DNA from: a virus
Virus record (IMG/VR): IMGVR_UViG_3300023179_000012
Length of the DNA: 64,000 nt
Strand: one strand, 5' to 3'
Shown: positions 1 through 64,000 of the stretch, in pieces
Numbering within the stretch: the stretch's first letter is position 1
Layout of the letters: the number at the start of each line of letters is the position of its first letter
Notes under the pieces: model-generated
Told to the model about the DNA's origin: nothing
The model's input: only the letters and a program-made list of their open reading frames with translations
The model's database searches: none
Translations under genes and position numbers: made by a program

Positions 1-123
1 TATAACTTATTAATAAGTTCTCCGGTCAACTCATTTTGATCGTAGTTTTCATAAAAAGTATAGTCTGTAAAATTATATTGGTTTAGTTGCTGGATTACAG
101 ATTGTTTTCTAGACTTTAAACGC

Positions 124-522
124 TTATAATGTAAAATTATAGTTTTTGGTAACATTATTAGTAAAAATTATTCCCTTATTTTTTTTCACCAGCATGGGAT
201 GGTCAAATTTTACTATATTACTAACTACCCATCCATATTTACACTTATCTGGATTCCAGCCATAAAATTTATCATCTTCTTTTACTCTGTGTCTATTATA
301 GTCAGAAAGCCACAGTCTTTTATCTGTATAAAGAAAACTATGACTAAAAGTAATTGTGCCAATAATACGAGATTTAAATTGACCATTTTTCCCAGGAGTT
401 TCAATCAATGCTAATTCCACCCCCTCATACTTTATGGGTAGTGGATAGGATCGTGTCTCAACACTTTTAGTGCCATCTATTAAAAGACGCGACCAAGGAA
501 TCTGAATGTTTAAACCAGTCAA
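124..522 (-). CDS. ASCH/PUA-like domain protein
   Basis: GLNIQIPWSRLLIDGTKSVETRS matches the ASCH signature (LSIxQPWAxLIxxGxKxxExR). Confidence 0.8.
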   Translation of the reverse strand: MTGLNIQIPWSRLLIDGTKSVETRSYPLPIKYEGVELALIETPGKNGQFKSRIIGTITFSHSFLYTDKRLWLSDYNRHRVKEDDKFYGWNPDKCKYGWVVSNIVKFDHPMLVKKNKGIIFTNNVTKNYNFTL

Positions 523-723
523 TTAATTGTCCTCTGGAGGTTCTGGAGCAACCATCCAATGAGTAACAAATTTAAGAGTTGGATACGGTTGTAATCCGGC
601 GGGATCATCTTCTAGATATGCTATCATATCCACATATTTGTTATCATTTATATTTCTACAGACGATGAATCTGCCTACTGGTGGTAGTGGATATTCTTTT
701 ATTGATTTCCATTCCTTATTCAT
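523..723 (-). CDS. DUF551-like small phage protein
   Basis: N-terminal W-x-S-I/V-K-E..LP and C-terminal VTHWMxxPEPP. Confidence 0.7.
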   Translation of the reverse strand: MNKEWKSIKEYPLPPVGRFIVCRNINDNKYVDMIAYLEDDPAGLQPYPTLKFVTHWMVAPEPPEDN

Positions 724-959
724 ATATTAAAGTCCAGCATTTCATTACCATCTTCATCCTCATATCCGTAGGTCATATTCTCAATAATTCCACGGATTCT
801 TTCGTTATAGGTTTCTTCATCAACGCTTTCCAACCAACCATCAAGAAGTTCATAGGCAATTTCTCTGTGCATAGCGTTCTTGAATTCTATAGGCCAATCT
901 TTTTCTTTAAAGATTTGACGAATTTGATACGCAGTATATTCATCAAAAATATTTGACAT
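720..959 (-). CDS. hypothetical protein
   Basis: ORF in tightly packed minus-strand operon (4-nt overlap). Confidence 0.6.
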   Translation of the reverse strand: MSNIFDEYTAYQIRQIFKEKDWPIEFKNAMHREIAYELLDGWLESVDEETYNERIRGIIENMTYGYEDEDGNEMLDFNI

Positions 960-962
960 AAT

Positions 963-1160
963 TTACTCCTTATATAATCCAACTGTCAGATCATCTTTGG
1001 TATAGTTTTCATTACGATTATATGCTGGAAAATTTCCATGAAAAAGAGGATCAATCATCTTAATAAAATTATCAGTATATTCAGCACCAATCCAAAAATC
1101 ATCAAAGACTTTAACTTTTTCCACACTATTATTACGAACCACAACAAAAACCCAATTCAT
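963..1160 (-). CDS. hypothetical protein
   Basis: Packed minus-strand ORF. Confidence 0.55.
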   Translation of the reverse strand: MNWVFVVVRNNSVEKVKVFDDFWIGAEYTDNFIKMIDPLFHGNFPAYNRNENYTKDDLTVGLYKE

Positions 1161-1161
1161 A

Positions 1162-1347
1162 TCAAGTCTCCAAAAATTTGTTGATGAAATCGGCCAAGCC
1201 CTTGAGTTCTTCTCTGGACATTTTGAATCTCATAACATCCCAAGAAATAGCATTACAAATCTCAAGATCAACAGAATCTTGATTCTTTTCAAGATCAAAT
1301 CTGAAAACATCAGCCTTGTAAAAGTCTGCTTTGATAAGATCGTTCAT
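1162..1347 (-). CDS. hypothetical protein, GLADFI-motif family copy 1
   Basis: C-terminal SREELKGLADFI shared with 2150-2362 and 2533-2736. Confidence 0.7.
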   Translation of the reverse strand: MNDLIKADFYKADVFRFDLEKNQDSVDLEICNAISWDVMRFKMSREELKGLADFINKFLET

Positions 1348-1465
1348 ATTGTAACCTCAATATGCCACTTATTACCATGAAGTTCAGCAACAACTCCCAT
1401 ATTCAATTTAACCAGTTCGGATACAATTTCCGCCAATCTTTGAGTTTCGTTAATATAAAGATAAA

Positions 1466-1651
1466 TCATTTGGCATCCTCATGGAAAGAGTTATCAAAAC
1501 TCTGAAAAAGACCATCAACTTCGTCCACAGTCCAAGGATAATTGGGACTATCGTTTTCGTAATGCTTCAAATGTTCGCTCAAACATTCAAGAGCATCCAA
1601 AATCATTGTCATATCATGTTTTTCAATGTAGTAGTTCACAAATTTCTCCAA
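1466..1651 (-). CDS. hypothetical protein
   Basis: Minus-strand ORF in operon. Confidence 0.55.
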   Translation of the reverse strand: MEKFVNYYIEKHDMTMILDALECLSEHLKHYENDSPNYPWTVDEVDGLFQSFDNSFHEDAK

Positions 1652-1919
1652 TGGGTAAGCCGTTAGTATACTACGTTATCGTCAGTTGTCAAGAGCAACT
1701 AAAAAGAAAGTGGCGACAACTTTTAATTCACGTCATATTTTCTCCAGAAGATATGTGCTTGACATTTTGGACAAACATAGTTCCATTTTTTAGGGCCACA
1801 AATATGGCAAACTGTACGATAAAGTTTAAACATTCAGCAAATTCTCCTTTTAGATAGTCACAATAAGATTCTAAGTCTACTACTTTCAAGTGTCGTTGTT
1901 TGTATTCTGATTTGGTCAT

Positions 1920-2153
1920 TTAGATAATATCCGCCTCCATAAAATCCATATCCAGATATAGTTCGTCCCAATCTGCCTGAGTAACATTTCCCACTACCAA
2001 ATAATTATCATCCTTAGAATAGTCTTGATTTCTATCATACTTAATATAAAAACCCTCAGACTCATCAGACTTCATCTGATTAAGATCAATAACCAGTTCG
2101 TTAGCCTCTTTATAGCCAGTAACATTACTAAAGCACTTAATAAGACTCATCAT
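1920..2153 (-). CDS. hypothetical protein
   Basis: Packed minus-strand ORF. Confidence 0.55.
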   Translation of the reverse strand: MMSLIKCFSNVTGYKEANELVIDLNQMKSDESEGFYIKYDRNQDYSKDDNYLVVGNVTQADWDELYLDMDFMEADII

Positions 2154-2362
2154 TTTTCTCCAATGGTTTTGTAAATAAAATCGGCCAAACCCCTTAGATT
2201 ATCTCTGGTGGTTTGAAAAGCCACACAACTATCGTTACGATCATTGTAGACGGAAACATAACAAGAACACCCACCTTGCATAAACATTTCTACACTAATA
2301 TCTTTATCAATAGTATACTGAGGATTATCAATGCTCATCATATAATCATCTTTCATACTCAT
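2150..2362 (-). CDS. hypothetical protein, GLADFI-motif family copy 2
   Basis: C-terminal TRDNLRGLADFI. Confidence 0.7.
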   Translation of the reverse strand: MSMKDDYMMSIDNPQYTIDKDISVEMFMQGGCSCYVSVYNDRNDSCVAFQTTRDNLRGLADFIYKTIGEK

Positions 2363-2555
2363 TTATTGTCCTTTCAATTAATATTAGTAGTTCGTCATAG
2401 TCCAATTTATCTGCTCTAGACTCGTAAGGAAACTCATGCCAATTATAAATTCTGATTAGATACGGATTTTTCTTTAGACTTTGATTATAATGAACTTCCA
2501 CAAGATAACCATTGTAGTCCATTTCGCCTAATTTAGTTGGTATCATTCTTGTCAA
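2346..2555 (-). CDS. hypothetical protein
   Basis: Packed minus-strand ORF. Confidence 0.55.
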   Translation of the reverse strand: MTRMIPTKLGEMDYNGYLVEVHYNQSLKKNPYLIRIYNWHEFPYESRADKLDYDELLILIERTINEYER

Positions 2556-2736
2556 TAACTTTATAAATAAAATCGGCTAAACCCCTAAGTTCCTCCCTAT
2601 TCAAAGGAGCATGAGCAAATTTGCTACTAAGAATCAAATCATAAGGATAGTCTTTGAGTTTATCACTTTTTCGCTCATAGTTCTTACTAACGTGCAAAAC
2701 AAAATGGTCGCCACGAAAAGTAGACAACTGTTTCAT
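2533..2736 (-). CDS. hypothetical protein, GLADFI-motif family copy 3
   Basis: C-terminal NREELRGLADFI. Confidence 0.7.
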   Translation of the reverse strand: MKQLSTFRGDHFVLHVSKNYERKSDKLKDYPYDLILSSKFAHAPLNREELRGLADFIYKVIDKNDTN

Positions 2737-3050
2737 TTCTTAACCTTTTTCTGTGATAGTCTTGTTTCGCTTTTTCTTGACTGAGGTGCTTTAGGAATGA
2801 TATTATCAATATTCCTATTAAAATCCCTAGTTCTTTTAACCAGTTCTTTTCCAACATTCAATTTCTTTTTAGGCTTAGGTTTTTCGTACTTAACACAAAA
2901 AACATCCATTTCTTCAATATAAGCATTACGCCAGTAGTTATCATAAGATTCTAAATACGATTCTGCTACTTCTCTCGAAATGCAAATCATTTCTAGTTCT
3001 TCCCTAATACTACCAGCACCATGTTCAGAAAATATAGCATAAACTTTCAT
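2733..3050 (-). CDS. hypothetical protein
   Basis: 4-nt overlaps with both neighbours. Confidence 0.6.
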   Translation of the reverse strand: MKVYAIFSEHGAGSIREELEMICISREVAESYLESYDNYWRNAYIEEMDVFCVKYEKPKPKKKLNVGKELVKRTRDFNRNIDNIIPKAPQSRKSETRLSQKKVKK

Positions 3051-3559
3051 TTGTTTTTTCGCTTTTCTTTAATCTCGTATTCTTCTTGGCTTAAATATCT
3101 TTGAGTTTTTATATCAAATGAAGAAAACTGTCCCATTCCCAAACATTCACCACAACTTGTTTTTTCCATTTTCGGCCCAGCAGCACCATATTCTTGAAGA
3201 AAAATTTGGTATTGATTTTCGGCTTTGTCGCAATAAGAATAAGCATCACCGTGTTCTAGTTTAACACACTCTTTGCATTTGTCAACCATTAAGTGTTTAT
3301 TCAAATAAAGTTGAACTTTAGCCATAAACATTGTTCGATTAACATCTTCAACTCTTTCGCCGGTTCCTTTACAGTATATGCAAGTTAATAGATGATCTTG
3401 ATATTTTTGATTATAGTATGCTTCTAGCCTCTTTTGTTTTAGATAATCGTACAGATTGTATTTGTCCCAATATGCAGGGAATAAAATTATAGCAATAATC
3501 AGAGCGATTGTAGAAATAAACGCTAAGTATTCTGTAAAAGTCCAGTTCATATTTTTCAT
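3047..3559 (-). CDS. membrane-anchored protein with DnaJ-type CxxCxGxG zinc-finger motifs
   Basis: N-terminal hydrophobic helix; CIYCKGTG and CGECLGMG plus central CKEC. Confidence 0.65.
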   Translation of the reverse strand: MKNMNWTFTEYLAFISTIALIIAIILFPAYWDKYNLYDYLKQKRLEAYYNQKYQDHLLTCIYCKGTGERVEDVNRTMFMAKVQLYLNKHLMVDKCKECVKLEHGDAYSYCDKAENQYQIFLQEYGAAGPKMEKTSCGECLGMGQFSSFDIKTQRYLSQEEYEIKEKRKNK

Positions 3560-3719
3560 TCTGGTTTCTCCACCAATTTAACAACACTTCCATCCTTAAA
3601 TTTAATTTCAATCCAAGTTTTCCAAGGACTATTAAATCCAGTATAATGTATAGTATACACTCCCACTATAGGACAGGTTTTCTTGCCCAATCGCCCCATT
3701 AGATAATTAATTAGTTGAT

Positions 3720-3962
3720 TCATTCCTGTTCCTTGTTTTGTTTCTTATGATATTCTATACCAGATTCAAATCCAGCCGCAAAATAATTAAAAGAATTTGG
3801 TACACTCTTATACCATCCTTCCCCAAGCCATATTGGTTGTATATTTTTTTGACACTGTTCGTATTGACTAGTTAAGAATTCTATAAACTCTTGTTTAATC
3901 ATACTTTCAAGAATATCTTTAGTGATAATAGTATCTTCTATCTGTTGTTTAGAGAATTTCAT
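3720..3962 (-). CDS. hypothetical protein
   Basis: Minus-strand ORF. Confidence 0.55.
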   Translation of the reverse strand: MKFSKQQIEDTIITKDILESMIKQEFIEFLTSQYEQCQKNIQPIWLGEGWYKSVPNSFNYFAAGFESGIEYHKKQNKEQE

Positions 3963-4137
3963 TTTGTATCAAGGCCCATATTTACCATCGCTAAATCCCT
4001 CCTTATACCCATCATCATATGCTGTTTCTATAACTATTCTGAGTAATGCCAACAATTCTTTAGGAATAGTTAGATTTTTGTTTCTTACAAATATTTGATT
4101 AATATTGTGTTTTTCGATCCAATTCTCAAATTCTTTA

Positions 4138-4368
4138 TTATTCATTTTTGGACAATTTCTTATAAGTTAATGGAGTAGGATGTTGTTTTCGTTCTGTGGC
4201 CGCAACTAATTCTCCGTCCTCGTTCATTACTGGTTTAGTTTTACCATTTTCTATAATTAGATGAAATGCCTCGCCAGTTTCAGTATCCGCCCAAACTACC
4301 CAATTTAATGGATTACCATGAGCATCAAAAACAGAATATGAACAATGTTCGGGAACTTTAAGTATCAT
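4138..4368 (-). CDS. hypothetical protein
   Basis: 4-nt overlap with upstream gene. Confidence 0.55.
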   Translation of the reverse strand: MILKVPEHCSYSVFDAHGNPLNWVVWADTETGEAFHLIIENGKTKPVMNEDGELVAATERKQHPTPLTYKKLSKNE

Positions 4369-5186
4369 TTTTTCTCTGGTTGATTCACAGAAGTAATGAA
4401 ATTCTCAAGATTTTGAATATAATCTACTAATTCTGGAATAGTATTTAAATATCCATGTCTAATAACAGCACTATACATATTAATATTTTTTGCCCCTTCA
4501 ATATCCCCAAATGTTGGATTAGCAGTAACCATCAATGTTTCTGTTGGCTTAAAATTTGTGTCTTTTTCTATGGTCTTATAAGCATCAAAATGAGGTTTGT
4601 ACACTTTGTGTTTATTTAAGTTAATAATATAGTTCCAATAAATATTGTTAGATTCTGATATGGTTTTAATTAAATCATAAGAACCATTGCTTAATGCTAC
4701 ACAATAATATCCATTATCTTGCAAGAGTTTTATTCCTGCTGCACTATCTTCGTGGGCCGTTAAAGCATACCAACTATTAGGGAAAGAGTATGGAGAAAAA
4801 TCTTTTTTATTTACATGATCTACATAGTCTTGTATTTCTGTTCTGGATATATTGCTCATATCGAAAACAGTACCAAAACAATCAAAAGCAATACATTGAA
4901 TCATTTCTTTCACCCCCCAACTATCTAAAGTAATTGGTTGACCATTTTCATCAAGACCAAGTATGGGCCTAGCATAATTCCATGCCTTATAGTCTAAATG
5001 ATGCTTCCATCTATTGTCTGGTAAATTATTTTCATCCATCCATTGTTTATATGCTGTATGAGCGGCATGACTGGACTTGAATCGTTCAATTAGAGTAAAT
5101 TCAAAAGTATCAGTACGACGAATAATATCAGCCCCATAAACCAGTTCGTTCCCTTGTGGTTGGCCGTATTTCTCAGAGTATTTCAT
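4365..5186 (-). CDS. HAD-superfamily hydrolase (haloacid dehalogenase type II-like) with N-terminal extension
   Basis: Motif I IAFDCFGTVFD, motif II ALSNG, motif III YKP, motif IV variant GDIEGA. Confidence 0.8.
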   Translation of the reverse strand: MKYSEKYGQPQGNELVYGADIIRRTDTFEFTLIERFKSSHAAHTAYKQWMDENNLPDNRWKHHLDYKAWNYARPILGLDENGQPITLDSWGVKEMIQCIAFDCFGTVFDMSNISRTEIQDYVDHVNKKDFSPYSFPNSWYALTAHEDSAAGIKLLQDNGYYCVALSNGSYDLIKTISESNNIYWNYIINLNKHKVYKPHFDAYKTIEKDTNFKPTETLMVTANPTFGDIEGAKNINMYSAVIRHGYLNTIPELVDYIQNLENFITSVNQPEKK

Positions 5187-5555
5187 TTAACAATAATCCT
5201 TACATTTTAAATGAATATTGTGATTATAATCATAATTGTGTTTTTTGCTAATTGTTTCAACGATATCAATAGATTTATAGTAGTTTGAATCAAGAAGTTT
5301 AGAAGATATGAGATTCAAAAGTAATTTTGGTCTTAGAGACTCGCAAATGATTTCATAAGCATAATCTTCTTTGTTAATAGTTCCAAATCCATAAACACAA
5401 AAATATTTATCTGAACTTGGTAGTTCATCAGTAAATACTTGTAAATCTCGTATAGATGATAAATGTGTAGTGGATGATTCAAAAGATTGAATTCTTTTAT
5501 TAAAACCATCAATAAATGCGTTAGCCGCACTTTCATAATCTCTATAAATGGTCAT
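5187..5555 (-). CDS. hypothetical protein
   Basis: Packed minus-strand ORF. Confidence 0.55.
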   Translation of the reverse strand: MTIYRDYESAANAFIDGFNKRIQSFESSTTHLSSIRDLQVFTDELPSSDKYFCVYGFGTINKEDYAYEIICESLRPKLLLNLISSKLLDSNYYKSIDIVETISKKHNYDYNHNIHLKCKDYC

Positions 5556-5767
5556 TGGTTTCTTTCCACTAATTTTTCAATTCCACCAACAGGCCCATTA
5601 ACTATCTCCATCATTACTTTATTACATTCTAAAATATCTTGATAAATAGTTACCATTTCTTCATAGTTTTCAAATCTAGAAGATAAGCGAAGTTTGCCCA
5701 ATTTTTTTAGACTGTCTAACTGTTCATTTAGTACGGTTTTAATATCGTCAATATCTTCTTTGTTCAT
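5552..5767 (-). CDS. hypothetical protein (paralogue of 8651-8896)
   Basis: NKxDIDDIK..EQLDSL..LGK..DILECNKVMMEI shared. Confidence 0.75.
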   Translation of the reverse strand: MNKEDIDDIKTVLNEQLDSLKKLGKLRLSSRFENYEEMVTIYQDILECNKVMMEIVNGPVGGIEKLVERNQ

Positions 5768-5897
5768 TTATTTTCCTCCAACCATTCATAGAAAACCTTA
5801 TTAGCCTCAAGATAACTATCGAAGTAAGCCACTTTCTTAAACTTAAAAGGCCCAATCATTCTTAAAATTAGTCGCCCGGGCATATAATTCTTGTTGT

Positions 5898-6194
5898 TTA
5901 CTCATCTTTTAAGAAGCCTTCGTTTATTTTAACTCTGATACCATCAGTATGAAATATACTAAAATCCGTTTGATATAATGGAAGATTAACTCCAATAACT
6001 TTATTGGTTTTTCCGCATCTAACCAAACTAATATCAGCACCTTCTCCCGGTATCCATTCACCATAAGTAGCAGCAGTAGTATCTAACAATAGTTCTATTC
6101 TATCATTTTCTTTGTCTATCCATAAAGATGCACAAGGCTTATATCTTGTTGCTTCTTTTATCCAAGAGTCCCAATCAAAATTATCCATTATCAT
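5898..6194 (-). CDS. hypothetical protein
   Basis: Minus-strand ORF. Confidence 0.55.
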   Translation of the reverse strand: MIMDNFDWDSWIKEATRYKPCASLWIDKENDRIELLLDTTAATYGEWIPGEGADISLVRCGKTNKVIGVNLPLYQTDFSIFHTDGIRVKINEGFLKDE

Positions 6195-6375
6195 AAACCT
6201 TTTCTTTACTTACTAAAATCTCGTCGTTTTTATATTTTTGATTAAATTGTTCATCATCCCAACAAAATTCTTTTTGACAAACTTTCATCAAAAAACTCTT
6301 ATTGGGTTTATGATTGGTATATAAAGTATCACCAGTGCTAGTATCAACAACCACATAAATAAATTTGTTTTTCAT
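6181..6375 (-). CDS. hypothetical protein
   Basis: Minus-strand ORF. Confidence 0.55.
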   Translation of the reverse strand: MKNKFIYVVVDTSTGDTLYTNHKPNKSFLMKVCQKEFCWDDEQFNQKYKNDEILVSKEKVYDNG

Positions 6376-6486
6376 AGACTTCCTTTTTGTATTGAAAATG
6401 CCCCAATTATCTGACGTTGAAACCCTAAAATACGGGAAACAGAGGTCAAGGACATTACCTCCCGGCGATCAACCCGGTGGTGACTG

Positions 6487-6726
6487 TTAGTTCAGTTCTT
6501 CTCCAGTATTATACTCAATTACCGGCTTTTTACAAGCCTCTATCATTCTTTCTAGGTTCCACTGCAACCCCTCTAAATCATCAGATATTGGATGAGCCAA
6601 ACTTTCAGAAATATTAACAATATCCCCGTTTTCATCACAATAAATCTCATGAATACCGTAACTAATATCAGTATCTCCAAGAGGAATTTTAGTTACCGTT
6701 TTTACTACTCTATAAGACCAAGACAT
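6487..6726 (-). CDS. conserved phage hypothetical protein
   Basis: MSWSYRVV...YGIHEIY pattern typical of small phage proteins. Confidence 0.6.
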   Translation of the reverse strand: MSWSYRVVKTVTKIPLGDTDISYGIHEIYCDENGDIVNISESLAHPISDDLEGLQWNLERMIEACKKPVIEYNTGEELN

Positions 6727-6941
6727 TACTCTATCTCCAAAATATTTATATACAATTCGGTAGTTAATATATCAACATCCTCAATCTCGTCTTCTGAAAA
6801 CATATCGTACAGATTTGCTCTAGAAAACTCACTAATATCACCAATATGAGTTGGCGATTCAATATCATTAGTATTTTTCCAAAACTTTAATTGTTGTTCA
6901 AGAAATTCTATAACTTTAAGTTGTTTGTTTGAGGGTTTCAT
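6726..6941 (-). CDS. hypothetical protein
   Basis: Packed minus-strand ORF. Confidence 0.55.
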   Translation of the reverse strand: MKPSNKQLKVIEFLEQQLKFWKNTNDIESPTHIGDISEFSRANLYDMFSEDEIEDVDILTTELYINILEIE

Positions 6942-7170
6942 TTTTAGAATCTTTTGATTGTTGTGAACTAAAAACTAGATACAGATTTGCCAGATCATCA
7001 AGAGAATAACCTTTATTATGACGTATTCCCCAGTTTGTCTTATCTTTCATATTTTTGTGCATAAGAGATAACGAATCTAGAATCATTTCATAAAAATACT
7101 TCTTTAGATTTTCTTGATCCACACTTATCGCTCTGAGTGCGGACTGAATCTTATCATGGTTTATACTCAT
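6916..7170 (-). CDS. hypothetical protein
   Basis: Packed minus-strand ORF. Confidence 0.5.
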   Translation of the reverse strand: MSINHDKIQSALRAISVDQENLKKYFYEMILDSLSLMHKNMKDKTNWGIRHNKGYSLDDLANLYLVFSSQQSKDSKNETLKQTT

Positions 7171-7381
7171 ATTATGTCTTTCTTTTGGGTAACTTTTTAG
7201 ATTCTACAGTAGGTTTGTTTTGTTCATTTATTTCTGGTAATTCCAAAGTATCAACCTCTGCTGATCTTATAGCATCAAGCATCTTATTCAAATGCTGTAG
7301 TCTCTCGACCAACTCCTGACCAACATTAGTTTGTTTATCGGTACTCATGGTAGTTGTAGTTTAACAGAAATTTTTCTTTTG

Positions 7382-7567
7382 TCAATCCGGTATTCCGCTC
7401 TCTAGTCTATATAACATAGCCTCTATTTGATCGTAGTTTTGCTCTATAATCATTTGTCGTGGAGTTTTATTGTAAAATGCCGGATTAGGAGAGTCCAACC
7501 AAGCATCAATAAATTCTTCTTGTACTATTCTTTTTAGTCTTTCTTTAAGTTTTTCTGTAGTTATCAT
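7382..7567 (-). CDS. Xre/MbcA/ParS-type antitoxin C-terminal (toxin-binding) domain protein
   Basis: AWLDSPNPAFYNKTPRQMI...IEAMLYRLESGI fits the WLxxPNxxLxxxxPxxLL...LxxIExG pattern. Confidence 0.75.
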   Translation of the reverse strand: MITTEKLKERLKRIVQEEFIDAWLDSPNPAFYNKTPRQMIIEQNYDQIEAMLYRLESGIPD

Positions 7568-7893
7568 TGTAATCCTAATTCTTGATCTAAATCACTCAAT
7601 CGTTGTAATGCCGCTAATCTTTTCTTTTGGCTTCTATAAATATCTACTGACCTATTATGTAAATCAACAATGTATTCTGCTGTTTCTTTATCTATGCTAC
7701 CATCTGGAATAATATATTCAAACTCATCAACTCTTTCAGTTTCACCCACCTTATTTTTATAGAGTATCTTTTCTGTCGGCAGTATAATTCTGCACCAACA
7801 TTCTTCTCCAACATTACAGGTGGTTAATTTCCAGGGTACAGTTAAACTATAACTTTGGGCTTCATCGTAACTGTCAAATATTTTTTCGCTCAT
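7564..7893 (-). CDS. hypothetical protein
   Basis: Packed minus-strand ORF. Confidence 0.55.
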   Translation of the reverse strand: MSEKIFDSYDEAQSYSLTVPWKLTTCNVGEECWCRIILPTEKILYKNKVGETERVDEFEYIIPDGSIDKETAEYIVDLHNRSVDIYRSQKKRLAALQRLSDLDQELGLQ

Positions 7894-8105
7894 TTTGATA
7901 CCACAACAGTAACACCATCAAAAACAAACTTATCTAATGTATCAGTAATATACATCGGATGTTGAGTTGGTTTATTAATTACATGAAAGTGCATAATTAG
8001 TTCATTATCTAGTGATAGATTTTGCGACTCTTGAAGATATTTGGCAATAGCGACTTTTACATCTTCTACGGTCAAATCTATTTCGGTTTTGTTTTGTATT
8101 TTCAT
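7890..8105 (-). CDS. hypothetical protein
   Basis: Start set at MKIQNK to give a 4-nt overlap with the upstream gene. Confidence 0.5.
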   Translation of the reverse strand: MKIQNKTEIDLTVEDVKVAIAKYLQESQNLSLDNELIMHFHVINKPTQHPMYITDTLDKFVFDGVTVVVSK

Positions 8106-8485
8106 ATTGGTTGTGTTCCATATAATTTTTCTGCAAACCATCTTGCACGATCTTTATCAGACGTTAGATTCAAATCCACGCTCTTTCGCTCATTGTAATC
8201 TAGTTTCCAGTATTTGTCAATAGCAAACTTTTCCCAAGTGGACAAATCATAATCAGTCATAGAATTTCTATAACTTGATGGCTTGTTTTCATCATACATA
8301 TGCTTAAAAACATCTCGTACAATAACAACTTTAGTATTACTATTAAGACTATCCCAGTTGTCACTAATCCAATCTTGAACTGCTCCCGGCACATAAGTAT
8401 GCCTACCTAAAGCGTACCTTAATGCTGCTGTAACCATAATACTTCCATTAGTATCACAATTGAATTTATTTTTTTTCGTTTTCAT
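8102..8485 (-). CDS. conserved phage hypothetical protein
   Basis: AALRYALGRHTYVP motif typical of a widespread small phage family. Confidence 0.6.
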   Translation of the reverse strand: MKTKKNKFNCDTNGSIMVTAALRYALGRHTYVPGAVQDWISDNWDSLNSNTKVVIVRDVFKHMYDENKPSSYRNSMTDYDLSTWEKFAIDKYWKLDYNERKSVDLNLTSDKDRARWFAEKLYGTQPI

Positions 8486-8654
8486 CAGCATAATCCTTAT
8501 ATAACTTATAATTCATTCCAGATACAAATCCACACTGAAAATAATAAAAGTCATTATCATTTCCTTCGTGGTCGCCATCCAACCACAATTCTCTTGCTAG
8601 TTTTTTAGCACTCTCATATCTTTCTCTGATAATATCTAGTTCATCTGAACTCAT
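8466..8654 (-). CDS. hypothetical protein
   Basis: Packed minus-strand ORF. Confidence 0.5.
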   Translation of the reverse strand: MSSDELDIIRERYESAKKLARELWLDGDHEGNDNDFYYFQCGFVSGMNYKLYKDYADENEKK

Positions 8655-8896
8655 ATCATTCTTTCTACTGTTCCTCTTGGGCCTTCAATAATCTCCATCA
8701 TTACCTTATTACATTCCAGAATATCTTCATAAATAGTTCGCAATTGTTCGTAGCCTTCTAACTTAGGAGGTAATCGAAATTTACCCAACCTATTTAGGCT
8801 GTCCAACTGTTCTTTGAGAATAAATTTAATATCGTCAATATCTTGTTTATTCAGAGTTGTGGGTTCTTTTCCCATATTGGTATCTATTCTAGCCAT
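8651..8896 (-). CDS. hypothetical protein (paralogue of 5552-5767)
   Basis: Alignable over about 65 residues. Confidence 0.75.
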   Translation of the reverse strand: MARIDTNMGKEPTTLNKQDIDDIKFILKEQLDSLNRLGKFRLPPKLEGYEQLRTIYEDILECNKVMMEIIEGPRGTVERMI

Positions 8897-9281
8897 TTGT
8901 TGCCCATTACTTCCCTATTTACCATAATTAAAGAATTGATTATTAGTTTTTAGGGGGTCGATTTGTCGCAAACGATTCAAAATAACGGTCAAATTTCTTG
9001 CTTCTGGAATGATTTTTTCATGTAGAGTATCACCAACAACCCTTTTCAAGAGGGCGATTTCTTTATCGGTCAACAATACATTTCTATACATAATTCACTA
9101 TACCTATTAAGAAAAATACCCGTACTACCAGTAACCAGTATACCAGAGTAACCACTGGTTGTCAACTGGGTTTATCGGCCATTTCCATTAGTGGCCTTTA
9201 ATCGTTTTTTCACCACCGGCATATTCAATAAGTAAAAATATGGCGATTTTTCTACCAAACAAGAATTATAAGGTAAAAAAC

Positions 9282-9473
9282 CTACTGATTCGGTAGAGGC
9301 TGGGATTCTTGAGAGGTATAAACGGGGGTATTAAGGTTCTTGTGACCAAGACTCATATAGTATTCTACCACAAATTTACTAGTAAACATAGTAATTATTG
9401 TGAAAACTCCCACAATTATCATGCCTTTTATGAAAGGTTCGTGAAATTCATTGTTCATCATCAGTTTCTCCAT
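9282..9473 (-). CDS. small membrane protein
   Basis: One hydrophobic segment. Confidence 0.45.
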   Translation of the reverse strand: MEKLMMNNEFHEPFIKGMIIVGVFTIITMFTSKFVVEYYMSLGHKNLNTPVYTSQESQPLPNQ

Positions 9474-9825
9474 ATTCTTGGTATAAATAGATATAAAGAA
9501 TCATATAACAAATTATGCAGAGAGGAATGATAATGTGTCCATAATCTTTCATATATCCTAGATTGTAGTGACCCATAATTTGTTAACCTGTTAGTGTTCT
9601 ATTCGGGGTGAGAGGAATATTATTTTTGTTTATGTTCTTTATTGTCAATTCCAAAGTATTCTAATACTGATTTGCATGTGCCACAAGTTCCTTTTTTCTT
9701 TCGGTTCTTGTTACTATTATAATTACATTTGGCTTTGTGTTTTTTCTTATTTGATTTTGTCATAAAATTTCGCTGACTGTGACCATCAAATCCAAACCGA
9801 AAGGTTGGGCTGGAACAATATGAGA

Positions 9826-10011
9826 TTATTCTGTATCTTTGTGTTCAAGTTTCGGAATCATGCTAGTATCATCATATGATATGCTTTTGATATCAATTAC
9901 AAGAACAGGAGTTTTGTCTGGACTACTCTGTTGAAATTTCTGAACTAAACTATTAATATCAGACAATATCTTTTCGCCGCTAATCCCCTTATTCAAAACA
10001 TAATATCTCAT
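9826..10011 (-). CDS. hypothetical protein
   Basis: Minus-strand ORF downstream of a promoter-like region. Confidence 0.5.
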   Translation of the reverse strand: MRYYVLNKGISGEKILSDINSLVQKFQQSSPDKTPVLVIDIKSISYDDTSMIPKLEHKDTE

Positions 10012-10140
10012 AAGACTTCATTATCTCGCTGACTACGACCAAAAAAACCAATCTTGGTATATAGGGTGATACAATTTCAAAGACCCTAAAAAATTCGCTG
10101 ACTACAACCACCAGAACAAAATCCGTAGGATTGGGCGAGA

Positions 10141-10335
10141 CTATGATAAGTCATCTTTATAATCTTCCTCAAGAATTACAGAATAATTATCTTCCATAAA
10201 TTTAACATCATCATTACTCTGTTTCTCAATAAATGGTTTTTCTATAATCACATATTCTGGTTCAAAGAATATGGAATATAGTATGCAAGAGGTTCCAATT
10301 ATTGTTAGGATTATAATAACGGTTAACAGAGCCAA
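10141..10335 (-). CDS. small membrane protein
   Basis: N-terminal TM helix, acidic tail. Confidence 0.5.
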   Translation of the reverse strand: MALLTVIIILTIIGTSCILYSIFFEPEYVIIEKPFIEKQSNDDVKFMEDNYSVILEEDYKDDLS

Positions 10336-10976
10336 TGTAGAGTCTTATGTTTAGGGGATAATGTCCTGATGTTCGAGTATTATAGATTGTATATATTCTT
10401 CGGTTGTTATGTAATTGTATTCCATAGTGCTTTTATTCTGATTTAGTTGACAATCAACAACTGGCATGGTATAGTGATGTTTGTTAATATGAATGTCCAA
10501 TGTTTTAACGTCGGGCAAACTTACTATAACCAATGGCCAAATATAGTTATTGATTATCATAGAATCATGATGGCGAGCAACAATGAATCTGTTGAATACC
10601 AGCCGCGATTCCAAAACCAAAAGCAATGAAAAATGCTACGGCCAAAACGATCTCCTTAAAATGGTTTACTACTACTTCGAATCCACCACACTCACCCGTA
10701 TTGTAACATACGCGGCGTTGTGACGCAACTCCTTGGTTCATAAGGACTTACAATCACGATCCTCAATCAAAATTTTTTATTAAGATGGTTTTCGTCCTTG
10801 ACAACCACTGGTTTCTCTAATACTCTTATGCAGAGAGTTAAGTAACACTATAGAGATAAGAAGTACAATAGATACAATATAGAGTATTATAGAATCTATG
10901 TATCTTACATCAACTCTAACACCACCAACTTGACAACTCTCCTCCCTGCATTACTATAAATCACACTCACAGTTGG

Positions 10977-11177
10977 TTAGATTTTAGTCAAATCCAAATT
11001 CCAGTTTTTCTTGGCAAACCGTTTTAGAGGATGCAAACCTTTTTCACCAACATGAAATGAATAAAATTCTTTACTCTTGTCAGGATGATAAATTTTTGCA
11101 AGGCTACCTCCATTACTATATTCAATATTATAGCCTAGTTTTTCTAATTGTTTCAGTACTTGATGAACATTTTTCAT
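10977..11177 (-). CDS. HicA-like small protein
   Basis: MK.V..VLKQLEKLGY...GGSLAKIYHPD resembles HicA; the GSH His is replaced by Leu. Confidence 0.45.
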   Translation of the reverse strand: MKNVHQVLKQLEKLGYNIEYSNGGSLAKIYHPDKSKEFYSFHVGEKGLHPLKRFAKKNWNLDLTKI

Positions 11178-11584
11178 GATAGATATCCTTGGTCTTTAAA
11201 GTAACCCAGAGTTGTTATAAGATATGGCACAAGATTCTTGTTTCTATAAAGATTCAAGATCTCATCATAACTAGCCCAAAAGTATTCACTATGCTCATAG
11301 TTTAGAATAACATTTGGATTAAAGATTCTAGAAGCAAAAACAACCTTGCTACTGTTGTTCTTGTAACTAATAGTACAGGATACCAAACTGTCTAATAGTA
11401 ATCCTGTTTCTTCTAGCGTTTCTCTCCGCACAGTTTGCTCTAGACTTTCATCACCATCTTTTCCACCACCCGGTAAACAATATTTATTTGGTTGCCAAGG
11501 TGCTGTGCTTCCCCGCTTTAGTAACAATACTTTATTATTGTGAAAGATTCCAATAGTTGCTGATCTTTGAGTTTTAACTATCAT
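11174..11584 (-). CDS. NUDIX hydrolase
   Basis: Nudix box GGKDGDESLEQTVRRETLEETGL. Confidence 0.9.
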   Translation of the reverse strand: MIVKTQRSATIGIFHNNKVLLLKRGSTAPWQPNKYCLPGGGKDGDESLEQTVRRETLEETGLLLDSLVSCTISYKNNSSKVVFASRIFNPNVILNYEHSEYFWASYDEILNLYRNKNLVPYLITTLGYFKDQGYLS

Positions 11585-12411
11585 ATTAAAATTCCTTATT
11601 GGGTGGAAAATCTTTTACCGAATACAATTCCACAGTCTCATTATAATCAAGACCCAAATATTGACTTAATTCAGTATCCACAAGAGAGTCCCAATATTCT
11701 TTAGGATCAGTACCATGTTCACTATTATAAGTAATCTTAAGTGTCACATAGGATGTTTTTAGCATTATTCAAACTCCTTGATTGATAGAATGTTTTCAGA
11801 ACCAAAGTCACCGAAGAATTCAGGATCAGTATATAGTTTATCATTTAAATATTCTGGAATATGACTATCCTTAATATCATCATCAATAACCAATTCCATA
11901 TTAATAGTAATAACCTTCATTCTTCTCCCCTTTGAATTCTATCAAGATAAATATTTGCCGTTCTAATATAAGCCTTAAGACTCTCAAGATACTGCTGATT
12001 ATTAGTATCCTGATAGAATCTCACTTGATCACCAATCTTATTGGCCACATAAAGAAGAGCCTCACTATTATTCATAGAATTTTTCCTTTCTGCAAAATCA
12101 CAAAGACCTTGGTTTTTCGCTGACTATCACTAAGACCGCCAAATCCGCAGGATTGAGTAAGACTTATATTAGATTTGAAAAATAGAAATACAGATTATAA
12201 TCCTATTATTCTATTATTATTCCTAAGTCCTTTAGCATCAACCACTTACGTTTCATTGTATCGTCTACTAGGTCGCTTGTCCATCACCATTTTTAAGAAT
12301 CTTCGACAAAGTTTCGTAACCCATTGTGGATATTGGACTTACGACAAAATTTCGCCGCCGGGTTTGTCATAAGTCCTTGTCTGACAAGCACTTACAACAA
12401 ATGGCGTGAGG

Positions 12412-12458
12412 GTGGAAACCGCCGTAGGTTATTCCCTCTTTCCCTACGGCGGCTCCAC
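12412..12458. terminator. GC-rich hairpin after the DUF932 gene (terminator or processing site)
   Basis: CCGCCGTAGG/CCTACGGCGG 10-bp stem; no clear U-tract. Confidence 0.45.
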
Positions 12459-12476
12459 TATCTCCACGAAAGAGCA

Positions 12477-13421
12477 TCAGATTGCGTTGGCAAACTCTAG
12501 AGCAGATTCCAACGCCTTATTATTATCATTGGCATTTTGACCGAACCACAAACTATCAAGGCGATTATCAGTGGTGCGACCCTTACCATAGTTCAGATAT
12601 TCATTGAACCCGTTATAGGCGGCCCACCAAGTACCGCGAACATTAGCCGCAGTCTGTTTCGGGCCTTCGATACGAGCCAGAATATCATCCATAATATTAC
12701 GGGTACGAGTCTTAATATCCTCGTCAGCACCCTTAATATTCAGGACAACCTTAACATACTTCTCAATATCCTTCTGGTTGAAACTCTTGCTAGCAAGGAA
12801 CCGATACTGTTCCGCAGTAGCCTCAAAACCAGCGTTAATATTATCCATAATATCGCGGACTTGTTCCAGATTCTTCTGGCTGGAGCGAGTGTGGCGAATA
12901 CGGATCAGTTTGCTATCATTATGCTTGTGAGCATACGACAGCGTGTTCACGCAGACCACGCGAATCGGAGTGTATCCGACACGAATAGCCGTTGTACCGT
13001 CGTGACTATTACTCAGCAGGATAAACTTGCTAACCTCATCACCCGGAACAATCTCGCTATTATCTCGGTTGAGTTGAGCAAGCACCCAGACCTTTTGACC
13101 GAGATGCAGCGATCCGGCAGTATGGATCGAACACTCGTTAGCGTCGAGGAAAGGCTGGAACCAATCAAACGCATCCTTATTCTGGAGCGGAGTATAACGA
13201 GGGCCGACAACGCCAAGGATGCTGCCATCGCTCTTGCGATAGGTCGCACGATGGTTCACAGGCGTACCGTCAACGGTCTGCAAATCCTTCAGACCTACTT
13301 CCCAATCCAGACCAGCAGCGACGATAGCATCATTCACATTGATACCCTCGTCAACGCTATTGCCAAGGCCATGCCAAGGCGTCTCACCAACAAACATCAT
13401 CTTTTCAACAGCAGCAGGCAT
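12477..13421 (-). CDS. DUF932/DUF945 family phage/plasmid-like protein (TIGR03299-like)
   Basis: MPAAVEKMMFVGETPWHGLG start; LLSNSHDGT; PIRVVCVNTL. Confidence 0.9.
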   Translation of the reverse strand: MPAAVEKMMFVGETPWHGLGNSVDEGINVNDAIVAAGLDWEVGLKDLQTVDGTPVNHRATYRKSDGSILGVVGPRYTPLQNKDAFDWFQPFLDANECSIHTAGSLHLGQKVWVLAQLNRDNSEIVPGDEVSKFILLSNSHDGTTAIRVGYTPIRVVCVNTLSYAHKHNDSKLIRIRHTRSSQKNLEQVRDIMDNINAGFEATAEQYRFLASKSFNQKDIEKYVKVVLNIKGADEDIKTRTRNIMDDILARIEGPKQTAANVRGTWWAAYNGFNEYLNYGKGRTTDNRLDSLWFGQNANDNNKALESALEFANAI

Positions 13422-13584
13422 AACTAACTCCTTCGTGTTTAACTTCTTCGTTCCGATGCACTGATTCTACCATCTAGTATCGTCTAGTCAAGCGGCAAAA
13501 CTTGTGAAAAAATTTTTTTGTTCTAAGTCATTGATTGGCAAGTACTTACGCTTCGGCCGCCGCCACCAACTGGACGTAAGTCCT

Positions 13585-14088
13585 TTAGTGATCTAGGTTT
13601 AGGAGCGGAACCCCGAGATCACGCTTGCAGAGTTTAGAACCATCCTCATCATTACGATAAGCACATTCGTTAGGCAGATAGCAATACACACCAACACAAT
13701 GAGAACACGAGTATTCATCCTTGATTACTTTTTTAATATGTTTTACGGTTCCACCAGAACAGATTAAATCGTCTAATATAATATATTGAAAAGGGGCCAC
13801 TCCCTCGGTACGAAACTCTGAATAGCATTGTTCCCCCTTTCTTACCACAACAATATTCTTGTTGAGTAACTCTGCGATTTGTGGAACCACCATCAATCCA
13901 CTTACACCGCAGCAGGCAATACTATCAAAGTCTTTGGCAATCTTTCGCAGATCACACACGGCCTTAATAATAATCTTATTTCTAGCCTTATGATTTAAAA
14001 CGTGACAGGTATGGCTAGCACCCTGAATATATTTTCCTTCTGTAGTTTTACGAACATCCTCAATCTGATTATTCAAAATATTGGTCAT
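13585..14088 (-). CDS. type I phosphoribosyltransferase
   Basis: PRPP-binding loop IILDDLICSGGT; upstream VVVRK. Confidence 0.85.
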   Translation of the reverse strand: MTNILNNQIEDVRKTTEGKYIQGASHTCHVLNHKARNKIIIKAVCDLRKIAKDFDSIACCGVSGLMVVPQIAELLNKNIVVVRKGEQCYSEFRTEGVAPFQYIILDDLICSGGTVKHIKKVIKDEYSCSHCVGVYCYLPNECAYRNDEDGSKLCKRDLGVPLLNLDH

Positions 14089-14093
14089 AAAAA

Positions 14094-14184
14094 CGATGGA
14101 CGGCCGGATTCGAACCGACTAAGAAAGGAAAGATAAAGCGATATGCTTATAATAGAATACTTGTCCCACCAAGTTGCATCCATC
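14094..14184 (-). ncRNA. tRNA-like RNA with 8-bp acceptor stem and canonical T arm but no anticodon arm
   Basis: GATGGATG/CGTCCATC, ACTTG/CAAGT D-like stem, GTCGG-TTCGAAT-CCGGC, G discriminator. Confidence 0.55.
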
Positions 14185-14197
14185 AGACGAGAAAGGG

Positions 14198-14365
14198 CTA
14201 TTCGTTATCTAGTTCATCCACTACATTATGATAATAGTGTTCGTACTCTTTTTCATCCTCAAAATCATCATAATCTGGTTCGTCAGAATAGTCAGCATAA
14301 TCATAGAGTTCTTCTGAATCTTCCACAATACGATCATAATCAAACTCATATTCATTTTCAAACAT
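14198..14365 (-). CDS. highly acidic small protein
   Basis: 25 of 55 residues D/E; start moved to MFENEY because the longer ORF overlaps tRNA-Lys. Confidence 0.6.
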   Translation of the reverse strand: MFENEYEFDYDRIVEDSEELYDYADYSDEPDYDDFEDEKEYEHYYHNVVDELDNE

Positions 14366-14416
14366 AGCCACTTTCTCCTTTTCCACTATCATACACCAAC
14401 GAACACGATTGTCAAG

Positions 14417-14487
14417 TAGGGGCCGAAGGTAACGCTCCTTCTTCAATAGATTAAAAGTCTATTGCATCACTTTAATGCTTGACCCCC
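14417..14487 (-). tRNA. tRNA-Lys(UUU), atypical T loop
   Basis: Cloverleaf; anticodon loop CTTTTAA; T loop AGCGTTA. Confidence 0.8.
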
Positions 14488-14591
14488 GCGAGGAAATCCA
14501 TTATACCAAGTATTATCGGTTTGTCAAGACCAAAAACTTGAATCTTTCGCTGACTATCGCCAAGACTGCAAATCCGAAGGATAGGGTAAAA

Positions 14592-14662
14592 CAAAGGCGG
14601 AGGGAATCGAACCCTCATCTACGGTTTTGGAGACCGTCATTCTACCGTTGAACTACGCCAAT
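14592..14662 (-). tRNA. tRNA-Trp(CCA), two acceptor-stem mismatches
   Basis: Loop CTCCAAA; T arm GAGGG-TTCGATT-CCCTC; acceptor ATTGGCG/CGCCTTT. Confidence 0.8.
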
Positions 14663-14813
14663 GTTCGTAACTCAGACCGTCAGCCTCCGGTTTGCTATCA
14701 TACTCTATTATCGACAAGAAGCAAGTGAATTCTTTAGTTTTTCTAAGTCTAATCGTACCAAGCACTTATAACTATATCGCGCCGCCATATTTTACCTAAG
14801 TCCTTTATCTATA

Positions 14814-14884
14814 AGCGGATAGAGAGAATCGAACTCTCGTCAACTGATTGGAAATCAGTGGCTCTACCATTGAGCTACATCCGC
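14814..14884 (-). tRNA. tRNA-Gly(UCC)
   Basis: Canonical cloverleaf; loop TTTCCAA. Confidence 0.95.
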
Positions 14885-14887
14885 AAA

Positions 14888-14974
14888 CGGAATCTGAGGG
14901 ATTCGAACCCCCGGAGGATTTTAACCCTCGGCGGTTTAGTAAACCGCTGCCTTAAACCACTCGGCCAAGATTCC
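14888..14974 (-). tRNA. tRNA-Ser(ACU)
   Basis: Long variable arm, GGA acceptor start, G73; loop TTACTAA. Confidence 0.9.
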
Positions 14975-14977
14975 AAA

Positions 14978-15049
14978 CTGGCTCGGTAGGACTCGAACCT
15001 ACAACCGGGCGGTTAACAGCCGCCAGCTCGACCATTGAGCTACGAGCCA
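14978..15049 (-). tRNA. tRNA-Asn(GUU)
   Basis: Canonical cloverleaf; loop CTGTTAA. Confidence 0.95.
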
Positions 15050-15052
15050 ATA

Positions 15053-15123
15053 TTCCGGGACTACGATTTGAACGTAGAATAAAGGATCCAAAGTCCTCTG
15101 TGATACCGTTTCACCATCCCGGA
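15053..15123 (-). tRNA. tRNA-Gln(UUG)
   Basis: Cloverleaf; loop CTTTGGA; T loop TTCAAAT. Confidence 0.9.
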
Positions 15124-15124
15124 G

Positions 15125-15196
15125 AGCCGACAGAGGGAATCGAACCCCCGACAGGTTGTTTACAAAACAACTACTCTACCACTGAGTTACGTCGGC
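15125..15196 (-). tRNA. tRNA-Thr(UGU)
   Basis: Canonical cloverleaf; loop TTTGTAA. Confidence 0.95.
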
Positions 15197-15198
15197 AA

Positions 15199-15399
15199 TC
15201 ATTCATTCATCCCTTTAAGGATTCCAACAATAACAGCCACTCCAAATAAAATACCCAAACCACCAGCACTAAAACACGCTGATACAATCATAAATCCAAG
15301 AACTATCATTACTAAAGTGCCACAACCATTATTATCTGATGGTGGTAATCGTCTGGCATCTCTACCAGCGTCTCGCCAAAGTCCATACGGGAAATACAT
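15199..15399 (-). CDS. small membrane protein
   Basis: Two hydrophobic segments. Confidence 0.55.
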   Translation of the reverse strand: MYFPYGLWRDAGRDARRLPPSDNNGCGTLVMIVLGFMIVSACFSAGGLGILFGVAVIVGILKGMNE

Positions 15400-15406
15400 A
15401 TTTCAC

Positions 15407-15595
15407 CTAAATATCATACTCGTTACGCCATAGTTTGTCAATAGCGTTTCGTGTACGGAGCCGCTTGGGCCTGTTGTCCATAGTTGTATCTCGGTATTCC
15501 TTGTGTCCCGTAGGCACTTCCCACGGTTTCTTGACCTTGATTTTGATAACTTTGCGGCGTCGTGGAATATCGTCGTTGTTCTGGAGCGTAATCAT
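15407..15595 (-). CDS. basic small protein, DNRPKRLRTR family copy 1
   Basis: WEx..GH and DNRPKRLRTR shared with 24177-24347. Confidence 0.7.
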   Translation of the reverse strand: MITLQNNDDIPRRRKVIKIKVKKPWEVPTGHKEYRDTTMDNRPKRLRTRNAIDKLWRNEYDI

Positions 15596-15794
15596 GCCAT
15601 TGTCCGTTTTCGTGAAGATAAAATACTTTGTCTACATTAGGATCGTAAGCCATTAAACAATATTGTATAGGATGCTTTACTGGCGTCAAATGCTTTTGTA
15701 TTATGGGTATTTTGATATCACCCTTTTGATAATCCTTTAATCCAGTATACGCTAGCCCTAAGACAGCAACCACTACGCCAATCCATTGTATCAT
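15438..15794 (-). CDS. membrane-anchored hypothetical protein
   Basis: N-terminal TM helix; its tail overlaps 15407-15595 in another frame. Confidence 0.5.
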   Translation of the reverse strand: MIQWIGVVVAVLGLAYTGLKDYQKGDIKIPIIQKHLTPVKHPIQYCLMAYDPNVDKVFYLHENGQWHDYAPEQRRYSTTPQSYQNQGQETVGSAYGTQGIPRYNYGQQAQAAPYTKRY

Positions 15795-15948
15795 ACCATT
15801 TCCTTTTGTCAATCGTCGCTTCATAGATAGTTTATCGACCACGACGAGAAAAAACTTTAATCGTTCCTAAGTCATTGATTTGCAAGTACTTAGGATTAGA
15901 TGGCCGGGCCGCCCTTGTCCTAAGTCGTTTAGGATCAAGGGGTTACGA

Positions 15949-16191
15949 TTATTCATTATCGTCGCGGCTTAGTTCCCATCCTGCGGCTCTCACAATACTT
16001 TTTGTAGAGATTACATTAGTTTTAGAATCAGCACTAATATAGTCTCTATATCCACGTTCATCAGCATAAAAATATTCATCAATAATATCAAACTTATTAG
16101 TCATTAGCAGTCCCGTGATACTAGCCTCAAGAGCATCCTTACGACTAATAACAACTTCAAGAGTATTACTCTTTACATAAAACTTAGGCAT
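15949..16191 (-). CDS. hypothetical protein
   Basis: Stop 2 nt from the 80-bp repeat. Confidence 0.6.
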   Translation of the reverse strand: MPKFYVKSNTLEVVISRKDALEASITGLLMTNKFDIIDEYFYADERGYRDYISADSKTNVISTKSIVRAAGWELSRDDNE

Positions 16192-16357
16192 GGTTCATCT
16201 CCGTTCCCAAATACTTCATATCCTCATCACAATCCGCACAAACCGGCGTACCAGTATCTTGATACCACCACGGCGTTACATTGATTTCATCCTCACAAGA
16301 AACACAACGCCAAACGTGACGGATTTTAGTATCATCAATAACTTGCCAGATTTCCAT
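16184..16357 (-). CDS. zinc-ribbon small protein (not in ORF track, 57 aa)
   Basis: Hand translation MEIWQVID..CVSC..CADC..; fills the gap in the operon. Confidence 0.65.
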   Translation of the reverse strand: MEIWQVIDDTKIRHVWRCVSCEDEINVTPWWYQDTGTPVCADCDEDMKYLGTEMNHA

Positions 16358-16365
16358 GATAACTC

Positions 16366-17070
16366 CTAGTGGGCAGGAAAGAGAACATTAGCCAGACCGC
16401 GAACACACAAGTCACACGATATACTATCCTTCGTGCCAGTGCAAGTAATAACAGACCGACCACGACGAATCTCGGGACAAGTTACAAACTTTGTGCCGTT
16501 CAGCACAACCAGTTTCGGCAAAGATTTACGCCAAGCCTCGGCCTTGATTTTGCTCTTGGGTCGCTTGGGTGCAATCTTCATATCGCTATCACACCATGCA
16601 AACTTTTTGAAACCTTGTGCAAGAGCCTCACCCATATCATTATCATCATGCACACTAGCATATACATTCATATACTTTTCCAGACTAACAAGCCGGGAAT
16701 CGTAGATATGAGTATAAAACCACATATCGGGCAGCGTGTCACCATCGGCAAGAATACTCTCACACGCCCACGTTACATTAGCAACATAGTCTAGGTCAAG
16801 TTCGCCATTGAGAAACCAGTCGCCACGCTCATGCCAGCGAATAGACTTTTTACGCTTTTTGGCGTCCAGAATCATAGCACGGATTTTGTTTTTCTCCGTG
16901 ACTACGTTAGCAAAACCAGCAACGCGAGCATTTTTATACTGATTCTCGGTAGCCTCGGCATAGCATCCATTATTGAGATAGTCACAGTCTGGAGGGCAAG
17001 TATCGCCAACCGGACGCGAAACCACAATGCAACCCTTACCCAACTTATCGTTACCGTCTGCTGTTTTCAT
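16366..17070 (-). CDS. GP88-like Cys-rich (radical-SAM-like Fe-S) protein
   Basis: TCPPDCDYLNNGCYA, IRWHERGDW, WFYTH, C-terminal CP..C..C..C. Confidence 0.6.
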   Translation of the reverse strand: MKTADGNDKLGKGCIVVSRPVGDTCPPDCDYLNNGCYAEATENQYKNARVAGFANVVTEKNKIRAMILDAKKRKKSIRWHERGDWFLNGELDLDYVANVTWACESILADGDTLPDMWFYTHIYDSRLVSLEKYMNVYASVHDDNDMGEALAQGFKKFAWCDSDMKIAPKRPKSKIKAEAWRKSLPKLVVLNGTKFVTCPEIRRGRSVITCTGTKDSISCDLCVRGLANVLFPAH

Positions 17071-17231
17071 GGCTTTCTCCCTTGGTCTACCGATTCTACA
17101 TTATAGTATCGGCACGGTCAAGCGAAAAACTGTGATAAAAATATTTTTGTTGTAAATCCTTGTGGCATCAGCACTTAGAGCAAAACCGGCCCTCCGAATT
17201 CGTCATAAGTCCTTATGCTTCAATAACTTAG

Positions 17232-17305
17232 CGAGAGCGACGGGACTCGAACCCGCAACCTCTAGCGTGACAGGCTAGCGATCTAACCGATTGATCTACG
17301 CTCCC
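17232..17305 (-). tRNA. tRNA-Asp(GUC)
   Basis: Canonical cloverleaf; loop CTGTCAC. Confidence 0.95.
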
Positions 17306-17676
17306 GAATTATAAATTATGATACCAGCATGTATTTCACTATGACAATTTTTACATACTAATATACATTTATCTAATTCTTTTTTTATTTTAGTTTCATT
17401 TTTAGAGAATGACGTATTCTTTATCTTACTTATATTAAAATCTTTTTTAGATGGATGAATATGATGAAAATCTAAAGATCCAATATATTTATTATATCCA
17501 CATATAATACAAGAACTACCCTTATATTCAACACATTTTGCCTTAAAGGCTCTCTGTCGATCTAGAGTATTCTGATGATTACACTTCCTACAATAACTTT
17601 GTATTTTCCCCTTACGATTACCAGATTTTACCTTATATGGTTTCTTTTCTATTTGACCACATTTTACGCATTTCAT
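17296..17676 (-). CDS. HNH endonuclease (putative homing endonuclease in tRNA cluster)
   Basis: CIICGY..LDFHHIHP..KCILVCKNCHSEIH; N-terminal CxxC..CxxC. Confidence 0.85.
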   Translation of the reverse strand: MKCVKCGQIEKKPYKVKSGNRKGKIQSYCRKCNHQNTLDRQRAFKAKCVEYKGSSCIICGYNKYIGSLDFHHIHPSKKDFNISKIKNTSFSKNETKIKKELDKCILVCKNCHSEIHAGIIIYNSGA

Positions 17677-17729
17677 ATTTTACCTCATGGATAGAATCTA
17701 AATATCTATCCATATTATACACCAATAAA

Positions 17730-17802
17730 TACTGCCGGAAGGATTTGCACCCTCGTGAGTCAACTTAGAAGGTTGATGCCTAATCTACTCGGCCACGGCA
17801 GC
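17730..17802 (-). tRNA. tRNA-Arg(UCU), atypical T loop
   Basis: Loop CTTCTAA; T loop TGCAAAT. Confidence 0.85.
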
Positions 17803-17866
17803 ATAAAACCGATAGCCGCCAGTTATTCACCAGCGGTCTATCGGATATTATAACATTATATTATGC

Positions 17867-18121
17867 TCAGGCAACAGCCTCGGCTTCCGATTCAACCTTG
17901 CCATTATGAGCATCCCCAGCCTGCTTCGCAGTCACACCAGTGACCCTAGCACGCCATACCTTATAACCCTGCTCGCTAAAAGCCTTGACTTCTCCAGCCT
18001 TGACGTTAGCATGAACGTCGCTGGGCAGAGCATCGGTCAGACAGGTGGAGATCGAATCCACCACAACCTCACGGTCAAGATCATCGGCAACAATATCAAC
18101 AACAAAAGAAAACTTCTTCAT
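17867..18121 (-). CDS. hypothetical protein
   Basis: Start set at MKKFSF, downstream of promoter 18254-18281. Confidence 0.6.
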   Translation of the reverse strand: MKKFSFVVDIVADDLDREVVVDSISTCLTDALPSDVHANVKAGEVKAFSEQGYKVWRARVTGVTAKQAGDAHNGKVESEAEAVA

Positions 18122-18394
18122 GGTAAAACCTTTCCAAGTAATAGTAGTAAACCCAACAAACACATTATACAAGAACCACAATCGCTTGTCAAGTTGCCAA
18201 TCCGAACTTTCTTAGTGTTGGGATCGGTTGGTCGCTTGTCTTGCGATGCTATCAGTATACCATTGTTATCGTCATTGTCAACAGCGGCTCGTGAATGTTT
18301 TTTTGCTTTTTTCCTAAATCATTGAACCATAAGCACTTACGTCAAAATCCCGCCGCCGTCCTTGCTCTAAGTCCTTTAGTAGCAAGGCTTTAAG

Positions 18395-18769
18395 TCAAGA
18401 GAGATAACCCTCACAACCCAAAGAGGTCAGATCACGCAGCAACCCTTCAGCCGCGTCGGGAGTCTTAGCGGTGAGAGTGATGGGATTACCACCACCAATC
18501 AAGAAGCCGCCAGCGTCCCACCGACCCACCATACCATCGGTCCAATCCTTCGATTCCTTGAGTCCCCAGCCGGTGTGCTGTCGAACAGCCTTGATGCAAG
18601 AGATACGGTTGTCCAAATCCATACCCTTGGTGATCGTAACCATTCGACGCTGGTTCACACCCAAGACCATCTCAAAAGCCTGCGTGATACGCTCTCTAAT
18701 ATCCTCCCTAGCATAGAAAGAAAGTTCCATAGCCTCACGAACACTCAGTTGCAGATTGATCATATTCAA
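18395..18769 (-). CDS. ribosomal protein bL12 (L7/L12) C-terminal domain-containing protein
   Basis: RISCIKAVRQHTGWGLKESKDWTD matches KIxVIKxVRxxTGLGLKEAKDLVE; PITL..AEGLLRDLTSLG follows. Confidence 0.8.
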   Translation of the reverse strand: MNMINLQLSVREAMELSFYAREDIRERITQAFEMVLGVNQRRMVTITKGMDLDNRISCIKAVRQHTGWGLKESKDWTDGMVGRWDAGGFLIGGGNPITLTAKTPDAAEGLLRDLTSLGCEGYLS

Positions 18770-19191
18770 ACCCTTTCTTCCAAAATGTAAACTTGTTTGC
18801 CGTTAGTTAATAGAGTAGCATACTCGCTACCGTCCCAAATGAATTCGTTATTGTCGCTTTCTCGTCGCCAGTGCGGATCACGAAGTGGATTATAAAACAA
18901 CTTCTCAAGATTGTCAACAGGCAGAGCGGGATAAAAATCCTTCCTCAACATAACTTCTTCACATCTTACCCACCCACTAACATCATGCACACCAGCCTCA
19001 AACACCTGTTTAGCCTTATTCGGCCTATTCCACAACTTACAACCCCGCATCTCTAACTGATATTTTTTGGGGTCAACGTAGTATACATCAACTGTTTCCC
19101 CACCCTGCTTAACCTTTATTTGCCAGTGCATATAATGCTGGCCATTACTCAGGTGAAATCGAACTTCGCCATGTAGTTTGTTCTGTTTCAT
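18766..19191 (-). CDS. conserved phage hypothetical protein
   Basis: VRFHL..YMHWQIK..DP..YQLEM..C.L.N pattern. Confidence 0.6.
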   Translation of the reverse strand: MKQNKLHGEVRFHLSNGQHYMHWQIKVKQGGETVDVYYVDPKKYQLEMRGCKLWNRPNKAKQVFEAGVHDVSGWVRCEEVMLRKDFYPALPVDNLEKLFYNPLRDPHWRRESDNNEFIWDGSEYATLLTNGKQVYILEERV

Positions 19192-19605
19192 GCTTATACT
19201 ATACCTTATCGACCAATCGTTGTCAAGACCTTTAAACTTTCGCTGACTACAGCCACTCTAGCCAAATCCGAAGGATTAGGAGAAACAAGGCTGGCTTCCG
19301 CCATACTCGACCAGCATTTCAGATAGCCTCTTTTGATATCATTGTGGCTATCCCCAAGCCTTGCTCCCTAAGTCTACCAGTATTATCGGCGTTTGTCAAA
19401 TGGATTCTTTAAAAAATCCTAAGTCGTTACTGGATAAGCACTTAGATCAAATTCGCGGCCGCGGCCTCGTCGTAAGTCCTTTAATACCAATCACTTAGGT
19501 GCCACCAACCACAAGTACCACACCAGTACCACCACACACCATACTTATCTAGCCTATATGCCATATCATTGTTTTCACCACACACACAAATATCACTAAG
19601 AGTTT

Positions 19606-19860
19606 TCATGTTGGATAATCCTCTGGATAATCTGTTGCTGGTCGCTCTGGTTTTGGTTGACCCTCGTATGGCATCCACCACGGAGCATCCATACGATCCA
19701 CAAGACCGGGACTTTCTTCACAAATAAGAATATGCGGACTCACAGGATCATCACGATGAATCTCATACCGTCCACGCCACACACCAATATCTGGCCCAAA
19801 GTAGTAAACCTTCTGGCCGTTGATAGGGCGACGATAACCAAAAAAACTAAGCCATTCCAT
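19606..19860 (-). CDS. hypothetical protein
   Basis: Packed minus-strand ORF. Confidence 0.55.
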   Translation of the reverse strand: MEWLSFFGYRRPINGQKVYYFGPDIGVWRGRYEIHRDDPVSPHILICEESPGLVDRMDAPWWMPYEGQPKPERPATDYPEDYPT

Positions 19861-19863
19861 TAT

Positions 19864-20106
19864 TTAGCCCTCCCTACGTTTTCCGGTAGCCCTTGTAATA
19901 ATCAAGCACTGAGTACCAGTATCATTATCCGTAAACTTCACACACTCATGAGGCCCATAATACCAAACATCATTCTTTGAGAAGTTGAACACAATCTCTT
20001 CGGTTTTCAGATCGGTATCATTATACCCACCCTCATACCCAAGAGTCAATACCCTCATATCAGCCGGATAGTTTTTCAACTGCTCAATCAGTTCATTAAC
20101 GGTCAT
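19864..20106 (-). CDS. hypothetical protein
   Basis: MTVNELIEQLKNYPADMRV start typical of small phage proteins. Confidence 0.65.
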   Translation of the reverse strand: MTVNELIEQLKNYPADMRVLTLGYEGGYNDTDLKTEEIVFNFSKNDVWYYGPHECVKFTDNDTGTQCLIITRATGKRREG

Positions 20107-20278
20107 TTTTACCTCCCATCGTCCCTATAAAGCATCCACCAAGAGGCTGGCATATAACCTTCGTTAGCGAGTCGTGTGCTTTGCTCTCTAGTTTCACCAC
20201 ATGCTCGCCAACACAAATAGCGAACTTCCCAACTATCGTTTTCAGGAAACTGCGGAAATGTCCAGTATGGATCACTCA

Positions 20279-20542
20279 TTATTCATCCTCCGATGGAAAC
20301 AGTTCATCCCAATGACTAGGGCTAATGCCAGACAGCAGAATCTCACGATCATCCGCACTAAGATGCGGAAAACAGTTTTGGATACTCTCTCCATTTATCC
20401 AACGATTAGCATCGCTCAGTTTGGTAGTTATACTGAACGGATGATTATCGAATAGACACTCTCCAGAGAAAGTTATATTTTCACCATCAGCACTAACGCT
20501 ACGAGTAACCCGGTCAGAAAAAGCAAATCGTGTTCCAAGCAT
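20279..20542 (-). CDS. conserved phage hypothetical protein
   Basis: IQNCFPHLSADDREILLSGISPSHW motif; downstream of promoter 20563. Confidence 0.65.
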   Translation of the reverse strand: MLGTRFAFSDRVTRSVSADGENITFSGECLFDNHPFSITTKLSDANRWINGESIQNCFPHLSADDREILLSGISPSHWDELFPSEDE

Positions 20543-21133
20543 ATGTTCTCTCCTTTGGTTGTATTCTACTATCTAGTATCGGCTCTGTCAATAGGGAAAC
20601 TTGAAGAGATTTTGCTTACCATAAAGCGTTTTTGCGTAAGCACTTGCGTCAAAGCCGCGGCCTCCACCTCTCCGTAAGTCCTTACGGGACAAGGCTTTAT
20701 AAAAACCAGCGAATCTTTTACGCCCCGATTCTATTACCCATATGGCAACCCTGTTACGGACCATAGGAAACCGCCCACGGAAACCTTCCTAAGATTGGTC
20801 ATGACTCAATCTATCTGGCTCTTGGGGACGGTTACTGGTTGTGTTGCTTCGCAACTTATATTGTGTGGTATTCTTGTGTGTACTAAAAAATACCCAAAAA
20901 ACCTATACTGGGAAACGGCTATCCAGTACTTGCCGACGATTTTTAACTTTTCATTGACAGAATCAGTAAAACTGTATGTTGGTCGTGGTGAGGACGCGAT
21001 CCCCCATAGATTGGTACTTCTATCCAACGTATAACCCCGTTGGCAACTCCCCCAGTCTTTCAGAGAAAGTTTATCGAAATAGGTTATCCCAATCTAGTCC
21101 TAGGCATGGACCCACGAAAGTTTGTATTGTCAA

Positions 21134-21232
21134 GGGCGAAGGATGGAATCGAACCACCTCTAAGCATTTGGTTGCCTACTCCACCAGTTTGGTGTCTCGG
21201 ACTTCTCGTGCTACCATTACACTACATTCGCC
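21134..21232 (-). ncRNA. tRNA-like RNA (D and T arms intact, expanded irregular anticodon region)
   Basis: TA-GTGT-AATGGTA-GCAC D arm; GGTGG-TTCGATT-CCATC T arm; GGCGAA/TTCGCC acceptor pairing. Confidence 0.55.
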
Positions 21233-21238
21233 ATATTT

Positions 21239-21364
21239 TAGGGACGGATGGATTCGTTGATGCTTTGGCGTCACAGGCAACTGCCTCAGCCCGCGCTCTC
21301 AACTTGACCATCTACTTCACTGCCGTTTTACCGGGAAGTTGCTCACGCAACCTAGCAGTCCCTA
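21239..21364 (-). ncRNA. putative structured ncRNA module
   Basis: Closing stem TAGGGAC/GTCCCTA; internal GTTGC-GTGA-GCAAC, GATGG/CCATC, GTTGA/TCAAC, AGGC/GCCT; just downstream of promoter 21396. Confidence 0.5.
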
Positions 21365-21544
21365 TTGTATTGTCAATGATCGGCTGAACTCTTGTATTCT
21401 ACAGTCTATTATCGACCTGTCAATAGGGTTTTCTTGAAAAAATATTTTTTAACGTAAGATATTGAGAAGCAAGCACTTACGACGATCCCGGCCCGGCGAG
21501 TTTGCCCTAAGTCCTCTTGTGCTAAGAACTTAGAGCGAACCCTT

Positions 21545-21727
21545 TTAGTAGTCGGCCTCAATAGGCTCATCACACCTATAGTTAGAATCTATCAAAACTT
21601 CTGGACGAAACTTGCTCAGTTTCTCGTCTCTGCAATCCACACAAACCCGTGCCAGCGGAATACCCCTAGCATCGCTCTCCCACCAACTATTCTTTTGAGA
21701 TCCACACGGACAATACTTTGTTATCAT
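21545..21727 (-). CDS. small zinc-binding hypothetical protein
   Basis: CPC...CVDC. Confidence 0.6.
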   Translation of the reverse strand: MITKYCPCGSQKNSWWESDARGIPLARVCVDCRDEKLSKFRPEVLIDSNYRCDEPIEADY

Positions 21728-22206
21728 GCTTGTACCTCGTCATCAGAAAAAAAGTTTTCCATGTCGAACTCATTCCATAAAGCAACAGGAATCATATCCT
21801 TACTCTTATACTCAATATAGTTGTCAACTCCATTATCATAGAGTCCACAAAAAGACATACCCGGCTCGAAATAGGATGCTTTTACATTGTATCCCAAATC
21901 TACCAGTTCGTTATACAGTCCAATAGGAGGACTCCAAGCAGAGTCAAAAGAACAACTAGCCTGATTACCAACAACAGTAGCCTTCAAGCCGTGCCATTCT
22001 TCTCGTTCCGTACCCTCGTCAGCCCCAATATCCCACTTTACTCCCCAGTTATTCACACAAAAATCCCACCAACCATCGCCAATATCTGCGGGCATAGGAA
22101 TAAACTCGTTACACACAGTTCCCTTGTTGTATGTTTTCACAAATCGGTCGAGCATAGAGGGATCGGAGTGTTCAACGGTCAACTTGTTCAAGCACCAGTT
22201 AGGCAT
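21724..22206 (-). CDS. DUF1281/YubB (Api92-like) ferredoxin-fold protein
   Basis: MPNWC.N; NWGVKWD; FDSAWSPP; YFEPGMSFCG. Confidence 0.75.
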   Translation of the reverse strand: MPNWCLNKLTVEHSDPSMLDRFVKTYNKGTVCNEFIPMPADIGDGWWDFCVNNWGVKWDIGADEGTEREEWHGLKATVVGNQASCSFDSAWSPPIGLYNELVDLGYNVKASYFEPGMSFCGLYDNGVDNYIEYKSKDMIPVALWNEFDMENFFSDDEVQA

Positions 22207-22213
22207 ATTATCC

Positions 22214-22447
22214 TCAGTTAGTAGTAGTGGTCAAAGCAGAATACTTACCATCACGCCTAGCAGCCTCAAGAGCATCACAGAAAAAATCACTAAAATCTTC
22301 CATAACGCTCAAAGCATCTTCTCTAGTACCATCCAGAATAGCATCAGTAAATACTATCACAAAATCAGCAACCCGCTCACGAACCATCACAATCTCTTTT
22401 TTGCTCAACATCTCTCTCCCCTTTTCAATCTTTATACCAAAACCCAA
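22214..22447 (-). CDS. hypothetical protein
   Basis: Minus-strand ORF after tRNA-Glu. Confidence 0.45.
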   Translation of the reverse strand: MGFGIKIEKGREMLSKKEIVMVRERVADFVIVFTDAILDGTREDALSVMEDFSDFFCDALEAARRDGKYSALTTTTN

Positions 22448-22458
22448 TCCGTTGTCAA

Positions 22459-22531
22459 TAGCCCCACGGAGGATCGAACTCCGATCTCCGGGATGAAAGC
22501 CCGGTATACTAAACCATTATACTATGGGGCC
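22459..22531 (-). tRNA. tRNA-Glu(UUC)
   Basis: Cloverleaf; loop CTTTCAT. Confidence 0.9.
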
Positions 22532-22828
22532 GAGACTCGCTCAATCCAAATATAGTCACCATATTTAGCCTGTGCTTTTTTCATAGCATCAAACTCGCTC
22601 AAAGCGACAATGTAGCCAGCAAACTTATTGTTTGCAAATACACGCCAAGTATAACCAGCATAGCAGTTAGCAGTAGTCATAGCGTTATTCTAATCTATTA
22701 TCGGCACTTGTCAAGAGAAGTCTTTAGTTTTTCTAAGTTGTTGCAGTATAAGGACTTACAACAAATCCGGCCCCGCAGCCATGCCCTAAGTCCTTGTTTA
22801 ACAAAGACTTAGAGCAACTGGCCGAGAA

Positions 22829-23239
22829 TCAGAACAGAAGACTAGCAAGGCCGGTTTTGAACGCGACCCCACCAAGGAGGGGACGACGCACATTGCGTGT
22901 ACGCTCCGCGTAGAAGTTGCGAATCTTACCGTCCGGAGTTTGAGCAGTCACAAGATGACGGCTACGCTCAAAGTTCGGATCATTTCTACGATACCTACTT
23001 TTACTATTCAGTCGAGCAAGATAATCGTCAGAAAATCGGTGAACACCAATAACCCTAGCCATAAAACGTTCAGGATCACCAGTAACAGGCTGCACATATT
23101 CAAAGTTATAAACACCACCAACCCTAGCATTTGTCAGACTATCACGAAGACCACTATACAGATGGAAAACGCTAAAAGCCACAATGCCAGAAACCGCACC
23201 AACAACCGCACACAAACCAATCAGAACTTCGTTAGTCAT
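22829..23239 (-). CDS. membrane-anchored protein, possible WYL-like domain
   Basis: N-terminal TM; YNFEY...DGKIRNFYAERTRNV resembles the WYL RxFxxDRI end. Confidence 0.45.
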   Translation of the reverse strand: MTNEVLIGLCAVVGAVSGIVAFSVFHLYSGLRDSLTNARVGGVYNFEYVQPVTGDPERFMARVIGVHRFSDDYLARLNSKSRYRRNDPNFERSRHLVTAQTPDGKIRNFYAERTRNVRRPLLGGVAFKTGLASLLF

Positions 23240-23331
23240 CAGACACCCTTTCGTTGTGAAAATCAAACACCTAGTACGCACATTCTACAGTATTATCGTC
23301 GTGTGTCAAGCCCAAACTTTAGAGATTTTGG

Positions 23332-23637
23332 TCACTCGCCATCATCATAATAGCCGTAACCATCATCACTATGAAAATCCTCACAACAGTCTACATCTTC
23401 GCCAAAATAACCGTAATCCTCATCGGTTCCCCATCCAGCGGAAGACAATGCACTCTCAGTATCGCCATCCATACTATCATCATACGAATCATCCCAACTG
23501 TTCTCCAACTCCTCGCCATCAATCTCGCCGTAAAAATCATTGTAATCGTCATAGTTCGACGCATCAACATCATCAGCGTAGTTCATATCATCCTCATAAG
23601 AGTTATCGGGATCGAACAGGGGGTCAGGATGGCTCAT
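23332..23637 (-). CDS. extremely acidic protein (PDPL family copy 1)
   Basis: 37 of 101 residues D/E, no K or R; start set below promoter 23664. Confidence 0.7.
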   Translation of the reverse strand: MSHPDPLFDPDNSYEDDMNYADDVDASNYDDYNDFYGEIDGEELENSWDDSYDDSMDGDTESALSSAGWGTDEDYGYFGEDVDCCEDFHSDDGYGYYDDGE

Positions 23638-23802
23638 CTTAGGTTTCTCCGTTGTGTGATCCGATTCTATATCTATTATCGACGTTGTCAAGTGTAGAAC
23701 TTTAAAAATATCTTTTTTGTTCTAAATCCTTATATAGCAAGTACTTACGATTCGCCCGGCGGCGCCACTCTAACGTAAGTCCTTATTTTCCAAAGAGTTA
23801 GA

Positions 23803-24093
23803 TTATTTGAGAATATATTCTATTTCTTGTCCATTCGCAATCATAGCAGCATATATCTCAATACGCTTATCTTTCTCCCGTTTCTCAATCTGATGGTCGG
23901 TTTCTGTTACATCACGAGAATCGCACTTTCGCTCAAGATCAGCCAGGGTAACACCATCGGTACGATGGTCACGAAAATCCTCCGGCAACCACGAGTTAGG
24001 CACCACCACAATATCCCGCACAACTCGCTCAAACTCAGCAATCAGTTCATAACCGTTCATTTTCTTCTCCTTGGTTGTGAGGCAGTCTATCAA
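23803..24093 (-). CDS. hypothetical protein
   Basis: Stop 1 nt from repeat; true start is probably MNGYEL. Confidence 0.6.
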   Translation of the reverse strand: MIDCLTTKEKKMNGYELIAEFERVVRDIVVVPNSWLPEDFRDHRTDGVTLADLERKCDSRDVTETDHQIEKREKDKRIEIYAAMIANGQEIEYILK

Positions 24094-24176
24094 AATCTTT
24101 TTGGCTTGTCAACAGCAAAATCCCACTTTTTCGCTGACTACAGCCACACTGACCAAATCCGTAGGATTGGCTGAGA

Positions 24177-24347
24177 CTAATCGAAATCTCTCATAGCCTG
24201 TCGCTTCTGGTCACTGCGAGTGCGAAGTCGCTTGGGTCGGTTGTCGTGCTGACCAGATCCAGACATATGGCTAGAATGACCCTTACCCATCTCCCACACT
24301 GGACGAATGTTCAGCCGAATCGCGTCGTATTTCTTTCGCTTGCTCAT
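24177..24347 (-). CDS. basic small protein, DNRPKRLRTR family copy 2 (not in ORF track, 56 aa)
   Basis: Hand translation MSKRKKYD..WEMGKGH..DNRPKRLRTR.. Confidence 0.7.
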   Translation of the reverse strand: MSKRKKYDAIRLNIRPVWEMGKGHSSHMSGSGQHDNRPKRLRTRSDQKRQAMRDFD

Positions 24348-24751
24348 ACTCGTATCCTACCATATATTATCGGCTAGTCAATAGAGAATCTTTATTTTTC
24401 TAAGTCTTTGATACACAAGTACTTACGAAAAAATCGCCGCGCCCGGCTCGACGTAAGTCCTTGCCGGGGTTAGAGTTACGAGTTAACCACCCATGCGGCA
24501 GCACACCCAACAACAAAACTTATTACAAATACGCAAATATCCAAAACTTTCATTCTTTTCCCCTTATAGGATAAACCAAATCACGAACACTATAACTAGC
24601 AAACACACCGATAATAAATCCCACACCGATTTGTACCCAGTTAATATCGGCCATCCCTAGCCCCTTTCTTAAATGTTTTTCCCGTACTCAATAATAGCAC
24701 ACATTACTCCTGCAAAAATAATCAGGAATAGCATACTAATAAAATAACCCA

Positions 24752-25060
24752 TCACGATACCACCATCCCATCAATAAAAGGGTATTCCTTACCATTAATC
24801 TTAACATACCAAGTAAAATCCCTCTGGTAAACCCGTACCGGGCTATACTGGTTAATCCTATCCTTAGTGGTAACAGTTTGCCAACCCCCACTATTAAGGG
24901 TATAGGTGCCATCATCCCGAATCTTTACAACGTATGTACTGTGCAACTTAATAGCCACAGTATTATCGCTCAGGATTTCCGCATAGGTATTATTACCAAT
25001 CTTTCGGCTATCCTTATTCCGCTTGCCACGAACCATCTTAATCGCTTCGGCGTGTGTCAT
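24752..25060 (-). CDS. conserved phage hypothetical protein
   Basis: KIGNNT...LH.T.V...TLNSGGWQTVTTKDRINQY pattern. Confidence 0.7.
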   Translation of the reverse strand: MTHAEAIKMVRGKRNKDSRKIGNNTYAEILSDNTVAIKLHSTYVVKIRDDGTYTLNSGGWQTVTTKDRINQYSPVRVYQRDFTWYVKINGKEYPFIDGMVVS

Positions 25061-25241
25061 TTTCTTTTCTCCTTACTTCTATTATCGGTATTTTACAGGC
25101 TAAACTTGAGAAAGTCAAGAAAATAATCCTGTGCCAAATGCGAATATTTTTTAGAATGTCCTAAGTCCTTATGGGGCAAGTACTTACGCAAAAATCGCCA
25201 CGGCCCCCGCGTCATAAGTCTTTACGCGGAAAGGCTTTATG

Positions 25242-25523
25242 TCAACTGTTCAACTGTTCAGCCATAACTTTACCCGGCTTGAATCGCACCACACGCCGCT
25301 GTCCGATCATCACGGCTTCGCCCGTGCGAGGATTGCGGGCCTTGCGAGGTGCGGTCACCTTTACGGTGAACACCCCGAAGTTTCGCAGTTCGATGCGTCC
25401 AGTTTCGACCAGCGTTGCTATCATATTGTCCAGAGTAGCCTGCACGATCTCGCGTGCCTGCTGACCCGTAACGCCAACCCGCTCCGCAACCTGTTCGACC
25501 ATACCACGCTTCGTTCCGATCAT
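25242..25523 (-). CDS. HU/IHF-family DNA-binding protein
   Basis: GRIELRNFGVF..K..APRKARNPRTGE..FKPGK. Confidence 0.92.
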   Translation of the reverse strand: MIGTKRGMVEQVAERVGVTGQQAREIVQATLDNMIATLVETGRIELRNFGVFTVKVTAPRKARNPRTGEAVMIGQRRVVRFKPGKVMAEQLNS

Positions 25524-25573
25524 TTCACTTTCTCCGTTGTGATGTTTCTATTCTACAGCCACTATTCTAAAAA

Positions 25574-25750
25574 TCAAGAGCAAAAATCTGCTGGCTCGGG
25601 ATACATTTCTTCCCACAACCCAGTCACTTCGGCATAATCAAACGGGTCGCAATCAACCTCGTCGATAGGTTCGACCATAGGCTCGATCATACCATCGTCA
25701 GCGAGTTGAGAGAGGATAGCGTTGATGGTATCGGTGTCATCGAGGATCAT
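25574..25750 (-). CDS. acidic small protein (not in ORF track, 58 aa)
   Basis: Hand translation MILDDTDT..; 17 D/E, no K or R; below promoter 25779. Confidence 0.65.
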   Translation of the reverse strand: MILDDTDTINAILSQLADDGMIEPMVEPIDEVDCDPFDYAEVTGLWEEMYPEPADFCS

Positions 25751-26042
25751 ATCGTTTCTCCGTTGGGGTGATGCGATGATTCTACAGTTATTATCGACAA
25801 ATGCAAGCCCACACCTTGAGAATAATCCTATGCCAAACTAAAAATATTTTCTGACACGGTATTTTCTTGGATCATTTTCTCTAAGTGCTTGTGCAGAAAG
25901 GACTTAGGAAAAATCCGGCCCGGCGTCCTCGCCGTAAGTCTTTACGGATCAAGGACTTGCGTCATTATTTAGATAACACGCAATAACATAGGCCAACATA
26001 ACTAATAATAAATGTAAGTGCAGCAAGCATTATAATATTCCT

Positions 26043-26231
26043 TTATTTGGCGTGAATAAATACGTTTTTACTAGCGGTCTGATTTGTTACAGTCACAATC
26101 CAGTTTTTTCCGCTACCATCTTCCCGAAGAATACCGTTGATGATACCAACGTGTACATTACCCTTGGGATCAGTAACAGTGCCATACTTTCCAGACCGCA
26201 TAGCACTCATAATCTTATCAAGACTATTCAT
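26043..26231 (-). CDS. hypothetical protein
   Basis: Minus-strand ORF in unit. Confidence 0.55.
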   Translation of the reverse strand: MNSLDKIMSAMRSGKYGTVTDPKGNVHVGIINGILREDGSGKNWIVTVTNQTASKNVFIHAK

Positions 26232-26245
26232 TATACTATAACCTT

Positions 26246-26446
26246 TCAGTTAGCGTTAGCAGGCTCAAAAATATCCAGAACATTACACTTGTCAACATAG
26301 ATTGAACGATATCCATGCTCACACTTGACGGTGAGAAGAATACGCTCTCCAAACTGACGCACCCTAGTCACAACGCCGTCAACAACCTCTCCGTTGTTAT
26401 ACTCGGCATGAACAGCATAACCAGCCATGGGAACCTTACTCGTCAT
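26246..26446 (-). CDS. hypothetical protein
   Basis: First ORF below promoter-like region 26470. Confidence 0.55.
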   Translation of the reverse strand: MTSKVPMAGYAVHAEYNNGEVVDGVVTRVRQFGERILLTVKCEHGYRSIYVDKCNVLDIFEPANAN

Positions 26447-26680
26447 TCTACCCTTTCTTTCTCTCTTCTATTATCGACATTATACAGGCGATTCTTTAGG
26501 TTGCAAGCAAAATCTTTGGATTTTTGTGTCAAGATTTTTTGACAAAACTTTTCTGTTTTTCGGTATGGTTTGGCATACCGTTTGCTGATGCGATTTTCCC
26601 TAAGTCGTTACGCTGTAAGTACTTACGTCAAATTCGCTGCGCCCATATCGTCGTAAGTCCTTACGCCGTATGGGTTTGCG

Positions 26681-26866
26681 TCAACTCTGTCCCGGATAGA
26701 TTCTTCCGCTCTTGAGTCGCTGTACAAGCGTATCGTAATCGTCAGTCGTGAACAGCGTATAATAAGCATCCCGCTCCTGCACGATCCACTTGCGAGTGTA
26801 TCCGTTCCACACACTAGCCACGACCACACCGAGAGAGTTAGCCAGAGATACGATTTCAGCATTCAT
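26681..26866 (-). CDS. hypothetical protein
   Basis: Stop 1 nt from repeat; start MNAEIV. Confidence 0.55.
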   Translation of the reverse strand: MNAEIVSLANSLGVVVASVWNGYTRKWIVQERDAYYTLFTTDDYDTLVQRLKSGRIYPGQS

Positions 26867-26868
26867 TT

Positions 26869-27084
26869 TCAAGATACTCCCATCCAAGATGCTTTTTCCA
26901 CACAGTAATCATAGAATATATCGTTCAAAACTTCAAGATGGTTTTTTTCGGTCAAACGACGACGAGCAAGGATAGCATCGCACTCTGCGAAAAACTTACC
27001 CGTGGACACTTCATATACAATCGTACACGCATACGATTCGCTTCCCCAAATCCTAGCCTTAACATCAACGAACTTCTTCAACAT
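26869..27084 (-). CDS. hypothetical protein
   Basis: Minus-strand ORF in unit. Confidence 0.55.
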   Translation of the reverse strand: MLKKFVDVKARIWGSESYACTIVYEVSTGKFFAECDAILARRRLTEKNHLEVLNDIFYDYCVEKASWMGVS

Positions 27085-27323
27085 CTGTTTTCTCCTCTTC
27101 TCTCTTCTATTATCGACATTCTATCAGACTTTCTTCAACATTTCAAGAGGGCAAAAAAGATTTTTGTAGCAGCAAATATCGTGCCAATCATAAGTCGTTG
27201 TCTGATAAGCACTTAGGCACAAGTCGTGCCGCCGAGTTCGACGCAAGTCCTTACGCCACAAGGATTTACGTCGAATTGTTGTACAGTAGTGTACAGGCTT
27301 ATATCCCCATAATAGGGGGCTTA

Positions 27324-27647
27324 TTACCCCTCCCACCCAAAGGGGGATACTTCCTCACCGCAAGCCTGAATAGCGGCATACTGTTCGATTAGAGCCTCTA
27401 CACGTTCACGCGATCCAGGTTTGCCAACCTTCACGATCATGGTATCCTCACCACCAACCATGCGAGAATCTACCTTCTCGCTCTTGCTCTTGCCGATATT
27501 CTTCAATGCGGTGCGATTGAACTTCAGCACCTTTTCGCTGCGAATCGTTCCACCATCTGCGTTAGTTTTGTCGCAAGGGATAGCGATACCAACGAAGCAC
27601 ATACGGGCAACTCGCTCAGCATCACGAACAATCTTAGGCTTTTTCAT
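27324..27647 (-). CDS. hypothetical protein
   Basis: Purine-rich leader, plausible composition. Confidence 0.6.
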   Translation of the reverse strand: MKKPKIVRDAERVARMCFVGIAIPCDKTNADGGTIRSEKVLKFNRTALKNIGKSKSEKVDSRMVGGEDTMIVKVGKPGSRERVEALIEQYAAIQACGEEVSPFGWEG

Positions 27648-27707
27648 TTTCTTTCTTTCTCCTTTGGATGATGGATCGTACTAAACTTTTCCCTGTGACG
27701 CAACCCC

Positions 27708-27956
27708 TCAAATGAGGGACGCTTCGCGCTCCTTGCGAAACTTGATGGCGTACAGTTCGTCCACAACAACGCGAACCACGGTATCCATGCTGACACTCTT
27801 GTGGGTATAGTATCCACAATGGATAGCGAACAGGCTATACGTACCGGGAACACCGGATGGTATCGACCCCACACTGTGGGGGTGAAGGGTAAAACCCGCA
27901 TTGTAAGCGTAACGGCGAATACTCTTGCGAATCGTTTCAATTTTTGGGATTCTCAT
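27708..27956 (-). CDS. hypothetical protein
   Basis: Start MRIPKI after a GA-rich leader. Confidence 0.5.
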   Translation of the reverse strand: MRIPKIETIRKSIRRYAYNAGFTLHPHSVGSIPSGVPGTYSLFAIHCGYYTHKSVSMDTVVRVVVDELYAIKFRKEREASLI

Positions 27957-28024
27957 CTCTATCTCTCTTTCTCTTTCCAGTATTATACCAAACTTTTTCG
28001 ACAGCACAACCCCCACAACGGGGG

Positions 28025-28201
28025 TCACCATCCGTTTCTCCGACACTCATCGGCCCAATCCCGATCCTCTTGACGGGTACGATCATTATACCCGTATCCA
28101 CCATAGGTAAGGTAGTTATCCTTCATGGCATCGTATCCATCATCCGAATCGTGAACATCGTCAAAATCTTCGTAATCGTACAGGGGGTCAGGGCAACTCA
28201 T
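28025..28201 (-). CDS. acidic small protein (PDPL family copy 2; not in ORF track, 58 aa)
   Basis: Hand translation MSCPDPLYDYEDFDD..; N-terminus resembles MSHPDPLFD of 23332-23637. Confidence 0.65.
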   Translation of the reverse strand: MSCPDPLYDYEDFDDVHDSDDGYDAMKDNYLTYGGYGYNDRTRQEDRDWADECRRNGW

Positions 28202-28652
28202 TTTTCACTCTCTCTTTCTTACCTCTATATAGTGCATGTTCTGTGCCAAAAGTCGAAAAATATTTTTGTGCGACTTTCTCGACGATTTCCGCAGGCTGTC
28301 ACCTTGGCACTATGTCATATTGGCAAAGTCTGCCATTTTTGGCTGCCGTATTGTTTGGCACGATATCTGCTGTGGTCATTTGATCTAAGTCGTTATGCCA
28401 CAAGTACTTACGTCGAATCCGCGGCCGCGAATTTTTCGTAAGTCCTTACGCCGTAAGGGTTTGCATCAAGTCGTTGTACAGTAGTGTACAGGCGTACACC
28501 CCACTACAGTGGGGATGCACAAGCGTACACTGAGCCGAATGGTACGTTATGCTGATTAGCATATACTGAACGAGCATCCGCCCAATCCTTAGCAAGTACC
28601 ATGCCAAGGTAGAAATCATTTTCCGAATTGTAGATATAGTAGGTTTTCATGA

Positions 28653-28802
28653 TTAGGAGATCAGTTCCATATCCTCATTGTAGCACTCGTACTCATCTCC
28701 GTCAATCTCTACGTGCCACACATCACCCTCATCGAAATGCCAGCGAATGATTCGACCAATCTTTCCGTCAACCTTCACCTTATCACCAAGAGCAAACTGC
28801 AT
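28653..28802 (-). CDS. small SH3-like protein (not in ORF track, 49 aa)
   Basis: Hand translation MQFALGDKVKVDGKIGRI..W.VE.. Confidence 0.6.
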   Translation of the reverse strand: MQFALGDKVKVDGKIGRIIRWHFDEGDVWHVEIDGDEYECYNEDMELIS

Positions 28803-28864
28803 TTTCTTTCTCCTTACTTCTTATATCGGTATTCTATCAAATATTTTTTAGATTATCTACCCCC

Positions 28865-29089
28865 TTATCGGGGGATCGTAATCAGATCACCAAAATGTGA
28901 GAACGTCAACTTGAGAACCCTATTCGGATATTTCTCATCGATATACTTCTGTGCAGTGCTTTTCCGATTATCGGTAGCACTCACACCCTGTACAACTGTA
29001 CCGTTCTCATCAATCACCTTCCAAACCTTCTTTTGAACGATACGCGGAAGGCTTTGGATGAAATCGTTGATATGAGTAACCTTTTCCAT
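28865..29089 (-). CDS. hypothetical protein
   Basis: Start MEKVTH below promoter TTGCAA-N16-TATAAT. Confidence 0.55.
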   Translation of the reverse strand: MEKVTHINDFIQSLPRIVQKKVWKVIDENGTVVQGVSATDNRKSTAQKYIDEKYPNRVLKLTFSHFGDLITIPR

Positions 29090-29452
29090 TTTTCTTTCTC
29101 TCTTTCTTTCTTCTCTTTTCTCTTGTGCTTTCATTATACAGTATATATCGGCCATTGCAAGCGAAATCTTTTGAAAAAATAAAAAATAATTCTGTGCCAA
29201 ATCAAAAAAACTTTTTGGTATACCGTTTGCTCTCTCGATTTCTTCTAAACCCTTATACCACAAGCACTTACACGCTCTTCGGCGTGACAAACAAGACGTA
29301 AGTCCTTATAATATCAGCACTTAGAGAGAGGGGGTTTTTCTGTTTCTTCTCCAGTCTCAAAACCTCTGACCCTAAACCCGCGGTGGTCCAAACATAGTAA
29401 GCAAACCATATATAATTGGCCAGTTTAATGACAAGTTTCCCCATTATTAAAT

Positions 29453-29489
29453 AAAAAAACAGGCACCAATTATGAGTTGATGCCCGTTT
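29453..29489 (-). terminator. putative intrinsic terminator
   Basis: Hairpin followed by a T7 tract on the minus strand, after gene 29516-29740. Confidence 0.5.
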
Positions 29490-29515
29490 CTTTAGTATTC
29501 TACAGATTCTTTACT

Positions 29516-29740
29516 TCAAACGTCCGAAACCGACTCGACCTTTGGAGCTGATGGTCTACGACCTCTTGGCTTGGCAATTGACAACTTTCGCCTCTGACGT
29601 CTAACCATTCCCACAGTAATTTGTCGGCTACCATCAATCTTGTTTAAATAAGTGGCAATTTCCTCGTCCTTCATATTTTTGCTGTTATTAGCAATAAAGT
29701 CTGTTTCTTCTTTTGTCCACTTTTTATAAGTTTTTGACAT
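29516..29740 (-). CDS. helix-turn-helix DNA-binding protein
   Basis: WTKEETDFI..KDEEIATYL..ITVGMVRRQRRKLSI. Confidence 0.7.
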   Translation of the reverse strand: MSKTYKKWTKEETDFIANNSKNMKDEEIATYLNKIDGSRQITVGMVRRQRRKLSIAKPRGRRPSAPKVESVSDV

Positions 29741-29945
29741 TTTATCCTCCTGCATAAGTTGCTTATTGTGTATCAAACATCTATAATAGTATAAATGTCA
29801 CAAAATTCTGGTCAAGGTAAACCCATGAAAAATTCTAAAAACATACATACAATATCATCAACTTTAAAAACAGTTGCTAGCGAAAACCTTGTAACAGAAG
29901 CAGAGTTACAAAACCTAGACGATAAACCGCTAGAGGAACTACTTA

Positions 29946-30596
29946 ATGAGCAAAAACAAGAAAACGCCCAAGAAAAAGACCAATTTACCCAACAACATAA
30001 CGGATGAAGAATTTATAACAGTATGGGAAAAAATTAGTAAAAAATTAGGCTATAAATTTAAGTTTGGGTATCATAGTCACGAGGATATGAAGCAACAGGC
30101 CGCCATATTCGCCTTGGAAGGACTTAAAAATTATGATAATAAAAGGCCCCTAGAAAATTTCTTATGGACCCACGTGAGAAATCGACTCTTTAATTACAAA
30201 AGAGATAACTATCAAAGGCCCGATAAACCCTGCTTCACCTGTCCTTTTTACAAACCAAATGATAGTGCTTGTTCTAGTGGTTGTTCAGAATTTAAAAACA
30301 AAAGTGATTGTGAATTATTCGCCTCATGGAGCAAACGAAACGATACCAAAAAAAATATTATGAAACCAGTTGGTATAGATAATGTTAACGAAAATAGTAC
30401 CGAAATAGTTGACTTTAATCTTCTGGACGCTATTAGTAACAAAGAAATTATTAAAATTATAGATAATAATATTAGTATTAAAAATCGCCCCATATTTCTC
30501 AAATTGCTAGGAGGCAGCAAAGTTTCTAAGCTTGAAGTTAACAAACTAGTCAAAGAAATAAAAAAAATATTAAAAGACAATGACATCAACTCCTAA
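29946..30596 (+). CDS. phage RNA polymerase sigma factor (sigma70-family region 2) with Cys-rich insertion
   Basis: EDMKQQAAIFALEGLKNYD..LENFLWTHVRNRLFNYKRD. Confidence 0.75.
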   Translation: MSKNKKTPKKKTNLPNNITDEEFITVWEKISKKLGYKFKFGYHSHEDMKQQAAIFALEGLKNYDNKRPLENFLWTHVRNRLFNYKRDNYQRPDKPCFTCPFYKPNDSACSSGCSEFKNKSDCELFASWSKRNDTKKNIMKPVGIDNVNENSTEIVDFNLLDAISNKEIIKIIDNNISIKNRPIFLKLLGGSKVSKLEVNKLVKEIKKILKDNDINS

Positions 30597-31398
30597 AAAA
30601 CGTGGACAACTCAGCTTGGATGAAGAAAAATACATCCGAGATAATATACAAACTCTTACTGTAGAACAAATTGCCGAAAGTTTAAATCGTAATGTTGCCC
30701 CGATTAAAAGATACATTAGCGAAACCAAGAACCTAGCCCCTTCTGCTGAAGACGATCTGCTAAAGCAAAAACTATATAGTAAAACCTTTTGGTTTGAAAT
30801 TAAAAAGCAGTTTGATGAGGATAGTGGCGAATTAGAATACTTTGAAAATATATGGATAAATTTAATGAAGCAATTTCGAGAGGATGTGCTTCCTGCTGAA
30901 GAACTTCAGATCAAACAATTTATTACCATAGATATTCTTATTAATAGGAGTATGAAAGAACGAAAACGACATATTGCTGAAACTGAAAAATTACAACGAC
31001 TAGTTGATGCTGAATATGAAAAACCAGACGATCAAAGAGATGTTCCTCGATTGGCCAATCTTGAAACTCAATTAAGTTTCGCACGAAATAGTATCGCTAA
31101 TTACACTAACGAATATACCAAACTGCTTGGCGAACAACAAAAGATAAGTAAAGACTTAAAGGCTACCCGCGAACAACGTATTAAAAGAATAGAAGATGGT
31201 AAGAGTAGTTGGGTAGGATTAATTCGTATGCTTGAAGATGAGGATGTTAGAGAGAAAGAGGGTCGTGAGATGGAAATTATTCGTCTTGCCACAGACAAAG
31301 CACGAGAAAATCTAATGAGCTATCATGAATTTCAAGATGGTAAATTAGATATTCCACTATTAACCCCAGAATCAGTATTAAAAAATGAATCAACGTAA
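30580..31398 (+). CDS. HTH plus coiled-coil protein, putative terminase small subunit
   Basis: N-terminal HTH; position upstream of HNH and TerL. Confidence 0.4.
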   Translation: MTSTPKKRGQLSLDEEKYIRDNIQTLTVEQIAESLNRNVAPIKRYISETKNLAPSAEDDLLKQKLYSKTFWFEIKKQFDEDSGELEYFENIWINLMKQFREDVLPAEELQIKQFITIDILINRSMKERKRHIAETEKLQRLVDAEYEKPDDQRDVPRLANLETQLSFARNSIANYTNEYTKLLGEQQKISKDLKATREQRIKRIEDGKSSWVGLIRMLEDEDVREKEGREMEIIRLATDKARENLMSYHEFQDGKLDIPLLTPESVLKNEST

Positions 31399-31651
31399 CT
31401 ATAACGATCCACAATATAAAAAGTGGAGAACCGATGTTTATAAAAGAGACAAATTCCAATGTCAGTGGCCAAATTGCACCTTCAAGAAAAAATTACATGC
31501 TCATCATATTTATAAATGGGCCGATTTCCCCGCTTTAAGATTCGTATTAGACAATGGCATATCTCTCTGCAAAATTCATCATGACATGATTAAAAACCAA
31601 GAAGAAATATATGCTCCAGTATTTAGTAAAATTTTAGCGAGTAAAAAATGA
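31385..31651 (+). CDS. HNH endonuclease (terminase-associated type)
   Basis: WR..V.KRD.F.CQ..C..LHAHHI..NGISLCKIHH. Confidence 0.85.
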   Translation: MNQRNYNDPQYKKWRTDVYKRDKFQCQWPNCTFKKKLHAHHIYKWADFPALRFVLDNGISLCKIHHDMIKNQEEIYAPVFSKILASKK

Positions 31652-32112
31652 TAGATAATGAATTTACTATTATTGTTGATACGCGAGAGCAAAAGCCTTG
31701 GAGCTTTGAGCATCATGCTAAAGCCGTTCATAAATTAGATACTGGAGACTATAGTATAGAAGGTTATCAGGATCTATTAGCCATAGAACGCAAATGTAAT
31801 GTTTCCGAATTCGCTAATAATATTACAGAAAGTCGATTTGTTGATGTTATAGAAAGACTTAGTAAAATTAAATATGCATTTATACTGTTCGAATTTGATA
31901 TGAAACACGTTATGGATTATCCTATTGGCAGCAATATACCAAAACGATTATGGGATAAAATTCGTATTAGTCCAGCTTTTCTCATTAAAAATATTGTAGA
32001 TCTTCAAGTTAATCATAATATTAAAGTATTATTTTGTGGCAATAGTGAGAATGCTGAAAAGATAGCATTATCAATCATGAGGCGTGTTTACAAAGAGAAT
32101 AAAAATGTATGA
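31648..32112 (+). CDS. ERCC4/XPF-family nuclease
   Basis: IIVDTRE; LDTGDY; AIERK. Confidence 0.85.
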   Translation: MIDNEFTIIVDTREQKPWSFEHHAKAVHKLDTGDYSIEGYQDLLAIERKCNVSEFANNITESRFVDVIERLSKIKYAFILFEFDMKHVMDYPIGSNIPKRLWDKIRISPAFLIKNIVDLQVNHNIKVLFCGNSENAEKIALSIMRRVYKENKNV

Positions 32113-34108
32113 TGATGCATGGCTAGGACTTGGTGAATTAGATAAAATAGTTATACCTTCTAATCCTATGATCAGAAGACACAAAAATGATATAGAAAGT
32201 CCTGATCGCCATCTTGTTAAACTACTCAAAGATCCAGCATATTTTGGAGCCACTTGTAAACTACTATTCGATATAGAATTGCATCCAATCCAAATTGCTA
32301 TTTTACAGGAATTTTGGATTCGTCCATTTCCAATGTTTGTGGCTAGTCGCGGTTTTGGTAAAAGCTTTATATTAGCTCTTTACGCATTTTTGAAATGCAT
32401 ATTCGTACCCGGAACTAAAATTGTTATTGTTGGTGCGGCTTTTAGACAGAGTAAAGTTATATTTGAATACATGGAAACACTATGGCGTAATAGCGCTATT
32501 ATACGAAGCATATTTAATGGGAATGATGATGGTCCACGACGAGATGTTGATAGATGCACAATGAGATTAGGTACTAGTTGGGCTATCGCTATTCCTCTTG
32601 GTACAGGAGATAAAATTAGAGGTCTTAGAGCACACATCATTATCGCAGACGAATTTGCTTCTATATCTCCAGATATTTACGAAACGGTAGTTTCTGGTTT
32701 CGCTGCTGTAAGTGCCACTCCAATACAAAATGTTAAGAAAGAAGCTAAAAAATTAGCAATGAAAGAGGCTGGCTTATGGAATGAAGATCTAGAAAATCTT
32801 AGTCAAAGTATGGGTAACCAAGCTATTATTGCTGGAACAGCAGACTATGCTTTTAAGCATTTTGCATCTTATTGGAAAAGATATAAAACTATTATTGAAA
32901 GCAAAGGTGAACAACACAAATTACAAGAGATTTTTAAAAGTGAAGTTCCAGATAATTTTAACTGGAAAGATTATAGTATTATACGAATGCCATACGAGTT
33001 AATTCCCAAAGGTTTTATGGATGATAAACAGGTTGCACGAGCTAAAGCTACTATTCATACTGGTATTTATAATATGGAGTATGCGGCTTGTTTTACAGAA
33101 GACAGTGACGGATTCTTTAGAAGAAGTCTTATCGAAAGTTGTGTAACAAAAGACTCAGCGCCCGTAGTTATTAATAATGAGCCAATTATCTTTGACGCTA
33201 AGATTAATGGTGATCCCAATTTAAAATATATTTATGGTGTTGATCCTGCTAGTGAAAAAGATAATTTTAGTATAGTGGTTCTAGAGTTACATCCTACTCA
33301 TAGCAGAATAGTTTATTGTTGGACTACTAATCGTACTAATTTTAAAGAACGTCAAAAAGCCGGATTAATTAGTGATCATGATTTTTATGCTTTTTGTTCT
33401 CGTAAGATTCGTAATCTAATGAAAACTTTTCCTTGTGAACGTATTGGTATGGATGCTCAGGGAGGTGGTATTGCTATCGAAGAAGCTTTACATGATCCAG
33501 CTAAATTACAAGACGGCGAACATTTGATATGGCCAACGATAGAAGATAAAGCTAAAGATACTGATGATCAATCTGGATTACACATTCTAGAATTGGTTCA
33601 ATTTGCTAAAGCAGATTGGACAGCTCAATCTAATCACGGTTTAAGAAAAGATTTAGAAGATAAAGTTTTACTATTTCCTCGATTTGATGAGGTTAGTTTA
33701 GTATTAGCTCTTGATCAAGAAAATAGAAACATAGAAACCGCCGATTTGACTCCAATTTATGATAGTCTAAGCGAATGTATACTTGAGATAGAAGAACTCA
33801 AAAATGAGTTGACTACCATTGTTATGAGTCAGACCAGCGGTTCAGCAGGAGCAAGAGATCGCTGGGATACTCCGGATATTAAAATGCCTAATGGTAAAAA
33901 AGGTAAACTACGAAAAGACCGTTATAGTGCTCTACTTATAGCAAATATGTTAGCTAGACAAATGAATAGATCTTTACAACACGTTACTTATGATATTATT
34001 GGAACAGATGCTTCTCAAGCCGTAAAAAATAATGGTCAAATGTATAAGGGACCAAAATGGTTTACAGAAGCTGCTAATGAGGATATTTATATGGGAATAC
34101 GCAAGTAG
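32105..34108 (+). CDS. terL: terminase large subunit
   Basis: Walker A ASRGFGKS, Walker B IIIADE, RNase H-like YGVDPA and KDRYSAL. Confidence 0.92.
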   Translation: MYDDAWLGLGELDKIVIPSNPMIRRHKNDIESPDRHLVKLLKDPAYFGATCKLLFDIELHPIQIAILQEFWIRPFPMFVASRGFGKSFILALYAFLKCIFVPGTKIVIVGAAFRQSKVIFEYMETLWRNSAIIRSIFNGNDDGPRRDVDRCTMRLGTSWAIAIPLGTGDKIRGLRAHIIIADEFASISPDIYETVVSGFAAVSATPIQNVKKEAKKLAMKEAGLWNEDLENLSQSMGNQAIIAGTADYAFKHFASYWKRYKTIIESKGEQHKLQEIFKSEVPDNFNWKDYSIIRMPYELIPKGFMDDKQVARAKATIHTGIYNMEYAACFTEDSDGFFRRSLIESCVTKDSAPVVINNEPIIFDAKINGDPNLKYIYGVDPASEKDNFSIVVLELHPTHSRIVYCWTTNRTNFKERQKAGLISDHDFYAFCSRKIRNLMKTFPCERIGMDAQGGGIAIEEALHDPAKLQDGEHLIWPTIEDKAKDTDDQSGLHILELVQFAKADWTAQSNHGLRKDLEDKVLLFPRFDEVSLVLALDQENRNIETADLTPIYDSLSECILEIEELKNELTTIVMSQTSGSAGARDRWDTPDIKMPNGKKGKLRKDRYSALLIANMLARQMNRSLQHVTYDIIGTDASQAVKNNGQMYKGPKWFTEAANEDIYMGIRK

Positions 34109-34153
34109 TGTGTATATTCTATTACAATCCTATTACAATACAAATGAAATATT

Positions 34154-36355
34154 ATGGCTAAAAAATATCCAAAAAGCGAAGCTATTAACGATGCAGAATT
34201 GGCCAATCAGGAAGCTTATGTTACTTGGGGAGATGATCTTCAAAGCAAACAAGACGCTTTAAAACAAACTTCTGGATGTTTAGAGGAATTTGGCCTTTAT
34301 CAAAGCACTGCTGGTTTTAGAAATCGCAGTAATGATTATAGCAATTTACTTCCTGGCGGTATTCACGGTAAACCCGGATTAACTCGACGAGGATACGATT
34401 ATTTTCGTCCAGACGAAGCTGTTCCAACAGAAATTAAATTAATTCTTAGAAGAGCAGATGATGTTTATCAAAGAGTAGGATTAGTAAAAAATGTTATCGA
34501 TCTTATGGCAGACTTTGCTGTTCAGGGAATCAAGCCGGTCCATAAAAACAAAAGAATAGAAAGATTCTATCGCAAATGGTTTAAGAAAGTTAATGGAAAA
34601 GAAAGAAGCGAAAGATTTCTTAATAATATCTATAGAGTAGCAAATGTTGTTATTAATAGACAAACAGCAAAAATTAGTTTAAAAACCGCTGATGAATTTT
34701 TTAGATCAACAGCAGCCGCTGATACCACAGAACAAGATGATAATATTGTTAATGTTGATAAAAGAGAAATTCCTTGGAGATATACTTTTATTGATCCTGT
34801 TTATGTGAATGTTTCAGCGGGATCACTATCCTCATTCGTTGGTCAGAAAAGATACGAACTTATGATACCAACAGCATTGAGAAGAATTATAACAGCTCCT
34901 AAAACAGATAATGAAAAAGCTATTATAGCAGGATTACCCGCACAGATTTTAGAAGCCGCTAAAGTAAAGAAGCCATATCCATTAGATCCACAAAAAACAC
35001 TAGTATTTCACTATAAGAAAGACGATTGGCAAAGTTGGGCCTATCCCATGATCTATAGCATTATGGATGATATTACAGTTATTGAAAAATTAAAACTTGC
35101 AGATATGTCCGCTTTAGATGGCGCTATCAGCAACATTAGAATTTTTAAGCTTGGTAATCTAGAACATAAAATTGCTCCTACCAAGGCTGCTGCTAGTAAA
35201 CTATCTAATATTTTACAAAACAATGTGGGAGGCGGCACACTAGATTTAGTTTGGGGACCAGATATTGAATTAATAGAGTCTCAAACTAATGTTCATCAAT
35301 TTCTTGGTGAAAGTAAATATATTCCACATATGAATAGTGTTTATGCAGGATTGGGAATTCCACCCACTCTTACTGGCACGTTTGGTGCTGCTGGTACAAC
35401 AAATAATTTCATTAGCTTAAAAACTCTGACACAAAGACTTCAATATGGTAGAGACACACTAATAACATTTTGGGAAAAAGAATTTGAACTAGTCCAAAAG
35501 GCTATGGGTTTTAAATATGCTGCTCGTTTAGAATTTGATAGAATGGATCTAAGTAATGAAGATGCTGAAAAAGCATTATTAATTCAACTAGCAGACAGAA
35601 ATATTATAAGCGATGAACTTATTCAAAGTAGATTTGGTTTTGATCCAGAAATGGAGAAAGTAAGACTAAACAGAGAAAGCAGAGAAAGAGATTCTAATCG
35701 CATGGTACCAAAAGCTGGGCCGTGGTATGATCCAATGTTTGAAGAGAGTCTTAAGAAGATAGCTCTACAAATTGGTTTAGTAACCCCGAGTCAGGTTGGA
35801 TTAGAACTCGAAAAGAAAAAAGGTGGCGAAAAAACAGCTTTGGAAATGAAAGTACCCTCGCTACCATTCGGTCAACAGCCAACCGTTAAAGATTCGCCAG
35901 AATCTTTAAAAGGAGAACCACAGCAAGGTCGCCCCAAAAATTCTAAAGATACCATAAAAAGAAAGCCCAAAAAATTTAGTCCACAGACCGGAGCAAAGTT
36001 ACAGATATGGGCCGATTCAGCCCAAGACACAATATCAGAATTGATGAATCCAATCTTGTTAGATTTTTATAGCAAGAAAAATATGAGGAGTTTATCAAGC
36101 GTTCAATATGATGAGGCAGAAGCCACGAAAACTAAAATCCTATTATCTGCATCACCTTTTGTTAATATTGATGATAGTTATATCTTAGATACCTTTAATA
36201 GTGTACAAAGTGCTAATATTAATGAGCTATATAATTATTATCTTCAATTTTTGAATGGTATGAAATCTAGTCTAGCCAGAGAATTAACAGTACAGGAATT
36301 AAAAAACATTAAATCCTATTTTTATTCTACGGTGTATGACACTTTAACCCAATGA
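34154..36355 (+). CDS. portal protein
   Basis: Follows TerL, 733 aa; IDLMADF..GI and DW..WAYP motifs. Confidence 0.8.
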   Translation: MAKKYPKSEAINDAELANQEAYVTWGDDLQSKQDALKQTSGCLEEFGLYQSTAGFRNRSNDYSNLLPGGIHGKPGLTRRGYDYFRPDEAVPTEIKLILRRADDVYQRVGLVKNVIDLMADFAVQGIKPVHKNKRIERFYRKWFKKVNGKERSERFLNNIYRVANVVINRQTAKISLKTADEFFRSTAAADTTEQDDNIVNVDKREIPWRYTFIDPVYVNVSAGSLSSFVGQKRYELMIPTALRRIITAPKTDNEKAIIAGLPAQILEAAKVKKPYPLDPQKTLVFHYKKDDWQSWAYPMIYSIMDDITVIEKLKLADMSALDGAISNIRIFKLGNLEHKIAPTKAAASKLSNILQNNVGGGTLDLVWGPDIELIESQTNVHQFLGESKYIPHMNSVYAGLGIPPTLTGTFGAAGTTNNFISLKTLTQRLQYGRDTLITFWEKEFELVQKAMGFKYAARLEFDRMDLSNEDAEKALLIQLADRNIISDELIQSRFGFDPEMEKVRLNRESRERDSNRMVPKAGPWYDPMFEESLKKIALQIGLVTPSQVGLELEKKKGGEKTALEMKVPSLPFGQQPTVKDSPESLKGEPQQGRPKNSKDTIKRKPKKFSPQTGAKLQIWADSAQDTISELMNPILLDFYSKKNMRSLSSVQYDEAEATKTKILLSASPFVNIDDSYILDTFNSVQSANINELYNYYLQFLNGMKSSLARELTVQELKNIKSYFYSTVYDTLTQ

Positions 36356-36364
36356 GATTAAAAT

Positions 36365-37885
36365 ATGATTATTTATAGTCAAGAAATTAAAGATGGATTA
36401 TTCCATCAAATACAATCACAAGCCAGTGTAACAACGGCTTCTGTTGCTTTTCCTGTTGAGGAAATTGGTAAACAGAATATTAAAAATATTAAAGCATTAG
36501 CCTCTTATGAGGATAGCGATCTTTATTATGTGCAATCGATTTTAGTAACATCATCTTGGAATAAAAATGATGATATATTTACTAAAGAAGAAGTTTGGGC
36601 AGCAAAAAATACTCCAGAAGACAAGCCCACCAACTTAGAACATGATGAAAATACTATTATTGGCCATATAGTTTCAAATTGGTCAATAACCGATGATGGT
36701 ATTCTTATTTCCGATTCGACTCCGGTAGAAAATTTACCAGAAAAATTTCATATAGTTACTGGATCAGTAATATACAAAGCGTATACTAATCCAGAACTAA
36801 AAGAGAGAACAGCTAAACTAATAGCGGAAATTGAAAATGGTAGTAAATATGTTAGTATGGAATGTATGTTTAAGGGATTTGATTATGGCTTAATTAATGA
36901 AGCTACTGGAGAATATAAAATATTATCTCGTTCAGAGAATACTGCCTTTTTAACAAAACACTTAAGAGCTTACGGCGGAAGTGGTAAATATCAAGATCAT
37001 AAAGTTGGTAGAGTTCTTAGAAGCATAACTTTTTCAGGTAAAGGTTATGTTGACAAACCAGCAAATCCAGATAGTATAATATTTAATAAAGAAAATTTTT
37101 CTGGCTTTTCTTATTTAAAAAATGCTGATAAATCTTTTTCGGGTGTATCAGATAGTAGACAAAATCCTATGGAGGTCAATAATATGAGTTTAGAAAAAGA
37201 AGTCGCTGAATTACAAGATAAGGTAGAAGCTATGAGCGATTGCGCTCAAGCTACCAAAGACGCATTTGCCCAGGTCAAAGAGCTACAAGACAAAATTGTT
37301 GCTTTAGAAACAGCAATTGCAGAAAAAGATAGTGAAATTGCTTCTAACAAAGCGGCTCTTGAAGAGTTGACCGCCCAAACTGAAGCTGCTAAAAAAATGA
37401 CTGAAGAAGAAATGATGAAAAAAGAAGAAGAGATGAAAAAAGCAAAATCAGATCTTGATGCTGCTTTAGAAACTGTTGCGGTCTATAAGAGTAAAGAAGA
37501 AGAGATGATGAAGAAAGAAAAGAAGATGAAAAGAATGGCAACTCTCATCGAAAATGGCTTGGATACCGAACTTGCCACAAGCACAGTTGATAAGTTCGAA
37601 AATCTAGATGATGCTTCTTTTGACAGCATGACAGAAGTTTTTGCTGCTATGATGCCAATGAAGAAAAAGAAAATGGAAGAAGAAGCAATGATTATGAAAA
37701 AAGTTAAGTCAAACGAAGAAACCGTTGCTGAAGAAGCACTAGAGAATGCCGAGCCAAGTAATGATATTGATCTAAGCGCTGGAAGTGATTCCAGTATTGC
37801 AGAAGAGGCTGTCAGTACAACTCGTGCAGCATTAGTTGATTTTGTATGTGCTAGACTAGGTAAAAAACTTACTAAGGGAGAATAA
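36365..37885 (+). CDS. prohead protease with C-terminal scaffold coiled coil
   Basis: NLEH...IGH, VSMEC, FSG.G.V.KPA.P.S; K/E-rich tail. Confidence 0.7.
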   Translation: MIIYSQEIKDGLFHQIQSQASVTTASVAFPVEEIGKQNIKNIKALASYEDSDLYYVQSILVTSSWNKNDDIFTKEEVWAAKNTPEDKPTNLEHDENTIIGHIVSNWSITDDGILISDSTPVENLPEKFHIVTGSVIYKAYTNPELKERTAKLIAEIENGSKYVSMECMFKGFDYGLINEATGEYKILSRSENTAFLTKHLRAYGGSGKYQDHKVGRVLRSITFSGKGYVDKPANPDSIIFNKENFSGFSYLKNADKSFSGVSDSRQNPMEVNNMSLEKEVAELQDKVEAMSDCAQATKDAFAQVKELQDKIVALETAIAEKDSEIASNKAALEELTAQTEAAKKMTEEEMMKKEEEMKKAKSDLDAALETVAVYKSKEEEMMKKEKKMKRMATLIENGLDTELATSTVDKFENLDDASFDSMTEVFAAMMPMKKKKMEEEAMIMKKVKSNEETVAEEALENAEPSNDIDLSAGSDSSIAEEAVSTTRAALVDFVCARLGKKLTKGE

Positions 37886-37889
37886 TAAC

Positions 37890-38354
37890 ATGGCTCTTAA
37901 ATCAGATCGTATCGAACTTTTAACTGATATTTCATTTTTCATGAACACAATAGCAGAACGCGGCGGCGTTGCCGGTATTGCTGTTAGTGGAACAGCTGGT
38001 TCTGGTGTTTCTATGGATGATGCCAATGCTGTTGTTGCTTATGTAGCAGCCGTATCAGGCACACGTCCAATCGGTGTTCTACTTAACGATGTTGTTAGTC
38101 TTGATCTGACAAGACAACACATCAACTGGCACAAAGATGAGGTGCAAGTTGGTGGTAAGGTAACACTACTACGAAACGGTCAAGTAACAACAAATCGTCT
38201 CGTATCTGGTATTACTCCAACAGCAGGCACTCCAGCATATGTTGGTGCTAGTGGCCTAGTTGGTACAAGTAGTACAAATGCTGTTCAAATCGGCACGTTC
38301 CTTAGTGGTAAGGACGCCGATGGTTACGCCAAAGTATCCGTCAATATCGCTTAA
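37890..38354 (+). CDS. head decoration/cement protein
   Basis: Small beta-rich ORF between scaffold and capsid. Confidence 0.55.
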   Translation: MALKSDRIELLTDISFFMNTIAERGGVAGIAVSGTAGSGVSMDDANAVVAYVAAVSGTRPIGVLLNDVVSLDLTRQHINWHKDEVQVGGKVTLLRNGQVTTNRLVSGITPTAGTPAYVGASGLVGTSSTNAVQIGTFLSGKDADGYAKVSVNIA

Positions 38355-38372
38355 TTAAGGGAGAAAAATAAC

Positions 38373-39374
38373 ATGAGTAAAGCTTTTGTTCCAACTCCAG
38401 AACTTTCTGAACTTTTAGTTCGTTCTGGTTCATTAAATAAAGAGGAAGCTCTAGGTGCTAACGCAGAATTTGCCAAAGCTCTAGAACTACCACTTCGTCA
38501 GGGCATTCTAAATGGCGATATTCTAGATGGCATCTTTGAGCCAATTGCATTGAGCCAAGGCGCTACTCCAGAATTCCCATTAGATTTTATCGCCCCAGGT
38601 ACCGAGAAGGATTTTGTGGCCTACACAATTCCTAATCACGGTTATATTCCAGAGCGTCACGTTGAAGGCGATTATGTCATGGTTCCAACCTTTGACATTG
38701 GTGCCAGTATTGATTATCTTCTAAAGTATGCCCGCGATGCCCGTTGGGACGTTGTTGGTCGTGCTATGGAAGTAATGGAAGCTCAATTCGTTAAGAAGAT
38801 GAACGATGACGGCTGGCACACACTTTTAGCCGCTGGTGTTGATCGCAATATCGTCGTGTTCGATAGCGATGCTAACGCTGGTCAATTCACCAAGCGTCTT
38901 GTTAGTCTCATGAAGACCGTTATGCGTAGAAACGGTGGTGGTAACTCGGCTAGTAATAATCGTGGTATGCTAACTGATCTCTACGTTAGTCCAGAAGCGA
39001 TGGAAGATATTCGTAACTGGGGTCTTGACCAAGTTGACGAAGTAACTCGTAGAGAAATCTATGTTGCTGCTGATGGTACTCTTAACAGAGTATTTGGTGT
39101 TAACCTTCATGATCGTGACGAACTTGGAGAAAGTCAAGAGTATCAACTATTCTATGCAAACACACTATCTGGTACTCTACCAGCCAGTGACTATGAATTA
39201 GTAGTTGGTCTTGATCTTCGCAAGAGAGACAGTTTCATAATGCCAGTTCGCCAAGAAGTTCAAATCTTCGAAGACGATACACTACATCGTCAAAAGAGAG
39301 CTGGTTTCTATGGTTGGGCTGAACAAGGCTTTGCTGTTCTCGACAATCGTAGAGTACTCCTTGGTTCTCTCTAA
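38373..39374 (+). CDS. major capsid protein
   Basis: Size, position, low AT-bias codons, strong terminator downstream. Confidence 0.8.
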   Translation: MSKAFVPTPELSELLVRSGSLNKEEALGANAEFAKALELPLRQGILNGDILDGIFEPIALSQGATPEFPLDFIAPGTEKDFVAYTIPNHGYIPERHVEGDYVMVPTFDIGASIDYLLKYARDARWDVVGRAMEVMEAQFVKKMNDDGWHTLLAAGVDRNIVVFDSDANAGQFTKRLVSLMKTVMRRNGGGNSASNNRGMLTDLYVSPEAMEDIRNWGLDQVDEVTRREIYVAADGTLNRVFGVNLHDRDELGESQEYQLFYANTLSGTLPASDYELVVGLDLRKRDSFIMPVRQEVQIFEDDTLHRQKRAGFYGWAEQGFAVLDNRRVLLGSL

Positions 39375-39402
39375 TTTAGAGATAACGGATACAATCAAAA
39401 CT

Positions 39403-39430
39403 AGCCGTTCCTTTGGGGGCGGCTTTTTTT
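39403..39430 (+). terminator. intrinsic terminator
   Basis: AGCCGTTCC-TTT-GGGGGCGGCT plus T7. Confidence 0.85.
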
Positions 39431-39479
39431 GTTTATTAGGTGTATAGTATTTATATACAACAAAATATGAGGATACAAT

Positions 39480-40001
39480 ATGTCATGGCAAACAGAGTTG
39501 ACCGCAATGGTAAGAACTTTAATTAACGATGCCACAAAACCATATCAATTTAGTGATGATAGAATCATACAAACTATATTAGTGGCTGGTAAATATCTTC
39601 AATTTGATGTTGTATTGGATCGTGCGTATACAATAAATGTTATTAATAAGACTATTACTCCAGATCCTACAGTTGATGATGATGAAATTTTTATTATATT
39701 AGCCTCATTGAAAGCAGCCTGTTTAGTTGATCAAGGAATCCTGCGAACAAAAGCGGCTATGGAAGGCATTAGAGCCTCTCTTGGGCCTGCTAGTTTAAGT
39801 GTTGGCGGCTCTGCTGCTGGATGGGCTATGATTTTAGAACACGGACCATGTAAACTATATGATGATCTAGTTGAGCATTGGGATGTTTCTAATGCTAGTG
39901 CTATTGCGGCTGTGCTTGGTCCATTTAGTGGTAATAAGTTTGATCCTGAATTTCAACACGATAGAAGTAGAAATAGCGACAGAAACGGTTTTTATTATTA
40001 A
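39480..40001 (+). CDS. head-tail adaptor/connector
   Basis: Position after capsid; VRTLIND...FSDD.I pattern. Confidence 0.55.
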   Translation: MSWQTELTAMVRTLINDATKPYQFSDDRIIQTILVAGKYLQFDVVLDRAYTINVINKTITPDPTVDDDEIFIILASLKAACLVDQGILRTKAAMEGIRASLGPASLSVGGSAAGWAMILEHGPCKLYDDLVEHWDVSNASAIAAVLGPFSGNKFDPEFQHDRSRNSDRNGFYY

Positions 40002-40013
40002 TGGAGAAATAAT

Positions 40014-40418
40014 ATGCCAGCAGGAAATTATAATTTTACTATAGAACAAGGGGCCTCTTTTGGTCTTAGCTTAACATATGCGGATTCTAGTGGAGTACCA
40101 ATAAATCTATCCGGATTCCAGTGTGCTAGAATGCAGTGGAACGCAAATAATAATAATACATATCAATTTACTACTACTAATACAAATAGTGGTTTATATT
40201 TGTTTCAATTTGGATCACCATTAAGTAGTGGTATTATTAATTTTAAATTACCAGCTAGTATCACAGCAGGATACGACTTCACATCGGCTAATTATGATAT
40301 GGAATTAGAATCTTATGCTGTATTTTATAGTGGCGGAGGTCCGCAAGTTATAAGATTATTACAAGGCACAATTACTGTAGAACCTGAGATTACGAAAATT
40401 AATTGTGCTGGTGCTTGA
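40014..40418 (+). CDS. BppU-like structural protein
   Basis: NFTIEQGASF..INLSG..ARMQ..YDMEL..RLLQGTITV. Confidence 0.55.
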   Translation: MPAGNYNFTIEQGASFGLSLTYADSSGVPINLSGFQCARMQWNANNNNTYQFTTTNTNSGLYLFQFGSPLSSGIINFKLPASITAGYDFTSANYDMELESYAVFYSGGGPQVIRLLQGTITVEPEITKINCAGA

Positions 40419-43400
40419 TGAGTACTATTACGATAGTAACGCTTAATGGTGAAACACACACAATAAATATTGATCAACCAAACTCAAATAATCTTGAGGT
40501 TGCAGAAGGTATTGGGTCAACTCATAATGTGTCTGTTTCTGAACTTGGCTCTGAAAGCCAAAATATATCATTAGATGATGCGGAAATTAATGTTGTTACT
40601 ATACAACCAACAGAATCATCAACAATATCTGTTGCTACTACAGACATATCTAATTCTGTAGTAACAATTAACGAAGGACAACAAGGTCCTCCTGGAGCGG
40701 GCGCTCAAGGCATACAAGGTATACAGGGTCCTCAAGGAACAACTGGAATACAAGGATTTTATGGTATTCAAGGTGTTCAAGGAGTTCAAGGTCGTCAAGG
40801 GACTCAGGGAATCCAGGGGACTCAAGGAACTCAAGGAATTCAAGGAATTCAAGGGGTCCAAGGAACTCAAGGAGTACAAGGAAACCAAGGAACACAAGGT
40901 ACTCAAGGTGTCCAAGGCTCTCTTGGCATACAAGGCATCCAGGGAATACAAGGTGTTCAAGGTCGTCAAGGGACTCAGGGAATCCAGGGGACTCAAGGAA
41001 CTCAAGGAATTCAAGGAATCCAAGGAGCTCAAGGAATTCAGGGCAATACTGGTACTCAAGGATCTGTGGGAATTCAAGGAACACAAGGTGTCCAAGGAAA
41101 TATTGGAGCACAAGGTGCTCAAGGCAACCAAGGTATTCAGGGTGTTCTTGGTAACCAAGGAACACAAGGTACTCAAGGCAATCAGGGCACACAGGGAATC
41201 CAAGGTATATTTGGTATACAAGGAACTCAAGGAGTTCAAGGTAATCAAGGTACCCAAGGTATTCAAGGAACCACAGGTATACAAGGATCATTAGGTACTC
41301 AAGGAACACAAGGTATCCAAGGAGTTCAAGGTATCCAAGGAAATCAAGGCACTCAGGGTTTATTAGGTATACAAGGAAATCAGGGGACCCAAGGTACTCA
41401 AGGTACGCAAGGTATTACTGGTTCTCAGGGAACAACAGGAACTCAGGGATTAACCGGCTCTCAGGGCACACAAGGAACTCAAGGTATACAGGGTAGCACA
41501 GGTACTCAAGGAACTCAAGGCATCCAGGGAAACCAGGGAACACAAGGAACTCAGGGAACACAAGGTTTACAAGGAACTCAAGGTTTACAAGGAACTCAAG
41601 GTTTACAAGGAACTCAAGGTTTACAAGGAACAACTGGCTCCCAAGGAGCTCAAGGACTGCAAGGAACAACCGGTAGCCAGGGAACACAAGGTCTACAGGG
41701 AACAACTGGTGGTCAAGGAACACAAGGCTTGCAAGGTTTACAAGGACTGCAAGGAACTCAAGGTCTACAGGGAACAACTGGTAGTCAGGGAACTCAAGGA
41801 CTGCAAGGAACACAAGGTCTACAGGGAATCCAAGGAACTCAGGGAACACAAGGTCTACAGGGAACGCAAGGTCTACAAGGCTTGCAGGGAACAACTGGTA
41901 GTCAAGGAACTCAAGGACTACAAGGCTTGCAAGGCTTACAGGGAACAACTGGTAGTCAAGGAACTCAAGGACTACAAGGAACTCAAGGTATTCAAGGCAA
42001 TCAAGGTATACAAGGTATTACTGGTAGTCAAGGTTCAACGGGTAGTCAGGGAAGTACAGGATCTCAAGGAGGTACTGGAAGTCAAGGATTTACAGGTAGT
42101 CAAGGTACTACAGGAAATCAAGGCAGTGTCGGAAGTCAAGGTACTACGGGATCACAAGGAATAACTGGAAGTCAAGGAACCCAAGGCATTCAAGGGACAC
42201 AGGGGATTCAAGGTAACACTGGTACAAATGGTAGTCAGGGAACTCAGGGAATACAGGGTAATGCTGGTTCTAATGGAAGTCAAGGTACTCAAGGACCGCA
42301 AGGAACAACTGGTAGCCAAGGTACTCAAGGAACTCAGGGCACTCAAGCAACAATAACAATTACCAGCACCAATAATACAAGTATTGGTAGTGTTGGTGGA
42401 GCGGCAGTTTTTACTTATTCTAATACGCCAAGTATTGGATTTGCTGTTGGCCAAAGAATAAGAGCTGCTGTAACAGCAAGTCCCACAACTAACTATATGG
42501 AAGGTATTATAACATTTGTTAGTTCTAGTAGTGTTACTTTTACTATTGATATTAGTGCCGGTAGTGGTAGTTATAGTGCTTGGACTCTATCAATCACTGG
42601 ACAAAGAGGCATACAAGGTATCCAAGGTAATCAGGGATTAGTAGGTTATTCTGGTAGTACTGGTAGTACTGGAAACCAAGGTACACAAGGTATTCAAGGA
42701 GTTCAAGGAACTCAGGGATTACAAGGTTATTTTGGTATTACTGGAAACCAAGGTATTCAAGGCATACAAGGTTATTTTGGTAATCAGGGTCTTCAAGGCA
42801 TACAAGGTTTCGACGGATTACAAGGACTACAAGGCATACAGGGAAACCAAGGTACTTCTGGCACCAATGGTAGTCAAGGCGTTCAGGGTCTTCAAGGTAG
42901 ACAAGGAACTCAGGGTATAACTGGAAGTCAAGGAGCATCGGGTAGTAACGGTAGTCAGGGTACTCAAGGAATAACTGGTCCGGTTGCTGGTAGTGCTAAT
43001 CAAGTTGTATATAAGAATGGTAGTAATATTGCTTCTGGTACTTCAGTATTCACATTTACTGATACTACAAATACTCTAGCTATTCAAAATATTAGCATAA
43101 CAACTAACACAATTGGTGCTACTAATACTAATGGTAAACTAATTCTTGCTCCTAATGGAACCGGAGCGTTACAAAGAGATGGTGATGGAAACGCACGAGG
43201 ACAATATGCTGTGGATTGGCAAACGGTTCGATCTACTGGAACTATGGTTGCTGGTGCTAATTATAGTGTTATTGGCGGTGGGCAGAATAACTCAATAATA
43301 TCAGGAAGTGAATATAGTGTCATAGGAGGAGGAAACAACAATAATATTATTGCTTCTGGTACGAGTTATAATAATGTTATAGGCGGTGGAATTGGTAATA

Positions 43401-44560
43401 ATATTAGTGGTTCTGGTATAAATGATCGTAATGTTATAGGCGGTGGAGCTAGCAATAATATAATTGGAACACATAGTTATTATTGTACAATAGGTGGAGG
43501 AGGTAATAATACTATAAGTGGATTCTATAGTTACCGCAGTACTATATGCGGTGGATATAATAATCAAATTACTGGATACTATACCTATTATAGTACCATA
43601 TGTGGTGGATATCATAACTCCATATCAGGACAATCTTCTTACCATGGTAGTATAGGCGGAGGTTATAATAATACTATAGGTGGATCAAATAGTACTTATT
43701 GTACAATAGGCGGAGGAAATAATCATGTTATAAGTGGAGATCAAAGTTATAATAGTACTATAGGTGGCGGAACATCTAATACTATAACTGGAGAATACTC
43801 TTACTATAGTACTATAGATGGTGGATCAAATAATACCATAAGCGGATATGAGTGTTATTTTAGCACAATAGGTGGAGGAGGTAATAATACTATAAGTGGA
43901 TATTTTAGTAATAGTAGCACAATAGGTGGTGGACGTTTTAATACTGTGGTAGGAACTAATAGTCAGTATAGCACAATAGGTGGCGGAAATAATAATACTG
44001 TGAGCGGAAGTAGTAGTATGTTTAGTACAATAGGTGGCGGATATAATAATGCTGTGAGCGGAAGTAGTAGTATGTTTAGTACCATACCTGGCGGAAGGGA
44101 AGCAGCAACCACAAGATACGGTGAATTGTCTCATGCCGCAGGTCGATTTTCTTCTAATGGTGATGCTCAACACACAATCCTCATCGCTAGAAAAACAACA
44201 TCAAATAATACAGCAAATCAAATTCTTTATTTAGATAATAGCGGCGCAATGCTTATATTACCAGCTAAAACAAGTTGGACATTTGAAATTAAATTAAGTG
44301 CATATAATGATACTGATAGTGCAGCAGCTGGATGGATATTCAGAGGTGTTATAAGACGTAACGGAAGTAATGGAACAGCACTAGTTGGTAGTTTAATAGA
44401 AGAAAACTGGAAAGATACAGCCATGAATAGCACAAGTGCCAGTGTGGTTGCTGATGATACTAATGAAGCTTTGCAAATTAGAGTAACTGGATTAACTAGT
44501 AAAAATATAAGATGGGTTGCGGTTGTGGATATTAGTCAAGTTAGTTATGGCACACCATAG
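40418..44560 (+). CDS. collagen-like (Gly-X-Gln) fibre protein with beta-helical repeat head
   Basis: About 185 + 42 GXY triplets; STIGGGxNNxIxG repeats. Confidence 0.85.
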   Translation: MSTITIVTLNGETHTINIDQPNSNNLEVAEGIGSTHNVSVSELGSESQNISLDDAEINVVTIQPTESSTISVATTDISNSVVTINEGQQGPPGAGAQGIQGIQGPQGTTGIQGFYGIQGVQGVQGRQGTQGIQGTQGTQGIQGIQGVQGTQGVQGNQGTQGTQGVQGSLGIQGIQGIQGVQGRQGTQGIQGTQGTQGIQGIQGAQGIQGNTGTQGSVGIQGTQGVQGNIGAQGAQGNQGIQGVLGNQGTQGTQGNQGTQGIQGIFGIQGTQGVQGNQGTQGIQGTTGIQGSLGTQGTQGIQGVQGIQGNQGTQGLLGIQGNQGTQGTQGTQGITGSQGTTGTQGLTGSQGTQGTQGIQGSTGTQGTQGIQGNQGTQGTQGTQGLQGTQGLQGTQGLQGTQGLQGTTGSQGAQGLQGTTGSQGTQGLQGTTGGQGTQGLQGLQGLQGTQGLQGTTGSQGTQGLQGTQGLQGIQGTQGTQGLQGTQGLQGLQGTTGSQGTQGLQGLQGLQGTTGSQGTQGLQGTQGIQGNQGIQGITGSQGSTGSQGSTGSQGGTGSQGFTGSQGTTGNQGSVGSQGTTGSQGITGSQGTQGIQGTQGIQGNTGTNGSQGTQGIQGNAGSNGSQGTQGPQGTTGSQGTQGTQGTQATITITSTNNTSIGSVGGAAVFTYSNTPSIGFAVGQRIRAAVTASPTTNYMEGIITFVSSSSVTFTIDISAGSGSYSAWTLSITGQRGIQGIQGNQGLVGYSGSTGSTGNQGTQGIQGVQGTQGLQGYFGITGNQGIQGIQGYFGNQGLQGIQGFDGLQGLQGIQGNQGTSGTNGSQGVQGLQGRQGTQGITGSQGASGSNGSQGTQGITGPVAGSANQVVYKNGSNIASGTSVFTFTDTTNTLAIQNISITTNTIGATNTNGKLILAPNGTGALQRDGDGNARGQYAVDWQTVRSTGTMVAGANYSVIGGGQNNSIISGSEYSVIGGGNNNNIIASGTSYNNVIGGGIGNNISGSGINDRNVIGGGASNNIIGTHSYYCTIGGGGNNTISGFYSYRSTICGGYNNQITGYYTYYSTICGGYHNSISGQSSYHGSIGGGYNNTIGGSNSTYCTIGGGNNHVISGDQSYNSTIGGGTSNTITGEYSYYSTIDGGSNNTISGYECYFSTIGGGGNNTISGYFSNSSTIGGGRFNTVVGTNSQYSTIGGGNNNTVSGSSSMFSTIGGGYNNAVSGSSSMFSTIPGGREAATTRYGELSHAAGRFSSNGDAQHTILIARKTTSNNTANQILYLDNSGAMLILPAKTSWTFEIKLSAYNDTDSAAAGWIFRGVIRRNGSNGTALVGSLIEENWKDTAMNSTSASVVADDTNEALQIRVTGLTSKNIRWVAVVDISQVSYGTP

Positions 44561-44608
44561 ATCTATTGAGTATAATAGATCAAGGACAAGAAATAACAGG
44601 AGAAAAAC

Positions 44609-45409
44609 GTGAAAAAGTTCTTTTTTATTAGCGGACTTCCGCGTTCAGGAAGCACATTACTTTGTAATATCTTAGCTCAAAATAATGATTTATTTATTAG
44701 TAAAGCTACTAGTGGATGTCATGATGTTTTATTTGGAATTAGAAATCAATGGGATAAATTAATTGAACATCAAGCTGAAGGAGTAGATTATAATCAATTA
44801 AAAAGAGTATTAAATTCTATATTAAATAGTTATCATTCAACAGATAAAAGTATTATTATTGATAAAGGTAGAGGATGGCTTTCTTTGATAGAAATGGTTG
44901 AGTTCATAACCGGTGCTACTCCAAAAATTATAGTTCCTGTGCGAAATATTACAGAAATATTAAGTAGTTTTGAAAAACTATGGAAAAAAAGTACCGGTCA
45001 AAGTCAGTGGAACTTTGAACAAAACGATTATTTAAAAGCTCAGACTGTTGAAGGTAGGTGTGAAATATGGGCTAGTGCTGGCCAACCGGTGGGAATAGCA
45101 TATAATAGAGTAAAAGATGCTATTAGTAGAGGCTATCAAAATAATCTTCTTTTTGTCGAATTTGACCAATTAACTAGCCAGCCAGCTCAGACCCTAAAAA
45201 TGGTGTATGATTATTTACAACTACCCTACTATCAGCATAATTTTAATAATGTAGAACAATACACACAAGAGGATGATGAAGGAATCCACAGAATCCCCAA
45301 TTTGCATAAAATAAAACCAGTTGTTGTTCCTGTTCCTCATGATAGCAATAAAATATTAGGTAAATTTTTAGTAGATAAATATAGTAATTTAGAATTATGG
45401 AGAAAATAA
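44609..45409 (+). CDS. sulfotransferase family protein
   Basis: 5'-PSB motif ISGLPRSGSTLL; 3'-PB VRNITEILSS. Confidence 0.85.
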   Translation: MKKFFFISGLPRSGSTLLCNILAQNNDLFISKATSGCHDVLFGIRNQWDKLIEHQAEGVDYNQLKRVLNSILNSYHSTDKSIIIDKGRGWLSLIEMVEFITGATPKIIVPVRNITEILSSFEKLWKKSTGQSQWNFEQNDYLKAQTVEGRCEIWASAGQPVGIAYNRVKDAISRGYQNNLLFVEFDQLTSQPAQTLKMVYDYLQLPYYQHNFNNVEQYTQEDDEGIHRIPNLHKIKPVVVPVPHDSNKILGKFLVDKYSNLELWRK

Positions 45410-45410
45410 A

Positions 45411-45776
45411 ATGAGTATATTGGATCGTAATACACAACATTCCACAGTCTCTCCAGCTAAAATAGCAGCTAATCGCCTAGTTAATATAACAAATCAAACA
45501 TATCAACAGATGGTTCAAGCTTTTAATCAAGGAGCTAAAATATTTTGGGATAATGGTATGGGTATTAGCCCATCAGATATTGCTATTGAATTAGGACCAG
45601 ACGCTAAAGAAGTTTTTGAATTACACTATAAACTTGGACAACTTATCTCTACTGTTAAACCAGAAGCTATTGCTGATGGAGCATCTTTAGTGGGTAATTT
45701 TACAATGAATGAAGATGGTACGGTTACAATCATTCCAATACTAGCTGAAGAAAACACAATTTTATCTCCAGAGTAA
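45411..45776 (+). CDS. hypothetical protein
   Basis: Packed ORF. Confidence 0.55.
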   Translation: MSILDRNTQHSTVSPAKIAANRLVNITNQTYQQMVQAFNQGAKIFWDNGMGISPSDIAIELGPDAKEVFELHYKLGQLISTVKPEAIADGASLVGNFTMNEDGTVTIIPILAEENTILSPE

Positions 45777-45785
45777 GGATAAACT

Positions 45786-47858
45786 ATGCCTATTGACTAT
45801 GGTCTAAATAATATAACTAGTAGTGGTAATATTAATGTTAGTGGTATAGTTACTGCTACTAGTGGTGTATTTAGTAACTTAACAATAGGTGGTTCTACTT
45901 TTAATAGTTCTGTTAGTGGATTATTACCTACTATAACTAATAGTGGAGATAATAGAATTCTTACCAGCACAGGAAGTACTGTTGGTATAAATGCTGAGTC
46001 GAATCTTACATTTGATGGAAATTTACTCAACATAACTGGTAGTGGAGCATTTTCTAGTAATCTTACACTAAGCAATCAAACAGCGAGTACAATCGCTAGT
46101 TTTGATAGTAGTAAAAATATAACATCTCTATCAACAGTAACATATCCTTCGTTAACAGAATTAAGTTATATGAAAGGTGTTACGAGTGCGTTACAGACTC
46201 AACTTAACGCTAAACAAAACTCTCTTACCAATCCGGTTACAGGAACTGGTATTGCTAGTCATATAGCCTATTGGAATAGTTCTAGCGGTATAGTGGCAGA
46301 TAGTGGTCAATTGTACTGGGATGCTACTAATGATAGACTTGGTATAGGAACATCATCCCCAGCTTCTTCATTAGAGGTTAGTGGCAATATTCAACAAACT
46401 TGGCTAGCCACAGATTTTAGAAATGGTACATTTTTTAATAATGATTGGAGAATGGGAATTAACTATGGTACCGCTCAAAGAACTATCAATATTTTCTCCA
46501 CATCTAATGATACTGGTGGACACATAGCTTTTTCTACCAGATTTGGATCGGGTGTCTCTAGCACAGACTATGGCACTGAACGATTAAGAATTACAAATAG
46601 TGGATTGGTCGGAATAAACACATCAACTCCAACTAGTCGTTTACACGTTATTGGTAGTGGAATATTTAGTAGTGGAGTTACAGTAGGAGATAGTAGTACC
46701 AACGGATATATTTATGGTCCTTCCGGTAATGCTAGTATACAATTTAATGCTGCTGGTACTAATAGAATAGATGTTAATTCAACTAATTTTTATTTATCAG
46801 CGGCTACTTTCTTGAATGGTGCTGCTACTTATGTTAATGGAACATTAGCTTTTCCTAAAGTTACTATCGCAACATCAACGGCCACACAGAGCAATGGAAA
46901 TGAAATACTCTTATACCATAGCTTATGGAATGGTTCATCAGCGTATGACGGATACAACACCTTAAGGTCTACTGCATCCACTACTACTAATGGTGTTAGT
47001 AGATTTGCTATACTAATGAATAATGGAGACGGCACCCAAAATCGTACAGAAAGACTTAGTGTTTTAAGTAGTGGAAATATAGGTATTAATAATACTACGC
47101 CAGCATATACTCTGGATGTTACTGGATCTGGTAATTTTACTGGAGCAGTTACAGTTTCCGGCGATATAACAGCTTCGATGCTAGCATCATCTAATTCGGC
47201 TGGATCAGAAGGTGGAGAAATAAGATTAGCTAAAGCAGCATCAGGAACAACTCTTAATGGCACAACTATTAATATTGATATATTCAATAATCAATTAAGA
47301 ATCTTCGAAGGAGGCAGTCCAAATAGAGGTTATTTTCTAGATATGACAGAGGGTGGAGCTAGTGGTGGTACACAACTACGTCAAAAATCTTTAACATATT
47401 TTACCGCATTAAACAATCAACCACCAGCAAGTAATTTTGCAACATTAGATACAAGAAATAGTATTGCTGTTTTAGACTTTGATGATACCACAGAAGAAAG
47501 TGCAGTATTTGTAGGAGTAATACCAGACAATGCTGTAACCTCCTCTGGATTATCTGTTAGAATTAACTGGATGGCAACTACTGCTACCAGTGGTAATTGT
47601 CGTTGGGGTGTACAGTTCGAAAGAATGAATACCGATGAAGATGCTGACTCATTTGACACAGCAACAGAAGCTCATTCTGCAACTAACGGAACTGCTGGTA
47701 TACCAACCACAACCACGTTAACTTGCACAACCATAGATTCACTAGCGGCTGGTGATTTTTTTAGAATGAAGATTTATAGAGATGTTAGCGATACTACTAA
47801 TGATACTATGACCGGAGATGCCGAATTAATAGCTGTAGAAATTAGAGGAGTCATATAA
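45786..47858 (+). CDS. tail fibre-like protein
   Basis: Repeated (L/V/I)GI(G/N)TxxPxxxLxV units; S/T/G-rich. Confidence 0.7.
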   Translation: MPIDYGLNNITSSGNINVSGIVTATSGVFSNLTIGGSTFNSSVSGLLPTITNSGDNRILTSTGSTVGINAESNLTFDGNLLNITGSGAFSSNLTLSNQTASTIASFDSSKNITSLSTVTYPSLTELSYMKGVTSALQTQLNAKQNSLTNPVTGTGIASHIAYWNSSSGIVADSGQLYWDATNDRLGIGTSSPASSLEVSGNIQQTWLATDFRNGTFFNNDWRMGINYGTAQRTINIFSTSNDTGGHIAFSTRFGSGVSSTDYGTERLRITNSGLVGINTSTPTSRLHVIGSGIFSSGVTVGDSSTNGYIYGPSGNASIQFNAAGTNRIDVNSTNFYLSAATFLNGAATYVNGTLAFPKVTIATSTATQSNGNEILLYHSLWNGSSAYDGYNTLRSTASTTTNGVSRFAILMNNGDGTQNRTERLSVLSSGNIGINNTTPAYTLDVTGSGNFTGAVTVSGDITASMLASSNSAGSEGGEIRLAKAASGTTLNGTTINIDIFNNQLRIFEGGSPNRGYFLDMTEGGASGGTQLRQKSLTYFTALNNQPPASNFATLDTRNSIAVLDFDDTTEESAVFVGVIPDNAVTSSGLSVRINWMATTATSGNCRWGVQFERMNTDEDADSFDTATEAHSATNGTAGIPTTTTLTCTTIDSLAAGDFFRMKIYRDVSDTTNDTMTGDAELIAVEIRGVI

Positions 47859-48505
47859 TGGCTTATAATTTTGTTTCTACTAGCACTCAATATATAACTT
47901 CTAGTAGTCCATCTATGAGTGTTCATCCAACAACTATTTCGGCATGGATTTATGCAACCAGTAATACTGCTGCTATGACGGTTGTAAATTTTACCGAAAC
48001 CACAAGTAATAATGCCGGTTTTCGTTTAACTCTAGCTGGCCAGGCTACTGGCGATCCTGTTCGAGCCACGTCTTTCGGATCCGCAAATGGTATTTCTTCA
48101 ATTGGAGACACCGGACCTAGTGGATTTAATTTAAATACTTGGCATCATGTTTGTGGTGTATTTACTTCATCCACACTAAGAGTAGTATATCGAGATGGAG
48201 TTGCTGGAGCTACTAATACTGTTTTAGTTGATTTTACTAGCTTAACCACAATATCAATAGGAGCCCTTCGTTTAGGTGGCACATTAATGGATGGATATAT
48301 TAGTGATGTGGGAATATGGTCAGTAGCATTGAATACTGATGAAATAAATAGTTTAGCAAAAGGATTTTCTGCTAAAAAAATTAGACCACAGTCTTTAACA
48401 TACTATGTTCCATTAATTAGAAATTTACAAGAAAATCGCGAAAATATTGCATTAACAAATAATAATACAGCGACCGTTATTCAACATAATAGGATATACT
48501 CATGA
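47858..48505 (+). CDS. LamG/concanavalin A-like lectin domain protein
   Basis: TISAWIY, TWHHVCGVF, ISDVGIWSVALNTDEI. Confidence 0.8.
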   Translation: MAYNFVSTSTQYITSSSPSMSVHPTTISAWIYATSNTAAMTVVNFTETTSNNAGFRLTLAGQATGDPVRATSFGSANGISSIGDTGPSGFNLNTWHHVCGVFTSSTLRVVYRDGVAGATNTVLVDFTSLTTISIGALRLGGTLMDGYISDVGIWSVALNTDEINSLAKGFSAKKIRPQSLTYYVPLIRNLQENRENIALTNNNTATVIQHNRIYS

Positions 48506-48921
48506 CGCTATATTATCATAAAGATAACTACGAAGTAAGAGATTTAGCTGATTCATTAATACAAGGTTGGATAGATAATAATAATCCCAAAATAGATCAA
48601 TGGGTATTATTGCCGCCACAGCCAAGCGAGAATCATTATTGGAATAATGGGAAGTGGATATTAGCGACTCCGACCGTACCAGAAAGCGTGAGTGCAAGAC
48701 AAATAAGATTATGGCTAATTAATAATGGTATTCAATTAATTCAAGTAGAAAATGCTATAAATAATATACAGGATTTAATAATACGAGAAACTGTTAAGGT
48801 TGAGTGGGAGTATGCTCCTTATGTTGAACGTAATCATCCAATGTTAATACCATTAGCTCAAGCACTAGGATTATCAGAAGCTCAAGTGGATCAGGCTTTT
48901 AGAGAAGCAATTAATATCTGA
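48502..48921 (+). CDS. tail fibre assembly-like protein
   Basis: VPESVSARQIRL..WEYA..ERNHP..LGLSEAQVDQAF. Confidence 0.6.
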   Translation: MTLYYHKDNYEVRDLADSLIQGWIDNNNPKIDQWVLLPPQPSENHYWNNGKWILATPTVPESVSARQIRLWLINNGIQLIQVENAINNIQDLIIRETVKVEWEYAPYVERNHPMLIPLAQALGLSEAQVDQAFREAINI

Positions 48922-48971
48922 TACAATTGCATACGATCTTTCCTTAAACTATTATAGTCTAAGGAGCTAAT

Positions 48972-49964
48972 ATGATTAGTGATATAGGAAATTTTAGCAA
49001 AAAAGTAATTCTAGATGGCGGCAAAATTGTACCATTGTTAGTACAACCAGACAAAATGGTTGGACCATCACTGATGAATCCATCAATACTAAATATAGAT
49101 GGAAAATTATTAGTTAATTTACGCAATGTGAATTATGTTTTATATCACGCAGAAGATGGTGTTAACGAACACGTTTGGGGGCCATTATGCTATCTTCATA
49201 CAGAGCAAAATGCTGTTCTAGCCACACACAATATACTTTGTTTTTTAGATGATAATTTTAATATAGTTAATAGTTCTATAGTTGACACAACACAACTAGA
49301 TCAAAAACCACTGTGGGAATTTATAGGATTAGAAGATGCTAGATTAACATATTGGAATAATAAATTATATTTAAGTGGAGTACGACGAGACACCACCACC
49401 AATGGTCAAGGACGCATAGAATTATCAGAAATCACTATTGACGAAAATAATAACGCTAAAGAAATTAGTAGACAAAGATTGCCAGCACCACCACCAGACA
49501 CCTCATACTGCGAAAAAAACTGGATGCCCATTAGCGATAGGCCATATCAGTACGTAAAGTGGACAAATCCAACAGAGGTTGTGGAATATGATCCAGCCAC
49601 CAAAGAAACAAAAACTATTGTATTAACAGAATTTCAGAATCTTAATACCAGAGATTTACGCGGAGGATCTCAGGTTATACCATACGGAGATTATTACTTA
49701 GGATTATTACATGAGGTTGATTTGTTTAAGAGCGAGGCTGGTCGTAAAAATGCCACCTATAGGCACAGATTTGCATTATGGGACCAGAGTTTTAATCTTT
49801 TAAGGGTGTCTCCGCGTTTTGATTTTATGAGCGGAGAGATTGAATTTGCTTGTGGAATGACCGAATATAATAATCAAATTTTAATTACTTTTGGTTTTCA
49901 AGATAATGCGTCTTATCTATTAGTGATTAATAAATCTACTATAAATGAGTTAGTATCACTATGA
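48972..49964 (+). CDS. five-bladed beta-propeller glycoside hydrolase/phosphorylase (GH130-like)
   Basis: NPSI, GLEDARL, EKNWMP, RGGSQ, EFACG. Confidence 0.7.
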   Translation: MISDIGNFSKKVILDGGKIVPLLVQPDKMVGPSLMNPSILNIDGKLLVNLRNVNYVLYHAEDGVNEHVWGPLCYLHTEQNAVLATHNILCFLDDNFNIVNSSIVDTTQLDQKPLWEFIGLEDARLTYWNNKLYLSGVRRDTTTNGQGRIELSEITIDENNNAKEISRQRLPAPPPDTSYCEKNWMPISDRPYQYVKWTNPTEVVEYDPATKETKTIVLTEFQNLNTRDLRGGSQVIPYGDYYLGLLHEVDLFKSEAGRKNATYRHRFALWDQSFNLLRVSPRFDFMSGEIEFACGMTEYNNQILITFGFQDNASYLLVINKSTINELVSL

Positions 49965-52513
49965 AAGAACTATCAAACTATATTAATGATCCAGAAAATG
50001 ATTTGAATAATTTTAATTTAGGATTATTTTATGAGCAACAGAATCACTACTCTCCAGCATCAGGATACTATTTGAGGTGTGCTGAAAAAACTAAGAATCT
50101 GGATCTCAGATACGAATCATTATTAAGAATGTATTATTGTTTCAAACTATTAGGTGATAGAGATCATACTTGTGATAGTTTATTAAAACAGGCCATTTGT
50201 TTGTGTCCACAGAAGCCAGAAGGTTATTTCTTATTAACCCAACACTATGAATCAAAATCAGATTGGCTAAATGTTTATACCTATTCTTCTATAGCTTTGG
50301 ATGTTTGTAAAGACGCATCATCATTCATATCAGATATAGATTATGCAGGATTATATTGCTTATTATTTCAAAAAGCAGCAGCAAGTTGGTGGATTGGCAA
50401 ACCCAAACAATGCAGACAATTATATCAAACTTTGCTTAATGAATATATAAATCAACTATCAGATAATTACAAAGCTCTACTCGAAAATAATTTATCAAGA
50501 ATAGCAAGTGGTCCAACATCTCAAGCAATTAGGAGATATACAAAAAATCTAAAAGATACCTTAAGATTCTCATTTGACGATGTGGATATTATTGAAGAAA
50601 ATTATTCACAGGTCTATCAGGATATGTTTGTATTAACTATTTTAAATGGAAAGAAAAACGGAACCTATCTTGAAATAGGCTCGGCAGAACCTTTTAAAAA
50701 TAGTAATACTGCTTTATTAGAGAAAAAATTCAGCTGGAAGGGGATTGGTATAGAACTTAATGAAAATTTTGTTAAGCAACACAAGGAGCATCGAAGTAAT
50801 CCAGTACTCCCTGTTGATGTATTAATAATAGACTATAATAAACTATTAAATAAATATTTTCCGGATACAGATACTATAGACTATCTACAACTAGATATAG
50901 AACCTCCAAGAAATACATTTCAAGCTTTACTAGCTATTCCTTTTGATAAATATAAATTTTCAATTATAACATATGAACATGATTATTATGTAGATGTTTC
51001 TAGATCATACAGAGATAAATCTAGAGAATACTTGAGTAGTCTAGGCTATATATTGGTTGTTTCCAACGTATCTCCAGATAAAAATAGTCCATTTGAAGAC
51101 TGGTGGATTCATCCGGAGCTATTATGTCAAATAAATAATTATAGTTTAATTAATACTTTTAATAATCAAAATATTAATTTTATAGAAGACGTTATGTTAA
51201 AAAAAAACAATAAACTAAACGCTTTACATAATATTAATTTTATTAGTATCGAAGAATCCTTCGATAGACAAGAAAACCTTAAAAAACAATTTTTGGACTA
51301 TAACATAACAAATTTTACTCCAAATATCTTTAAAAGATACCAAGAGTATAATTATAAACTACATGGAGATCTGGTTTCAACTTTACACGAAAACAGTAAG
51401 GGTCCGGTTACTTCTCATATCAAATCAATTAAAAGATGGTACGATTTAACTAATGAAGAATATGGTTTTTTTTGTGAAGACGATTTGTCTTTAGAAACAG
51501 TGCCATATTGGAATTTTACGTTTCAAGAATTTATAGATAACCTACCAGAAGATTGGGAGTGTGTTCAACTAACATGCGTTAGACCAAATCCTATTGGTAT
51601 AAAATTAAGAGAAAGATTAGATGATGACTGGAACGCGGCCGCATATTTGATAAAAAGAAATTATGCTAAAAAAATAATTGATAATTATTATGTAAATGAT
51701 AATGAATTTAATCTAAAAATTAATAATACAAATCAAATTCCAATAGTTGAAAATATATTATTTAGTAATATCGGTAAAGTTTATAATTTTCCAATCTTTA
51801 TAGAAGACATAGTTAATACAAAATCTACCTGTTTAGCTAACGATTTAGTTGAAGAAAATGGACAAGGACCATATCATTGGGATTCATATTATTGGGTAAT
51901 CAACTGGTGGAAGCAATTTGGACAATATCTTACAATACAAGAATTGATGAAAAAATTTAGTCATATTTATCAGCAAAACCAATTTGGCGAGAACTGGTTC
52001 ACCTATCCCGATCTTTATAGGTCTATGGTAGAAAAATTTCCTTCTGGTAGTAAATTTGTTGAAGTTGGATCATGGAAAGGTAAATCTTCAGCATATATGG
52101 CTGTTGAAATTGCAAACTCAAACAAGAAGATAGATTTCTATTGTGTAGACACATGGGCTGGAAGCGATGAGCACAAAGATTTAGATACTACTAATATTTA
52201 TGAAATATTCATGAATAATATGAAGCCTCTAGAAAAATATTATAAATCAATTAAATCCTTATCTGTTGAAGTGGCTAAACAATTTGAAGATAATTCTCTA
52301 GATTTCGTCTTTATTGATGCATCACACGATTATGAAGATGTCAAAAATGATATCCTAGTATGGTTGCCAAAAATTAAACAAAATGGAATATTAGCAGGAC
52401 ATGATTATTATGTTGATCAAATAGACTATTTTCCTGGAGTTAAGCGTGCTGTAAATGAGATTCTCAAAAATATCAAAACCCAGGAAAACTGTTTTATTTA
52501 CGAAAAGATATAA
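49961..52513 (+). CDS. multidomain TPR / FkbM-type methyltransferase / GT25-like glycosyltransferase / class I methyltransferase
   Basis: TPR N-terminus; YLEIGS..DYLQLDIE; ISIEESFDR..SH..CEDD; VEVGSWKGKS..IDASHDY..GHDY. Confidence 0.8.
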   Translation: MKELSNYINDPENDLNNFNLGLFYEQQNHYSPASGYYLRCAEKTKNLDLRYESLLRMYYCFKLLGDRDHTCDSLLKQAICLCPQKPEGYFLLTQHYESKSDWLNVYTYSSIALDVCKDASSFISDIDYAGLYCLLFQKAAASWWIGKPKQCRQLYQTLLNEYINQLSDNYKALLENNLSRIASGPTSQAIRRYTKNLKDTLRFSFDDVDIIEENYSQVYQDMFVLTILNGKKNGTYLEIGSAEPFKNSNTALLEKKFSWKGIGIELNENFVKQHKEHRSNPVLPVDVLIIDYNKLLNKYFPDTDTIDYLQLDIEPPRNTFQALLAIPFDKYKFSIITYEHDYYVDVSRSYRDKSREYLSSLGYILVVSNVSPDKNSPFEDWWIHPELLCQINNYSLINTFNNQNINFIEDVMLKKNNKLNALHNINFISIEESFDRQENLKKQFLDYNITNFTPNIFKRYQEYNYKLHGDLVSTLHENSKGPVTSHIKSIKRWYDLTNEEYGFFCEDDLSLETVPYWNFTFQEFIDNLPEDWECVQLTCVRPNPIGIKLRERLDDDWNAAAYLIKRNYAKKIIDNYYVNDNEFNLKINNTNQIPIVENILFSNIGKVYNFPIFIEDIVNTKSTCLANDLVEENGQGPYHWDSYYWVINWWKQFGQYLTIQELMKKFSHIYQQNQFGENWFTYPDLYRSMVEKFPSGSKFVEVGSWKGKSSAYMAVEIANSNKKIDFYCVDTWAGSDEHKDLDTTNIYEIFMNNMKPLEKYYKSIKSLSVEVAKQFEDNSLDFVFIDASHDYEDVKNDILVWLPKIKQNGILAGHDYYVDQIDYFPGVKRAVNEILKNIKTQENCFIYEKI

Positions 52514-52571
52514 CGATAGACCAATTTACTTATATGGTGTATAATATACTATATCATATAAGGAGAATAAA

Positions 52572-52967
52572 ATGGCCGCTTTTTGTGTTACTCTTTTTGA
52601 CAGCATAGAAAATCCTAGTGAGACCGATAGCTGCTTCCTTGCTGCTACAAAAAATATAACAATATCCAAAGGCACAGCATATAAAATAACATATCAGTTA
52701 TATAAAGACGGATCTAATGCTGATTTAACAGGTTATTCATTAAGAGGCACAATAAAACCATCGTCATCATCTAATTTAGTTCTATTATCTATGACATCAG
52801 CTAATCTGTTGTTATCTATTGATAATAGTAATAGTACAATTAGTATGAATCTCAAAGAAAGTTTTACTAGACGAGTATCATATAGTACAGCGGTATATGA
52901 TATTGAATTGGTCAATGGTGTTGGTGACGCATCTAAAATTATAACAGGACTAATAACATTTATATGA
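52572..52967 (+). CDS. BppU-like structural protein (paralogue of 40014-40418)
   Basis: ITISKGTAY..ADLTGYS.RG..AVYDIEL..KIITGLITF. Confidence 0.55.
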   Translation: MAAFCVTLFDSIENPSETDSCFLAATKNITISKGTAYKITYQLYKDGSNADLTGYSLRGTIKPSSSSNLVLLSMTSANLLLSIDNSNSTISMNLKESFTRRVSYSTAVYDIELVNGVGDASKIITGLITFI

Positions 52968-53473
52968 ATATCATCACTAATGATCTTAAAAATTTATACA
53001 AATCAATGATAGATGAGTTACTGCGAAGTGGCTCGTTATCTTTACCTTGTAAGCTAATTTATGAAGCATCATTTTTTAATAAATGTTTAAATTGTAATTA
53101 TGATCCTATATCTAACAAGTCTAGTAACACATACAAGAGCGGTGGACCACTAGTATTTGCAGACGGTCAAATATGTCCGTACTGCCGTGGTTTGGGAGGA
53201 ACTTATGATCAGGCTTATGATATTAGAGATTTACTAGTAATATTTGATTATAAATATTGGGTTAATTTTAACAGTAAAATTCATAGTCCAGATGGTCTTA
53301 TTCAAACTATTAGTAAACTAGAAGATTATCCAAAGATCAACACCTGTAATAAACTTATTGTAGACACCAACATTCAAAATTATACTGAAAGCTATTATCA
53401 GCGTAACAGCGAACCTCAACCAGCTGGTTTTGGTGAAAGCTCATACTTTTTTACATACTGGAAGAAGATATGA
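52964..53473 (+). CDS. putative head-closure/neck protein
   Basis: Position; CxxC..CPYC. Confidence 0.45.
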   Translation: MNIITNDLKNLYKSMIDELLRSGSLSLPCKLIYEASFFNKCLNCNYDPISNKSSNTYKSGGPLVFADGQICPYCRGLGGTYDQAYDIRDLLVIFDYKYWVNFNSKIHSPDGLIQTISKLEDYPKINTCNKLIVDTNIQNYTESYYQRNSEPQPAGFGESSYFFTYWKKI

Positions 53474-54117
53474 ATGGTTTTGGACTATCTGTTGATATTG
53501 TAGAATCTAATGCTGAAATTAGTAGCGAGATTGTAAAAGCCCTAGCTCCTGATGTAACAAAATATTTTAATACAATATTTAATGAATTATCCGATATTAT
53601 TCCTGATATTATTGTACAAAGTATAGTATCTCAACCAGAATATGATTCTCTTATGGGAGGAACTCTTCAATACGAGTTTGGTATACCAGACCCGGCTTCT
53701 AGATTATCAGAAATATTAAATACCATAAGGAACGGTGCAGTTTTAACAAAAAAACCAGTAATATCAAAATCAAATAGCTTAAGTGGCGGTTTTAAAATTC
53801 AAATGATTAGAAAAGATTTTTCTGATTTGTTAGAGCTGGGAGCAGCATCGTTTACTACTGAAAAAGGATCCCAATTAAATTGGTTAGAATGGTTGCTACT
53901 AGAAGGAGATAGTGTTATTATATCAGATAACATATTCGTATTTGGTCCTAGTAAATATTCTAGAACCGGATTTGGTATCATGAGAGAAAGTCTGGGTGGT
54001 TTTTGGAGAGTTCCACCAGAATATGCAGGATCTATTAATAATAATTGGATAACCAGAGCTATTAATGATGTTTCTGATACCATAGAACAAGAAATACAAA
54101 AACTACTAAAAGACTAA
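53470..54117 (+). CDS. putative neck/tail completion protein
   Basis: Position in neck block. Confidence 0.4.
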   Translation: MNGFGLSVDIVESNAEISSEIVKALAPDVTKYFNTIFNELSDIIPDIIVQSIVSQPEYDSLMGGTLQYEFGIPDPASRLSEILNTIRNGAVLTKKPVISKSNSLSGGFKIQMIRKDFSDLLELGAASFTTEKGSQLNWLEWLLLEGDSVIISDNIFVFGPSKYSRTGFGIMRESLGGFWRVPPEYAGSINNNWITRAINDVSDTIEQEIQKLLKD

Positions 54118-54127
54118 GGAATTAACC

Positions 54128-55093
54128 ATGACATATGATCCAACTTTTATGGGTGTTGATAATATGGGTTCCACACTCATATTAAATGAATTAGAAAATA
54201 ATTATAAGTCTTTTTTAAATTGGGGATTTCTTAATATAGGTGCTTTTACTAATGTTCGTATTCCCACACAAAACATATCTTCTTTTGATCTTCATATTCT
54301 TAAGCCCACAACAGACTCTAATCAGACTAGTCGCACAGTTTGGCAAGCGGCCAGAAAAGATTGGGTATATGAATCTGGAATAAGTTTTAATAGTGTTTCG
54401 CCCATTAATATTAGTGGCGTAGTTGTTAACTCCACATTCTATCCTGCTCCAACTGGTAACGCATCATTAGGTTATACAATCAACTATCCCGAGGGCAAGG
54501 TTATCTTTAATAAAGCTATAGCAGCATCTAGTGTTGTAAAATTAGAATACTCTTATAGAAATGTGCAAATTTATAGAATGGAAGAGTTTCCATATTGGAA
54601 ACAAATACAGTACAATAGTTTAGAAAATAAAACCGGCCTATCCTTATCAGACAAAGGAGACTTTTCTATAACATCAGAACATAGAGTTCAGTTACCAGCA
54701 GTTGTTATAGAACCAATAGCTCGATCAGATAATAAGCCGTTTAGACTAGGAGACAAATCGCTCATTATAGAACAAGATTTACTATTCCATGTACTATCCG
54801 ATCAACCGCGAGATAAAAATAATATTGTGGACATTTTTAGACTTCAAGAAGATCGAACAATATGGCTATATGATACTAATGAAGTTATTAAAAGCGGAGT
54901 TTATCCACTTAATTTTAATGGTAGTAAAAATATAAATGGTCAAAATTATAATTTAATTGTTAATAATGAAAGTTATAAGTGGTTAAGATGCAGAATGACG
55001 GATGTTACTATATCAGATATGAGCTTCACTAATATAAGAATGTATGGGTCTATTGTAAGGGTGTCAAATGAAATTATTTTTACAGACTTCTAG
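54128..55093 (+). CDS. putative tail terminator protein
   Basis: Precedes tail tube; LPAVVIE motif. Confidence 0.45.
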   Translation: MTYDPTFMGVDNMGSTLILNELENNYKSFLNWGFLNIGAFTNVRIPTQNISSFDLHILKPTTDSNQTSRTVWQAARKDWVYESGISFNSVSPINISGVVVNSTFYPAPTGNASLGYTINYPEGKVIFNKAIAASSVVKLEYSYRNVQIYRMEEFPYWKQIQYNSLENKTGLSLSDKGDFSITSEHRVQLPAVVIEPIARSDNKPFRLGDKSLIIEQDLLFHVLSDQPRDKNNIVDIFRLQEDRTIWLYDTNEVIKSGVYPLNFNGSKNINGQNYNLIVNNESYKWLRCRMTDVTISDMSFTNIRMYGSIVRVSNEIIFTDF

Positions 55094-55152
55094 ATTTTGG
55101 GTGTATTTTAGTTTAGAGCATTTCACAGTATTCTAATACGGAGACCAATAAC

Positions 55153-56052
55153 ATGCCAAATAATCGTATTTTTTACGCTAGCCACGGTGTTAGTGTGGGT
55201 GGCACAACAGTACAAGGCGCCCAAAGTGTTGGCGTAACAACAAATTTTAATCTAGAACAAGCTTTCCAACTAGGTCAATTAGCTCTTTATGACAACATCG
55301 TTGTTGATCCCGAAGTTGAAATCACTCTAAATAAGGTTCTTGACGGCAGAGCTACTATCTGGAATCTAGCTACAGCCGGAGGCGGATCCTTAGTTAGTAA
55401 TGCCAATGATAATTGCACAATAGTACTAGGTATTGGTGACGATACTGCTGCAACTTTAACAGGCACTAGCGGGGCTAGTGTAACCTGCACAGGAATGTAT
55501 GTTTCGAGTCTAACATATACTTTTCCAGTAGATGGTAATTTTACAGAAGATGTAACATTCGTTGGTAACCACAAAGCACTTAGCGGCACAGTCTCTGCTC
55601 CATCAGTAAGTGGTTCTAAGGTTCTACGTAGACAAAACTTTGCTAGTAGTACTTTACCAAGCGAAGTTAGTGGCAAGAATATTACAAGTATTACAATTAG
55701 TGCTGATCTTGGAAGAGAAAGTATGTACAAGCTTGGTCAATATGCTCCATTCCATCGCTTCGTTAACTTCCCACTAGAAGTTACCACAGAATTTGAAGTG
55801 TCTGCTACTACAAGAGACGGCGTTGTGGTCGATCTAGATTCTATCACTTGCACAGGCGGTAATTTGCCACAAGATCAACCGATCACAATCAACCTTTGCG
55901 AAGGTACTGGAGGTACAACATATTATACTTTCAATATGGGAACTAAGAATAGACTACAATCAGTAAATTATACCGGTGGTGATACTGGTGGTGGTAACGT
56001 TAGTATTACATATAGCTACTCAACCTATAACGACTTAACTATTACTGGTTAA
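55153..56052 (+). CDS. major tail (tube) protein
   Basis: Own promoter, T/G/S-rich beta protein, position. Confidence 0.65.
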   Translation: MPNNRIFYASHGVSVGGTTVQGAQSVGVTTNFNLEQAFQLGQLALYDNIVVDPEVEITLNKVLDGRATIWNLATAGGGSLVSNANDNCTIVLGIGDDTAATLTGTSGASVTCTGMYVSSLTYTFPVDGNFTEDVTFVGNHKALSGTVSAPSVSGSKVLRRQNFASSTLPSEVSGKNITSITISADLGRESMYKLGQYAPFHRFVNFPLEVTTEFEVSATTRDGVVVDLDSITCTGGNLPQDQPITINLCEGTGGTTYYTFNMGTKNRLQSVNYTGGDTGGGNVSITYSYSTYNDLTITG

Positions 56053-56093
56053 TTCTTGGTTAGTAGTTAGTTACAAACTAAAAGGACAAGTTT

Positions 56094-57050
56094 GTGCCAG
56101 GACCTAATAAAAGAGTATATTTTCCGTGTCTGGGCATTGCGAAGTGTCCAGACACGTCTATTTATAACGAGGTTATTTCAGCGGAAGTTGGTGTTAGTCT
56201 AAACATTAATAATATTATCACTCCAGGATCGGTTACACCCGCTGGACAATACTCTGATATTCCAGAGTCTACATTTTCATATACATCATACTTACAAACA
56301 TTTACGCCTATAGCCGACGAAGACGGCGTTAATAATTTTGTTGGTTGGGATATGCTCGTTGGTTTAGATAGCGATACTAATCAAACTTTTGGTGGACTAT
56401 TTAGTGGCACATCAACACTACTATCTGGCTCGGTTAATGGCTCTTCACCATATGATGGTATCAGATGCTCATTGTGTACATTATCGTCAATTTCATACGA
56501 TTTACCGGTTGATGGAAATTTTACTGTTAGTAGAACGTATCAAGGTTTTTCTAAAAAAGTTTTACCAAACGCTGGCGGCTACACATTTACAGAAAGTACC
56601 GGTAAAGTTAAACGTAGACAATGTTTTCAAGGAACTCTTCCATCCAGAATATCTAATAATGCTATACAAAATATAAAAATTGAATTCTCTATCAATAGAA
56701 CACCAGTACCAGAATTTGCTACCAGAAAACCATATGCTGTTTATGTTAATTTTCCAATCGAAAGTACTATAACATTTGATATGATAGTTCAACGATTAGA
56801 TAAATATAATCTTGATGCTCTTCAAACCGCTTGTAAAAATATTGGAGTAACATCAGAAGATATTACTATATCTGTTGATGGGGCCGGATCTATAACATTA
56901 AAAAAAGCTTATGTCAATAGTATTCAATATAATGGTGGATCTGCAAACTCCAACGATAATCAAACAGTATCAGTAACATATAAAAGTTATGAACCAATAA
57001 CAAACATAAAACCTGTTATCATAACACCGGACGAGGATCCTTGTTTATAG
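56094..57050 (+). CDS. second tail-tube-like paralogue
   Basis: SSISYDLPVDGNF vs SSLTYTFPVDGNF; YVNFPIE vs FVNFPLE. Confidence 0.6.
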   Translation: MPGPNKRVYFPCLGIAKCPDTSIYNEVISAEVGVSLNINNIITPGSVTPAGQYSDIPESTFSYTSYLQTFTPIADEDGVNNFVGWDMLVGLDSDTNQTFGGLFSGTSTLLSGSVNGSSPYDGIRCSLCTLSSISYDLPVDGNFTVSRTYQGFSKKVLPNAGGYTFTESTGKVKRRQCFQGTLPSRISNNAIQNIKIEFSINRTPVPEFATRKPYAVYVNFPIESTITFDMIVQRLDKYNLDALQTACKNIGVTSEDITISVDGAGSITLKKAYVNSIQYNGGSANSNDNQTVSVTYKSYEPITNIKPVIITPDEDPCL

Positions 57051-57062
57051 TTTTAGGAATTT

Positions 57063-58118
57063 ATGACAACTATCGAAAAGATTTTATATAGAATATTATT
57101 AGGATATTATTATATTTATATTAATGATGAACAATATAAAGTAATTTATCCCACCCTAAGTATTAAATACGAAGCAGAATTACTATATGAAAAAATATTA
57201 GAGGATAATAAATTTGATAAGATGTATCTAAATGATAATGAAATAAAAAACTATTTACATATGAATAATATATGGTTAAAAAATGATGATGAGAAACTAA
57301 AGGACTGCGAGAAATTTCTTGAAGACTCTAAAGTTAATTTATATCTAAATTATAGTAATGAAAAAATGACCACCACTAATAAAAAAAATATTTCCAAAGC
57401 GCAAAAAGATCTTGAGACTCTTTTATCCAAAAAACATAGTTTTGATTATCTAACAATACATGAACACGCAACATCTGTTAAAAATGAATTTATTCTTATG
57501 AATAGTATCTATGATCAACACAATAATTTAGTATTTGATTATCATAAAGATCATATTTTAGCCTATAATGATTTTCAGTCTTTTGTTAGAGAAATTTTAG
57601 AGACATCTATTAAACAACATGAATTAAGACGAGTGGCTAAGTCAGACTTGTGGAAATCCTACGCTGTTGCATCAAAAATAGAAAAAGATATCATTGATAT
57701 GAATGATGACTATCGTCATCTGATTGGCTTACATAAGATGTATGATAATGTAAGACAGCATCCTGAGTGTCCATCAAATGAAATTATAGAAGATGATGAT
57801 GCTTTGGATGGATGGTTTATATACCAAAATAGAAAAGCTGAGAAAGAAAAGAAGAAGAACAGTATTATGAATAAGATTGGTAATAAGTCCAAAGATGCTG
57901 GAGAAGTATTCTTAATAACAGACGATATCAAAGAACGAGATGCTATATACGCATTAAACGATGCTACTGCTCGTCAAAATATTAAAGAAATTATTAACAC
58001 TGGTAAAAAACTAGAGTCCACAAAAGAAAATATGAAATGGCAGGATATTCCATTTGTACAAAGAGATTTGAGAAACCAGGCTCAGGAAAAGTTTAAGAAT
58101 CATCAGAAGGGAAAGTAA
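57063..58118 (+). CDS. hypothetical protein (tail assembly region)
   Basis: Long ORF between tube and tape measure. Confidence 0.6.
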   Translation: MTTIEKILYRILLGYYYIYINDEQYKVIYPTLSIKYEAELLYEKILEDNKFDKMYLNDNEIKNYLHMNNIWLKNDDEKLKDCEKFLEDSKVNLYLNYSNEKMTTTNKKNISKAQKDLETLLSKKHSFDYLTIHEHATSVKNEFILMNSIYDQHNNLVFDYHKDHILAYNDFQSFVREILETSIKQHELRRVAKSDLWKSYAVASKIEKDIIDMNDDYRHLIGLHKMYDNVRQHPECPSNEIIEDDDALDGWFIYQNRKAEKEKKKNSIMNKIGNKSKDAGEVFLITDDIKERDAIYALNDATARQNIKEIINTGKKLESTKENMKWQDIPFVQRDLRNQAQEKFKNHQKGK

Positions 58119-58119
58119 T

Positions 58120-58431
58120 ATGAAAAATAGAAAAAAGGGAATTATTAATCAAATTAATAAAAGATTTCAAACAACAATAATTGGCAGTTTAGCAAGATTC
58201 GAAGAAAATTTTGGATATTTATGGGGACATAATTCTGATAAAGAATTAACCGATAAACAAAAAGATTTTTTAGACTTGTGGGAATTTACAAGAACAGCTA
58301 TATTAAATCATGGTAATCATCAAATGAGGGATGCTGTTGATGATGTTATTGATTATATAGATCAAGAGAATAATTATTACCATTATAATTTTATCATCAA
58401 AAATAAAGACCAAGAAGAAAATAGGAGCTAA
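58120..58431 (+). CDS. hypothetical protein
   Basis: Packed ORF. Confidence 0.55.
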   Translation: MKNRKKGIINQINKRFQTTIIGSLARFEENFGYLWGHNSDKELTDKQKDFLDLWEFTRTAILNHGNHQMRDAVDDVIDYIDQENNYYHYNFIIKNKDQEENRS

Positions 58432-58434
58432 ATT

Positions 58435-59340
58435 ATGCTAACAGACAAATTTACGATGAGTGTTAATGGTGTTGATCAAGAATTTCTAATCAAAACACCA
58501 TCATTGGTTGATCAAAGAGAAGCCCAAAAGGTTTATAATCAAGCATTCTCTGATGCTGTAAAATCTGGTTGTATAGTTAGAGCCAGACTAGATGATCTAT
58601 TAAAAGAGCAAGGACTATGGGATGATCAAAAACAAATAAAGTTCAACACCTTGCAACAAGAAATATTAGACGGTGAAAAAAGCTTGTCTAAGGGTGGTAT
58701 TAGTCTTAAATCGGCTAAAGAAGTAGCTATTAAGATTAAAAGGCTACGCGATGAGATGAGAGATCTGATCAGCGTTAGAACAAATCTGGACAATCATACG
58801 GCCGAGGGGCAGGCCGATAATGCTAGATTCAACTACTTAATATCATCCTGCTTGGTGTATTCTAGTAATAAAGACAGGTATTTCAAAACATATGAAGATT
58901 ATCTTAGTAGAGCATCAGAACCAGTAGCTATCAGAGCTGCTCAAGTACTGGCCAATATGCTCTATGGCTTAGATAATGATTATGAAAAGAAATTACCAGA
59001 AAATAAATTCTTGGTTAAGTATAAGTTTGTTGATGATAAACTTAGACTAATTAATAAAGATGGTCATTTGGTAGACATTGAAGGAAGACTAGTGGATGAG
59101 AACGGCAGATACATTAATGAGAAAGGCGAGTTTGTAGATAAGAATGGAGTACCAGTTGACGTTAACGGAGACTATATTACTGATTTCCAGCCTTTCACAG
59201 ATGATGACGGCAATCCAGTTGTTCTAGAGGAAAATAAGGAATCAAAGGTAGTAACCAATGAAACACCCAAAGAAGCAGACCAACCAGTTGTCACAAACGA
59301 TGAATCAAAAGAAACAACAGCATCCTCAACTGTTAGTTAA
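58435..59340 (+). CDS. putative tail assembly chaperone
   Basis: Immediately upstream of tape measure; DxxG-x-x-V repeats. Confidence 0.45.
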   Translation: MLTDKFTMSVNGVDQEFLIKTPSLVDQREAQKVYNQAFSDAVKSGCIVRARLDDLLKEQGLWDDQKQIKFNTLQQEILDGEKSLSKGGISLKSAKEVAIKIKRLRDEMRDLISVRTNLDNHTAEGQADNARFNYLISSCLVYSSNKDRYFKTYEDYLSRASEPVAIRAAQVLANMLYGLDNDYEKKLPENKFLVKYKFVDDKLRLINKDGHLVDIEGRLVDENGRYINEKGEFVDKNGVPVDVNGDYITDFQPFTDDDGNPVVLEENKESKVVTNETPKEADQPVVTNDESKETTASSTVS

Positions 59341-59370
59341 TAGTTTTTTTAGCTTACCTATTTTTGATAT

Positions 59371-59406
59371 AAAGGGCATCATAGCATTATGGTGCCTTTT
59401 ATTTTT
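59371..59406 (+). terminator. putative intrinsic terminator
   Basis: AAAGGGCATCAT/ATGGTGCCTTTT stem plus T tract. Confidence 0.6.
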
Positions 59407-59433
59407 ATCGTTATCATAAATATAATATAAACT

Positions 59434-62400
59434 ATGGCCGCATTTAATTTAACAGCAGAAATTAATCTAAGAGGTCCTTCCAATATTAGGAAGGTTGTTG
59501 GAGATATTAAAAGAGAGCTTGGTAATATAGAATCCCAGGTTACTCTTAAAATATCTAATAAAGCCGCCCAAAATATTAATAATATCACTAATAGTGTCAA
59601 CATATTAAATGATGCACTTTTAAGAGCACAGGCAACCGCCGGAAACCTATCATCAACACTATCCTCTCTTGGTGTTTCCACGGGTAATGTTTCTAGCAGT
59701 CTTAAGTCAATTTCAAGTGGCACAGCAGAGTTAACATCTTCTGCACAAACTGTAGCCAAAGCAACATCAGAAGCGTCGTCCGAAATGGCAGAGTTCGGTA
59801 GACAATCTGCTCTTGCTGTGAGAAGATTTGCCGCTTTTAGTGTTGGTACAGCATCAATATACGGTTTAACAAGAGCTATTTCATCTTCGTTTAGTGAATT
59901 TATTAAATTTGATAGACAACTAGTTAGACTAAAACAAACCACAGGAGATTTCAGTTCCGATATTGATAGTATCTCTAATGAAATTTCGAGACTGTCCACA
60001 ACTTTTGGTGTTAGTTCTGGTGATTTGGCGGAGGTTTCGGTAACACTAGCTCAGGCCGGTTTAAGTGCTGTACAAACCAAAGACGCTCTAGAAGCATTAG
60101 CAAAAACCGCCTTGTCTCCATCATTTGAAAATATTCAAGATACTGCGGAAGGTGCTATTGCCGCCATGAGGCAGTTTAATATTTCAACCAAAGAACTTGA
60201 TAGCGCTTTGAGTTCTATTAATGCTGTTGCTGCTGCGTTTGCTGTTGAATCAAGCGATATTATAGCTGCTATTCAGCGTACTGGTGGTGTGTTTGCAAGT
60301 TCTAGCAGAGGAGTTAGTGAAGGTAAAGACGCTCTAAATGAATTTATTGCTGTATTCACCAGTGTTCGTGCTACAACTCGTGAAAGCGCTGAAACTATCG
60401 CTACTGGTTTAAGAACTATTTTTACTAGAATTCAAAGACCAAAGACTATTGAAGCATTAAGAGAATATGGTATTGAATTAACAGACTTAAAGGGTAAATT
60501 CGTTGGAGGCTTTGAGGCCATAAAAAGAATTAGCGAAGGCTTGACCGGATTAGATACTAGAGATATAAGTTTTGCTAAAATTGTTGAAGAATTGGGTGGA
60601 TTTAGACAAATCGGTAAAGTTATTCCATTAATTCAAGAGTTCGGCACCGCACAACAAGCATACAATGTTGCTGTACAAGGACAAGGCAGTTTAACCAGAA
60701 ATGCTATTCAAGCTCAAGACGCTCTAGCTGTACAATTCTCTAAAACCAAACAGGAGTTTGATGCTCTTATTAGATCTGTCGGAGACACAGGAACATTCAA
60801 AAATATTATTTCTGGTGGACTAGGACTGACAAGAGTACTAATCAATCTTGTTGGAGCTTTTAAACCACTGTTACCCTATCTTGCTATTATTGGTGGACTA
60901 AAAGCTGGAGCAGCATTAACAGAATACGCAGGAGGATTTTTAGGTGGCCTGAAGAAAAACCAAAAAGGCTCTGCTCCTCCAGAAGATTTATTAGGCCCTC
61001 TTGGTGGTGGTGGTAATCGACCAAAGAGACCATCTTCTGGCGACACAATGGATACTAGTGCCTTAGAAGCATTTTTATCTGATAATAGCACCGCTCTTAA
61101 TAATGTAACAAATTCTTTAGCAGCTTTATCAAAAACAATATCAGACGGAGCATTAGCATCGTCAAGTGTTGATCTAACTAGTATATCATCATTGATTGGT
61201 GGACTTGGCGATCAAATAGGAGAATTAAATAGTAGTTTACTAACTAGTGGCGATATTTTTAAATCATCAGCAGAACAAATCTCCACCTCGGTAATAAGCA
61301 TGTCATCTATAATGACTGGGGTTGGAGATATATATAAAGCATCTACAGATAATGTTTCAACTAATTTATTAACATTATCAGGGGCTATTCAAGAACTATC
61401 AAATAAACTTAGTGGTACAACACCTCCAAATGAAAACTCTGGACCATCAGAAGGTCCAACTATGAAATCTGGTGGTGGAGTCATTAGAAAATTTGCTAGA
61501 GGAGGTTATGTTCCTGGTTCTGGCAATAGAGATACTGTACCAGCAATGTTACAGCCTGGAGAATTTGTTATTCGTAAAAAAGCTGTTGATACTATAGGTG
61601 CTAATCAATTACATAGTATGAATAAATATGGAAGAGGAGGAATCGCTTCTAAATTTCGTTCTGGTGGTAAGATACAAAAATTTAAACAAGGCGGTGGAGT
61701 TGCAGATGTACAATTCACAGAGGGCTACGACGGAGATTCTTTCCATGTTAATTTCACACCAGCAGCTTCTCCATATGAAACATTAACAAGACTAGAGGGT
61801 GCTGACGCATATGAAATTAAAGGAGCTGCCACCAGAAAAGGATATGATGCTAATGAGATCGCTAAGGGCAAGCAAGCTGCTGAAATAACTACAAGATGGG
61901 CGCAAACAGCAGGAAAAGACAAATTATTAAAATCATTCAAAGATTCTAATAAATATGATAATCTTGGCCGTCCAATGTTTAAGTCGGATGAATTAGTCGG
62001 TCTTCTAAAAGGTGCTGGTGTCCTTGATCCAGAAAGTAAATGGAATCAAAAATCATTAGGTGGATTAATACAAAAATTTGCTCGCGGCGGCAAAGCTAAA
62101 AAAACCGAGGATTCGCCTCCTGTTCGTCCGCCTCTAAATCTGCCTGATATTATACCAGGAACAACGCCAGAACTCGAAATAGCAATAGCAGATGCAAAAA
62201 AGAGAAACAGCACATACGCTTTAACAGATAGAAGAGATAATATAAAAAGCAGGCTTACTCAAGCATATAGAGGAATAATTTTTCCAGGACTAAAACCATC
62301 TACAGAAAAAATTACAGATGACACAATAATATCTCTTTATTCCGAAGAGACATCGGGCTATATTAAAAGATCGATTAAATCATTAGAAGCCGATCTTAAG

Positions 62401-64000
62401 TATATAGATATGGCAACTAAAAAACCGGAGCAATTAAAAGCTACAAAAACACGTAGCATTAGTGATATGCTTGATGCTATTAGAGCATACCAAGCTTTCG
62501 GTTTAGACTCTACCTTAAACGAAGCTGCTGCTAATAATACTTTAGACGCTAAATTGGGCAGCATCTTAACTGAAGAAGATAAAAAAAGATACGCAGCAAT
62601 AGCTGATAAACCCTTATCGTTTTTTGCAGAATCTTTGGATGATAGTATGCAGTTTTCGATGCCAAAAACATTATATGCGGGCTTGGGACAAAGCAAACAA
62701 AAATTATTGTTGGACTCCGCTGGAATAAAAATTAACGAAGAAAAAGATATACAAAAGCTTGTTGGCAAAACGGTTAGTATGCCATCATTCTTATCTTCTT
62801 CAGAATTAGAGAGTGTTGGTTTGAGTTTTTCTAGAACCGGCTTAATGAAAATAGCAACAAATCCTAAACGCAAAGGTTTAAATGTTAATTTAGCTAAAGA
62901 ACAAACAGTTAACAGAGATGACATGGCGACCAGAAGTTCTAAAAATAGGCTTATTGATAATGAATCAGCATTTTTTAGCGAAGATTTTGCTGATGATATG
63001 GATATTGAAAGCGAATATATTTTTCCTAGAAATAGTAAATTTAAGGTTTTAAAAACAGAAAGTAGCATATGGAATAGAAATAAACCACCAGAAGATCCTT
63101 GGGCTATAAACTGGGATGTGCAAGAACTAGCTCAAGGAGGTAAAATTCAAAGAAAAGTTGGTTATATTGATTACGATGTAATAGCTAATGAAGCTAATGC
63201 TGCGGTAGTAGATGCTGGAATGAAACAGGCTGGGGTGAGTGGTCCTAGATTATATGCAGACTATCTTACAGATCTTGCTGTTAAAGCTAGAAAAGAAGAA
63301 AGCTTAGATAAATTAAGAGCAATTTATGGTGTTGCTGGTAGTGGTAAAACTACTCTTGCTCGTGGAGCCGGAACCGATATTGGCACCATGAGACAAACAG
63401 AAAGATTTCCAATATTAAGTCCAGAAGATATACAAAAGGCAACAGAAGTATTAATATTAACCAGTACTGTTTCTAAAGATAAATTAGAAGGATTTTTGAG
63501 AGAGGTTGATAGGGCTTATACTCTCAGTTCAACAACACCAGAAGAACAACAAAGAATACTATCTCAAAGATCAAGCAGAGATATTACTGGAATAGGACTA
63601 GAAGGCCGTCAACCCGGCGCCACAACTGGAGTTGGTACAGACACAGCTATCGGAGAAGCATTATTAGGCGATGCTCTTGGTAAAAAATCAGTTGTATTAG
63701 GAAGAACAGGGACTGGTAGACTAAGAGCTAAAAATAAAAATGAATTAGTTGATGTTATCAAGAAAAAGATTGGCTTCACATGGGGTGGATTTGCTCCAAC
63801 AACAAGAGGACACGAATCTATTGTTGATGCTGCTGCTGCTTATGGTATACCACCAGAAGATTTTATAGCTTTAGTTGGATCCAATGAGGGGATTAGAAAT
63901 ACTGATCCATCAAGTTATAGAACAGCAATTTTAGATCAAGACGCTAGAGTATTATTAGCTAAAGCTGGTTTTGGCGCAAAAGGAGCCACAGTATTACCAA
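59434..64000 (+). CDS. tape measure protein (TP901-type) with fused enzymatic domains; runs off the window
   Basis: Read by hand, open from ATG 59434 to 64000; LAQAG, EGAIA, ETIATGLRTIFTRI core; GGYVPGSGNRDTVPAMLQPGEFV. Confidence 0.9.
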   Translation, partial: MAAFNLTAEINLRGPSNIRKVVGDIKRELGNIESQVTLKISNKAAQNINNITNSVNILNDALLRAQATAGNLSSTLSSLGVSTGNVSSSLKSISSGTAELTSSAQTVAKATSEASSEMAEFGRQSALAVRRFAAFSVGTASIYGLTRAISSSFSEFIKFDRQLVRLKQTTGDFSSDIDSISNEISRLSTTFGVSSGDLAEVSVTLAQAGLSAVQTKDALEALAKTALSPSFENIQDTAEGAIAAMRQFNISTKELDSALSSINAVAAAFAVESSDIIAAIQRTGGVFASSSRGVSEGKDALNEFIAVFTSVRATTRESAETIATGLRTIFTRIQRPKTIEALREYGIELTDLKGKFVGGFEAIKRISEGLTGLDTRDISFAKIVEELGGFRQIGKVIPLIQEFGTAQQAYNVAVQGQGSLTRNAIQAQDALAVQFSKTKQEFDALIRSVGDTGTFKNIISGGLGLTRVLINLVGAFKPLLPYLAIIGGLKAGAALTEYAGGFLGGLKKNQKGSAPPEDLLGPLGGGGNRPKRPSSGDTMDTSALEAFLSDNSTALNNVTNSLAALSKTISDGALASSSVDLTSISSLIGGLGDQIGELNSSLLTSGDIFKSSAEQISTSVISMSSIMTGVGDIYKASTDNVSTNLLTLSGAIQELSNKLSGTTPPNENSGPSEGPTMKSGGGVIRKFARGGYVPGSGNRDTVPAMLQPGEFVIRKKAVDTIGANQLHSMNKYGRGGIASKFRSGGKIQKFKQGGGVADVQFTEGYDGDSFHVNFTPAASPYETLTRLEGADAYEIKGAATRKGYDANEIAKGKQAAEITTRWAQTAGKDKLLKSFKDSNKYDNLGRPMFKSDELVGLLKGAGVLDPESKWNQKSLGGLIQKFARGGKAKKTEDSPPVRPPLNLPDIIPGTTPELEIAIADAKKRNSTYALTDRRDNIKSRLTQAYRGIIFPGLKPSTEKITDDTIISLYSEETSGYIKRSIKSLEADLKYIDMATKKPEQLKATKTRSISDMLDAIRAYQAFGLDSTLNEAAANNTLDAKLGSILTEEDKKRYAAIADKPLSFFAESLDDSMQFSMPKTLYAGLGQSKQKLLLDSAGIKINEEKDIQKLVGKTVSMPSFLSSSELESVGLSFSRTGLMKIATNPKRKGLNVNLAKEQTVNRDDMATRSSKNRLIDNESAFFSEDFADDMDIESEYIFPRNSKFKVLKTESSIWNRNKPPEDPWAINWDVQELAQGGKIQRKVGYIDYDVIANEANAAVVDAGMKQAGVSGPRLYADYLTDLAVKARKEESLDKLRAIYGVAGSGKTTLARGAGTDIGTMRQTERFPILSPEDIQKATEVLILTSTVSKDKLEGFLREVDRAYTLSSTTPEEQQRILSQRSSRDITGIGLEGRQPGATTGVGTDTAIGEALLGDALGKKSVVLGRTGTGRLRAKNKNELVDVIKKKIGFTWGGFAPTTRGHESIVDAAAAYGIPPEDFIALVGSNEGIRNTDPSSYRTAILDQDARVLLAKAGFGAKGATVLP

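Follow-up and report, generated by a model that had tools for sequence, protein, structure and literature searches.

The window analyzed here, a 64,000-nt stretch of the IMG/VR virus record IMGVR_UViG_3300023179_000012, contains a GC-rich early-gene array in which one arrangement recurs 18 times: an 80-bp element, an A/T tract, a strong σ70-like promoter, and one or more small genes or a tRNA. Each element separates the end of a minus-strand cassette from the A/T tract and promoter of the following one, and starts at, or a few nt from, the upstream stop codon or tRNA 3′ end. Because the genes are on the minus strand, this is also the sense of the element, a point added here to an earlier, sequence-only reading of the same DNA. 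That reading had counted 18 copies. A PWM built from repeat families found in the window recovers exactly these 18 and none elsewhere in the 64 kb; they score 50–93 bits, compared with a best score of –13.7 in 20 shuffles, far better than matches in shuffled sequence. The elements, two single palindromes and a neighboring gene are listed below; the first coordinate of each element is its start in plus-strand numbering.

10725..10752, minus strand: single type-A palindrome; right arm overlaps the –35 box of promoter TTGCGT-N17-TACAAT
12222..12249, minus strand: single type-A palindrome, 5 nt past the –10 box of the promoter at 12283-12255
12316..12395, minus strand: E01, final copy when the array is read in the sense direction; promoter TGGACA-N17-TACAAT 32 nt after it
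13523..13602, minus strand: E02; shares its first 18 nt with the end of ORF 13585-14088
14743..14822, minus strand: E03, weakest copy (50 bits); outer arm overlaps the tRNA-Gly 3′ end
15867..15946, minus strand: E04, from the PWM scan
17152..17231, minus strand: E05; abuts the 3′ end of tRNA-Asp (17231-17305)
18314..18393, minus strand: E06, from the PWM scan
19419..19498, minus strand: E07; –35 box 19 nt away
20621..20700, minus strand: E08, from the PWM scan
21454..21533, minus strand: E09, from the PWM scan
22733..22812, minus strand: E10; –35 box 18 nt away
23722..23801, minus strand: E11, from the PWM scan
24400..24479, minus strand: E12, from the PWM scan
25161..25240, minus strand: E13; begins 1 nt past the stop codon of an HU-family gene
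25881..25960, minus strand: E14, from the PWM scan
26600..26679, minus strand: E15, from the PWM scan
27190..27269, minus strand: E16, from the PWM scan
28385..28464, minus strand: E17, top score (93 bits); the 130 nt downstream contain no clear promoter
29245..29324, minus strand: E18, initial copy when the array is read in the sense direction, from the PWM scan
29516..29776, minus strand: gene that opens the leftward block; encodes a small, helical DNA-binding protein containing an AT-hook (KPRGRRP)

The element is a rigid, mirror-symmetric dyad

The fixed 80-bp geometry proposed earlier, arm10-N7-arm10-N26-arm10-N7-arm10, is confirmed, and the element is rigid and mirror-symmetric. Two 27-bp palindromes (consensus TAAGTCCTT-N7-AAGGACTTA), 53 bp apart, flank a palindromic GC core (consensus GGCCGGCC). 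The inner arms, described before as the best conserved part, are nearly invariant; the center of the linker is GC-rich, also as described, and G37 is invariant. A regular-expression search that assumed no spacing and used nine-base arm cores as patterns was run on the window and ~2 Mb of related loci. It returned an arm-to-arm gap of 7 in 404/404 and 407/407 cases and an inner-to-inner gap of 28 nt in 454 of 464; the latter equals N26 plus one base on each side. The spacing is rigid despite free N7 and N26 sequences: information at N7 positions 11–17 and 64–70 is mostly below 0.5 bit (maximum 0.95), compared with 1.3–2 bits in the arms. When oriented by the downstream promoter, the copies share one polarity, in line with the single orientation noted before; it is marked by ACTTAGG in the distal inner arm versus ACTTACG in the proximal one and by an asymmetric center.

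Elements are phased with early promoters

Promoters are enriched in the array (90 versus 43.9 ± 6.9 expected). About 30 strong, co-oriented promoters lie within its 18 kb, and roughly half of the strong promoters lack an element. Among 259 copies with a promoter on exactly one side, the spacer between element and –35 box clusters at 18–20, 28–31, 39–42, ~52, and 63 nt, and none falls at 21–25 or 33–36 nt. The distance to the –35 box is thus quantized at ~11 bp, with a vector strength of 0.64 after collapse to 102 spacer families (99.9% null, 0.32). In the window, 12 of the 18 spacers measure 18–19 or 29–32 nt. Part of the phasing could stem from A-tract modules of 11 nt and from common descent of the spacers.

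The single palindromes occupy two further promoters. The palindrome at 12222..12249 lies over the transcription start and is kept at the same promoter in the complete relatives G001, which has the type-A palindromes of the window, and G005, which has type B; that at 10725..10752 is also kept in both. At either site the N7 sequence is free and the position is conserved. With 18 double sites plus these single sites, the motif is reiterated between genes and in places lies over promoters, the pattern of repressor operators. The sequence-only reading had offered a regulatory role or a cassette-shuffling recombinase: the ~11-bp phasing and the palindromes over two other promoters fit the former; the latter is not supported.

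Related phages carry different palindrome types

Hundreds of related IMG/VR phage contigs contain the element, and the copies of a genome are always gathered in a single GC-rich array of 18–20 kb. Four complete 230-kb relatives have 14–25 copies each, all within that array. Even between phages whose terminases are just 75% identical the arms stay conserved, and N7 and most of the center are free. In relatives, the distal palindrome or both are swapped for good hairpins, either type B (CTGCCA-AAA-TGGCAG) or type C (a C5-loop-G5 hairpin). The element is modular: hybrids join different palindrome types at the GC core, and cassettes of type A in the window have type-B orthologs in the related locus L119. 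Palindrome spacing differs by type (53, 29, and ~33 bp), thus no single looping geometry is conserved.

A comparison of gene order between repeats, suggested earlier as a check, revealed that cassette order differs between relatives. The window and G001 are shuffled in the 20–29 kb half, nearest the HTH/AT-hook gene at 29516, and colinear in the 12–19 kb half; homology blocks often start at the distal edge of an element. The differing order is explained most simply by homologous recombination.

Constraint acts on DNA sequence rather than on pairing

The placement of the element at the upstream stop codon or tRNA 3′ end would also suit an RNA-level signal, in which the element would be the stem-loop of a PeSL-type cassette (promoter-early stem-loop; see below) acting in the sense transcript as a terminator/attenuator, a processing site (like those for RNase III among the early genes of T7), or a 3′ stabilizer, with arms paired either 1:2 and 3:4 or 2:3 and 1:4. 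PeSL stem-loops at the same position terminate effectively in T4-like phages (PMC2839356). The hairpin swaps and hybrids of the relatives are what hairpin formation as a common denominator, as in PeSL terminators, would predict. The whole 80-mer can form a long irregular hairpin, at –17 to –31 kcal/mol apart from two outliers at –11.6 and –16.3; its mean z, ~–1.7, is modest. A U run starts 2 nt past arm 4 in the 18–20-nt spacer class.

However, the arms do not covary. This claim of the sequence-only reading holds both in the 18 window copies, where paired cells under two possible folds amount to 73.3% (73.7% in shuffles) and 76.7% (77.0%), and in 519 unique copies, where pairing at variable arm positions does not exceed expectation for four possible helices and all 40 dyad-related pairs. 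Neither strand is favored because G·T-type (290) and A·C-type (251) combinations are about equally frequent in the 519 copies, and inner-stem positions 21:60 and 27:54 are mismatched above chance. As RNA, the 27-nt palindromes would form only weak hairpins, at –2.5 to –4.5 kcal/mol; the folding of the GC core is no better than that of its shuffles (difference –0.02 ± 0.12). Invariant loop lengths also speak against an RNA signal, and a palindrome over a –35 box has no RNA rationale. The GC-rich stem followed directly by a U tract that defines an intrinsic terminator is not found in the element: the core has no excess folding and most copies lack an adjacent U tract. A canonical terminator is present 3′ of the major capsid gene; since terminator-like sites in the array are at chance (13 versus 12.9) while promoters are enriched, transcription termination by the element looks unlikely. 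The lack of covariation and strand bias and the weak folding argue for arms that serve as dsDNA recognition sequences rather than stems, as proposed earlier, and we regard an RNA-level function as unlikely.

Candidate binding proteins

The HTH/AT-hook protein encoded at 29516 is universal in the family and a candidate binder of the type-A palindrome. It cannot explain the differences between types because the same conserved basic helix is kept in relatives with type A, B, or C palindromes.

Binding by a host architectural or topological protein, an IHF/HU-type bending protein or gyrase, would place the elements with E. coli BIME/RIP sequences, as insulators of supercoiling between heavily transcribed cassettes. 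The palindrome-linker-palindrome layout is common to BIMEs, the density of strong co-oriented promoters suits such a role, and all four arms fit the IHF core (C/T)AA-N4-TTR, with a purine at position 79 in 258 of 259 copies. In some relatives an accessory HU-family gene lies inside the array, 8–9 nt from an element. The phage HU gene is, judging from genome content, dispensable; the HU/IHF-family gene that adjoins E13 is missing from five complete relatives. Several features do not match IHF sites: the WAT of WATCAA-N4-TTR is not conserved, GGAC, invariant within the arms, belongs to no IHF site, the center is GC-rich, and types B and C lack an IHF-like motif. Taken as a whole, host-protein sites are distinctly improbable.

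A proposed double operator within a promoter cassette

The elements look like protein-binding control sites within promoter cassettes, not recombinase crossover sites. With moderate confidence, we favor a double operator on dsDNA that forms the upstream part of a regulatory promoter cassette, analogous to the PeSL of T4-like phages. We infer protein binding, the identity of the binder, and the sign of regulation as follows. The two 27-bp operators around the palindromic GC core would constitute a composite protein-binding site on dsDNA, with both operators on one helix face because they are 53 bp apart. A dimeric factor, encoded by phage or host, would occupy each palindrome and modulate or insulate the array promoters from phased upstream positions, the center of the proximal palindrome being at about –68, –78, –89, etc. 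At the two further promoters the factor would cover the –35 box or the start site and would act as a repressor. Being repeated, the cassettes would in addition offer stretches of homology at which ordinary recombination can add, remove, and reorder them, which would explain the reshuffling of small accessory genes and tRNAs without a dedicated recombinase. If the palindromes are operators, an abundant uncultivated freshwater phage family controls ~30 strong promoters via one reiterated rigid site. This would make the timing of early genes easy to approach in a group of phages that lacks cultured members.

A more speculative version, to which we assign a low probability, is a phage 'mini-chromatin': a small phage protein, e.g., the HTH/AT-hook protein, might bind ~38 phased operators (18 double sites and the two promoter-overlapping single sites) and loop or insulate the whole 18-kb early region, switching it as a block, with distal halves swapped in relatives. 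If true, phages would have a modular, evolvable insulator/operator system of a kind not yet described in any of them.

Recombination and repeat spread

Elements that are mainly recombination linkers or selfish REP/REPIN-like palindromes, kept by spread or cassette exchange in the absence of a regulatory role, would be compatible with the altered gene order near the HTH gene, the hybrid joints at the GC core, the type switch at orthologous cassettes, and the homology blocks that start at the distal edge. Yet the Y1/RAYT transposase (Y1_Tnp, PF01797) has no match in the five complete array-bearing genomes G001–G005, and the elements form one array in which each boundary has one copy, all copies point the same way, and their positions are phased with the promoters. 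Conservation of the arms at 75% terminase identity, with N7 and most of the center free, indicates purifying selection, not recent copying. We therefore consider this explanation very unlikely; REP/REPIN itself was rejected, with PF01797 absent and the copies in one array instead of dispersed genome-wide.

Dedicated tyrosine-recombinase crossover sites with integron-like cassette shuffling, the main model of the sequence-only reading, are largely refuted and scarcely credible: every copy has the 10-7-10 layout of such sites (inverted arms, 6–8-bp spacer), cassette order varies, and 8 of 26 homologs of the HTH protein faintly match the phage-integrase N-terminal SAM-like domain below threshold (best E 0.001), but Phage_integrase (PF00589) and Resolvase (PF00239) have no match in the same five genomes while control genomes are positive, N7 is nearly information-free, so that the copies would not offer the identical spacers on which strand exchange of the Cre, Xer, or Int type depends, and, in contrast to integron cassettes, all of these have a promoter of their own. 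That no recombinase is visible in the window also stands for the window ORFs scanned. Integron attC was rejected as well: the arm consensus differs from the R″-L″/L′-R′ boxes and their GTTRRRY core, cassettes carry their own promoters, and the five genomes have no integrase match.

Relation to known repeat systems

The double operator that we favor shares features with several known systems. With loxP, dif, and attC it shares inverted arms around a 6–8-bp spacer; here, however, no recombinase is found, the spacer is not conserved, and the 10-bp arms have an internally variable center. BIME/RIP and REPIN sequences of E. coli comprise two inverted imperfect palindromes with a short linker at gene ends, and BIMEs are bound by IHF/gyrase. 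This layout recurs here, but those repeats are scattered genome-wide, whereas our elements form one array with no RAYT transposase and a GC-rich linker unlike an IHF site.

Multi-copy repressor sites are another parallel. Streptomyces phage phiC31 carries conserved 17-bp inverted repeats of this kind, and cluster A mycobacteriophages have stoperators. In each, as here, a short conserved site occupies many intergenic positions in the early region, with an orientation that depends on that of transcription, and some copies overlap promoters. Stoperators are 13–14 bp, asymmetric, and monomer-bound, in contrast to a double 27-bp palindrome with a GC core (PMC9283540, PMC6550527). The stoperator phages and phiC31 are temperate and have a known repressor; in this phage, no repressor or lysogeny module was found.

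The closest analogs, the PeSL cassettes of T4-like phages (Arbiol et al. 2010, PMC2839356; Comeau et al. 2014, PMC4122927), consist of a palindromic motif followed by an A/T-rich tract and a strong σ70-like early promoter, repeated between small genes (PMC4122927). Here, too, a conserved palindrome lies just upstream of an A/T-rich tract and a near-consensus σ70 promoter between small early genes, its consensus is lineage-specific (G_n-loop-C_n and others for PeSL; types A, B, and C here), and it is tied to cassette insertions, deletions, and reordering, of which reordering is seen between the window and G001. The present lineage is distinct, with a terminase at most ~25% identical to that of any isolate, and its element is a rigid 80-bp dyad of two 27-bp palindromes and a GC core rather than a single stem-loop; the palindromes are weak hairpins that lack covariation, and the array holds highly conserved genes and tRNAs besides ORFans. 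The PeSL authors speculated on a DNA-binding protein that targets the stem-loop (PMC2839356, PMC4122927). In close relatives, orthologous cassette boundaries hold elements of type A, B, or C or hybrids, a natural experiment that could settle, for T4-type PeSLs, whether the conserved palindrome is an RNA hairpin or a protein target.

Geometry and occurrence of the element

The 80-bp element is real, beyond chance and abundant in nature. Repeat finding and an iterated PWM returned exactly 18 copies in the 64-kb window (12316-29324), scoring 50-93 bits against a best score of -13.7 in shuffled sequence; a PWM scan gave no match in the rest of the window. The architecture is arm10-N7-arm10-N26-arm10-N7-arm10, with near-invariant inner arms. 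In a spacing-free regex search of the window and ~2 Mb of related DNA, 454 of 464 cases had 28 nt between the inner nine-base arm cores, which equals N26 plus one base per side, and the arm gap was 7 in all cases. The sequence-only reading had described the 18 copies and their fixed spacers correctly.

Consensus of the element, on the minus strand, the sense of the local genes
Positions 1-10, minus strand: S-TAA-R-T-CC-TT
Positions 18-28, minus strand: AAGGACTTACG
Centre, minus strand: GC-rich, G37 invariant
Positions 53-63, minus strand: CGTAAGT-N-CTT
Positions 71-80, minus strand: AA-N-GACTTAG

The centre has a palindromic consensus of its own, GGCCGGCC, which sits on the dyad axis. Copies oriented by their promoter show a real polarity. 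No Rfam family matched the element at E <= 1, the only matches being tRNAs and a few sub-threshold ones off the element.

No isolated phage shares the region, and the best terminase match among isolated phages is about 25% identical. IMG/VR holds hundreds of terminase relatives (74-92% identity), and the inner-arm pattern matches more than 117 of its stretches. The pattern occurs 14-25 times per genome in four complete ~230-kb genomes, with no copies outside one 18-20-kb region, and a scan of all fetched loci yielded 622 element copies, 519 of them unique. In a scan of reference genomes, element-bearing contigs (L237-L243) were found only in freshwater MAGs with inconsistent labels (Alphaproteobacteria from Lake Lanier, Methylococcaceae from Lake Mendota, 'bacterium'); these are probably mis-binned phage contigs.

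The element lies upstream of promoters and in phase with them

Terminase, portal, major capsid and tape-measure genes, on the plus strand from about 30 kb, mark the window as phage DNA. The elements lie within an 18-kb block of small minus-strand genes and 9-11 tRNA genes, with a GC content of 0.41-0.45 (12000-30000) versus 0.31-0.34 on either side; the arrays of two related genomes, G001 and G005, are likewise GC islands. Several array genes are better conserved than terminase, ORFs 12477-13421 and 16366-17070 having 95% amino acid identity to G005.

In the sense direction each element starts at the stop codon or tRNA end that comes before it, or within a few nt of that point. Next come an A/T tract and a strong promoter, usually TTGACA-N16/17-TAGAAT, whose spacer contains the conserved motif CGATAA. 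Promoter-like sites in the block are twofold in excess (90 vs 43.9 +/- 6.9 expected), terminator-like sites are as common as chance predicts (13 vs 12.9), and promoters are not overrepresented in the late region. A textbook intrinsic terminator (9-bp stem, 6 GC pairs, then T7) directly follows the major capsid gene at 39403-39434 (+).

Among 259 unique copies the promoter is on exactly one side, never both. The spacers between element and -35 box cluster at 18-20, 28-31, 39-42, about 52 and 63 nt, with none at 21-25 or 33-36 nt. This periodicity of 10.5-12 bp is still strong after collapse to 102 spacer families (vector strength 0.64; 99.9% null, 0.32). A-tract modules of about 11 nt account for part of it, and even that share is a property of DNA, not of RNA.

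Two single 27-bp type-A palindromes, the kind that makes up the window's elements, lie beyond the array:
12222-12249: covers the transcription start of the array's last promoter, beginning 5 nt beyond its -10 box
10725-10752: shares bases with the -35 box of the promoter that follows

Both placements are classical for operators. Both palindromes are kept in position, with N7 free, in G001 (type A) and in G005, whose array itself uses a different palindrome. Their conservation even there shows that any reader of the type-A palindrome exists throughout the family.

Most array promoters contain a second, interleaved motif (TAAAG/TCAAG, ~16 nt, GCCGATAA; 13464-29160, minus strand), which looks like a sigma28/FliA-type promoter superimposed on the sigma70-like -35/-10 boxes. 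The same TTGACA...GCCGATA promoters are found, unaccompanied by elements, in low-GC parts of the related genome G006. Motifs of the form TGGCAC-N5-TTGC, similar to sigma54 -24/-12 boxes, adjoin six elements (E13-E18; 25850-29271), some as inverted pairs, and are also found next to type-B and type-C elements of relatives; the relatives contain no clear enhancer-binding ATPase, with weak AAA-type matches in two genomes only. A conserved leader-like motif, the small hairpin AATCC-loop-GGATT followed by invariant TAGTCAGCGAAA, lies 3' of promoters or tRNAs at 12101-12165, 14531-14594, 19238-19288 and 24129-24179 (sense, minus strand); it has no Rfam match and is present in the related locus L119 too. 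Relatives with 44-45-nt spacers have an extra small palindrome, CCTTAC-N6-GTAAGG, between element and promoter (G006, 145.7 and 148.3 kb), its half-site letters being those of type A in opposite order.

Constraint acts on sequence rather than on pairing

We read the element as a double operator that forms the upstream part of a PeSL-like regulatory cassette (PeSL, the promoter-early stem-loop of T4-like phages), the best of the readings considered and one to which we give about even odds. Its main rival, a role at the RNA level, we regard as improbable. In the 519 unique copies, pairing at variable positions does not exceed the product of column frequencies for helices 1:2, 3:4, 2:3 and 1:4 or for any of the 40 dyad-related column pairs, and the 18 window copies are at shuffle level (73.3% paired vs 73.7%, and 76.7% vs 77.0%); the earlier observation that the arms lack covariation therefore holds. 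G.T-type combinations (290) are roughly as frequent as A.C-type ones (251), giving no strand preference. Type-A palindromes are weak folders, the 27-nt units reaching only -2.5 to -4.5 kcal/mol. A long irregular hairpin is possible for the whole 80-mer (mean z about -1.7). Because covariation is absent and folding energies are weak, the symmetry is that of the consensus, the pattern expected where a symmetric protein complex sits on double-stranded DNA.

An RNA role stays alive because the palindromes of types B and C, found in relatives, are good hairpins. Wobble combinations could not be used to pick out a functional strand: at the DNA level the alternative sequence of the outer arms (TAAACC and its complement) is mirror-symmetric, and the bias in 19 type-B copies is just 11 to 3. 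The GC core was also rejected as a terminator hairpin, folding no better than its own shuffles.

Palindromes and cassette order differ among relatives

The 80-bp element is missing from the closest relatives by terminase, L119 and its contig G005 (92% identical). They contain one GC-rich array of 14 type-B copies at orthologous cassette boundaries, each made of two 15-bp palindromes, CTGCCA-AAA-TGGCAG, 29 bp apart with a similar GC core between them. Other relatives have type C, C5-loop-G5 hairpins, and in hybrid elements the palindrome nearer the gene is B or C and the one nearer the promoter is type A. The general plan is thus palindrome - GC core - palindrome, in which the palindromes are exchangeable.

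Gene order in the window differs from that of G001 in the array half nearest the HTH gene (29516-29776, minus strand) and is colinear in the other half. Homology blocks often start at the element's distal edge. In T4-like phages, homologous exchange between repeated PeSL units shuffles genes and yields mini-circles (PMC2839356, PMC4122927), and the gene-order changes and block edges seen here match the behaviour known for those cassettes (PMC2839356, PMC4122927). The layout of the element is familiar; not described elsewhere are the rigid four-arm dyad with its palindromic GC core, the constraint on sequence instead of pairing, and the modular replacement of the element among close relatives.

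The tyrosine-recombinase crossover sites envisaged earlier are essentially refuted, and any dedicated crossover system is very unlikely, because five complete array-bearing genomes contain neither a tyrosine or serine recombinase nor a Y1 transposase, and the N7 spacers are not conserved from copy to copy.

Candidate binders of the proposed double operator

The HTH protein remains a tentative candidate because its gene is as widespread in the family as the single type-A sites. The gene heads the leftward block, and its product has an AT-hook and faintly resembles the SAM-like domain of integrases; neither sequence nor profile comparison with solved structures gave a match. Its basic helix, MVRRQRRKL, does not vary among type-A, type-B and type-C genomes, so the protein was rejected as the determinant of palindrome type.

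An HU/IHF-family gene (25242-25523, minus strand; PF00216, E 6e-28) occupies one array cassette and stops 1 nt short of E13. Only three related loci yielded homologues, and in each of them the gene lies 8-9 nt from an element. Since five complete relatives lack PF00216, the gene is an accessory cassette and its product was rejected as an obligatory binder.

Triangulation for a type-A-specific factor (window ORFs common to G001 and G002, missing in G005 and G006) gave small unannotated ORFs only, none of them decisive:
21545-21727: Cys-rich
24177-24347: basic
17296-17676: HNH-like

Pointing away from the HTH gene at the array head, ORF 29946-30596 (+) codes for 216 aa that weakly match Sigma70_r2 (19 bits; 26 bits for the G004 orthologue) and lies at the same place in all five complete relatives; its product may be a phage sigma factor. 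Farther into the plus-strand genes, an 850-aa protein (49961-52513, +) has glycosyltransferase domains and a C-terminus that resembles DNA methyltransferases, and a 1385-aa ORF (40403-44560, +) is highly repetitive over 40.7-42.9 kb, aligning to L119 in dozens of offset registers.

What the first reader, a model, noticed from the sequence alone, without database searches (positions are those of the whole stretch)
12316..29324. Eighteen copies of a fixed-geometry 80-bp four-armed DNA element partition the early region
Seen: every copy is arm(10)-N7-inverted arm(10)-N26-arm(10)-N7-inverted arm(10), with spacer lengths invariant in all 18. Inner arms are best conserved, the N26 linker has a GC-rich core, and all copies share one orientation. 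The arms show no consistent covariation, which favours dsDNA protein-binding sites over RNA stems. The two palindromes are 53 bp apart centre to centre (about 5 helical turns). Established: inverted arms around a 6-8 bp asymmetric spacer is the architecture of tyrosine-recombinase crossover sites (lambda att core, dif, loxP), and also of dimeric repressor operators. Inference: a phage-borne cassette-shuffling or master-regulatory system. No recombinase is visible in this window.
Basis: partly seen in the sequence, partly recalled or inferred. Interest (0 to 1): 0.9.

Follow-up and report, generated by a model that had tools for sequence, protein, structure and literature searches.

The report
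Paired DNA-bending sites before phage promoters
An uncultured freshwater phage and over 100 relatives put the same rigid 80-base pair of palindromes a whole number of DNA turns upstream of 15-25 strong promoters; the palindromes most likely bind a host DNA-bending protein (IHF type), and they also act now and then as crossover points where whole gene units are gained or lost.

Summary
Observation confirmed: 18 co-oriented copies with fixed 10-7-10-26-10-7-10 geometry, plus two lone halves. The same element occurs about 490 times in 117 IMG/VR loci, in one cluster per genome. No base-pair covariation, so it is a dsDNA site. Each half (TAA-N4-TT-N7-AA-N4-TTA) is a symmetric form of the IHF site: the TT/AA kink steps 9 bp apart and the TTR clamp on both sides, but no WAT. 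Its matrix ranks lambda H1 first in attP. The near half sits at -67, -78, -89, -99 or -111 from a sigma70-type start (period about 10.8 bp). No phage IHF/HU was found. The single palindrome is enriched in Planctomycetota (41 vs 8 control), not in Pseudomonadota (3 vs 4), and Planctomycetota carry IhfB-type but no IhfA-type protein, which would explain the symmetry. A tyrosine-recombinase system is unlikely: spacers differ, a recombinase is in 1 of 32 relatives, gene order is collinear. But chimeric copies show whole units lost or gained through crossovers at varied positions, as for T4 PeSLs. Binding protein, host and effect on transcription are inferred. The scan noted this element before in at least five other genomes, with similar readings; the IhfB and chimera evidence was not found there.

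The parts
29245..29324 (-). four-arm element, first of the array
28385..28464 (-). four-arm element
27190..27269 (-). four-arm element
26600..26679 (-). four-arm element
25881..25960 (-). four-arm element
25161..25240 (-). four-arm element
24400..24479 (-). four-arm element; promoter -35 at 24381, near-half centre about -66
23722..23801 (-). four-arm element; promoter -35 at 23691, centre -78
22733..22812 (-). four-arm element; promoter -35 at 22714, centre -66
21454..21533 (-). four-arm element; promoter -35 at 21423, centre -78
20621..20700 (-). four-arm element; promoter -35 at 20591, centre -78
19419..19498 (-). four-arm element; promoter -35 at 19399, centre -68; overlaps the upstream stop codon
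18314..18393 (-). four-arm element; promoter -35 at 18281, centre -80
17152..17231 (-). four-arm element abutting the 3' end of tRNA-Asp; promoter -35 at 17121, centre -79
15867..15946 (-). four-arm element
14743..14822 (-). four-arm element overlapping the 3' end of tRNA-Gly by 9 nt
13523..13602 (-). four-arm element; promoter -35 at 13491, centre -79; overlaps the upstream stop codon
12316..12395 (-). four-arm element, last of the array, after the DUF932 gene
12223..12249 (.). lone 27-bp half element
10725..10751 (.). lone 27-bp half element
29216..29230 (+). sigma54-type -24/-12 box pointing back into element 29245
28356..28370 (+). near-consensus sigma54-type box pointing back into element 28385
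27172..27186 (-). sigma54-type box, sense, directly after element 27190
26571..26585 (+). sigma54-type box pointing back into element 26600
29516..29776 (-). small three-helix HTH gene heading the array (weak D5-like/GcrA-like); candidate regulator, probably not the element's binder

Best explanation
Each element is a pair of symmetric binding sites for a host DNA-bending protein of the IHF/HU (DNABII) family, probably a homodimer of an IhfB-type subunit. Two dimers bind in phase 53 bp apart, each covering about 35-37 bp and leaving the GC-rich core exposed between them. Two U-turns in the same direction fold the 80 bp into roughly one tight loop at a fixed face of the helix relative to the next sigma70-type promoter, where it boosts or shields that promoter. 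As a side effect, the shared sequence lets general recombination add, drop or swap whole promoter-plus-gene units. Shown: geometry, conservation pattern, phasing, absence of a phage DNABII gene, chimeric copies. Inferred: the binding protein, the bend, the host, and the effect on transcription.
For: The invariant columns are TAA, TT, AA and TTA. They map onto the AR-N4-TTR part of the IHF consensus (89-95% of arms), and IHF kinks DNA at a TT and an AA step 9 bp apart (PMC8421141; bioRxiv 2025.09.08.674847). Lambda H' shows TT-7-AA in register, and the arm matrix ranks lambda H1 first among about 980 attP positions. The central T of TTR, critical for IHF (bioRxiv 382655), is about 100% conserved. 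Near-half centre to start peaks at -67, -78, -89, -99, -111, -132; R=0.56 at 10.75 bp on 101 unique gene-family/distance combinations, jitter null maximum 0.37. No PF00216 gene in 20 relatives. The single palindrome is enriched and mostly intergenic in Planctomycetota (41 vs 8 control in 150 genomes) but not in Pseudomonadota (3 vs 4). 13 of 14 Planctomycetota carry the IhfB E-x-R motif and none an IhfA K-x-S motif among the top hits; that motif sets IHF's site discrimination (bioRxiv 057489). The 53-bp geometry recurs with an AT-rich linker in a 62-kb phage with neither candidate phage regulator and in an Ignavibacteria chromosome before a sigma70-type promoter. Chimeric copies.
Against: The WAT part of the E. 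coli consensus is at background and only 1-6% of arms match the full consensus. The middle four bases of each arm are more conserved (GGAC-like) than E. coli IHF needs. The host is not identified (no CRISPR match), so the Planctomycetota link is circumstantial, and only two phyla were compared. Only the top 2-3 DNABII hits per genome were read. The conserved GC core and the promoter spacer box (80% of element-linked promoters vs 29% of others) are not explained by IHF and point to a further factor. The double geometry is not native to Planctomycetota chromosomes. No binding or expression data.
Confidence: 0.66

Rival explanations
1. The palindromes are operators for a phage-encoded dimeric regulator (the HTH at 29516 or the HTH/coiled-coil protein at 30580) that loops DNA between the two halves and turns the early promoters up or off.
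For: Both genes flank the array and are conserved in all six close genomes. Phasing fits any looping activator or repressor. The double geometry is almost confined to phages.
Against: Phages with the same arms have no detectable small HTH and only a 35%-identical 30580 homologue, or neither. The half site is native to bacterial chromosomes. Conservation of spaced TT/AA steps over 25 bp looks like minor-groove shape readout, not an HTH half-site. The sites do not overlap the promoter core.
Confidence: 0.14
2. The palindromes bind a host sequence-specific protein outside the DNABII family, with the same upstream architectural or activating role.
For: Half sites are intergenic in Planctomycetota chromosomes; WAT is missing and the arm middles are conserved.
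Against: Exact match to the IHF kink geometry and TTR, and top rank of lambda H1; phylum pattern follows IhfB-only genomes.
Confidence: 0.1
3. The halves are tyrosine-recombinase crossover sites and the array is a site-specific cassette-shuffling system, using a host or undetected enzyme.
For: Inverted arms around 7 bp. Whole units are lost or gained with chimeric elements, and 4 of 10 mapped crossover intervals touch the promoter-side spacer. One relative encodes a divergent tyrosine recombinase.
Against: Spacers are not shared among copies of a genome (0.1% of pairs at least 12/14 alike), whereas these enzymes normally need matching overlap sequences (established knowledge). Recombinase in 1 of 32 relatives, about 115 kb from the array; no serine resolvase in 5. 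Crossovers at 50-52 and 58-61 exclude both spacers, and one unit was lost with different crossover points. Order collinear. Helical phasing to promoters is not predicted.
Confidence: 0.05
4. The element works as RNA or extruded DNA structure (terminator, processing site, attC-like hairpin), as PeSL stem-loops do.
For: Sits at unit ends: the upstream stop lies within 30 bp or inside the element in 61% of cases. Some copies fold well (z to -4.8).
Against: No covariation in 298 copies; folds differ between copies and several are no better than shuffles; terminator-like sites at chance level (13 vs 12.6); rigid loop and linker lengths.
Confidence: 0.05

Closest known systems
IHF sites and IHF-assisted promoters (lambda attP H1/H'; lambda pL; ilvPG; gltBDF, PMC1784095)
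   Same: TT and AA steps 9 bp apart, AR-N4-TTR arm, about 35-bp span, position about -65 to -110 upstream of a sigma70 promoter, face-of-helix dependence.
   Different: Symmetric (TTR on both sides, no WAT, no A-tract); two sites in phase at a fixed 53 bp around a GC core; repeated 15-25 times; binder not shown.
PeSL cassettes of T4-type phages (Arbiol 2010, PMC2839356; Comeau 2014, PMC4122927)
   Same: Repeated intergenic modules in a variable small-gene region, linked to strong sigma70 promoters, leaving chimeric copies when a unit is lost or gained.
   Different: No conserved stem-loop or terminator; the conserved part is a rigid pair of dsDNA protein sites upstream of the promoter; unrelated phage group; minicircles not shown.
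Tyrosine-recombinase core sites (lambda att, dif, loxP) and integron attC
   Same: Inverted arms around a 7-bp spacer; co-oriented repeats between genes.
   Different: Spacers do not match, no co-inherited recombinase, no hairpin covariation, fixed length, crossovers not confined to the spacer.
Borrelia Hbb (single-subunit DNABII protein; PMC2811001)
   Same: Precedent for a one-subunit IHF-like protein that kinks DNA at two symmetric steps and binds promoter regions.
   Different: Its consensus could not be read here (paper not held), so no direct comparison.

Membership tests
IHF binding site | AR-N4-TTR consensus part | tested here: met
   89-95% of each of the four arms
IHF binding site | TT and AA kink steps 9 bp apart | tested here: met
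   TT-N7-AA nearly invariant; same register as lambda H'
IHF binding site | WATC upstream of AR (full E. coli consensus) | tested here: not met
   WAT at background; full consensus in 1-6% of arms. Not an E. coli-type site; a symmetric variant
IHF binding site | bound and bent by a DNABII protein | not testable with these tools
   needs EMSA, footprint, bending assay
IHF-assisted promoter | site in helical register with a promoter | tested here: met
   period 10.75 bp, R 0.56, null max 0.37
Tyrosine-recombinase crossover site | inverted arms around a 6-8 bp spacer | tested here: met
Tyrosine-recombinase crossover site | matching spacers between partner sites | tested here: not met
Tyrosine-recombinase crossover site | cognate recombinase travelling with the sites | tested here: not met
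   1 of 32 relatives; a very divergent or host enzyme is not excluded
Tyrosine-recombinase crossover site | exchange confined to the spacer | tested here: not met
   intervals 50-52 and 58-61 exclude both spacers; identity decays gradually across the element; only 10 events mapped
PeSL | repeated module in a variable region linked to a sigma70 promoter | tested here: met
PeSL | stem-loop with terminator function | tested here: not met
PeSL | chimeric copies marking unit loss or gain | tested here: met
   in relatives; no clean case for the window's own copies
PeSL | excised minicircles | tested here: inconclusive
   only assembled contigs were available; joints came from co-occurring relatives
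Integron attC | covarying single-strand hairpin of variable length, with an integron integrase | tested here: not met

The most novel reading that the evidence does not exclude
The element is a phage-evolved DNA-shape module: two host IhfB-type homodimers fold 80 bp into one phased loop that presents the GC core to RNA polymerase or to a further factor acting with the promoter spacer box, making a new class of phage early promoter; at the first few copies, antisense sigma54 boxes overlapping the near site add a switch or a sigma54 trap; and selection keeps the copies partly as exchange points for gene units.
Probability: 0.25. Interest if true: 0.8.

Novelty: new variant of a known kind. Interest (0 to 1): 0.55.

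Why it matters
If right, hundreds of natural copies give a binding matrix for IHF-like proteins outside Proteobacteria, where specificity is poorly known, and predict that IhfB-only homodimers read symmetric sites. A fixed in-phase pair of U-turns upstream of many promoters is a testable natural design for how DNA bending controls transcription. It also extends PeSL-type unit exchange to a module with no stem-loop, and gives a sequence clue to the host of an abundant uncultured freshwater phage group.

Tried and rejected
Rfam: only tRNAs. No whole genome held for the window; complete relatives were used instead. Literature search by motif gave only primer matches; two searches for symmetric or phased IHF sites in phage early promoters found nothing on this element. 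No cultured relative: best capsid hit Bacillus phage G, 23%; no DNA match. Four-arm hits in GTDB are nearly all small or phage-like contigs in unrelated bins, so they give no host. CRISPR-type search of 401 Planctomycetota with 20 kb gave only low-complexity hits. A phage peptidase hit 1 of 151 Planctomycetota and 0 of 151 Pseudomonadota: too weak. The second PF00589 hit was an ATP-grasp-like protein of a sugar cluster; the sigma54-activator hit is RuvB, no GAFTGA. Laid contigs: identical contigs cross the elements; joints at 88% likeness reflect relatives; RNA contigs cross several elements but no silent control was laid, so no claim on read-through. Folds of the two HTH proteins gave no significant match. 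Lambda pL region gave no consensus IHF match with my patterns, so no direct distance comparison. BLAST block ends are not enriched inside elements (6-9% vs 6.7%) but just upstream of them; the flank test shows only modest excess (23% vs 13-18%), so the elements are not strong hotspots.
Full report
Setting. The window is part of a large tailed phage: terminase, portal and capsid genes start at 32084 on the plus strand, and small genes and nine tRNAs run on the minus strand. Near-identical DNA occurs in freshwater metagenomes. No whole genome is held, so I used related IMG/VR contigs of up to 244 kb, whose capsid proteins are 83-88% identical in the six read in full.

Observation. A matrix finds exactly 18 copies, all co-oriented, with a gap of over 50 bits to anything else, plus two lone halves. 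A pattern scan of IMG/VR returned 117 loci with 493 copies; scored freely, the arm gaps are 7 and 26 and the halves 53 bp apart in almost all cases. In four complete relatives all 15-17 copies lie in one ~18-kb block that starts after the small HTH gene and ends after DUF932; one relative has 25.

Anatomy. Read in the direction of transcription, each copy follows a stop codon or tRNA end (61% within 30 bp or overlapping) and precedes a near-consensus sigma70 promoter. The invariant columns are TAA, TT, AA and TTA in each half, with weaker TTGAC/GTCAA flanks and a GC core at positions 35-45. In 298 non-redundant copies there is no pairing covariation for either palindrome or the inner hairpin; only neighbouring bases covary. 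Folds differ from copy to copy and terminators are at chance level. So it is read as double-stranded DNA.

What binds it. The E. coli IHF consensus is WATCAR-N4-TTR; IHF kinks DNA at a TT and an AA step 9 bp apart and covers 35 bp (PMC8421141; bioRxiv 382655; bioRxiv 2025.09.08.674847). Each half is that geometry made symmetric: AR-N4-TTR holds in 89-95% of arms, WAT is at background, and the arm matrix ranks the lambda H1 site first in attP while H' aligns in register. Two 35-37 bp footprints 53 bp apart would leave just the GC core free (inference). The phages encode no DNABII protein. The single palindrome occurs 41 times against 8 for the reversed control in 150 Planctomycetota genomes, mostly intergenic beside varied genes, but 3 against 4 in 150 Pseudomonadota. 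In 13 of 14 Planctomycetota the top DNABII hits include an IhfB-type E-x-R motif and none has the IhfA motif; these residues set IHF's site discrimination (bioRxiv 057489). A homodimer of such a subunit would clamp TTR on both sides, which is the pattern seen. This is inference: the host is not identified and only two phyla were compared.

Link to promoters. The centre of the promoter-side half lies at -67, -78, -89, -99, -111 or -132 from the predicted start. After collapsing to 101 unique gene-family/distance combinations the period is 10.75 bp (R 0.56; jitter null maximum 0.37). Element-linked promoters carry a spacer box near -23 in 80% of cases against 29% for other promoters of the array. 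Face-of-helix dependence is typical of IHF-assisted promoters (PMC1784095), and IHF can pin loops and buffer supercoiling in simulations (PMC9519438). Whether the element activates, shields or insulates cannot be told from sequence. Sigma54-type boxes, mostly pointing back into the element 36-46 bp from the near centre, occur only at the first six copies of each array (45 of 90, none later); no phage sigma54 activator was found.

Recombination. Against a site-specific system: spacers are 17 and 18 distinct of 18 here; copies within a genome are no more alike than random pairs (49.8 vs 49.3 of 80) while positional orthologues are (59.7); a tyrosine recombinase occurs in 1 of 32 relatives and a serine resolvase in 0 of 5; gene order across 13 arrays is collinear (median tau 0.98, minimum 0.87) and genes come and go inside units. 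Yet exchange does pass through the elements. Some relatives have one chimeric copy where another has two adjacent copies and the unit between them. The left half tracks the upstream gene and the right half the downstream promoter, with a gradual change across the element. Mapped intervals include 50-52 and 58-61, outside both spacers, and 60-68, 67-70, 50-67 and 69-82, which touch the promoter-side spacer; one unit was lost with different crossover points. That fits general recombination at conserved patches, as for PeSLs (PMC2839356); a relative encodes RuvB and, by my reading of the sequence, a RecA-like protein. The excess over control positions is modest (23% vs 13-18%). Laid contigs could not test circles.

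Rival binders. The HTH at 29516 and the protein at 30580 are conserved in close relatives, but phages with the same arms lack the first and have a 35% homologue of the second, and a 62-kb phage with one copy of the same geometry has neither. The geometry also occurs once in an Ignavibacteria chromosome before a sigma70-type promoter.

Comparison and novelty. It works like an IHF-assisted promoter module and, in genome evolution, like a PeSL, but it is a member of neither as defined: it lacks WAT and it lacks the stem-loop terminator. I found no paper on it. I noted the IHF reading and the phasing before consulting earlier scan notes; these report the same element in at least five other genomes with IHF or PeSL readings. 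They are unchecked AI notes and add no support. Verdict: real, new variant of a known kind, mechanism probable but untested.

Noticed in passing
window 10080, 12102, 14531, 19225, 24116 (also partial 10010, 23116), minus strand: A second ~60-nt repeat family (AATCCT-N-CGGATT followed by TAGTCAGCGAA); three copies lie directly before near-consensus promoters that lack the four-arm element. Possibly another promoter-upstream module or small hairpin.
   Followed up: partly
window promoters at 13491-25118, minus strand: Conserved spacer box (CGATAATA) at about -23, between -35 and -10, strongly linked to element-bearing promoters (80% vs 29%). Could be the site of the small HTH (weak GcrA resemblance) or of a host factor.
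   Followed up: partly
window 26571-29230 and the first six elements of each related array: Sigma54-type boxes, mostly antisense and sometimes as facing pairs 34 bp apart (G008, G010), with no phage activator found; possible antisense promoters or sigma54 trap.
   Followed up: partly
window 1170, 2161, 2553, minus strand: Three copies of a 46-nt intergenic repeat outside the array.
   Followed up: no
L118:1255-2112: Divergent 285-aa tyrosine recombinase in one relative only, next to a tail-fibre-like gene.
   Followed up: partly
L140:4106-5107: Actin homologue of the volactin family (PF25216, E 2e-65), conserved in the four complete relatives compared.
   Followed up: no
window 18395-18769: Conserved small gene with a ribosomal L7/L12 C-terminal domain match.
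   Followed up: no
gene family 30, e.g. L044 and G002/G003/G010 arrays: A 150-200 aa gene that appears at several positions of the array, often as its own unit between two elements; the clearest case of unit gain or loss.
   Followed up: partly
L180:3956-4033: The same double-palindrome geometry, AT-rich, upstream of a sigma70-type promoter in a Melioribacteraceae chromosome.
   Followed up: no
window 40403-44560: 1385-aa collagen-repeat protein with further 54-nt repeats, probably a tail or capsid fibre.
   Followed up: no

Follow-up and report, generated by a model that had tools for sequence, protein, structure and literature searches.

Each small early transcription unit in the phage DNA analysed here appears, from its sequence, to start with a four-armed repeat of 80-90 bases joined to a predicted promoter. 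With moderate confidence, we read this repeat as the upstream part of a composite early-promoter module that is bound by a protein and that is gained, lost and exchanged as a unit. The window, that is, the whole stretch of 64,000 nt that was analysed, was compared with related IMG/VR contigs, including five complete relatives of 200-244 kb. It derives from IMGVR_UViG_3300023179_000012 (IMG/VR), an uncultured freshwater jumbo phage. The clade is uncultured, its TerL being 25.6% identical to that of the nearest cultured phage, and identity among the relatives is only 65-93%.

Architecture and distribution of the repeat

The core of the element is 80 nt long and comprises four arms, and the element measures 80-90 nt when the outer arms are included. 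These outer arms add 5 nt per side beyond the core as drawn earlier (TTGAC...GTCAA), and the outer TTGAC mirrors the TTGAC that precedes arm C. Each element contains two 37-bp palindromes of the form TTGACGTAAGTCCTT-N7-AAGGACTTACGTCAA, with centres 53 bp apart and a GC-rich core between them. The consensus derived from 211 unique oriented copies showed 15-bp arms that were best conserved in the inner arms, and the 7-nt spacers between the arms were not conserved in the consensus alignment. The spacing from palindrome to palindrome was 53 bp in 197 cases, and the lineage-specific spacing variants (41-42, 64, 72-73 and 84) are whole helical turns.

Using nhmmer, 18 copies were found in the window, all on the minus strand and all within 12.3-29.3 kb. 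A complete 199.9-kb relative has 15 copies, confined to 16.5 kb beginning approximately 650 nt after the HTH gene, and approximately 290 copies were found across more than 50 related IMG/VR contigs. The copies all have one polarity, are restricted to one 17-kb region and are mutually only 60-75% alike. In the direction of transcription, the array begins with the copy at 29244..29323 and ends with the eighteenth at 12316..12395, which has a promoter-like TGGACA-N17-TACAAT 32 nt downstream; both copies, as well as that at 20621..20700 (promoter 29 nt downstream), were located by nhmmer and alignment. A small hairpin, GTACA CTAC TGTAC, lies just upstream of the copy at 28385..28464 and also in the 54 nt between the stop of ORF 27324-27647 (family 1) and the copy at 27190..27269.

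Gene ends at the edge of the repeat

The sequence-only reading had put the stop codons at 18395, 23803, 25242 and 26681 1 nt ahead of the core and that at 15949 2 nt ahead, with those at 13585 and 19481 falling within the element; all of these positions were reproduced. The abutting genes are ORF 18395-18769 (family 17; element at 18314..18393), the HU/IHF-family gene 25242-25523 (element at 25161..25240) and ORF 26681-26887 (element at 26600..26679), whose stops are the TGA of the outer arm TTGAC, together with ORF 23803-24093, which ends in TAA (element at 23722..23801, promoter 30 nt downstream), and ORF 15949-16191 (family 12, 15 relatives; element at 15867..15946). The two internal stops lie 17-18 nt inside the core: the PRTase-like gene 13585-14088 ends 17 nt inside the element at 13522..13601, with a TAA in the arm B region and TTGACT-N16-TAGAAT 30 nt downstream, and ORF 19481-19609/19681 ends inside the element at 19419..19498, its TAA being core positions 16-18 (promoter 19 nt downstream). 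For each of the seven edge-ending ORFs, there are relatives at the protein level or a Pfam match. The gapless junction with tRNA-Asp (17231-17305) was also reproduced, the tRNA end being the first core base of the element at 17152..17231 (promoter 30 nt downstream). At the partial element at 14744..14823, the 3' end of tRNA-Gly (14814-14884) indeed occupies the place of arm A, but the tRNA does not supply that arm, as had been claimed; the arm is mostly missing, with approximately 5-6 of 10 bases matching. For the remaining copies in the window, the gap is 11, 16 or 39-70 nt, or no ORF is present: ORF 21545-21727 stops 11 nt before the element at 21454..21533, ORF 22829-23281 stops 16 nt before that at 22733..22812 (promoter 18 nt downstream), the ORF nearest to that at 24400..24479 (24550-24654) stops 70 nt before it (promoter 18 nt downstream), and the copy at 25881..25960 is preceded by ATGAC, with no ORF of at least 30 aa ending there.

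The claim that genes end almost exactly at the repeat edge also held when stop-to-repeat distances were tabulated in related contigs. Among 162 elements preceded by a conserved ORF, 41 had a gap of exactly +1/+2, versus approximately 2-4 expected by chance under a uniform spread over -27..+80. The stop peaks of the relatives' copies match those of the window, and +1, -4, -19 and -27 all correspond to stop-like triplets of the consensus (TGA at -3, TAA at 2, TAA at 17 and TAG at 25, in the outer arm or arms of the module). Because the outer arm and arms carry these triplets, an ORF that reaches the module ends at its edge. The +1 stops, TGA in 21 of 24 cases, in fact sit inside the repeat, since it begins 5 nt earlier with the outer arm TTGAC. 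TGA was not enriched at the outer arm (58/211, 27%) relative to its inner, non-coding equivalent (63/211, 30%). In addition, gene-to-gene spacing without an element was equally tight, with 37% at 2 nt or less. The gap was specific to each gene family, ranging from -27 to more than 200 nt and being +1 in all nine orthologues of family 17; a single defined junction, as proposed earlier, was thus not borne out. In a compact genome without spare bases, the module would take up all the DNA between the end of the upstream gene, whether stop codon or tRNA 3' end, and the following ATG.

Promoter coupling and the module as a probable unit of exchange

Read in the direction of transcription (minus strand), the module starts with the element and continues through an A/T tract and a near-consensus -35/-10 of the sigma-70 type to an SD and the start codon. 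Of 292 elements, 205 were followed by a promoter-like site within 200 nt, compared to 15% of control windows and 9% upstream; the promoters are consensus predictions. The distances from the element end to the -35 clustered at 18-19, 29-30, 40 and 63 nt, with minor out-of-phase classes at 34 and 44-45 nt. They followed a period of 10.5-11 (Rayleigh R 0.60-0.64, n = 136), a statistic in which copies are not independent because the distance classes may in part be a few ancestral module types that have multiplied. The helical-turn spacing of the palindromes and of the -35 points to a protein-bound upstream promoter element. The four half-sites would be bound as double-stranded DNA by a sequence-specific protein, probably as two cooperating dimers, one per palindrome, on the same face of the helix. 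At the promoter, such a protein would act on RNA polymerase so as to turn the early units on or off, and it might insulate them as well; an additional role at the RNA level, in attenuation or processing, may exist. A candidate binder is a small three-helix HTH protein with an AT-hook-like tail (RGRRP), encoded at 29519..29740 on the minus strand just before the first element and found at the array head in all five complete relatives; it is a candidate only, co-inherited with the array and with generic fold matches. The HU/IHF gene of the window is absent from all five complete relatives.

The proposal that repeat, promoter and cargo form one unit was supported by the presence and absence of modules, by their tracking of downstream genes and by permuted order. 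The module (repeat, A/T tract, -35/-10 and SD) is present in some relatives and absent from others at the orthologous junctions 5|14, 7|3 and 21|34; where present, it fills exactly the stop-to-ATG interval, and no target-site duplication was found at these three junctions. The variable positions of the repeat tracked the downstream gene (0.67/0.55) more closely than the upstream gene (0.56/0.53; baseline 0.51). Furthermore, as anticipated for cargo, homologues of one gene occur beside different neighbours at the same junction: the Kyano_Gp96-like gene (24752..25060, minus strand) has different neighbours in different genomes and shows a stop-to-repeat distance of 1-3 nt in 6 of 11 genomes. Gene 11 is flanked by several different neighbours. 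Cargo shuffling was upheld for the promoter-proximal part of the array, which is permuted, but not for the distal two thirds, which are collinear throughout the clade. Approximately half of the gene-content differences fall inside cassettes, with 215 of 410 gene-indel configurations leaving element number unchanged, and HNH-like ORFs are located at cassette ends. Alignments of whole modules with many non-orthologous ones extended over 140-154 nt at 75-77%, and no near-identical paralogous source was found for an inserted module. Element, promoter and downstream genes would be inherited, gained or lost together. Sharing approximately 150 nt at approximately 75% identity, roughly every 1 kb, the modules are most likely substrates of general rather than site-specific recombination, by which cassettes would be permuted or exchanged, as proposed for PeSLs.

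Alternative explanations and known systems

The repeats might instead be static operators or upstream sites, with abutting stops due to compaction and cassette differences due to illegitimate recombination and homing-endonuclease traffic. We consider this unlikely. The tight spacing of genes without elements, the gap kept per gene family, the collinear distal array, the gene indels that leave element number unchanged and the terminal HNH-like ORFs all fit it, but modules were gained or lost as units at three orthologous junctions, whole cassettes were permuted near the array head, and scattered 150-nt homologies are what phage recombination systems use (PMC2839356). An RNA-level element, in which transcribed hairpins terminate, attenuate or direct mRNA/tRNA processing like a PeSL stem-loop or an RNase III site, is quite improbable. 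Its position at the 3' ends of genes and tRNAs, its dyad symmetry with an MFE of -27 versus -19 kcal/mol for shuffles, the TTT after the GC-rich centre and the fact that PeSL stem-loops are terminators would agree with such a role. However, the arms are only 58-67% complementary, and no excess of Watson-Crick pairing over the independent-column expectation, and no compensatory change, was detected under any arm-pairing scheme, the GC-rich centre included. There was also no bias of G.T over A.C, A.C mismatches being as common as G.T or commoner on the sense strand, and no U-tract follows the arms. Moreover, the repeat tracks the downstream gene, and its phasing, both with the -35 and between palindromes, is not required for RNA folding.

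It is highly improbable that the four-arm repeat is an attC-like or tyrosine-recombinase core site used by a dedicated recombinase to insert and excise cassettes, and the integron analogy with its 'recombinase-like site' could not be sustained. The resemblance is real in several respects: the site is a repeated, imperfect palindrome of four boxes (R''-L''...L'-R'), its 7-nt spacers are typical of the core sites of tyrosine recombinases, and genes terminate within it or at its edge. Small variable cassettes also form an array of one orientation with permuted order and presence/absence polymorphism. However, none of the five complete relatives has a tyrosine recombinase (integrase) above the cut-off, and none has a serine recombinase or a Y1 transposase; the weak integrase-SAM match of the HTH protein occurs in only one of seven members, below the cut-off. 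Polarity is also opposite: attC lies behind its ORF and moves with it, whereas here the repeat lies ahead of its genes and moves with them. Most integron cassettes lie without a promoter of their own behind a single Pc, whereas every cassette here has its own promoter, many gene indels fall within cassettes, the spacers are unconserved, and the covariation of a folded strand is absent. We give equally little credence to a selfish miniature mobile element (MITE, REPIN or Correia-like) inserting itself into intergenic DNA. Like REP/BIME/REPIN and Correia-type repeats, which are palindromic doublets scattered through intergenic DNA next to the 3' ends of genes and in some cases carrying promoters or IHF sites, the element has many scattered copies, terminal inverted repeats (TTGAC...GTCAA) and presence/absence polymorphism. 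Against this reading, it is confined to one 17-kb region in one polarity and is always promoter-coupled, the copies share only 60-75% of their sequence, a search for a transposase or RAYT found neither, and the insert at all three polymorphic junctions is element plus promoter plus SD, never the palindrome alone, and lacks a target-site duplication.

The composite promoter module that we favour is most similar to PeSLs, the promoter-early stem-loop regulatory cassettes of T4-type phages (Arbiol et al. 2010, PMC2839356; Comeau et al. 2014, PMC4122927), and this earlier comparison held, module and downstream genes forming a unit. In both, a strong early promoter of the sigma-70 type is combined with an AT-rich tract, a GC-rich dyad and an SD, both are dense in a plastic region rich in small orphan genes, and in both the module is gained, lost and permuted together with its ORFs. 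Recombination between PeSLs has been reported (PMC2839356), and the PeSL authors likened PeSL+ORFan cassettes to integrons. The clade studied here is separate and uncultured. Furthermore, the PeSL is a simple G...C stem-loop of variable position, whereas here a fixed 80-90-nt arrangement of four conserved 9-15-bp half-sites lacks hairpin covariation and is helically phased both internally and with the -35.

Tens of copies of our element, at or over stops in short intergenic gaps and in one polarity, also recall the stoperators of Cluster A mycobacteriophages. Stoperators are reportedly single asymmetric 13-14-bp sites, spread genome-wide in temperate phages and bound by the immunity repressor; the sites here are putatively protein-bound and differ in being paired palindromes that are restricted to one early region and each coupled, in phase, to the promoter downstream. 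Small phage-encoded DNA-binding proteins are known to act on many early promoters simultaneously, and rrn P1 (UP element plus phased Fis sites), phi29 p4/p6 and SPO1 TF1 exemplify strong promoters that are activated or repressed from upstream. The sequence motif here is unrelated to these, and an HU/IHF-type protein is not conserved in this clade, but the layout is the same, in that several phased protein sites, here putative, precede an A/T-rich tract and a promoter close to consensus.

Gene ends at the element edge

The window carries 18 full copies of the 80-nt element, all within 12316-29323, and an HMM trained on eleven of them detected no further copy in the 64 kb. Searching IMG/VR by pattern yielded 118 loci, which were oriented by a codon model trained on the structural genes of the window, and the HMM detected about 290-310 element copies in more than 50 of these loci, many of them on contigs of 100-244 kb. 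The gene ends noted by the sequence-only reading were reproduced at their coordinates. On the minus strand, the stop codons of the ORFs at 18395, 23803, 25242 and 26681 lie 1 nt ahead of the core and that of the ORF at 15949 lies 2 nt ahead, while the stops at 13585 and 19481 fall inside it; the tRNA-Asp gene abuts the element, its end being the first core base. For all seven of these ORFs, related proteins or a Pfam match were found. At the other copies in the window the upstream gap ranges from 11 to 70 nt or an upstream ORF is lacking, and in the copy at 14823 arm A is replaced by tRNA-Gly.

Aligned in transcriptional orientation, the 211 unique copies give the consensus acTTGaC / gTAAAtCCTT N7 AAGGACTTAG GGCaAG gccGGCCGGCCgg TTTGaC GTAAGTCCTT N7 AAcGACTTAC / GaCAA (slashes at the core edges). 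It gives each palindrome 15-bp arms and places the start of the element 5 nt before the edge assumed previously, so that the stops 1 nt ahead of the core are the TGA of the outer TTGAC. This TGA is present at the outer arm in 58 of 211 copies versus 63 of 211 at its inner counterpart, which does not terminate any gene; thus it is part of the repeat and was not made by the genes.

We then tabulated the distance from stop codon to core (positive before the core, negative inside it). The distribution over 293 elements has sharp peaks at +1, +2, -4, -19 and -27, all of which except +2 sit on stop-like triplets of the consensus. When spurious ORFs running across the element ('cluster 0') had been removed and only the 162 elements with a conserved upstream ORF were considered, 24 gaps were at +1 (TGA in 21), 17 at +2, 20 inside the core and about 100 at 3 to 600 nt. 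This is a large excess of short distances over a uniform spread, but gene-gene junctions without an element are equally tight (37% at ≤2 nt, with approximate start calls). Genes therefore have a strong tendency to abut the element, but there is no single defined junction as had been proposed, and the gap is instead characteristic of each family across genomes. The +1/+2 junction was seen in 14 of 36 gene families; the gap is +1 in 9/9 members of family 17 (ORF 18395-18769) and -19 in 8/8 members of family 22, mostly -27 in the PRTase family (ORF 13585-14088), 16-35 in family 2 and >140 in family 4. These results suggest that stops occur at the edge because the module, i.e. the element with its A/T tract, promoter and Shine-Dalgarno sequence (SD), fills the entire intergenic interval of a very compact genome and because the consensus contains stop triplets. 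For annotation, this means that gene ends at a repeat edge can stem from repeat consensus and compaction and do not necessarily indicate site-specific assembly.

Two further features were observed beside the elements. A short hairpin, GTACA-CTAC-TGTAC, lies directly upstream of two of them (27270-27290 and 28465-28485, minus strand), with a flank identical over 17 nt between both copies, and was also seen in the related locus L063 at about 3690-3715. In addition, ARAGORN predicted a tRNA-Ser with the unusual anticodon ACT at 14887-14975 (minus strand) and at 71670-71755 of the complete relative G001.

The module as a unit of gain and loss

Three orthologous gene pairs (5 and 14, 7 and 3, 21 and 34) were found both with and without a module between them. 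In seven loci 14 nt separate genes 5 and 14; in L081, L118 and L061 the distance is 164 nt, and the insert there consists of the element, the A/T tract, TTGCAT-N17-TAGAAT and the SD, joined on the left at 'TAA AC CTAAGT...' and on the right at the ATG. Genes 7 and 3 are separated by a module in L030 but not in ten other loci, and genes 21 and 34 in L063 but not in L006. Furthermore, the similarity of the variable positions of the element was 0.67/0.55 when the downstream but not the upstream gene was shared and 0.56/0.53 when only the upstream gene was shared (baseline 0.51). Because whole modules are inserted and their variable positions track the downstream gene, the unit comprises element, promoter and downstream genes, as proposed from the sequence of the window. 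Whole modules align with many non-orthologous modules at 75-77% over 140-154 nt; no near-identical paralogous donor was found for the inserted modules, the best non-orthologous match being 77%.

Cargo order is fixed in part across the clade: families 6 to 19 are collinear in all loci, but the order is permuted near the head of the array, where at least four arrangements of the cassettes (families 13, 11, 26-1, 30 and 7-3) were seen. In the window, families 7 and 3 are separated by three cassettes. The Kyano_Gp96-like gene (24752-25060, minus strand; matching a T4-like cyanophage protein) has varied neighbours, seven upstream and five downstream. In keeping with the expectation that a cargo gene meets different neighbours at the same junction, a junction 1-3 nt before the element was still kept in 6 of 11 loci. 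On the other hand, 215 of 410 distinct gene-indel configurations leave the element number unchanged and lie inside cassettes, so gene flux is not confined to module boundaries. A crossover map from the ends of high-identity (≥88%) HSPs was discarded, since the relatives are 65-93% identical and such ends reflect gene divergence.

The further proposal of an integron-like, recombinase-type site did not hold. In integrons, attC lies downstream of the ORF and moves with it, whereas the phage element travels with the downstream gene. Integron cassettes are mostly promoterless and rely on a common Pc, whereas a sigma-70-like promoter was predicted downstream of 205 of 292 phage elements, versus 15% of control windows. 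The attC site is used as a folded single strand whose pairing (R''/R', L''/L') is under selection, whereas the phage element shows no pairing covariation. An integron encodes its cognate tyrosine recombinase (IntI) with the array. No recombinase was found above cut-off in the five complete phage relatives, which have direct terminal repeats, span 200-244 kb and all carry arrays: a tyrosine recombinase (PF00589) was found in 0/5, with one sub-threshold match far from the array, a serine recombinase in none and a Y1 transposase (PF01797) in 0/5; PF00589 also gave no match among the window ORFs scanned. A REPIN/RAYT or MITE origin was likewise not supported: besides the lack of a Y1 transposase in these relatives, the DNA gained at polymorphic junctions comprises promoter and SD as well as the element and is not flanked by a target duplication. 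HNH-like ORFs were observed at two cassette ends, one adjoining tRNA-Asp in the window (17296-17676, minus strand; weak Pfam match) and one, recognized by eye on the reverse strand, between gene 5 and the inserted module of L061 (about 5660-6280). They suggest that homing-endonuclease traffic may occur at the same junctions.

The comparison with the PeSLs of T4-type phages was supported. A PeSL fills the interval between the stop codon of one gene and the ATG of the next, and combines a sigma-70-like early promoter with an AT-rich tract, a GC-rich dyad and an SD (PMC2839356); the module has the same span and the same parts. PeSLs have been proposed to offer dispersed homologies to the phage recombination system (PMC2839356), and the 140-154-nt homologies among modules are of the same kind. 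However, the conserved part of a PeSL is a stem-loop that serves as terminator or attenuator, whereas its counterpart here is a DNA element of four half-sites in strict phase, without covariation supporting a hairpin. Indels and replacements are cassette-bounded in PeSLs, with recombination between cassettes; here, three junctions with module presence or absence and the permuted order occur together with the many indels inside cassettes. PeSLs belong to T4-type myoviruses, whereas this phage is not T4-type: its TerL is 25.6% identical to the nearest cultured TerL (Microcystis phage MaeS, Bacillus Basilisk-like phages), and megablast of a 14.5-kb region against 50,697 phage records gave a single match, a 74-nt tRNA stretch. 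The module is therefore an analogue of the PeSL and not a member by descent. It extends the idea of mobile regulatory cassettes beyond the T4-type phages for which it has been documented, to a widespread, unrelated clade of freshwater phages of 130-244 kb, and offers a concrete model for how orphan early genes of jumbo phages are packaged, expressed and exchanged.

A phased, probably protein-bound element before predicted early promoters

To our reading, the strictly phased element is the more interesting result. Watson-Crick pairing equalled the independent-column expectation for the global dyad (i, 81-i; A:D and B:C), for the hairpins A:B and C:D and for the GC-rich centre. Arm complementarity is only 58-67%, and there is no G.T bias, A.C mismatches equalling or exceeding G.T on the sense strand. 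An intrinsic terminator was not supported either: the centre pairs 34-38:43-47 are only 47% Watson-Crick and lack covariation, and a search for a U-tract found only TTT after the centre and no T-run after arm D. RNA contigs from one RNA-library run, compared with three DNA runs over 12-30 kb, bridge several elements, but they break where the DNA contigs break and may contain DNA, which makes them uninformative on termination. Contig 'joints' were not taken as evidence of cassette deletion: their sides are short (23-42 nt), they fall on conserved arms or tRNAs, and co-occurring relatives are their most likely source.

In contrast to pairing, spacing is strongly constrained. The starts of the two palindromes are 53 bp apart in 197 cases, and the other spacings, each constant per lineage, are 41-42, 64, 72-73 and 84, i.e. 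steps of helical turns. The distance from element to predicted -35 clusters at 18-19, 29-30, 40 and 63 nt and is phased (R = 0.60-0.64, period 10.5-11, n = 136). Conserved half-sites without pairing constraint, together with helical phasing between sites and to the promoter, are the features of an operator or UAS. We infer that the element forms the upstream part of the promoter and is recognised by a protein as double-stranded DNA, and the phased four half-sites imply a putative global regulator common to the early promoters as a whole. Across a widespread uncultured clade the element is tied to every early promoter, and it may serve in activation, shut-off or insulation. The same palindrome was also observed in more distant IMG/VR phage contigs, at spacings of 41-42 (L089, L025, L039), 64 (L016) and 72-73 (L007, L058, L010, L060), classes that differ by about one helical turn.

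In the window, -35/-10 boxes are readable or scorable behind most of the 18 copies; those at 14823, 25960 and 28464 are weak or unclear. The -35/-10 spacer is itself conserved, TTGACA-N5-CGATAATAGA-N-TAGAAT (e.g. 13464-13491, 20563-20591 and 22687-22714), which suggests a second recognition element or an extended or alternative -10. Six promoter-proximal modules (25240-29323) have extra motifs, all read by eye. A sigma-54-like TGGCA(C/T)-N5-(T/C)TGCT on the plus strand points into the element (26555-26600, 28340-28385, 29200-29245), and TTTGGCA(C/T)-N5-ATTAT on the minus strand lies about 40 nt before the -35 (25110-25160, 25800-25850, 29170-29200) and also occurs in L063.

A small conserved gene encoding 74 aa (29519-29740, minus strand) always directly precedes the first element and was found in 5/5 complete relatives; in one of these, 15 elements in 16.5 kb start about 650 nt after this kind of small HTH gene. 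The protein is predicted to form a three-helix bundle (pLDDT 80) with a basic RGRRP tail, and the members from the window and L136-L140 share the invariant motif MxRRQRRKL and an AT-hook-like tail, K-x-(R/K)-G-R. By position and conservation, it is a candidate binder of the element. Foldseek gave no match at E ≤ 0.001, returning only generic three-helix HTH domains, and an integrase-SAM identity was dropped, as the weak Pfam match occurred in 1/7 members and was below cut-off. An HU/IHF-family gene inside the array (25242-25523, minus strand; PF00216, E = 5.9e-28, 97 bits) was also considered as a source of the binder and rejected: it is absent in 5/5 complete relatives and a singleton among the loci bar one partial match, and is thus an accessory cargo gene. 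It is conceivable, though we consider it very unlikely, that the element and a putative dedicated phage protein, such as the small HTH/AT-hook-like protein that heads every array, form a synaptic nucleoprotein complex that targets recombination to module edges and makes the early region a phage-borne cassette-exchange platform. Such a system would resemble integrons in function, but its cassettes would begin with the promoter and no tyrosine recombinase would take part.

Distribution and cargo of the phage clade

The window belongs to a large phage genome of 37% G+C. Between about 1 and 29.3 kb its minus strand carries small genes together with nine tRNAs, and its plus strand carries structural genes (TerL, portal, major head protein) from 29.9 kb onwards. 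Eight studies dated 2011 to 2022 contain DNA of the window in their freshwater and lake metagenome runs. A literature search for a described equivalent of the element returned nothing relevant. When 185,579 species genomes were scanned with the inner-arm pattern, arrays were found on two short MAG contigs only: the 17.7-kb L121 (JBJTKU010000149.1; MAG named Ca. Planktophila) and the 20.9-kb L135 (JBILVZ010000050.1; MAG named Methylococcaceae). The remaining matches were single chance palindromes and gave no clue to the host. The MAG names were set aside as unreliable host evidence, as both contigs are probably mis-binned phage. Besides the Kyano_Gp96-like gene, the cargo on the minus strand includes matches to GP88/DUF7227 (16366-17070), DUF932 (12477-13421) and NUDIX (11174-11584). 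The cargo families and the nearest TerL, that of the Microcystis phage, hint at a possible cyanobacterial host.

Follow-up and report, generated by a model that had tools for sequence, protein, structure and literature searches.

We read the open reading frame at positions 59434..63999 (+) of the 64,000-nt stretch analysed here (the window) as the start of a tape measure protein (TMP) from an uncultured jumbo phage of freshwater (lake) origin, with enzyme cassettes placed at joints and delivered into the host, a reading that we hold with moderate confidence. The frame is open at its 3' end and encodes 1,522 aa inside the window, i.e. the first 29% of a protein of 5,274 residues. The full length emerged by reading beyond position 64,000, as had been advised in a first-pass annotation of the same DNA: the metagenome contig L015 matches 4,567 nt of the window at 100% identity and has a called product of 5,274 aa, and P0243, from a near-identical strain, supplies the remainder of the protein (a single mismatch over 2,680 aa).

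Pfam detects a PhageMin_Tail domain (PF10145, E 3.1e-24) at nt 59977-60561 (+, aa 182-376), and PHROG tape-measure families match with E 5e-22 to 1e-10. The neighbours are terminase, portal, capsid and fibre genes, i.e. a structural module. Tail tube, sheath or chaperone genes were not recognised among the upstream genes. The PF10145 and PHROG matches support the N-terminal ruler core (59434..61473, +, aa 1-680). Hydrophobic stretches rich in Gly lie in it at aa ~455-525, followed by a low-complexity tract rich in Ser and Thr at aa ~540-680; aa 1-510 show ~52% identity across all relatives. TMP-like, non-cassette parts are found at aa 1-680, 2690-3220 and 3300-4320 and at the C-terminal end, in sum ~2,200 residues, whereby only aa 1-680 is established as ruler and the other three are called 'ruler-like' by sequence inspection. 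Bays of enzyme cassettes that are folded in the models interrupt these parts.

Five glycine-rich motifs pointed out in the first-pass annotation were all recovered: KFARGG at nt 61489 (aa 686), KFRSGG at 61651 (aa 740), KFKQGG at 61678 (aa 749), KFARGG at 62074 (aa 881) and ELAQGG at 63124 (aa 1231). Shuffling the residues of the protein 20,000 times never produced four or more KFxxGG motifs, and the looser motif [KRQ][FYL]xxGG occurs 741 times in 123 relatives, compared to ~100 occurrences expected from shuffling. A ~55-residue joint, (K/R)(F/Y)AxGG ... PAxLxPGEFV ... N(K/R)YxxGG, has KFxxGG as its conserved edge; the 5,274-aa protein contains five full copies of this joint plus several solo linkers. 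The latter (GGxIQKFAxGG) are stripped-down joints standing between individual cassettes. The full joint J1 (61489..61641, +, aa 686-736) consists of KFARGG, then YVPGSGNRDTVPAMLQPGEFVIRKKAVDTIGANQLHSMN, then KYGRGG, and equals the element at residues 730-785 of lambda gpH; in pairwise BLASTP against gpH, J2 reaches E 7e-7 and J1 E 0.002. The region aa 681-758 is matched by phrog_35029 and phrog_37649, and 35 records of cultured phages have the joint in a tape measure gene. Neither the kinship of KFxxGG to this lambda-gpH-type joint nor the gene length of 5,274 aa had been noted in the first-pass annotation.

Two tandem solo linkers nine residues apart (KFRSGG-KIQ-KFKQGG, 61651..61695, +, aa 740-754) lie downstream of J1. 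Linker-to-linker spacings of 9-12 aa were counted in 68 cases in the 123 relatives, and we read such tandems as empty cassette slots. Another solo linker, GGLIQKFARGG (62056..62091, +, aa 875-886), separates the nuclease and ADP-ribosyltransferase (ART) cassettes. Its region is modelled as disordered (model residues 117-142, pLDDT 30-32 with AF2), and the ends of BLAST local alignment blocks (HSPs) cluster beside it at aa 885-894. The degenerate linker ELAQGG (63124..63141, +, aa 1231-1236) stands at the start of cassette E; at the orthologous position KF(A/V/E)xGG is found in 12 of 17 relatives, with GG invariant in all 17. Since the Gly codons differ among linker copies, with a linker nucleotide identity of 36-67%, what is conserved in the motif is the peptide.

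Cassette C (61696..62055, +, aa 755-874) is a domain with a predicted staphylococcal-nuclease fold. Its AF2 model aligns to 1sta_A with Z 8.4 (rmsd 3.3 Å, 105/137 residues aligned) and to the SN domains of Tudor-SN with Z 6.4-6.5. The SNase catalytic positions are occupied by DGDS (766-769), TR-LEGADAYE (785-794) and LGRP (844-847), and these motifs are kept in 5 homologues. Among 124 relatives, 32 have this cassette; a Pfam search returned no SNase match for it.

Cassette D (62092..63123, +, aa 887-1230) comprises a helical subdomain followed by a C3/VIP2-type ART fold (aa 997-1230). The model matches 8za7_B (VIA, Z 13.3), iota-like (Z 12.5) and VIP2 (Z 12.0) structures as well as C3bot (Foldseek E 2.6e-6), and PF03496 is hit by 9 of 14 alignment members (best E 1e-8). 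SFLSSS (1118-1123) and ESEYIF (1192-1197) are present, whereas LYAG (1080-1083) takes the place of the family Y-R-G. In all homologues Ala, Ser or Thr stands where the R-S-E triad has its catalytic (beta-1) Arg, hence this ART-like cassette may be inactive. BFVD matches are ModA, ModB and MuF-ART fusions. The phage virion ARTs, i.e. T4-type ModA and ModB and MuF- or portal-fused enzymes, have the same fold and are likewise joined to a virion protein for delivery, but cassette D differs by its carrier, a TMP, and by the exchanged Arg. T4 Alt, a further virion-associated phage ADP-ribosyltransferase, was not among the BFVD matches.

Cassette E begins with a P-loop NTPase/kinase-like domain (63142..63753, +, aa 1237-1440). 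This assignment combines a Walker A motif (GVAGSGKT, aa 1299-1306) with a weak fold match that covers 153 residues of zeta toxin (6epg_B, Z 6.6); P-loop matches in Pfam were sub-threshold only. It is followed by a HIGH-type nucleotidyltransferase (63760..63999, +, aa 1443 to ~1621, cut by the window end at aa 1522) with the motif GGFAPTTRGH (aa 1451-1460). The model matches 4nah_A (VIA, Z 13.5), 3h05_B (Z 13.4) and 1f9a_A (Z 13.3) as well as 1m8f (Foldseek E 2.1e-5); the closest folds are NMNAT, NaMNAT and PPAT (Z 13.3-13.5), and NadR scores lower (Z 9.4-10.7). Of 10 homologues, 7 match HIGH_NTase1_ass, at best with E 2.8e-5. Beyond the window, L015 continues with ISGTMVR (aa 1581) and a HAD-like part with DxDxT (aa 1888) until the block ends at the linker KFRNGG (aa 2144), so that P-loop, nucleotidyltransferase and HAD-like parts form a single linker-free block (aa 1237-2143). 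A zincin-like cassette (HExxH at aa 2277) and other modules also lie beyond the window. Like NadR/NadM, which combine an NMN adenylyltransferase with a kinase or Nudix domain, cassette E joins a HIGH nucleotidyltransferase fold to a P-loop domain. In contrast to them the domains come in the opposite order, cassette E has a HAD-like part in addition, and sequence similarity is nil; cassette E has only 98 sequence matches among 1.84 billion representatives, all of them giant TMPs or short pieces.

Modelling segment by segment, as proposed in the first-pass annotation, yielded fold matches for four domains, the P-loop one being weak. Its claim of four unrelated enzyme domains holds at the level of folds (SNase, ART, P-loop with its weak match, HIGH nucleotidyltransferase). 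The further claim that linkers bracket the domains applies to the SNase and the ART each, but not to the P-loop and nucleotidyltransferase domains, which share one block.

The family comprises >2,400 clusters with lengths from ~2,000 to >7,500 residues. Against relatives, 34% of HSP endpoints lie ≤10 aa from a linker, compared to 6.9% of random positions (maximum 12% in 2,000 trials). The joints are simply the best-conserved pieces, which accounts for part of this clustering. The block beginning with VGYIDYD has xxGG six residues upstream in 17 of 17 copies, regardless of the preceding module, and protein length correlates positively with linker count (Spearman 0.67). Relatives of ~2,000-2,200 aa possess core and joints with cassettes mostly absent; among seven of them, only P0208 shows a block that can be aligned to cassette C. 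In related phages the slots between linkers are filled by different cassettes with borders at the linkers. The HSP borders, the VGYIDYD block and the length correlation support the earlier suggestion that linkers are domain-insertion points. On these comparisons, linkers mark where related phages gained, lost or exchanged cassettes.

The TMP of 5,274 aa contains no Cys at all, enzymes included, versus 0.8% in neighbouring ORFs (P about 3e-19), and only 88 Cys were counted in 1.0 million residues family-wide. Lambda gpH and T5 pb2 have zero Cys as well. Such avoidance would fit a cargo taking the TMP's route through tail tube and periplasm. Against delivery stands the size of the domains: at 15-40 kDa and in three to six copies they cannot fit folded into the ~4 nm lumen of the tail tube, hence storage must be unfolded or elsewhere.

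The (K/R)(F/Y)AxGG linkers could also be cleavage sites, the other suggestion of the first-pass annotation, at which a protease frees each enzyme as an effector, at tail maturation or infection; candidates would be the zincin-like cassette within the TMP itself, a different protease of the phage or one of the host. We consider this possible, though rather unlikely. The linkers are modelled as disordered (pLDDT ~30) with invariant GG, the HExxH cassette is part of the same TMP, and self-processing by embedded peptidases has been proposed for polyvalent proteins (PMC5512222). However, no more than 9 of 124 relatives possess a zincin-like cassette, no protease was identified within the window, and cutting at tandem linkers 9 aa apart would yield useless nonapeptides, so that these look more like empty slots. 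Lambda gpH is cut at some point within a Gly-rich region just before the joint into gpH* and gpHC (PMC12617516). T5 pb2 is cut between a hydrophobic stretch and the enzymatic C-terminal part (bioRxiv 10.1101/2022.09.20.507954); judged from the pb2 sequence and the length quoted in PMC12617516, the 92-residue pb2C would start at A1128 in ...FVPR/AEGG..., which is before GG, not after. P23-45 gp96 is full-size in virions (PMC10770324).

This unprocessed gp96 would suit cassettes that stay tethered and work at the envelope as periplasmic or extracellular penetration tools, e.g. a nuclease degrading matrix DNA or a wall-directed peptidase; the linkers would then be mere hinges that allow a beads-on-a-string chain to thread the tube. 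Most enzymes known from TMPs hydrolyse the wall (T5 pb2C; SPbeta YomI, a transglycosylase by annotation), and Cys avoidance fits periplasmic exposure. ADP-ribosyltransferase, NMNAT-like and kinase folds, however, require NAD+ or ATP, which are cytoplasmic substrates, and the part in the window contains no wall-hydrolase fold, which renders this explanation improbable. An artefact of assembly or gene calling (several genes joined into a chimera, or stops read through, with motifs as chance or low-complexity repeats) is suggested by assembly L014, where an indel in the Ser/Thr-rich tract breaks the gene into 628 + 4,652 aa, but is refuted for practical purposes by the neighbouring gene on eleven independent contigs, the identity of L015 over 4.6 kb, relatives of 2,665-5,000 aa (n=917), 837-2,664 aa (n=1,489) and up to 7,574 aa, a frame open over 15.8 kb and the >7-fold enrichment of the linker motif over shuffles.

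A literature search found single enzyme fusions and polyvalent proteins described, but no joint-delimited cassette array. Gp96 of Thermus phage P23-45 (also P74-26, G20c, TSP4), a 5,002-aa TMP fused to the virion RNA polymerase, likewise delivers to the host, together with the contents of the tail, an enzyme that works in the cytoplasm, and has metallopeptidase and membrane segments (PMC10770324). Unlike the present TMP it carries one N-terminal enzyme, and, compared by description, no exchangeable cassette array or reiterated joint is reported. Lambda gpH shares the joint (FATGG...GEFV...YATGG) but, at 853 aa, has it only once; it carries no enzyme as cargo, and no enzymatic activity is known for it (PMC12617516). 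In T5 pb2, cleavage separates the muralytic pb2C from the ruler and pb2C is expelled into the host envelope (bioRxiv 10.1101/2022.09.20.507954); it is a single small wall-degrading module, however, and the GEFV joint is not recognisable in the pb2 sequence. Polyvalent proteins (Iyer et al. 2017, PMC5512222) also unite many unrelated conflict-type domains, including ART, in mosaic combinations in one virion-delivered polypeptide, for which processing by a metallopeptidase domain embedded in it is proposed. They differ in being head-packaged or associated with MuF, portal or N4 vRNAP, without a conserved inter-domain joint described; the terms 'tape measure' and 'linker' do not occur in that text.

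Both gp96 (PMC10770324) and pb2C (bioRxiv 10.1101/2022.09.20.507954) are precedents for TMP-borne enzymes entering the host. Returning to the delivery of cassettes, we propose that linkers would serve as flexible junctions that tolerate exchange. TMPs exit the tail ahead of the DNA, and the cassettes would for this reason be carried into the host. The cargo would comprise a nuclease, an Arg-less ART-like domain, a kinase/NMNAT-like/HAD block, and zincin-like and other modules. Hence the tail of this phage probably carries ready-made enzymes into the host, where the cassettes would enter the envelope or the cytoplasm as finished proteins.

The tape measure protein (TMP) gene starts at position 59434 on the + strand and is still open at the end of the window after 1,522 codons. 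A metagenome contig identical to the window across all 4,567 bases of the ORF (L015) extends it to 3,302 aa, whereby the called product comprises 5,274 aa. The last 1,972 residues were taken from the protein of a near-identical strain (P0243), which shows one mismatch in 2,680 aa to the TMP of the window phage and supplies the rest of the protein. Reading on past position 64000, as suggested by the first-pass annotation, thus leads to a TMP of 5,274 aa. It matches PhageMin_Tail (PF10145) in Pfam at aa 182-376 (E 3.1e-24) as well as the tape-measure PHROG profiles phrog_28, phrog_4211 and phrog_1533 (E 5e-22 to 9e-18). Judged by sequence, the product of the giant ORF is a tape measure protein of the TP901/PhageMin_Tail type.

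Large terminase, portal, major capsid and fibre genes accompany the TMP gene in one structural module on the + strand. A collagen-like tail fibre of 1,385 aa is encoded at 40403-44560 (+; dozens of fibre PHROGs, best E 4.5e-142). An 850-aa fusion resembling a glycosyltransferase and a methyltransferase is found within the virion structural module at 49961-52513 (+; phrog_2835 E 4e-39, phrog_2675 E 7e-22). None of the six ORFs directly upstream of the TMP gene could be assigned to a PHROG, a Pfam family or a named Atlas family; the ORF between portal and capsid likewise had neither a PHROG nor a Pfam match, and for the 351-aa upstream ORF the ESM Atlas returned 'hypothetical' viral clusters only. 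An identical copy of the upstream ORF's protein occurs on 11 metagenome contigs, L015 among them. The region 12000-30000 of the window has a G+C content of 0.41-0.45 compared with 0.29-0.35 across most other parts, and its negative GC skew points to minus-strand genes. In two relatives (L031 and L033) the product of the gene downstream of the TMP (1,170 and 2,001 aa) has an FGE-sulfatase domain (PF03781), joined in one of them by fn3. In another assembly of the same phage (L014, JGI assembly 3300014050) the TMP gene is split into 628 and 4,652 aa (L014:5109-6995 and 6983-15015) by an indel in a Ser/Thr-rich low-complexity tract around aa 620, which reflects strain variation or else misassembly of this repetitive stretch.

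Behind the TMP core the reading frame is punctuated by a GG linker. KFARGG (61489), KFRSGG (61651), KFKQGG (61678), KFARGG (62074) and ELAQGG (63124) lie exactly where the first-pass annotation had placed them, and at least four KFxxGG motifs occurred in none of 20,000 residue shuffles of the window protein. Each motif in the window has the fuller form GG-x-(I/V)-x-(K/R)-F-x-x-GG; the consensus among 120 giant relatives is GG-x-(V/I)-Q-(K/R)-(F/Y)-A-x-GG-x-V. The motif is more than 7 times as frequent in 123 relatives as in shuffles, and its spacing peaks at 9-12 aa (tandem), 36-70 aa (joint) and 151-300 aa (cassette). The joint is an element of ~55 residues with KFxxGG-type flanks and a GEFV core. 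Its first copy (J1, aa 686-736) reads KFARGG ... PAMLQPGEFV ... NKYGRGG and aligns to residues 730-785 of lambda gpH (FATGG ... GEFV ... YATGG). In BLASTP the E value is 0.002 for J1 and 7e-7 for the second copy J2 (45% identity over 44 aa); the Pfam family Tape_meas_lam_C is not matched in the window TMP at E <= 0.1. Moreover, 35 records of cultured phages have the joint in their tape measure genes, with Gordonia, Streptomyces, Vibrio, Stenotrophomonas and Synechococcus among the hosts. The 5,274-aa TMP contains five full joints (GEFV cores at aa 703, 2637, 3245, 4345 and 5065) and stripped-down solo linkers at aa 740, 749, 881, 1231, 2144 and 2418.

The GG linkers had been proposed to be either domain-insertion points or protease sites. 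When the window protein is compared with four relatives, BLAST blocks start at linkers. Among HSPs of at least 150 aa with 124 relatives, 34% of the endpoints lie no more than 10 aa from a linker, compared with 6.9% for random positions (maximum 12% in 2,000 trials). The start of cassette E (VGYIDYD) served as an anchor independent of the motif: GG is found six residues upstream in 17 of 17 copies, even with differing preceding modules. Occupancy is patchy as well. Of the 124 relatives, 32 have the nuclease, 11 the ADP-ribosyltransferase (ART) cassette, about 55 block E, 9 a zincin-like cassette and 26 module G; across 240 family members, core and joints are almost always present, in contrast to the patchy regions between them. 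Linkers thus coincide with cassette borders, which supports insertion points. That the linkers are DNA repeats driving intragenic homologous recombination was rejected, as the glycine codons vary between copies (GGA, GGT, GGC) and the linkers share only 36-67% of their nucleotides over 42 nt. Since the codons differ, selection acts on the peptide and not on a DNA repeat.

The family comprises 917 clusters of 2,665-5,000 aa and 1,489 clusters of 837-2,664 aa, with others up to 7,279 and 7,574 aa; pattern-based locus searches gained only 4 further loci. The TMP ORF of 7,574 aa belongs to the related phage IMGVR_UViG_3300032249_000861 (L012 and L013), and representatives of 7,279 and 7,122 aa were found too. 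To our knowledge, these three rank among the longest phage proteins. The number of linkers increases with TMP length (rho 0.67), from a median of 2 at 2.0-2.3 thousand residues to 7 at 4.2-5.0 thousand. Members of ~2,000-2,200 aa consist of the core and two or three joints, mostly without cassettes of the window type; the exception among the seven small members examined is P0208, which has a block aligning to cassette C of the window. The non-cassette parts of the 5,274-aa TMP, ruler-like by inspection, add up to ~2,200 aa, which would roughly correspond to the size of the small family members.

Pfam searches with four window segments returned no family but sub-threshold P-loop matches only, and nothing meaningful was found in the PDB, either by phmmer or by profile searches, for segments C, D and E or for the ART alignment. 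Hence we gathered the homologous segments of relatives as DNA references, aligned them and folded two pieces, and the domain assignments rest on predicted folds. The enzyme domains that the first-pass annotation had noticed behind the TMP core turn out to be real folds in these models (SNase, ART and HIGH nucleotidyltransferase), the fold match of the P-loop domain being weak.

Model 1 covers aa 755-1230 with an overall pLDDT of 73. Its residues 1-120 (cassette C, aa 755-874, nt 61696-62055; pLDDT 51-88) resemble staphylococcal-type nuclease 1sta_A with Z 8.4 and an rmsd of 3.3 A over 105 of 137 residues, followed by Tudor-SN domains (Z 6.4-6.5). The SNase positions D21, R35, D40, E43 and R87 find their counterparts in DGDS, TR, GADAYE and GRP in the expected order, conserved in 5 homologues, whereby these Ca2+-ligand and catalytic residues were assigned via motif order, not by residue-level structural alignment. 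The Pfam SNase profile is unmatched; no Pfam family was found for the segment at E <= 10 or for its homologues at E <= 0.05. The linker between nuclease and ART is modelled as disordered (pLDDT ~30).

Cassette D spans aa 887-1230 (nt 62092-63123). Within it, residues 243-476 of model 1 (aa 997-1230) resemble ADP-ribosyltransferases of the C3, iota, VIP2, Vis and ExoS type. The domain aligns to 8za7_B with Z 13.3 and an rmsd of 2.8 A over 160 residues, C3bot is found by Foldseek with E 2.6e-6, and likeness to viral models extends to ModA, ModB and MuF- or portal-ART fusions. The S-T-S motif (SFLSSS) lies on model strand 366-369 and the E-x-E motif (ESEYIF) on strand 440-443, both as expected, and ExE is conserved in all homologues. 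The NAD-binding Arg of beta-1 (Y-R-G) is absent: the window copy reads LYAG, and S, A or T stands at this position in 10 of 10 ART-bearing alignment members. Because this Arg is replaced, we do not class cassette D as an active R-S-E enzyme; according to the model it is an ART fold, yet not a standard R-S-E enzyme. The PF03496 profile matches 9 of 14 alignment members (best E 1e-8) and not the window copy at E <= 0.05. As a stand-alone query the ART cassette found one 241-aa fragment. A relative (P0004) carries two ART-like cassettes in tandem (L029:4034-5116 and L029:5438-6427) with 46% and 41% identity to the window copy; therefore, cassettes duplicate within the array.

Block E (aa 1237-2143; L015:5885-8605) is free of linkers. 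Model 2 (aa 1237-1720, pLDDT 80) shows a Rossmann-like HIGH nucleotidyltransferase fold at residues 207-385, with 4nah_A (PPAT, Z 13.5), 3h05_B (NaMNAT, Z 13.4) and 1f9a_A (NMNAT, Z 13.3) as closest structures and NadR at Z 9.4-10.7. Of the HIGH-type motifs, TTRGH (T-x-G-H, aa 1456-1460) lies inside the window and ISGTMVR (aa 1581) beyond. Residues 4-203 contain a Walker A motif (GVAGSGKT) and weakly resemble zeta-toxin-type kinases (Z 6.6), the sole fold match listed; an ESM Atlas search with the P-loop domain had no usable match. A HAD-like part with DxDxT follows past the window end within the same block. A search of 1.84 billion representative proteins yields 98 relatives of cassette E, exclusively giants or fragments. 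Hence the cassettes are lineages residing in these TMPs rather than genes lately captured from cells.

Beyond the window a putative zincin-like cassette at aa 2150-2417 shows HExxH (HETFH) at aa 2277, and cassette G follows at aa 2424-2624. Past the cassette bay, L015:10052-12082 (aa 2626-3302) and P0243 are ruler-like again by inspection, with Gly/Ala-rich hydrophobic stretches. A Pfam 'Aminopep' match in the ruler-like part (aa ~3760-3892, E 4e-4) was below the cut-off and not accepted. A second block at aa ~4386-5035, between the last two joints, is shared by 2-8 of 240 relatives.

Cassettes and ruler have one property in common. There is no cysteine in the 5,274-aa TMP, compared with 0.8% in neighbouring ORFs (P ~3e-19). 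Among 317 fetched family proteins 267 lack cysteine entirely, and all 317 together contain 88 in 1.0 million residues. Lambda gpH and T5 pb2 are likewise cysteine-free. Thus, a restriction typical of the ruler holds for the enzymes as well.

The second half of the linker proposal, proteolytic release, has to be weighed against known TMPs. [quoted passage not shown] T5 pb2 is cut between a hydrophobic stretch and the muralytic motif (bioRxiv 10.1101/2022.09.20.507954). With 92 residues quoted for pb2C (PMC12617516), the cut would fall at ...FVPR/AEGG.... On the other side, P23-45 gp96, a TMP of 5,002 aa that includes an active virion RNA polymerase, is full-size in virions (PMC10770324); moreover, no protease was found in the window and few family members carry the zincin-like cassette. 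For these reasons we regard cleavage at the linkers as plausible but unsupported, and on balance rather doubtful.

TMPs are usually seen as proteins that measure the tail and form channels, some of them bearing a wall hydrolase, and one polymerase fusion is known. Enzyme-bearing TMPs as such have been described with T5 pb2 (bioRxiv 10.1101/2022.09.20.507954) and P23-45 gp96 (PMC10770324), and so have polyvalent virion proteins (PMC5512222). The latter likewise unite a number of unrelated conflict-type domains within a single polypeptide that is delivered with the DNA (Iyer et al. 2017); in our case delivery would follow from TMP biology. Self-processing by an embedded MPTase-type metallopeptidase is proposed for them; a counterpart here may be the putative HETFH cassette, which 9 of 124 relatives carry. 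The polyvalent-protein paper does not mention tape measure proteins or linkers. In our literature searches, cassette arrays delimited by joints were not described for any TMP, and nothing relevant on giant TMP cargo came up.

One far-reaching scenario, which we consider distinctly unlikely as a whole, is that the TMP would serve as an injection cartridge for an anti-defence kit. The linkers would be cut at ejection by the unknown activity that matures lambda gpH. This would free the nuclease, the ART-like domain as an atypical enzyme or NAD-binding protein, and the kinase/NMNAT-like/HAD block. Seconds after entry, before expression of any phage gene, the latter would rebuild NAD+ or a similar nucleotide and thereby counter NAD-depleting abortive-infection systems. 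Swapping at the joints would let the bay evolve in an arms race that involves thousands of phage lineages in fresh water.

Taken together, the ruler of this lake-metagenome family, which numbers more than 2,400 protein clusters, doubles as a rack for interchangeable enzymes that are cysteine-free like itself. The comparison also suggests that the cleavage site of lambda gpH, long unknown, should be sought around the gpH joint. Provided that the cargo is delivered, the family would represent a widespread route for pre-made phage enzymes into cells at infection, one that could yield new anti-defence or takeover activities, and the conserved joint, by nature tolerant of exchange, would lend itself to engineering cargo into phage tails.
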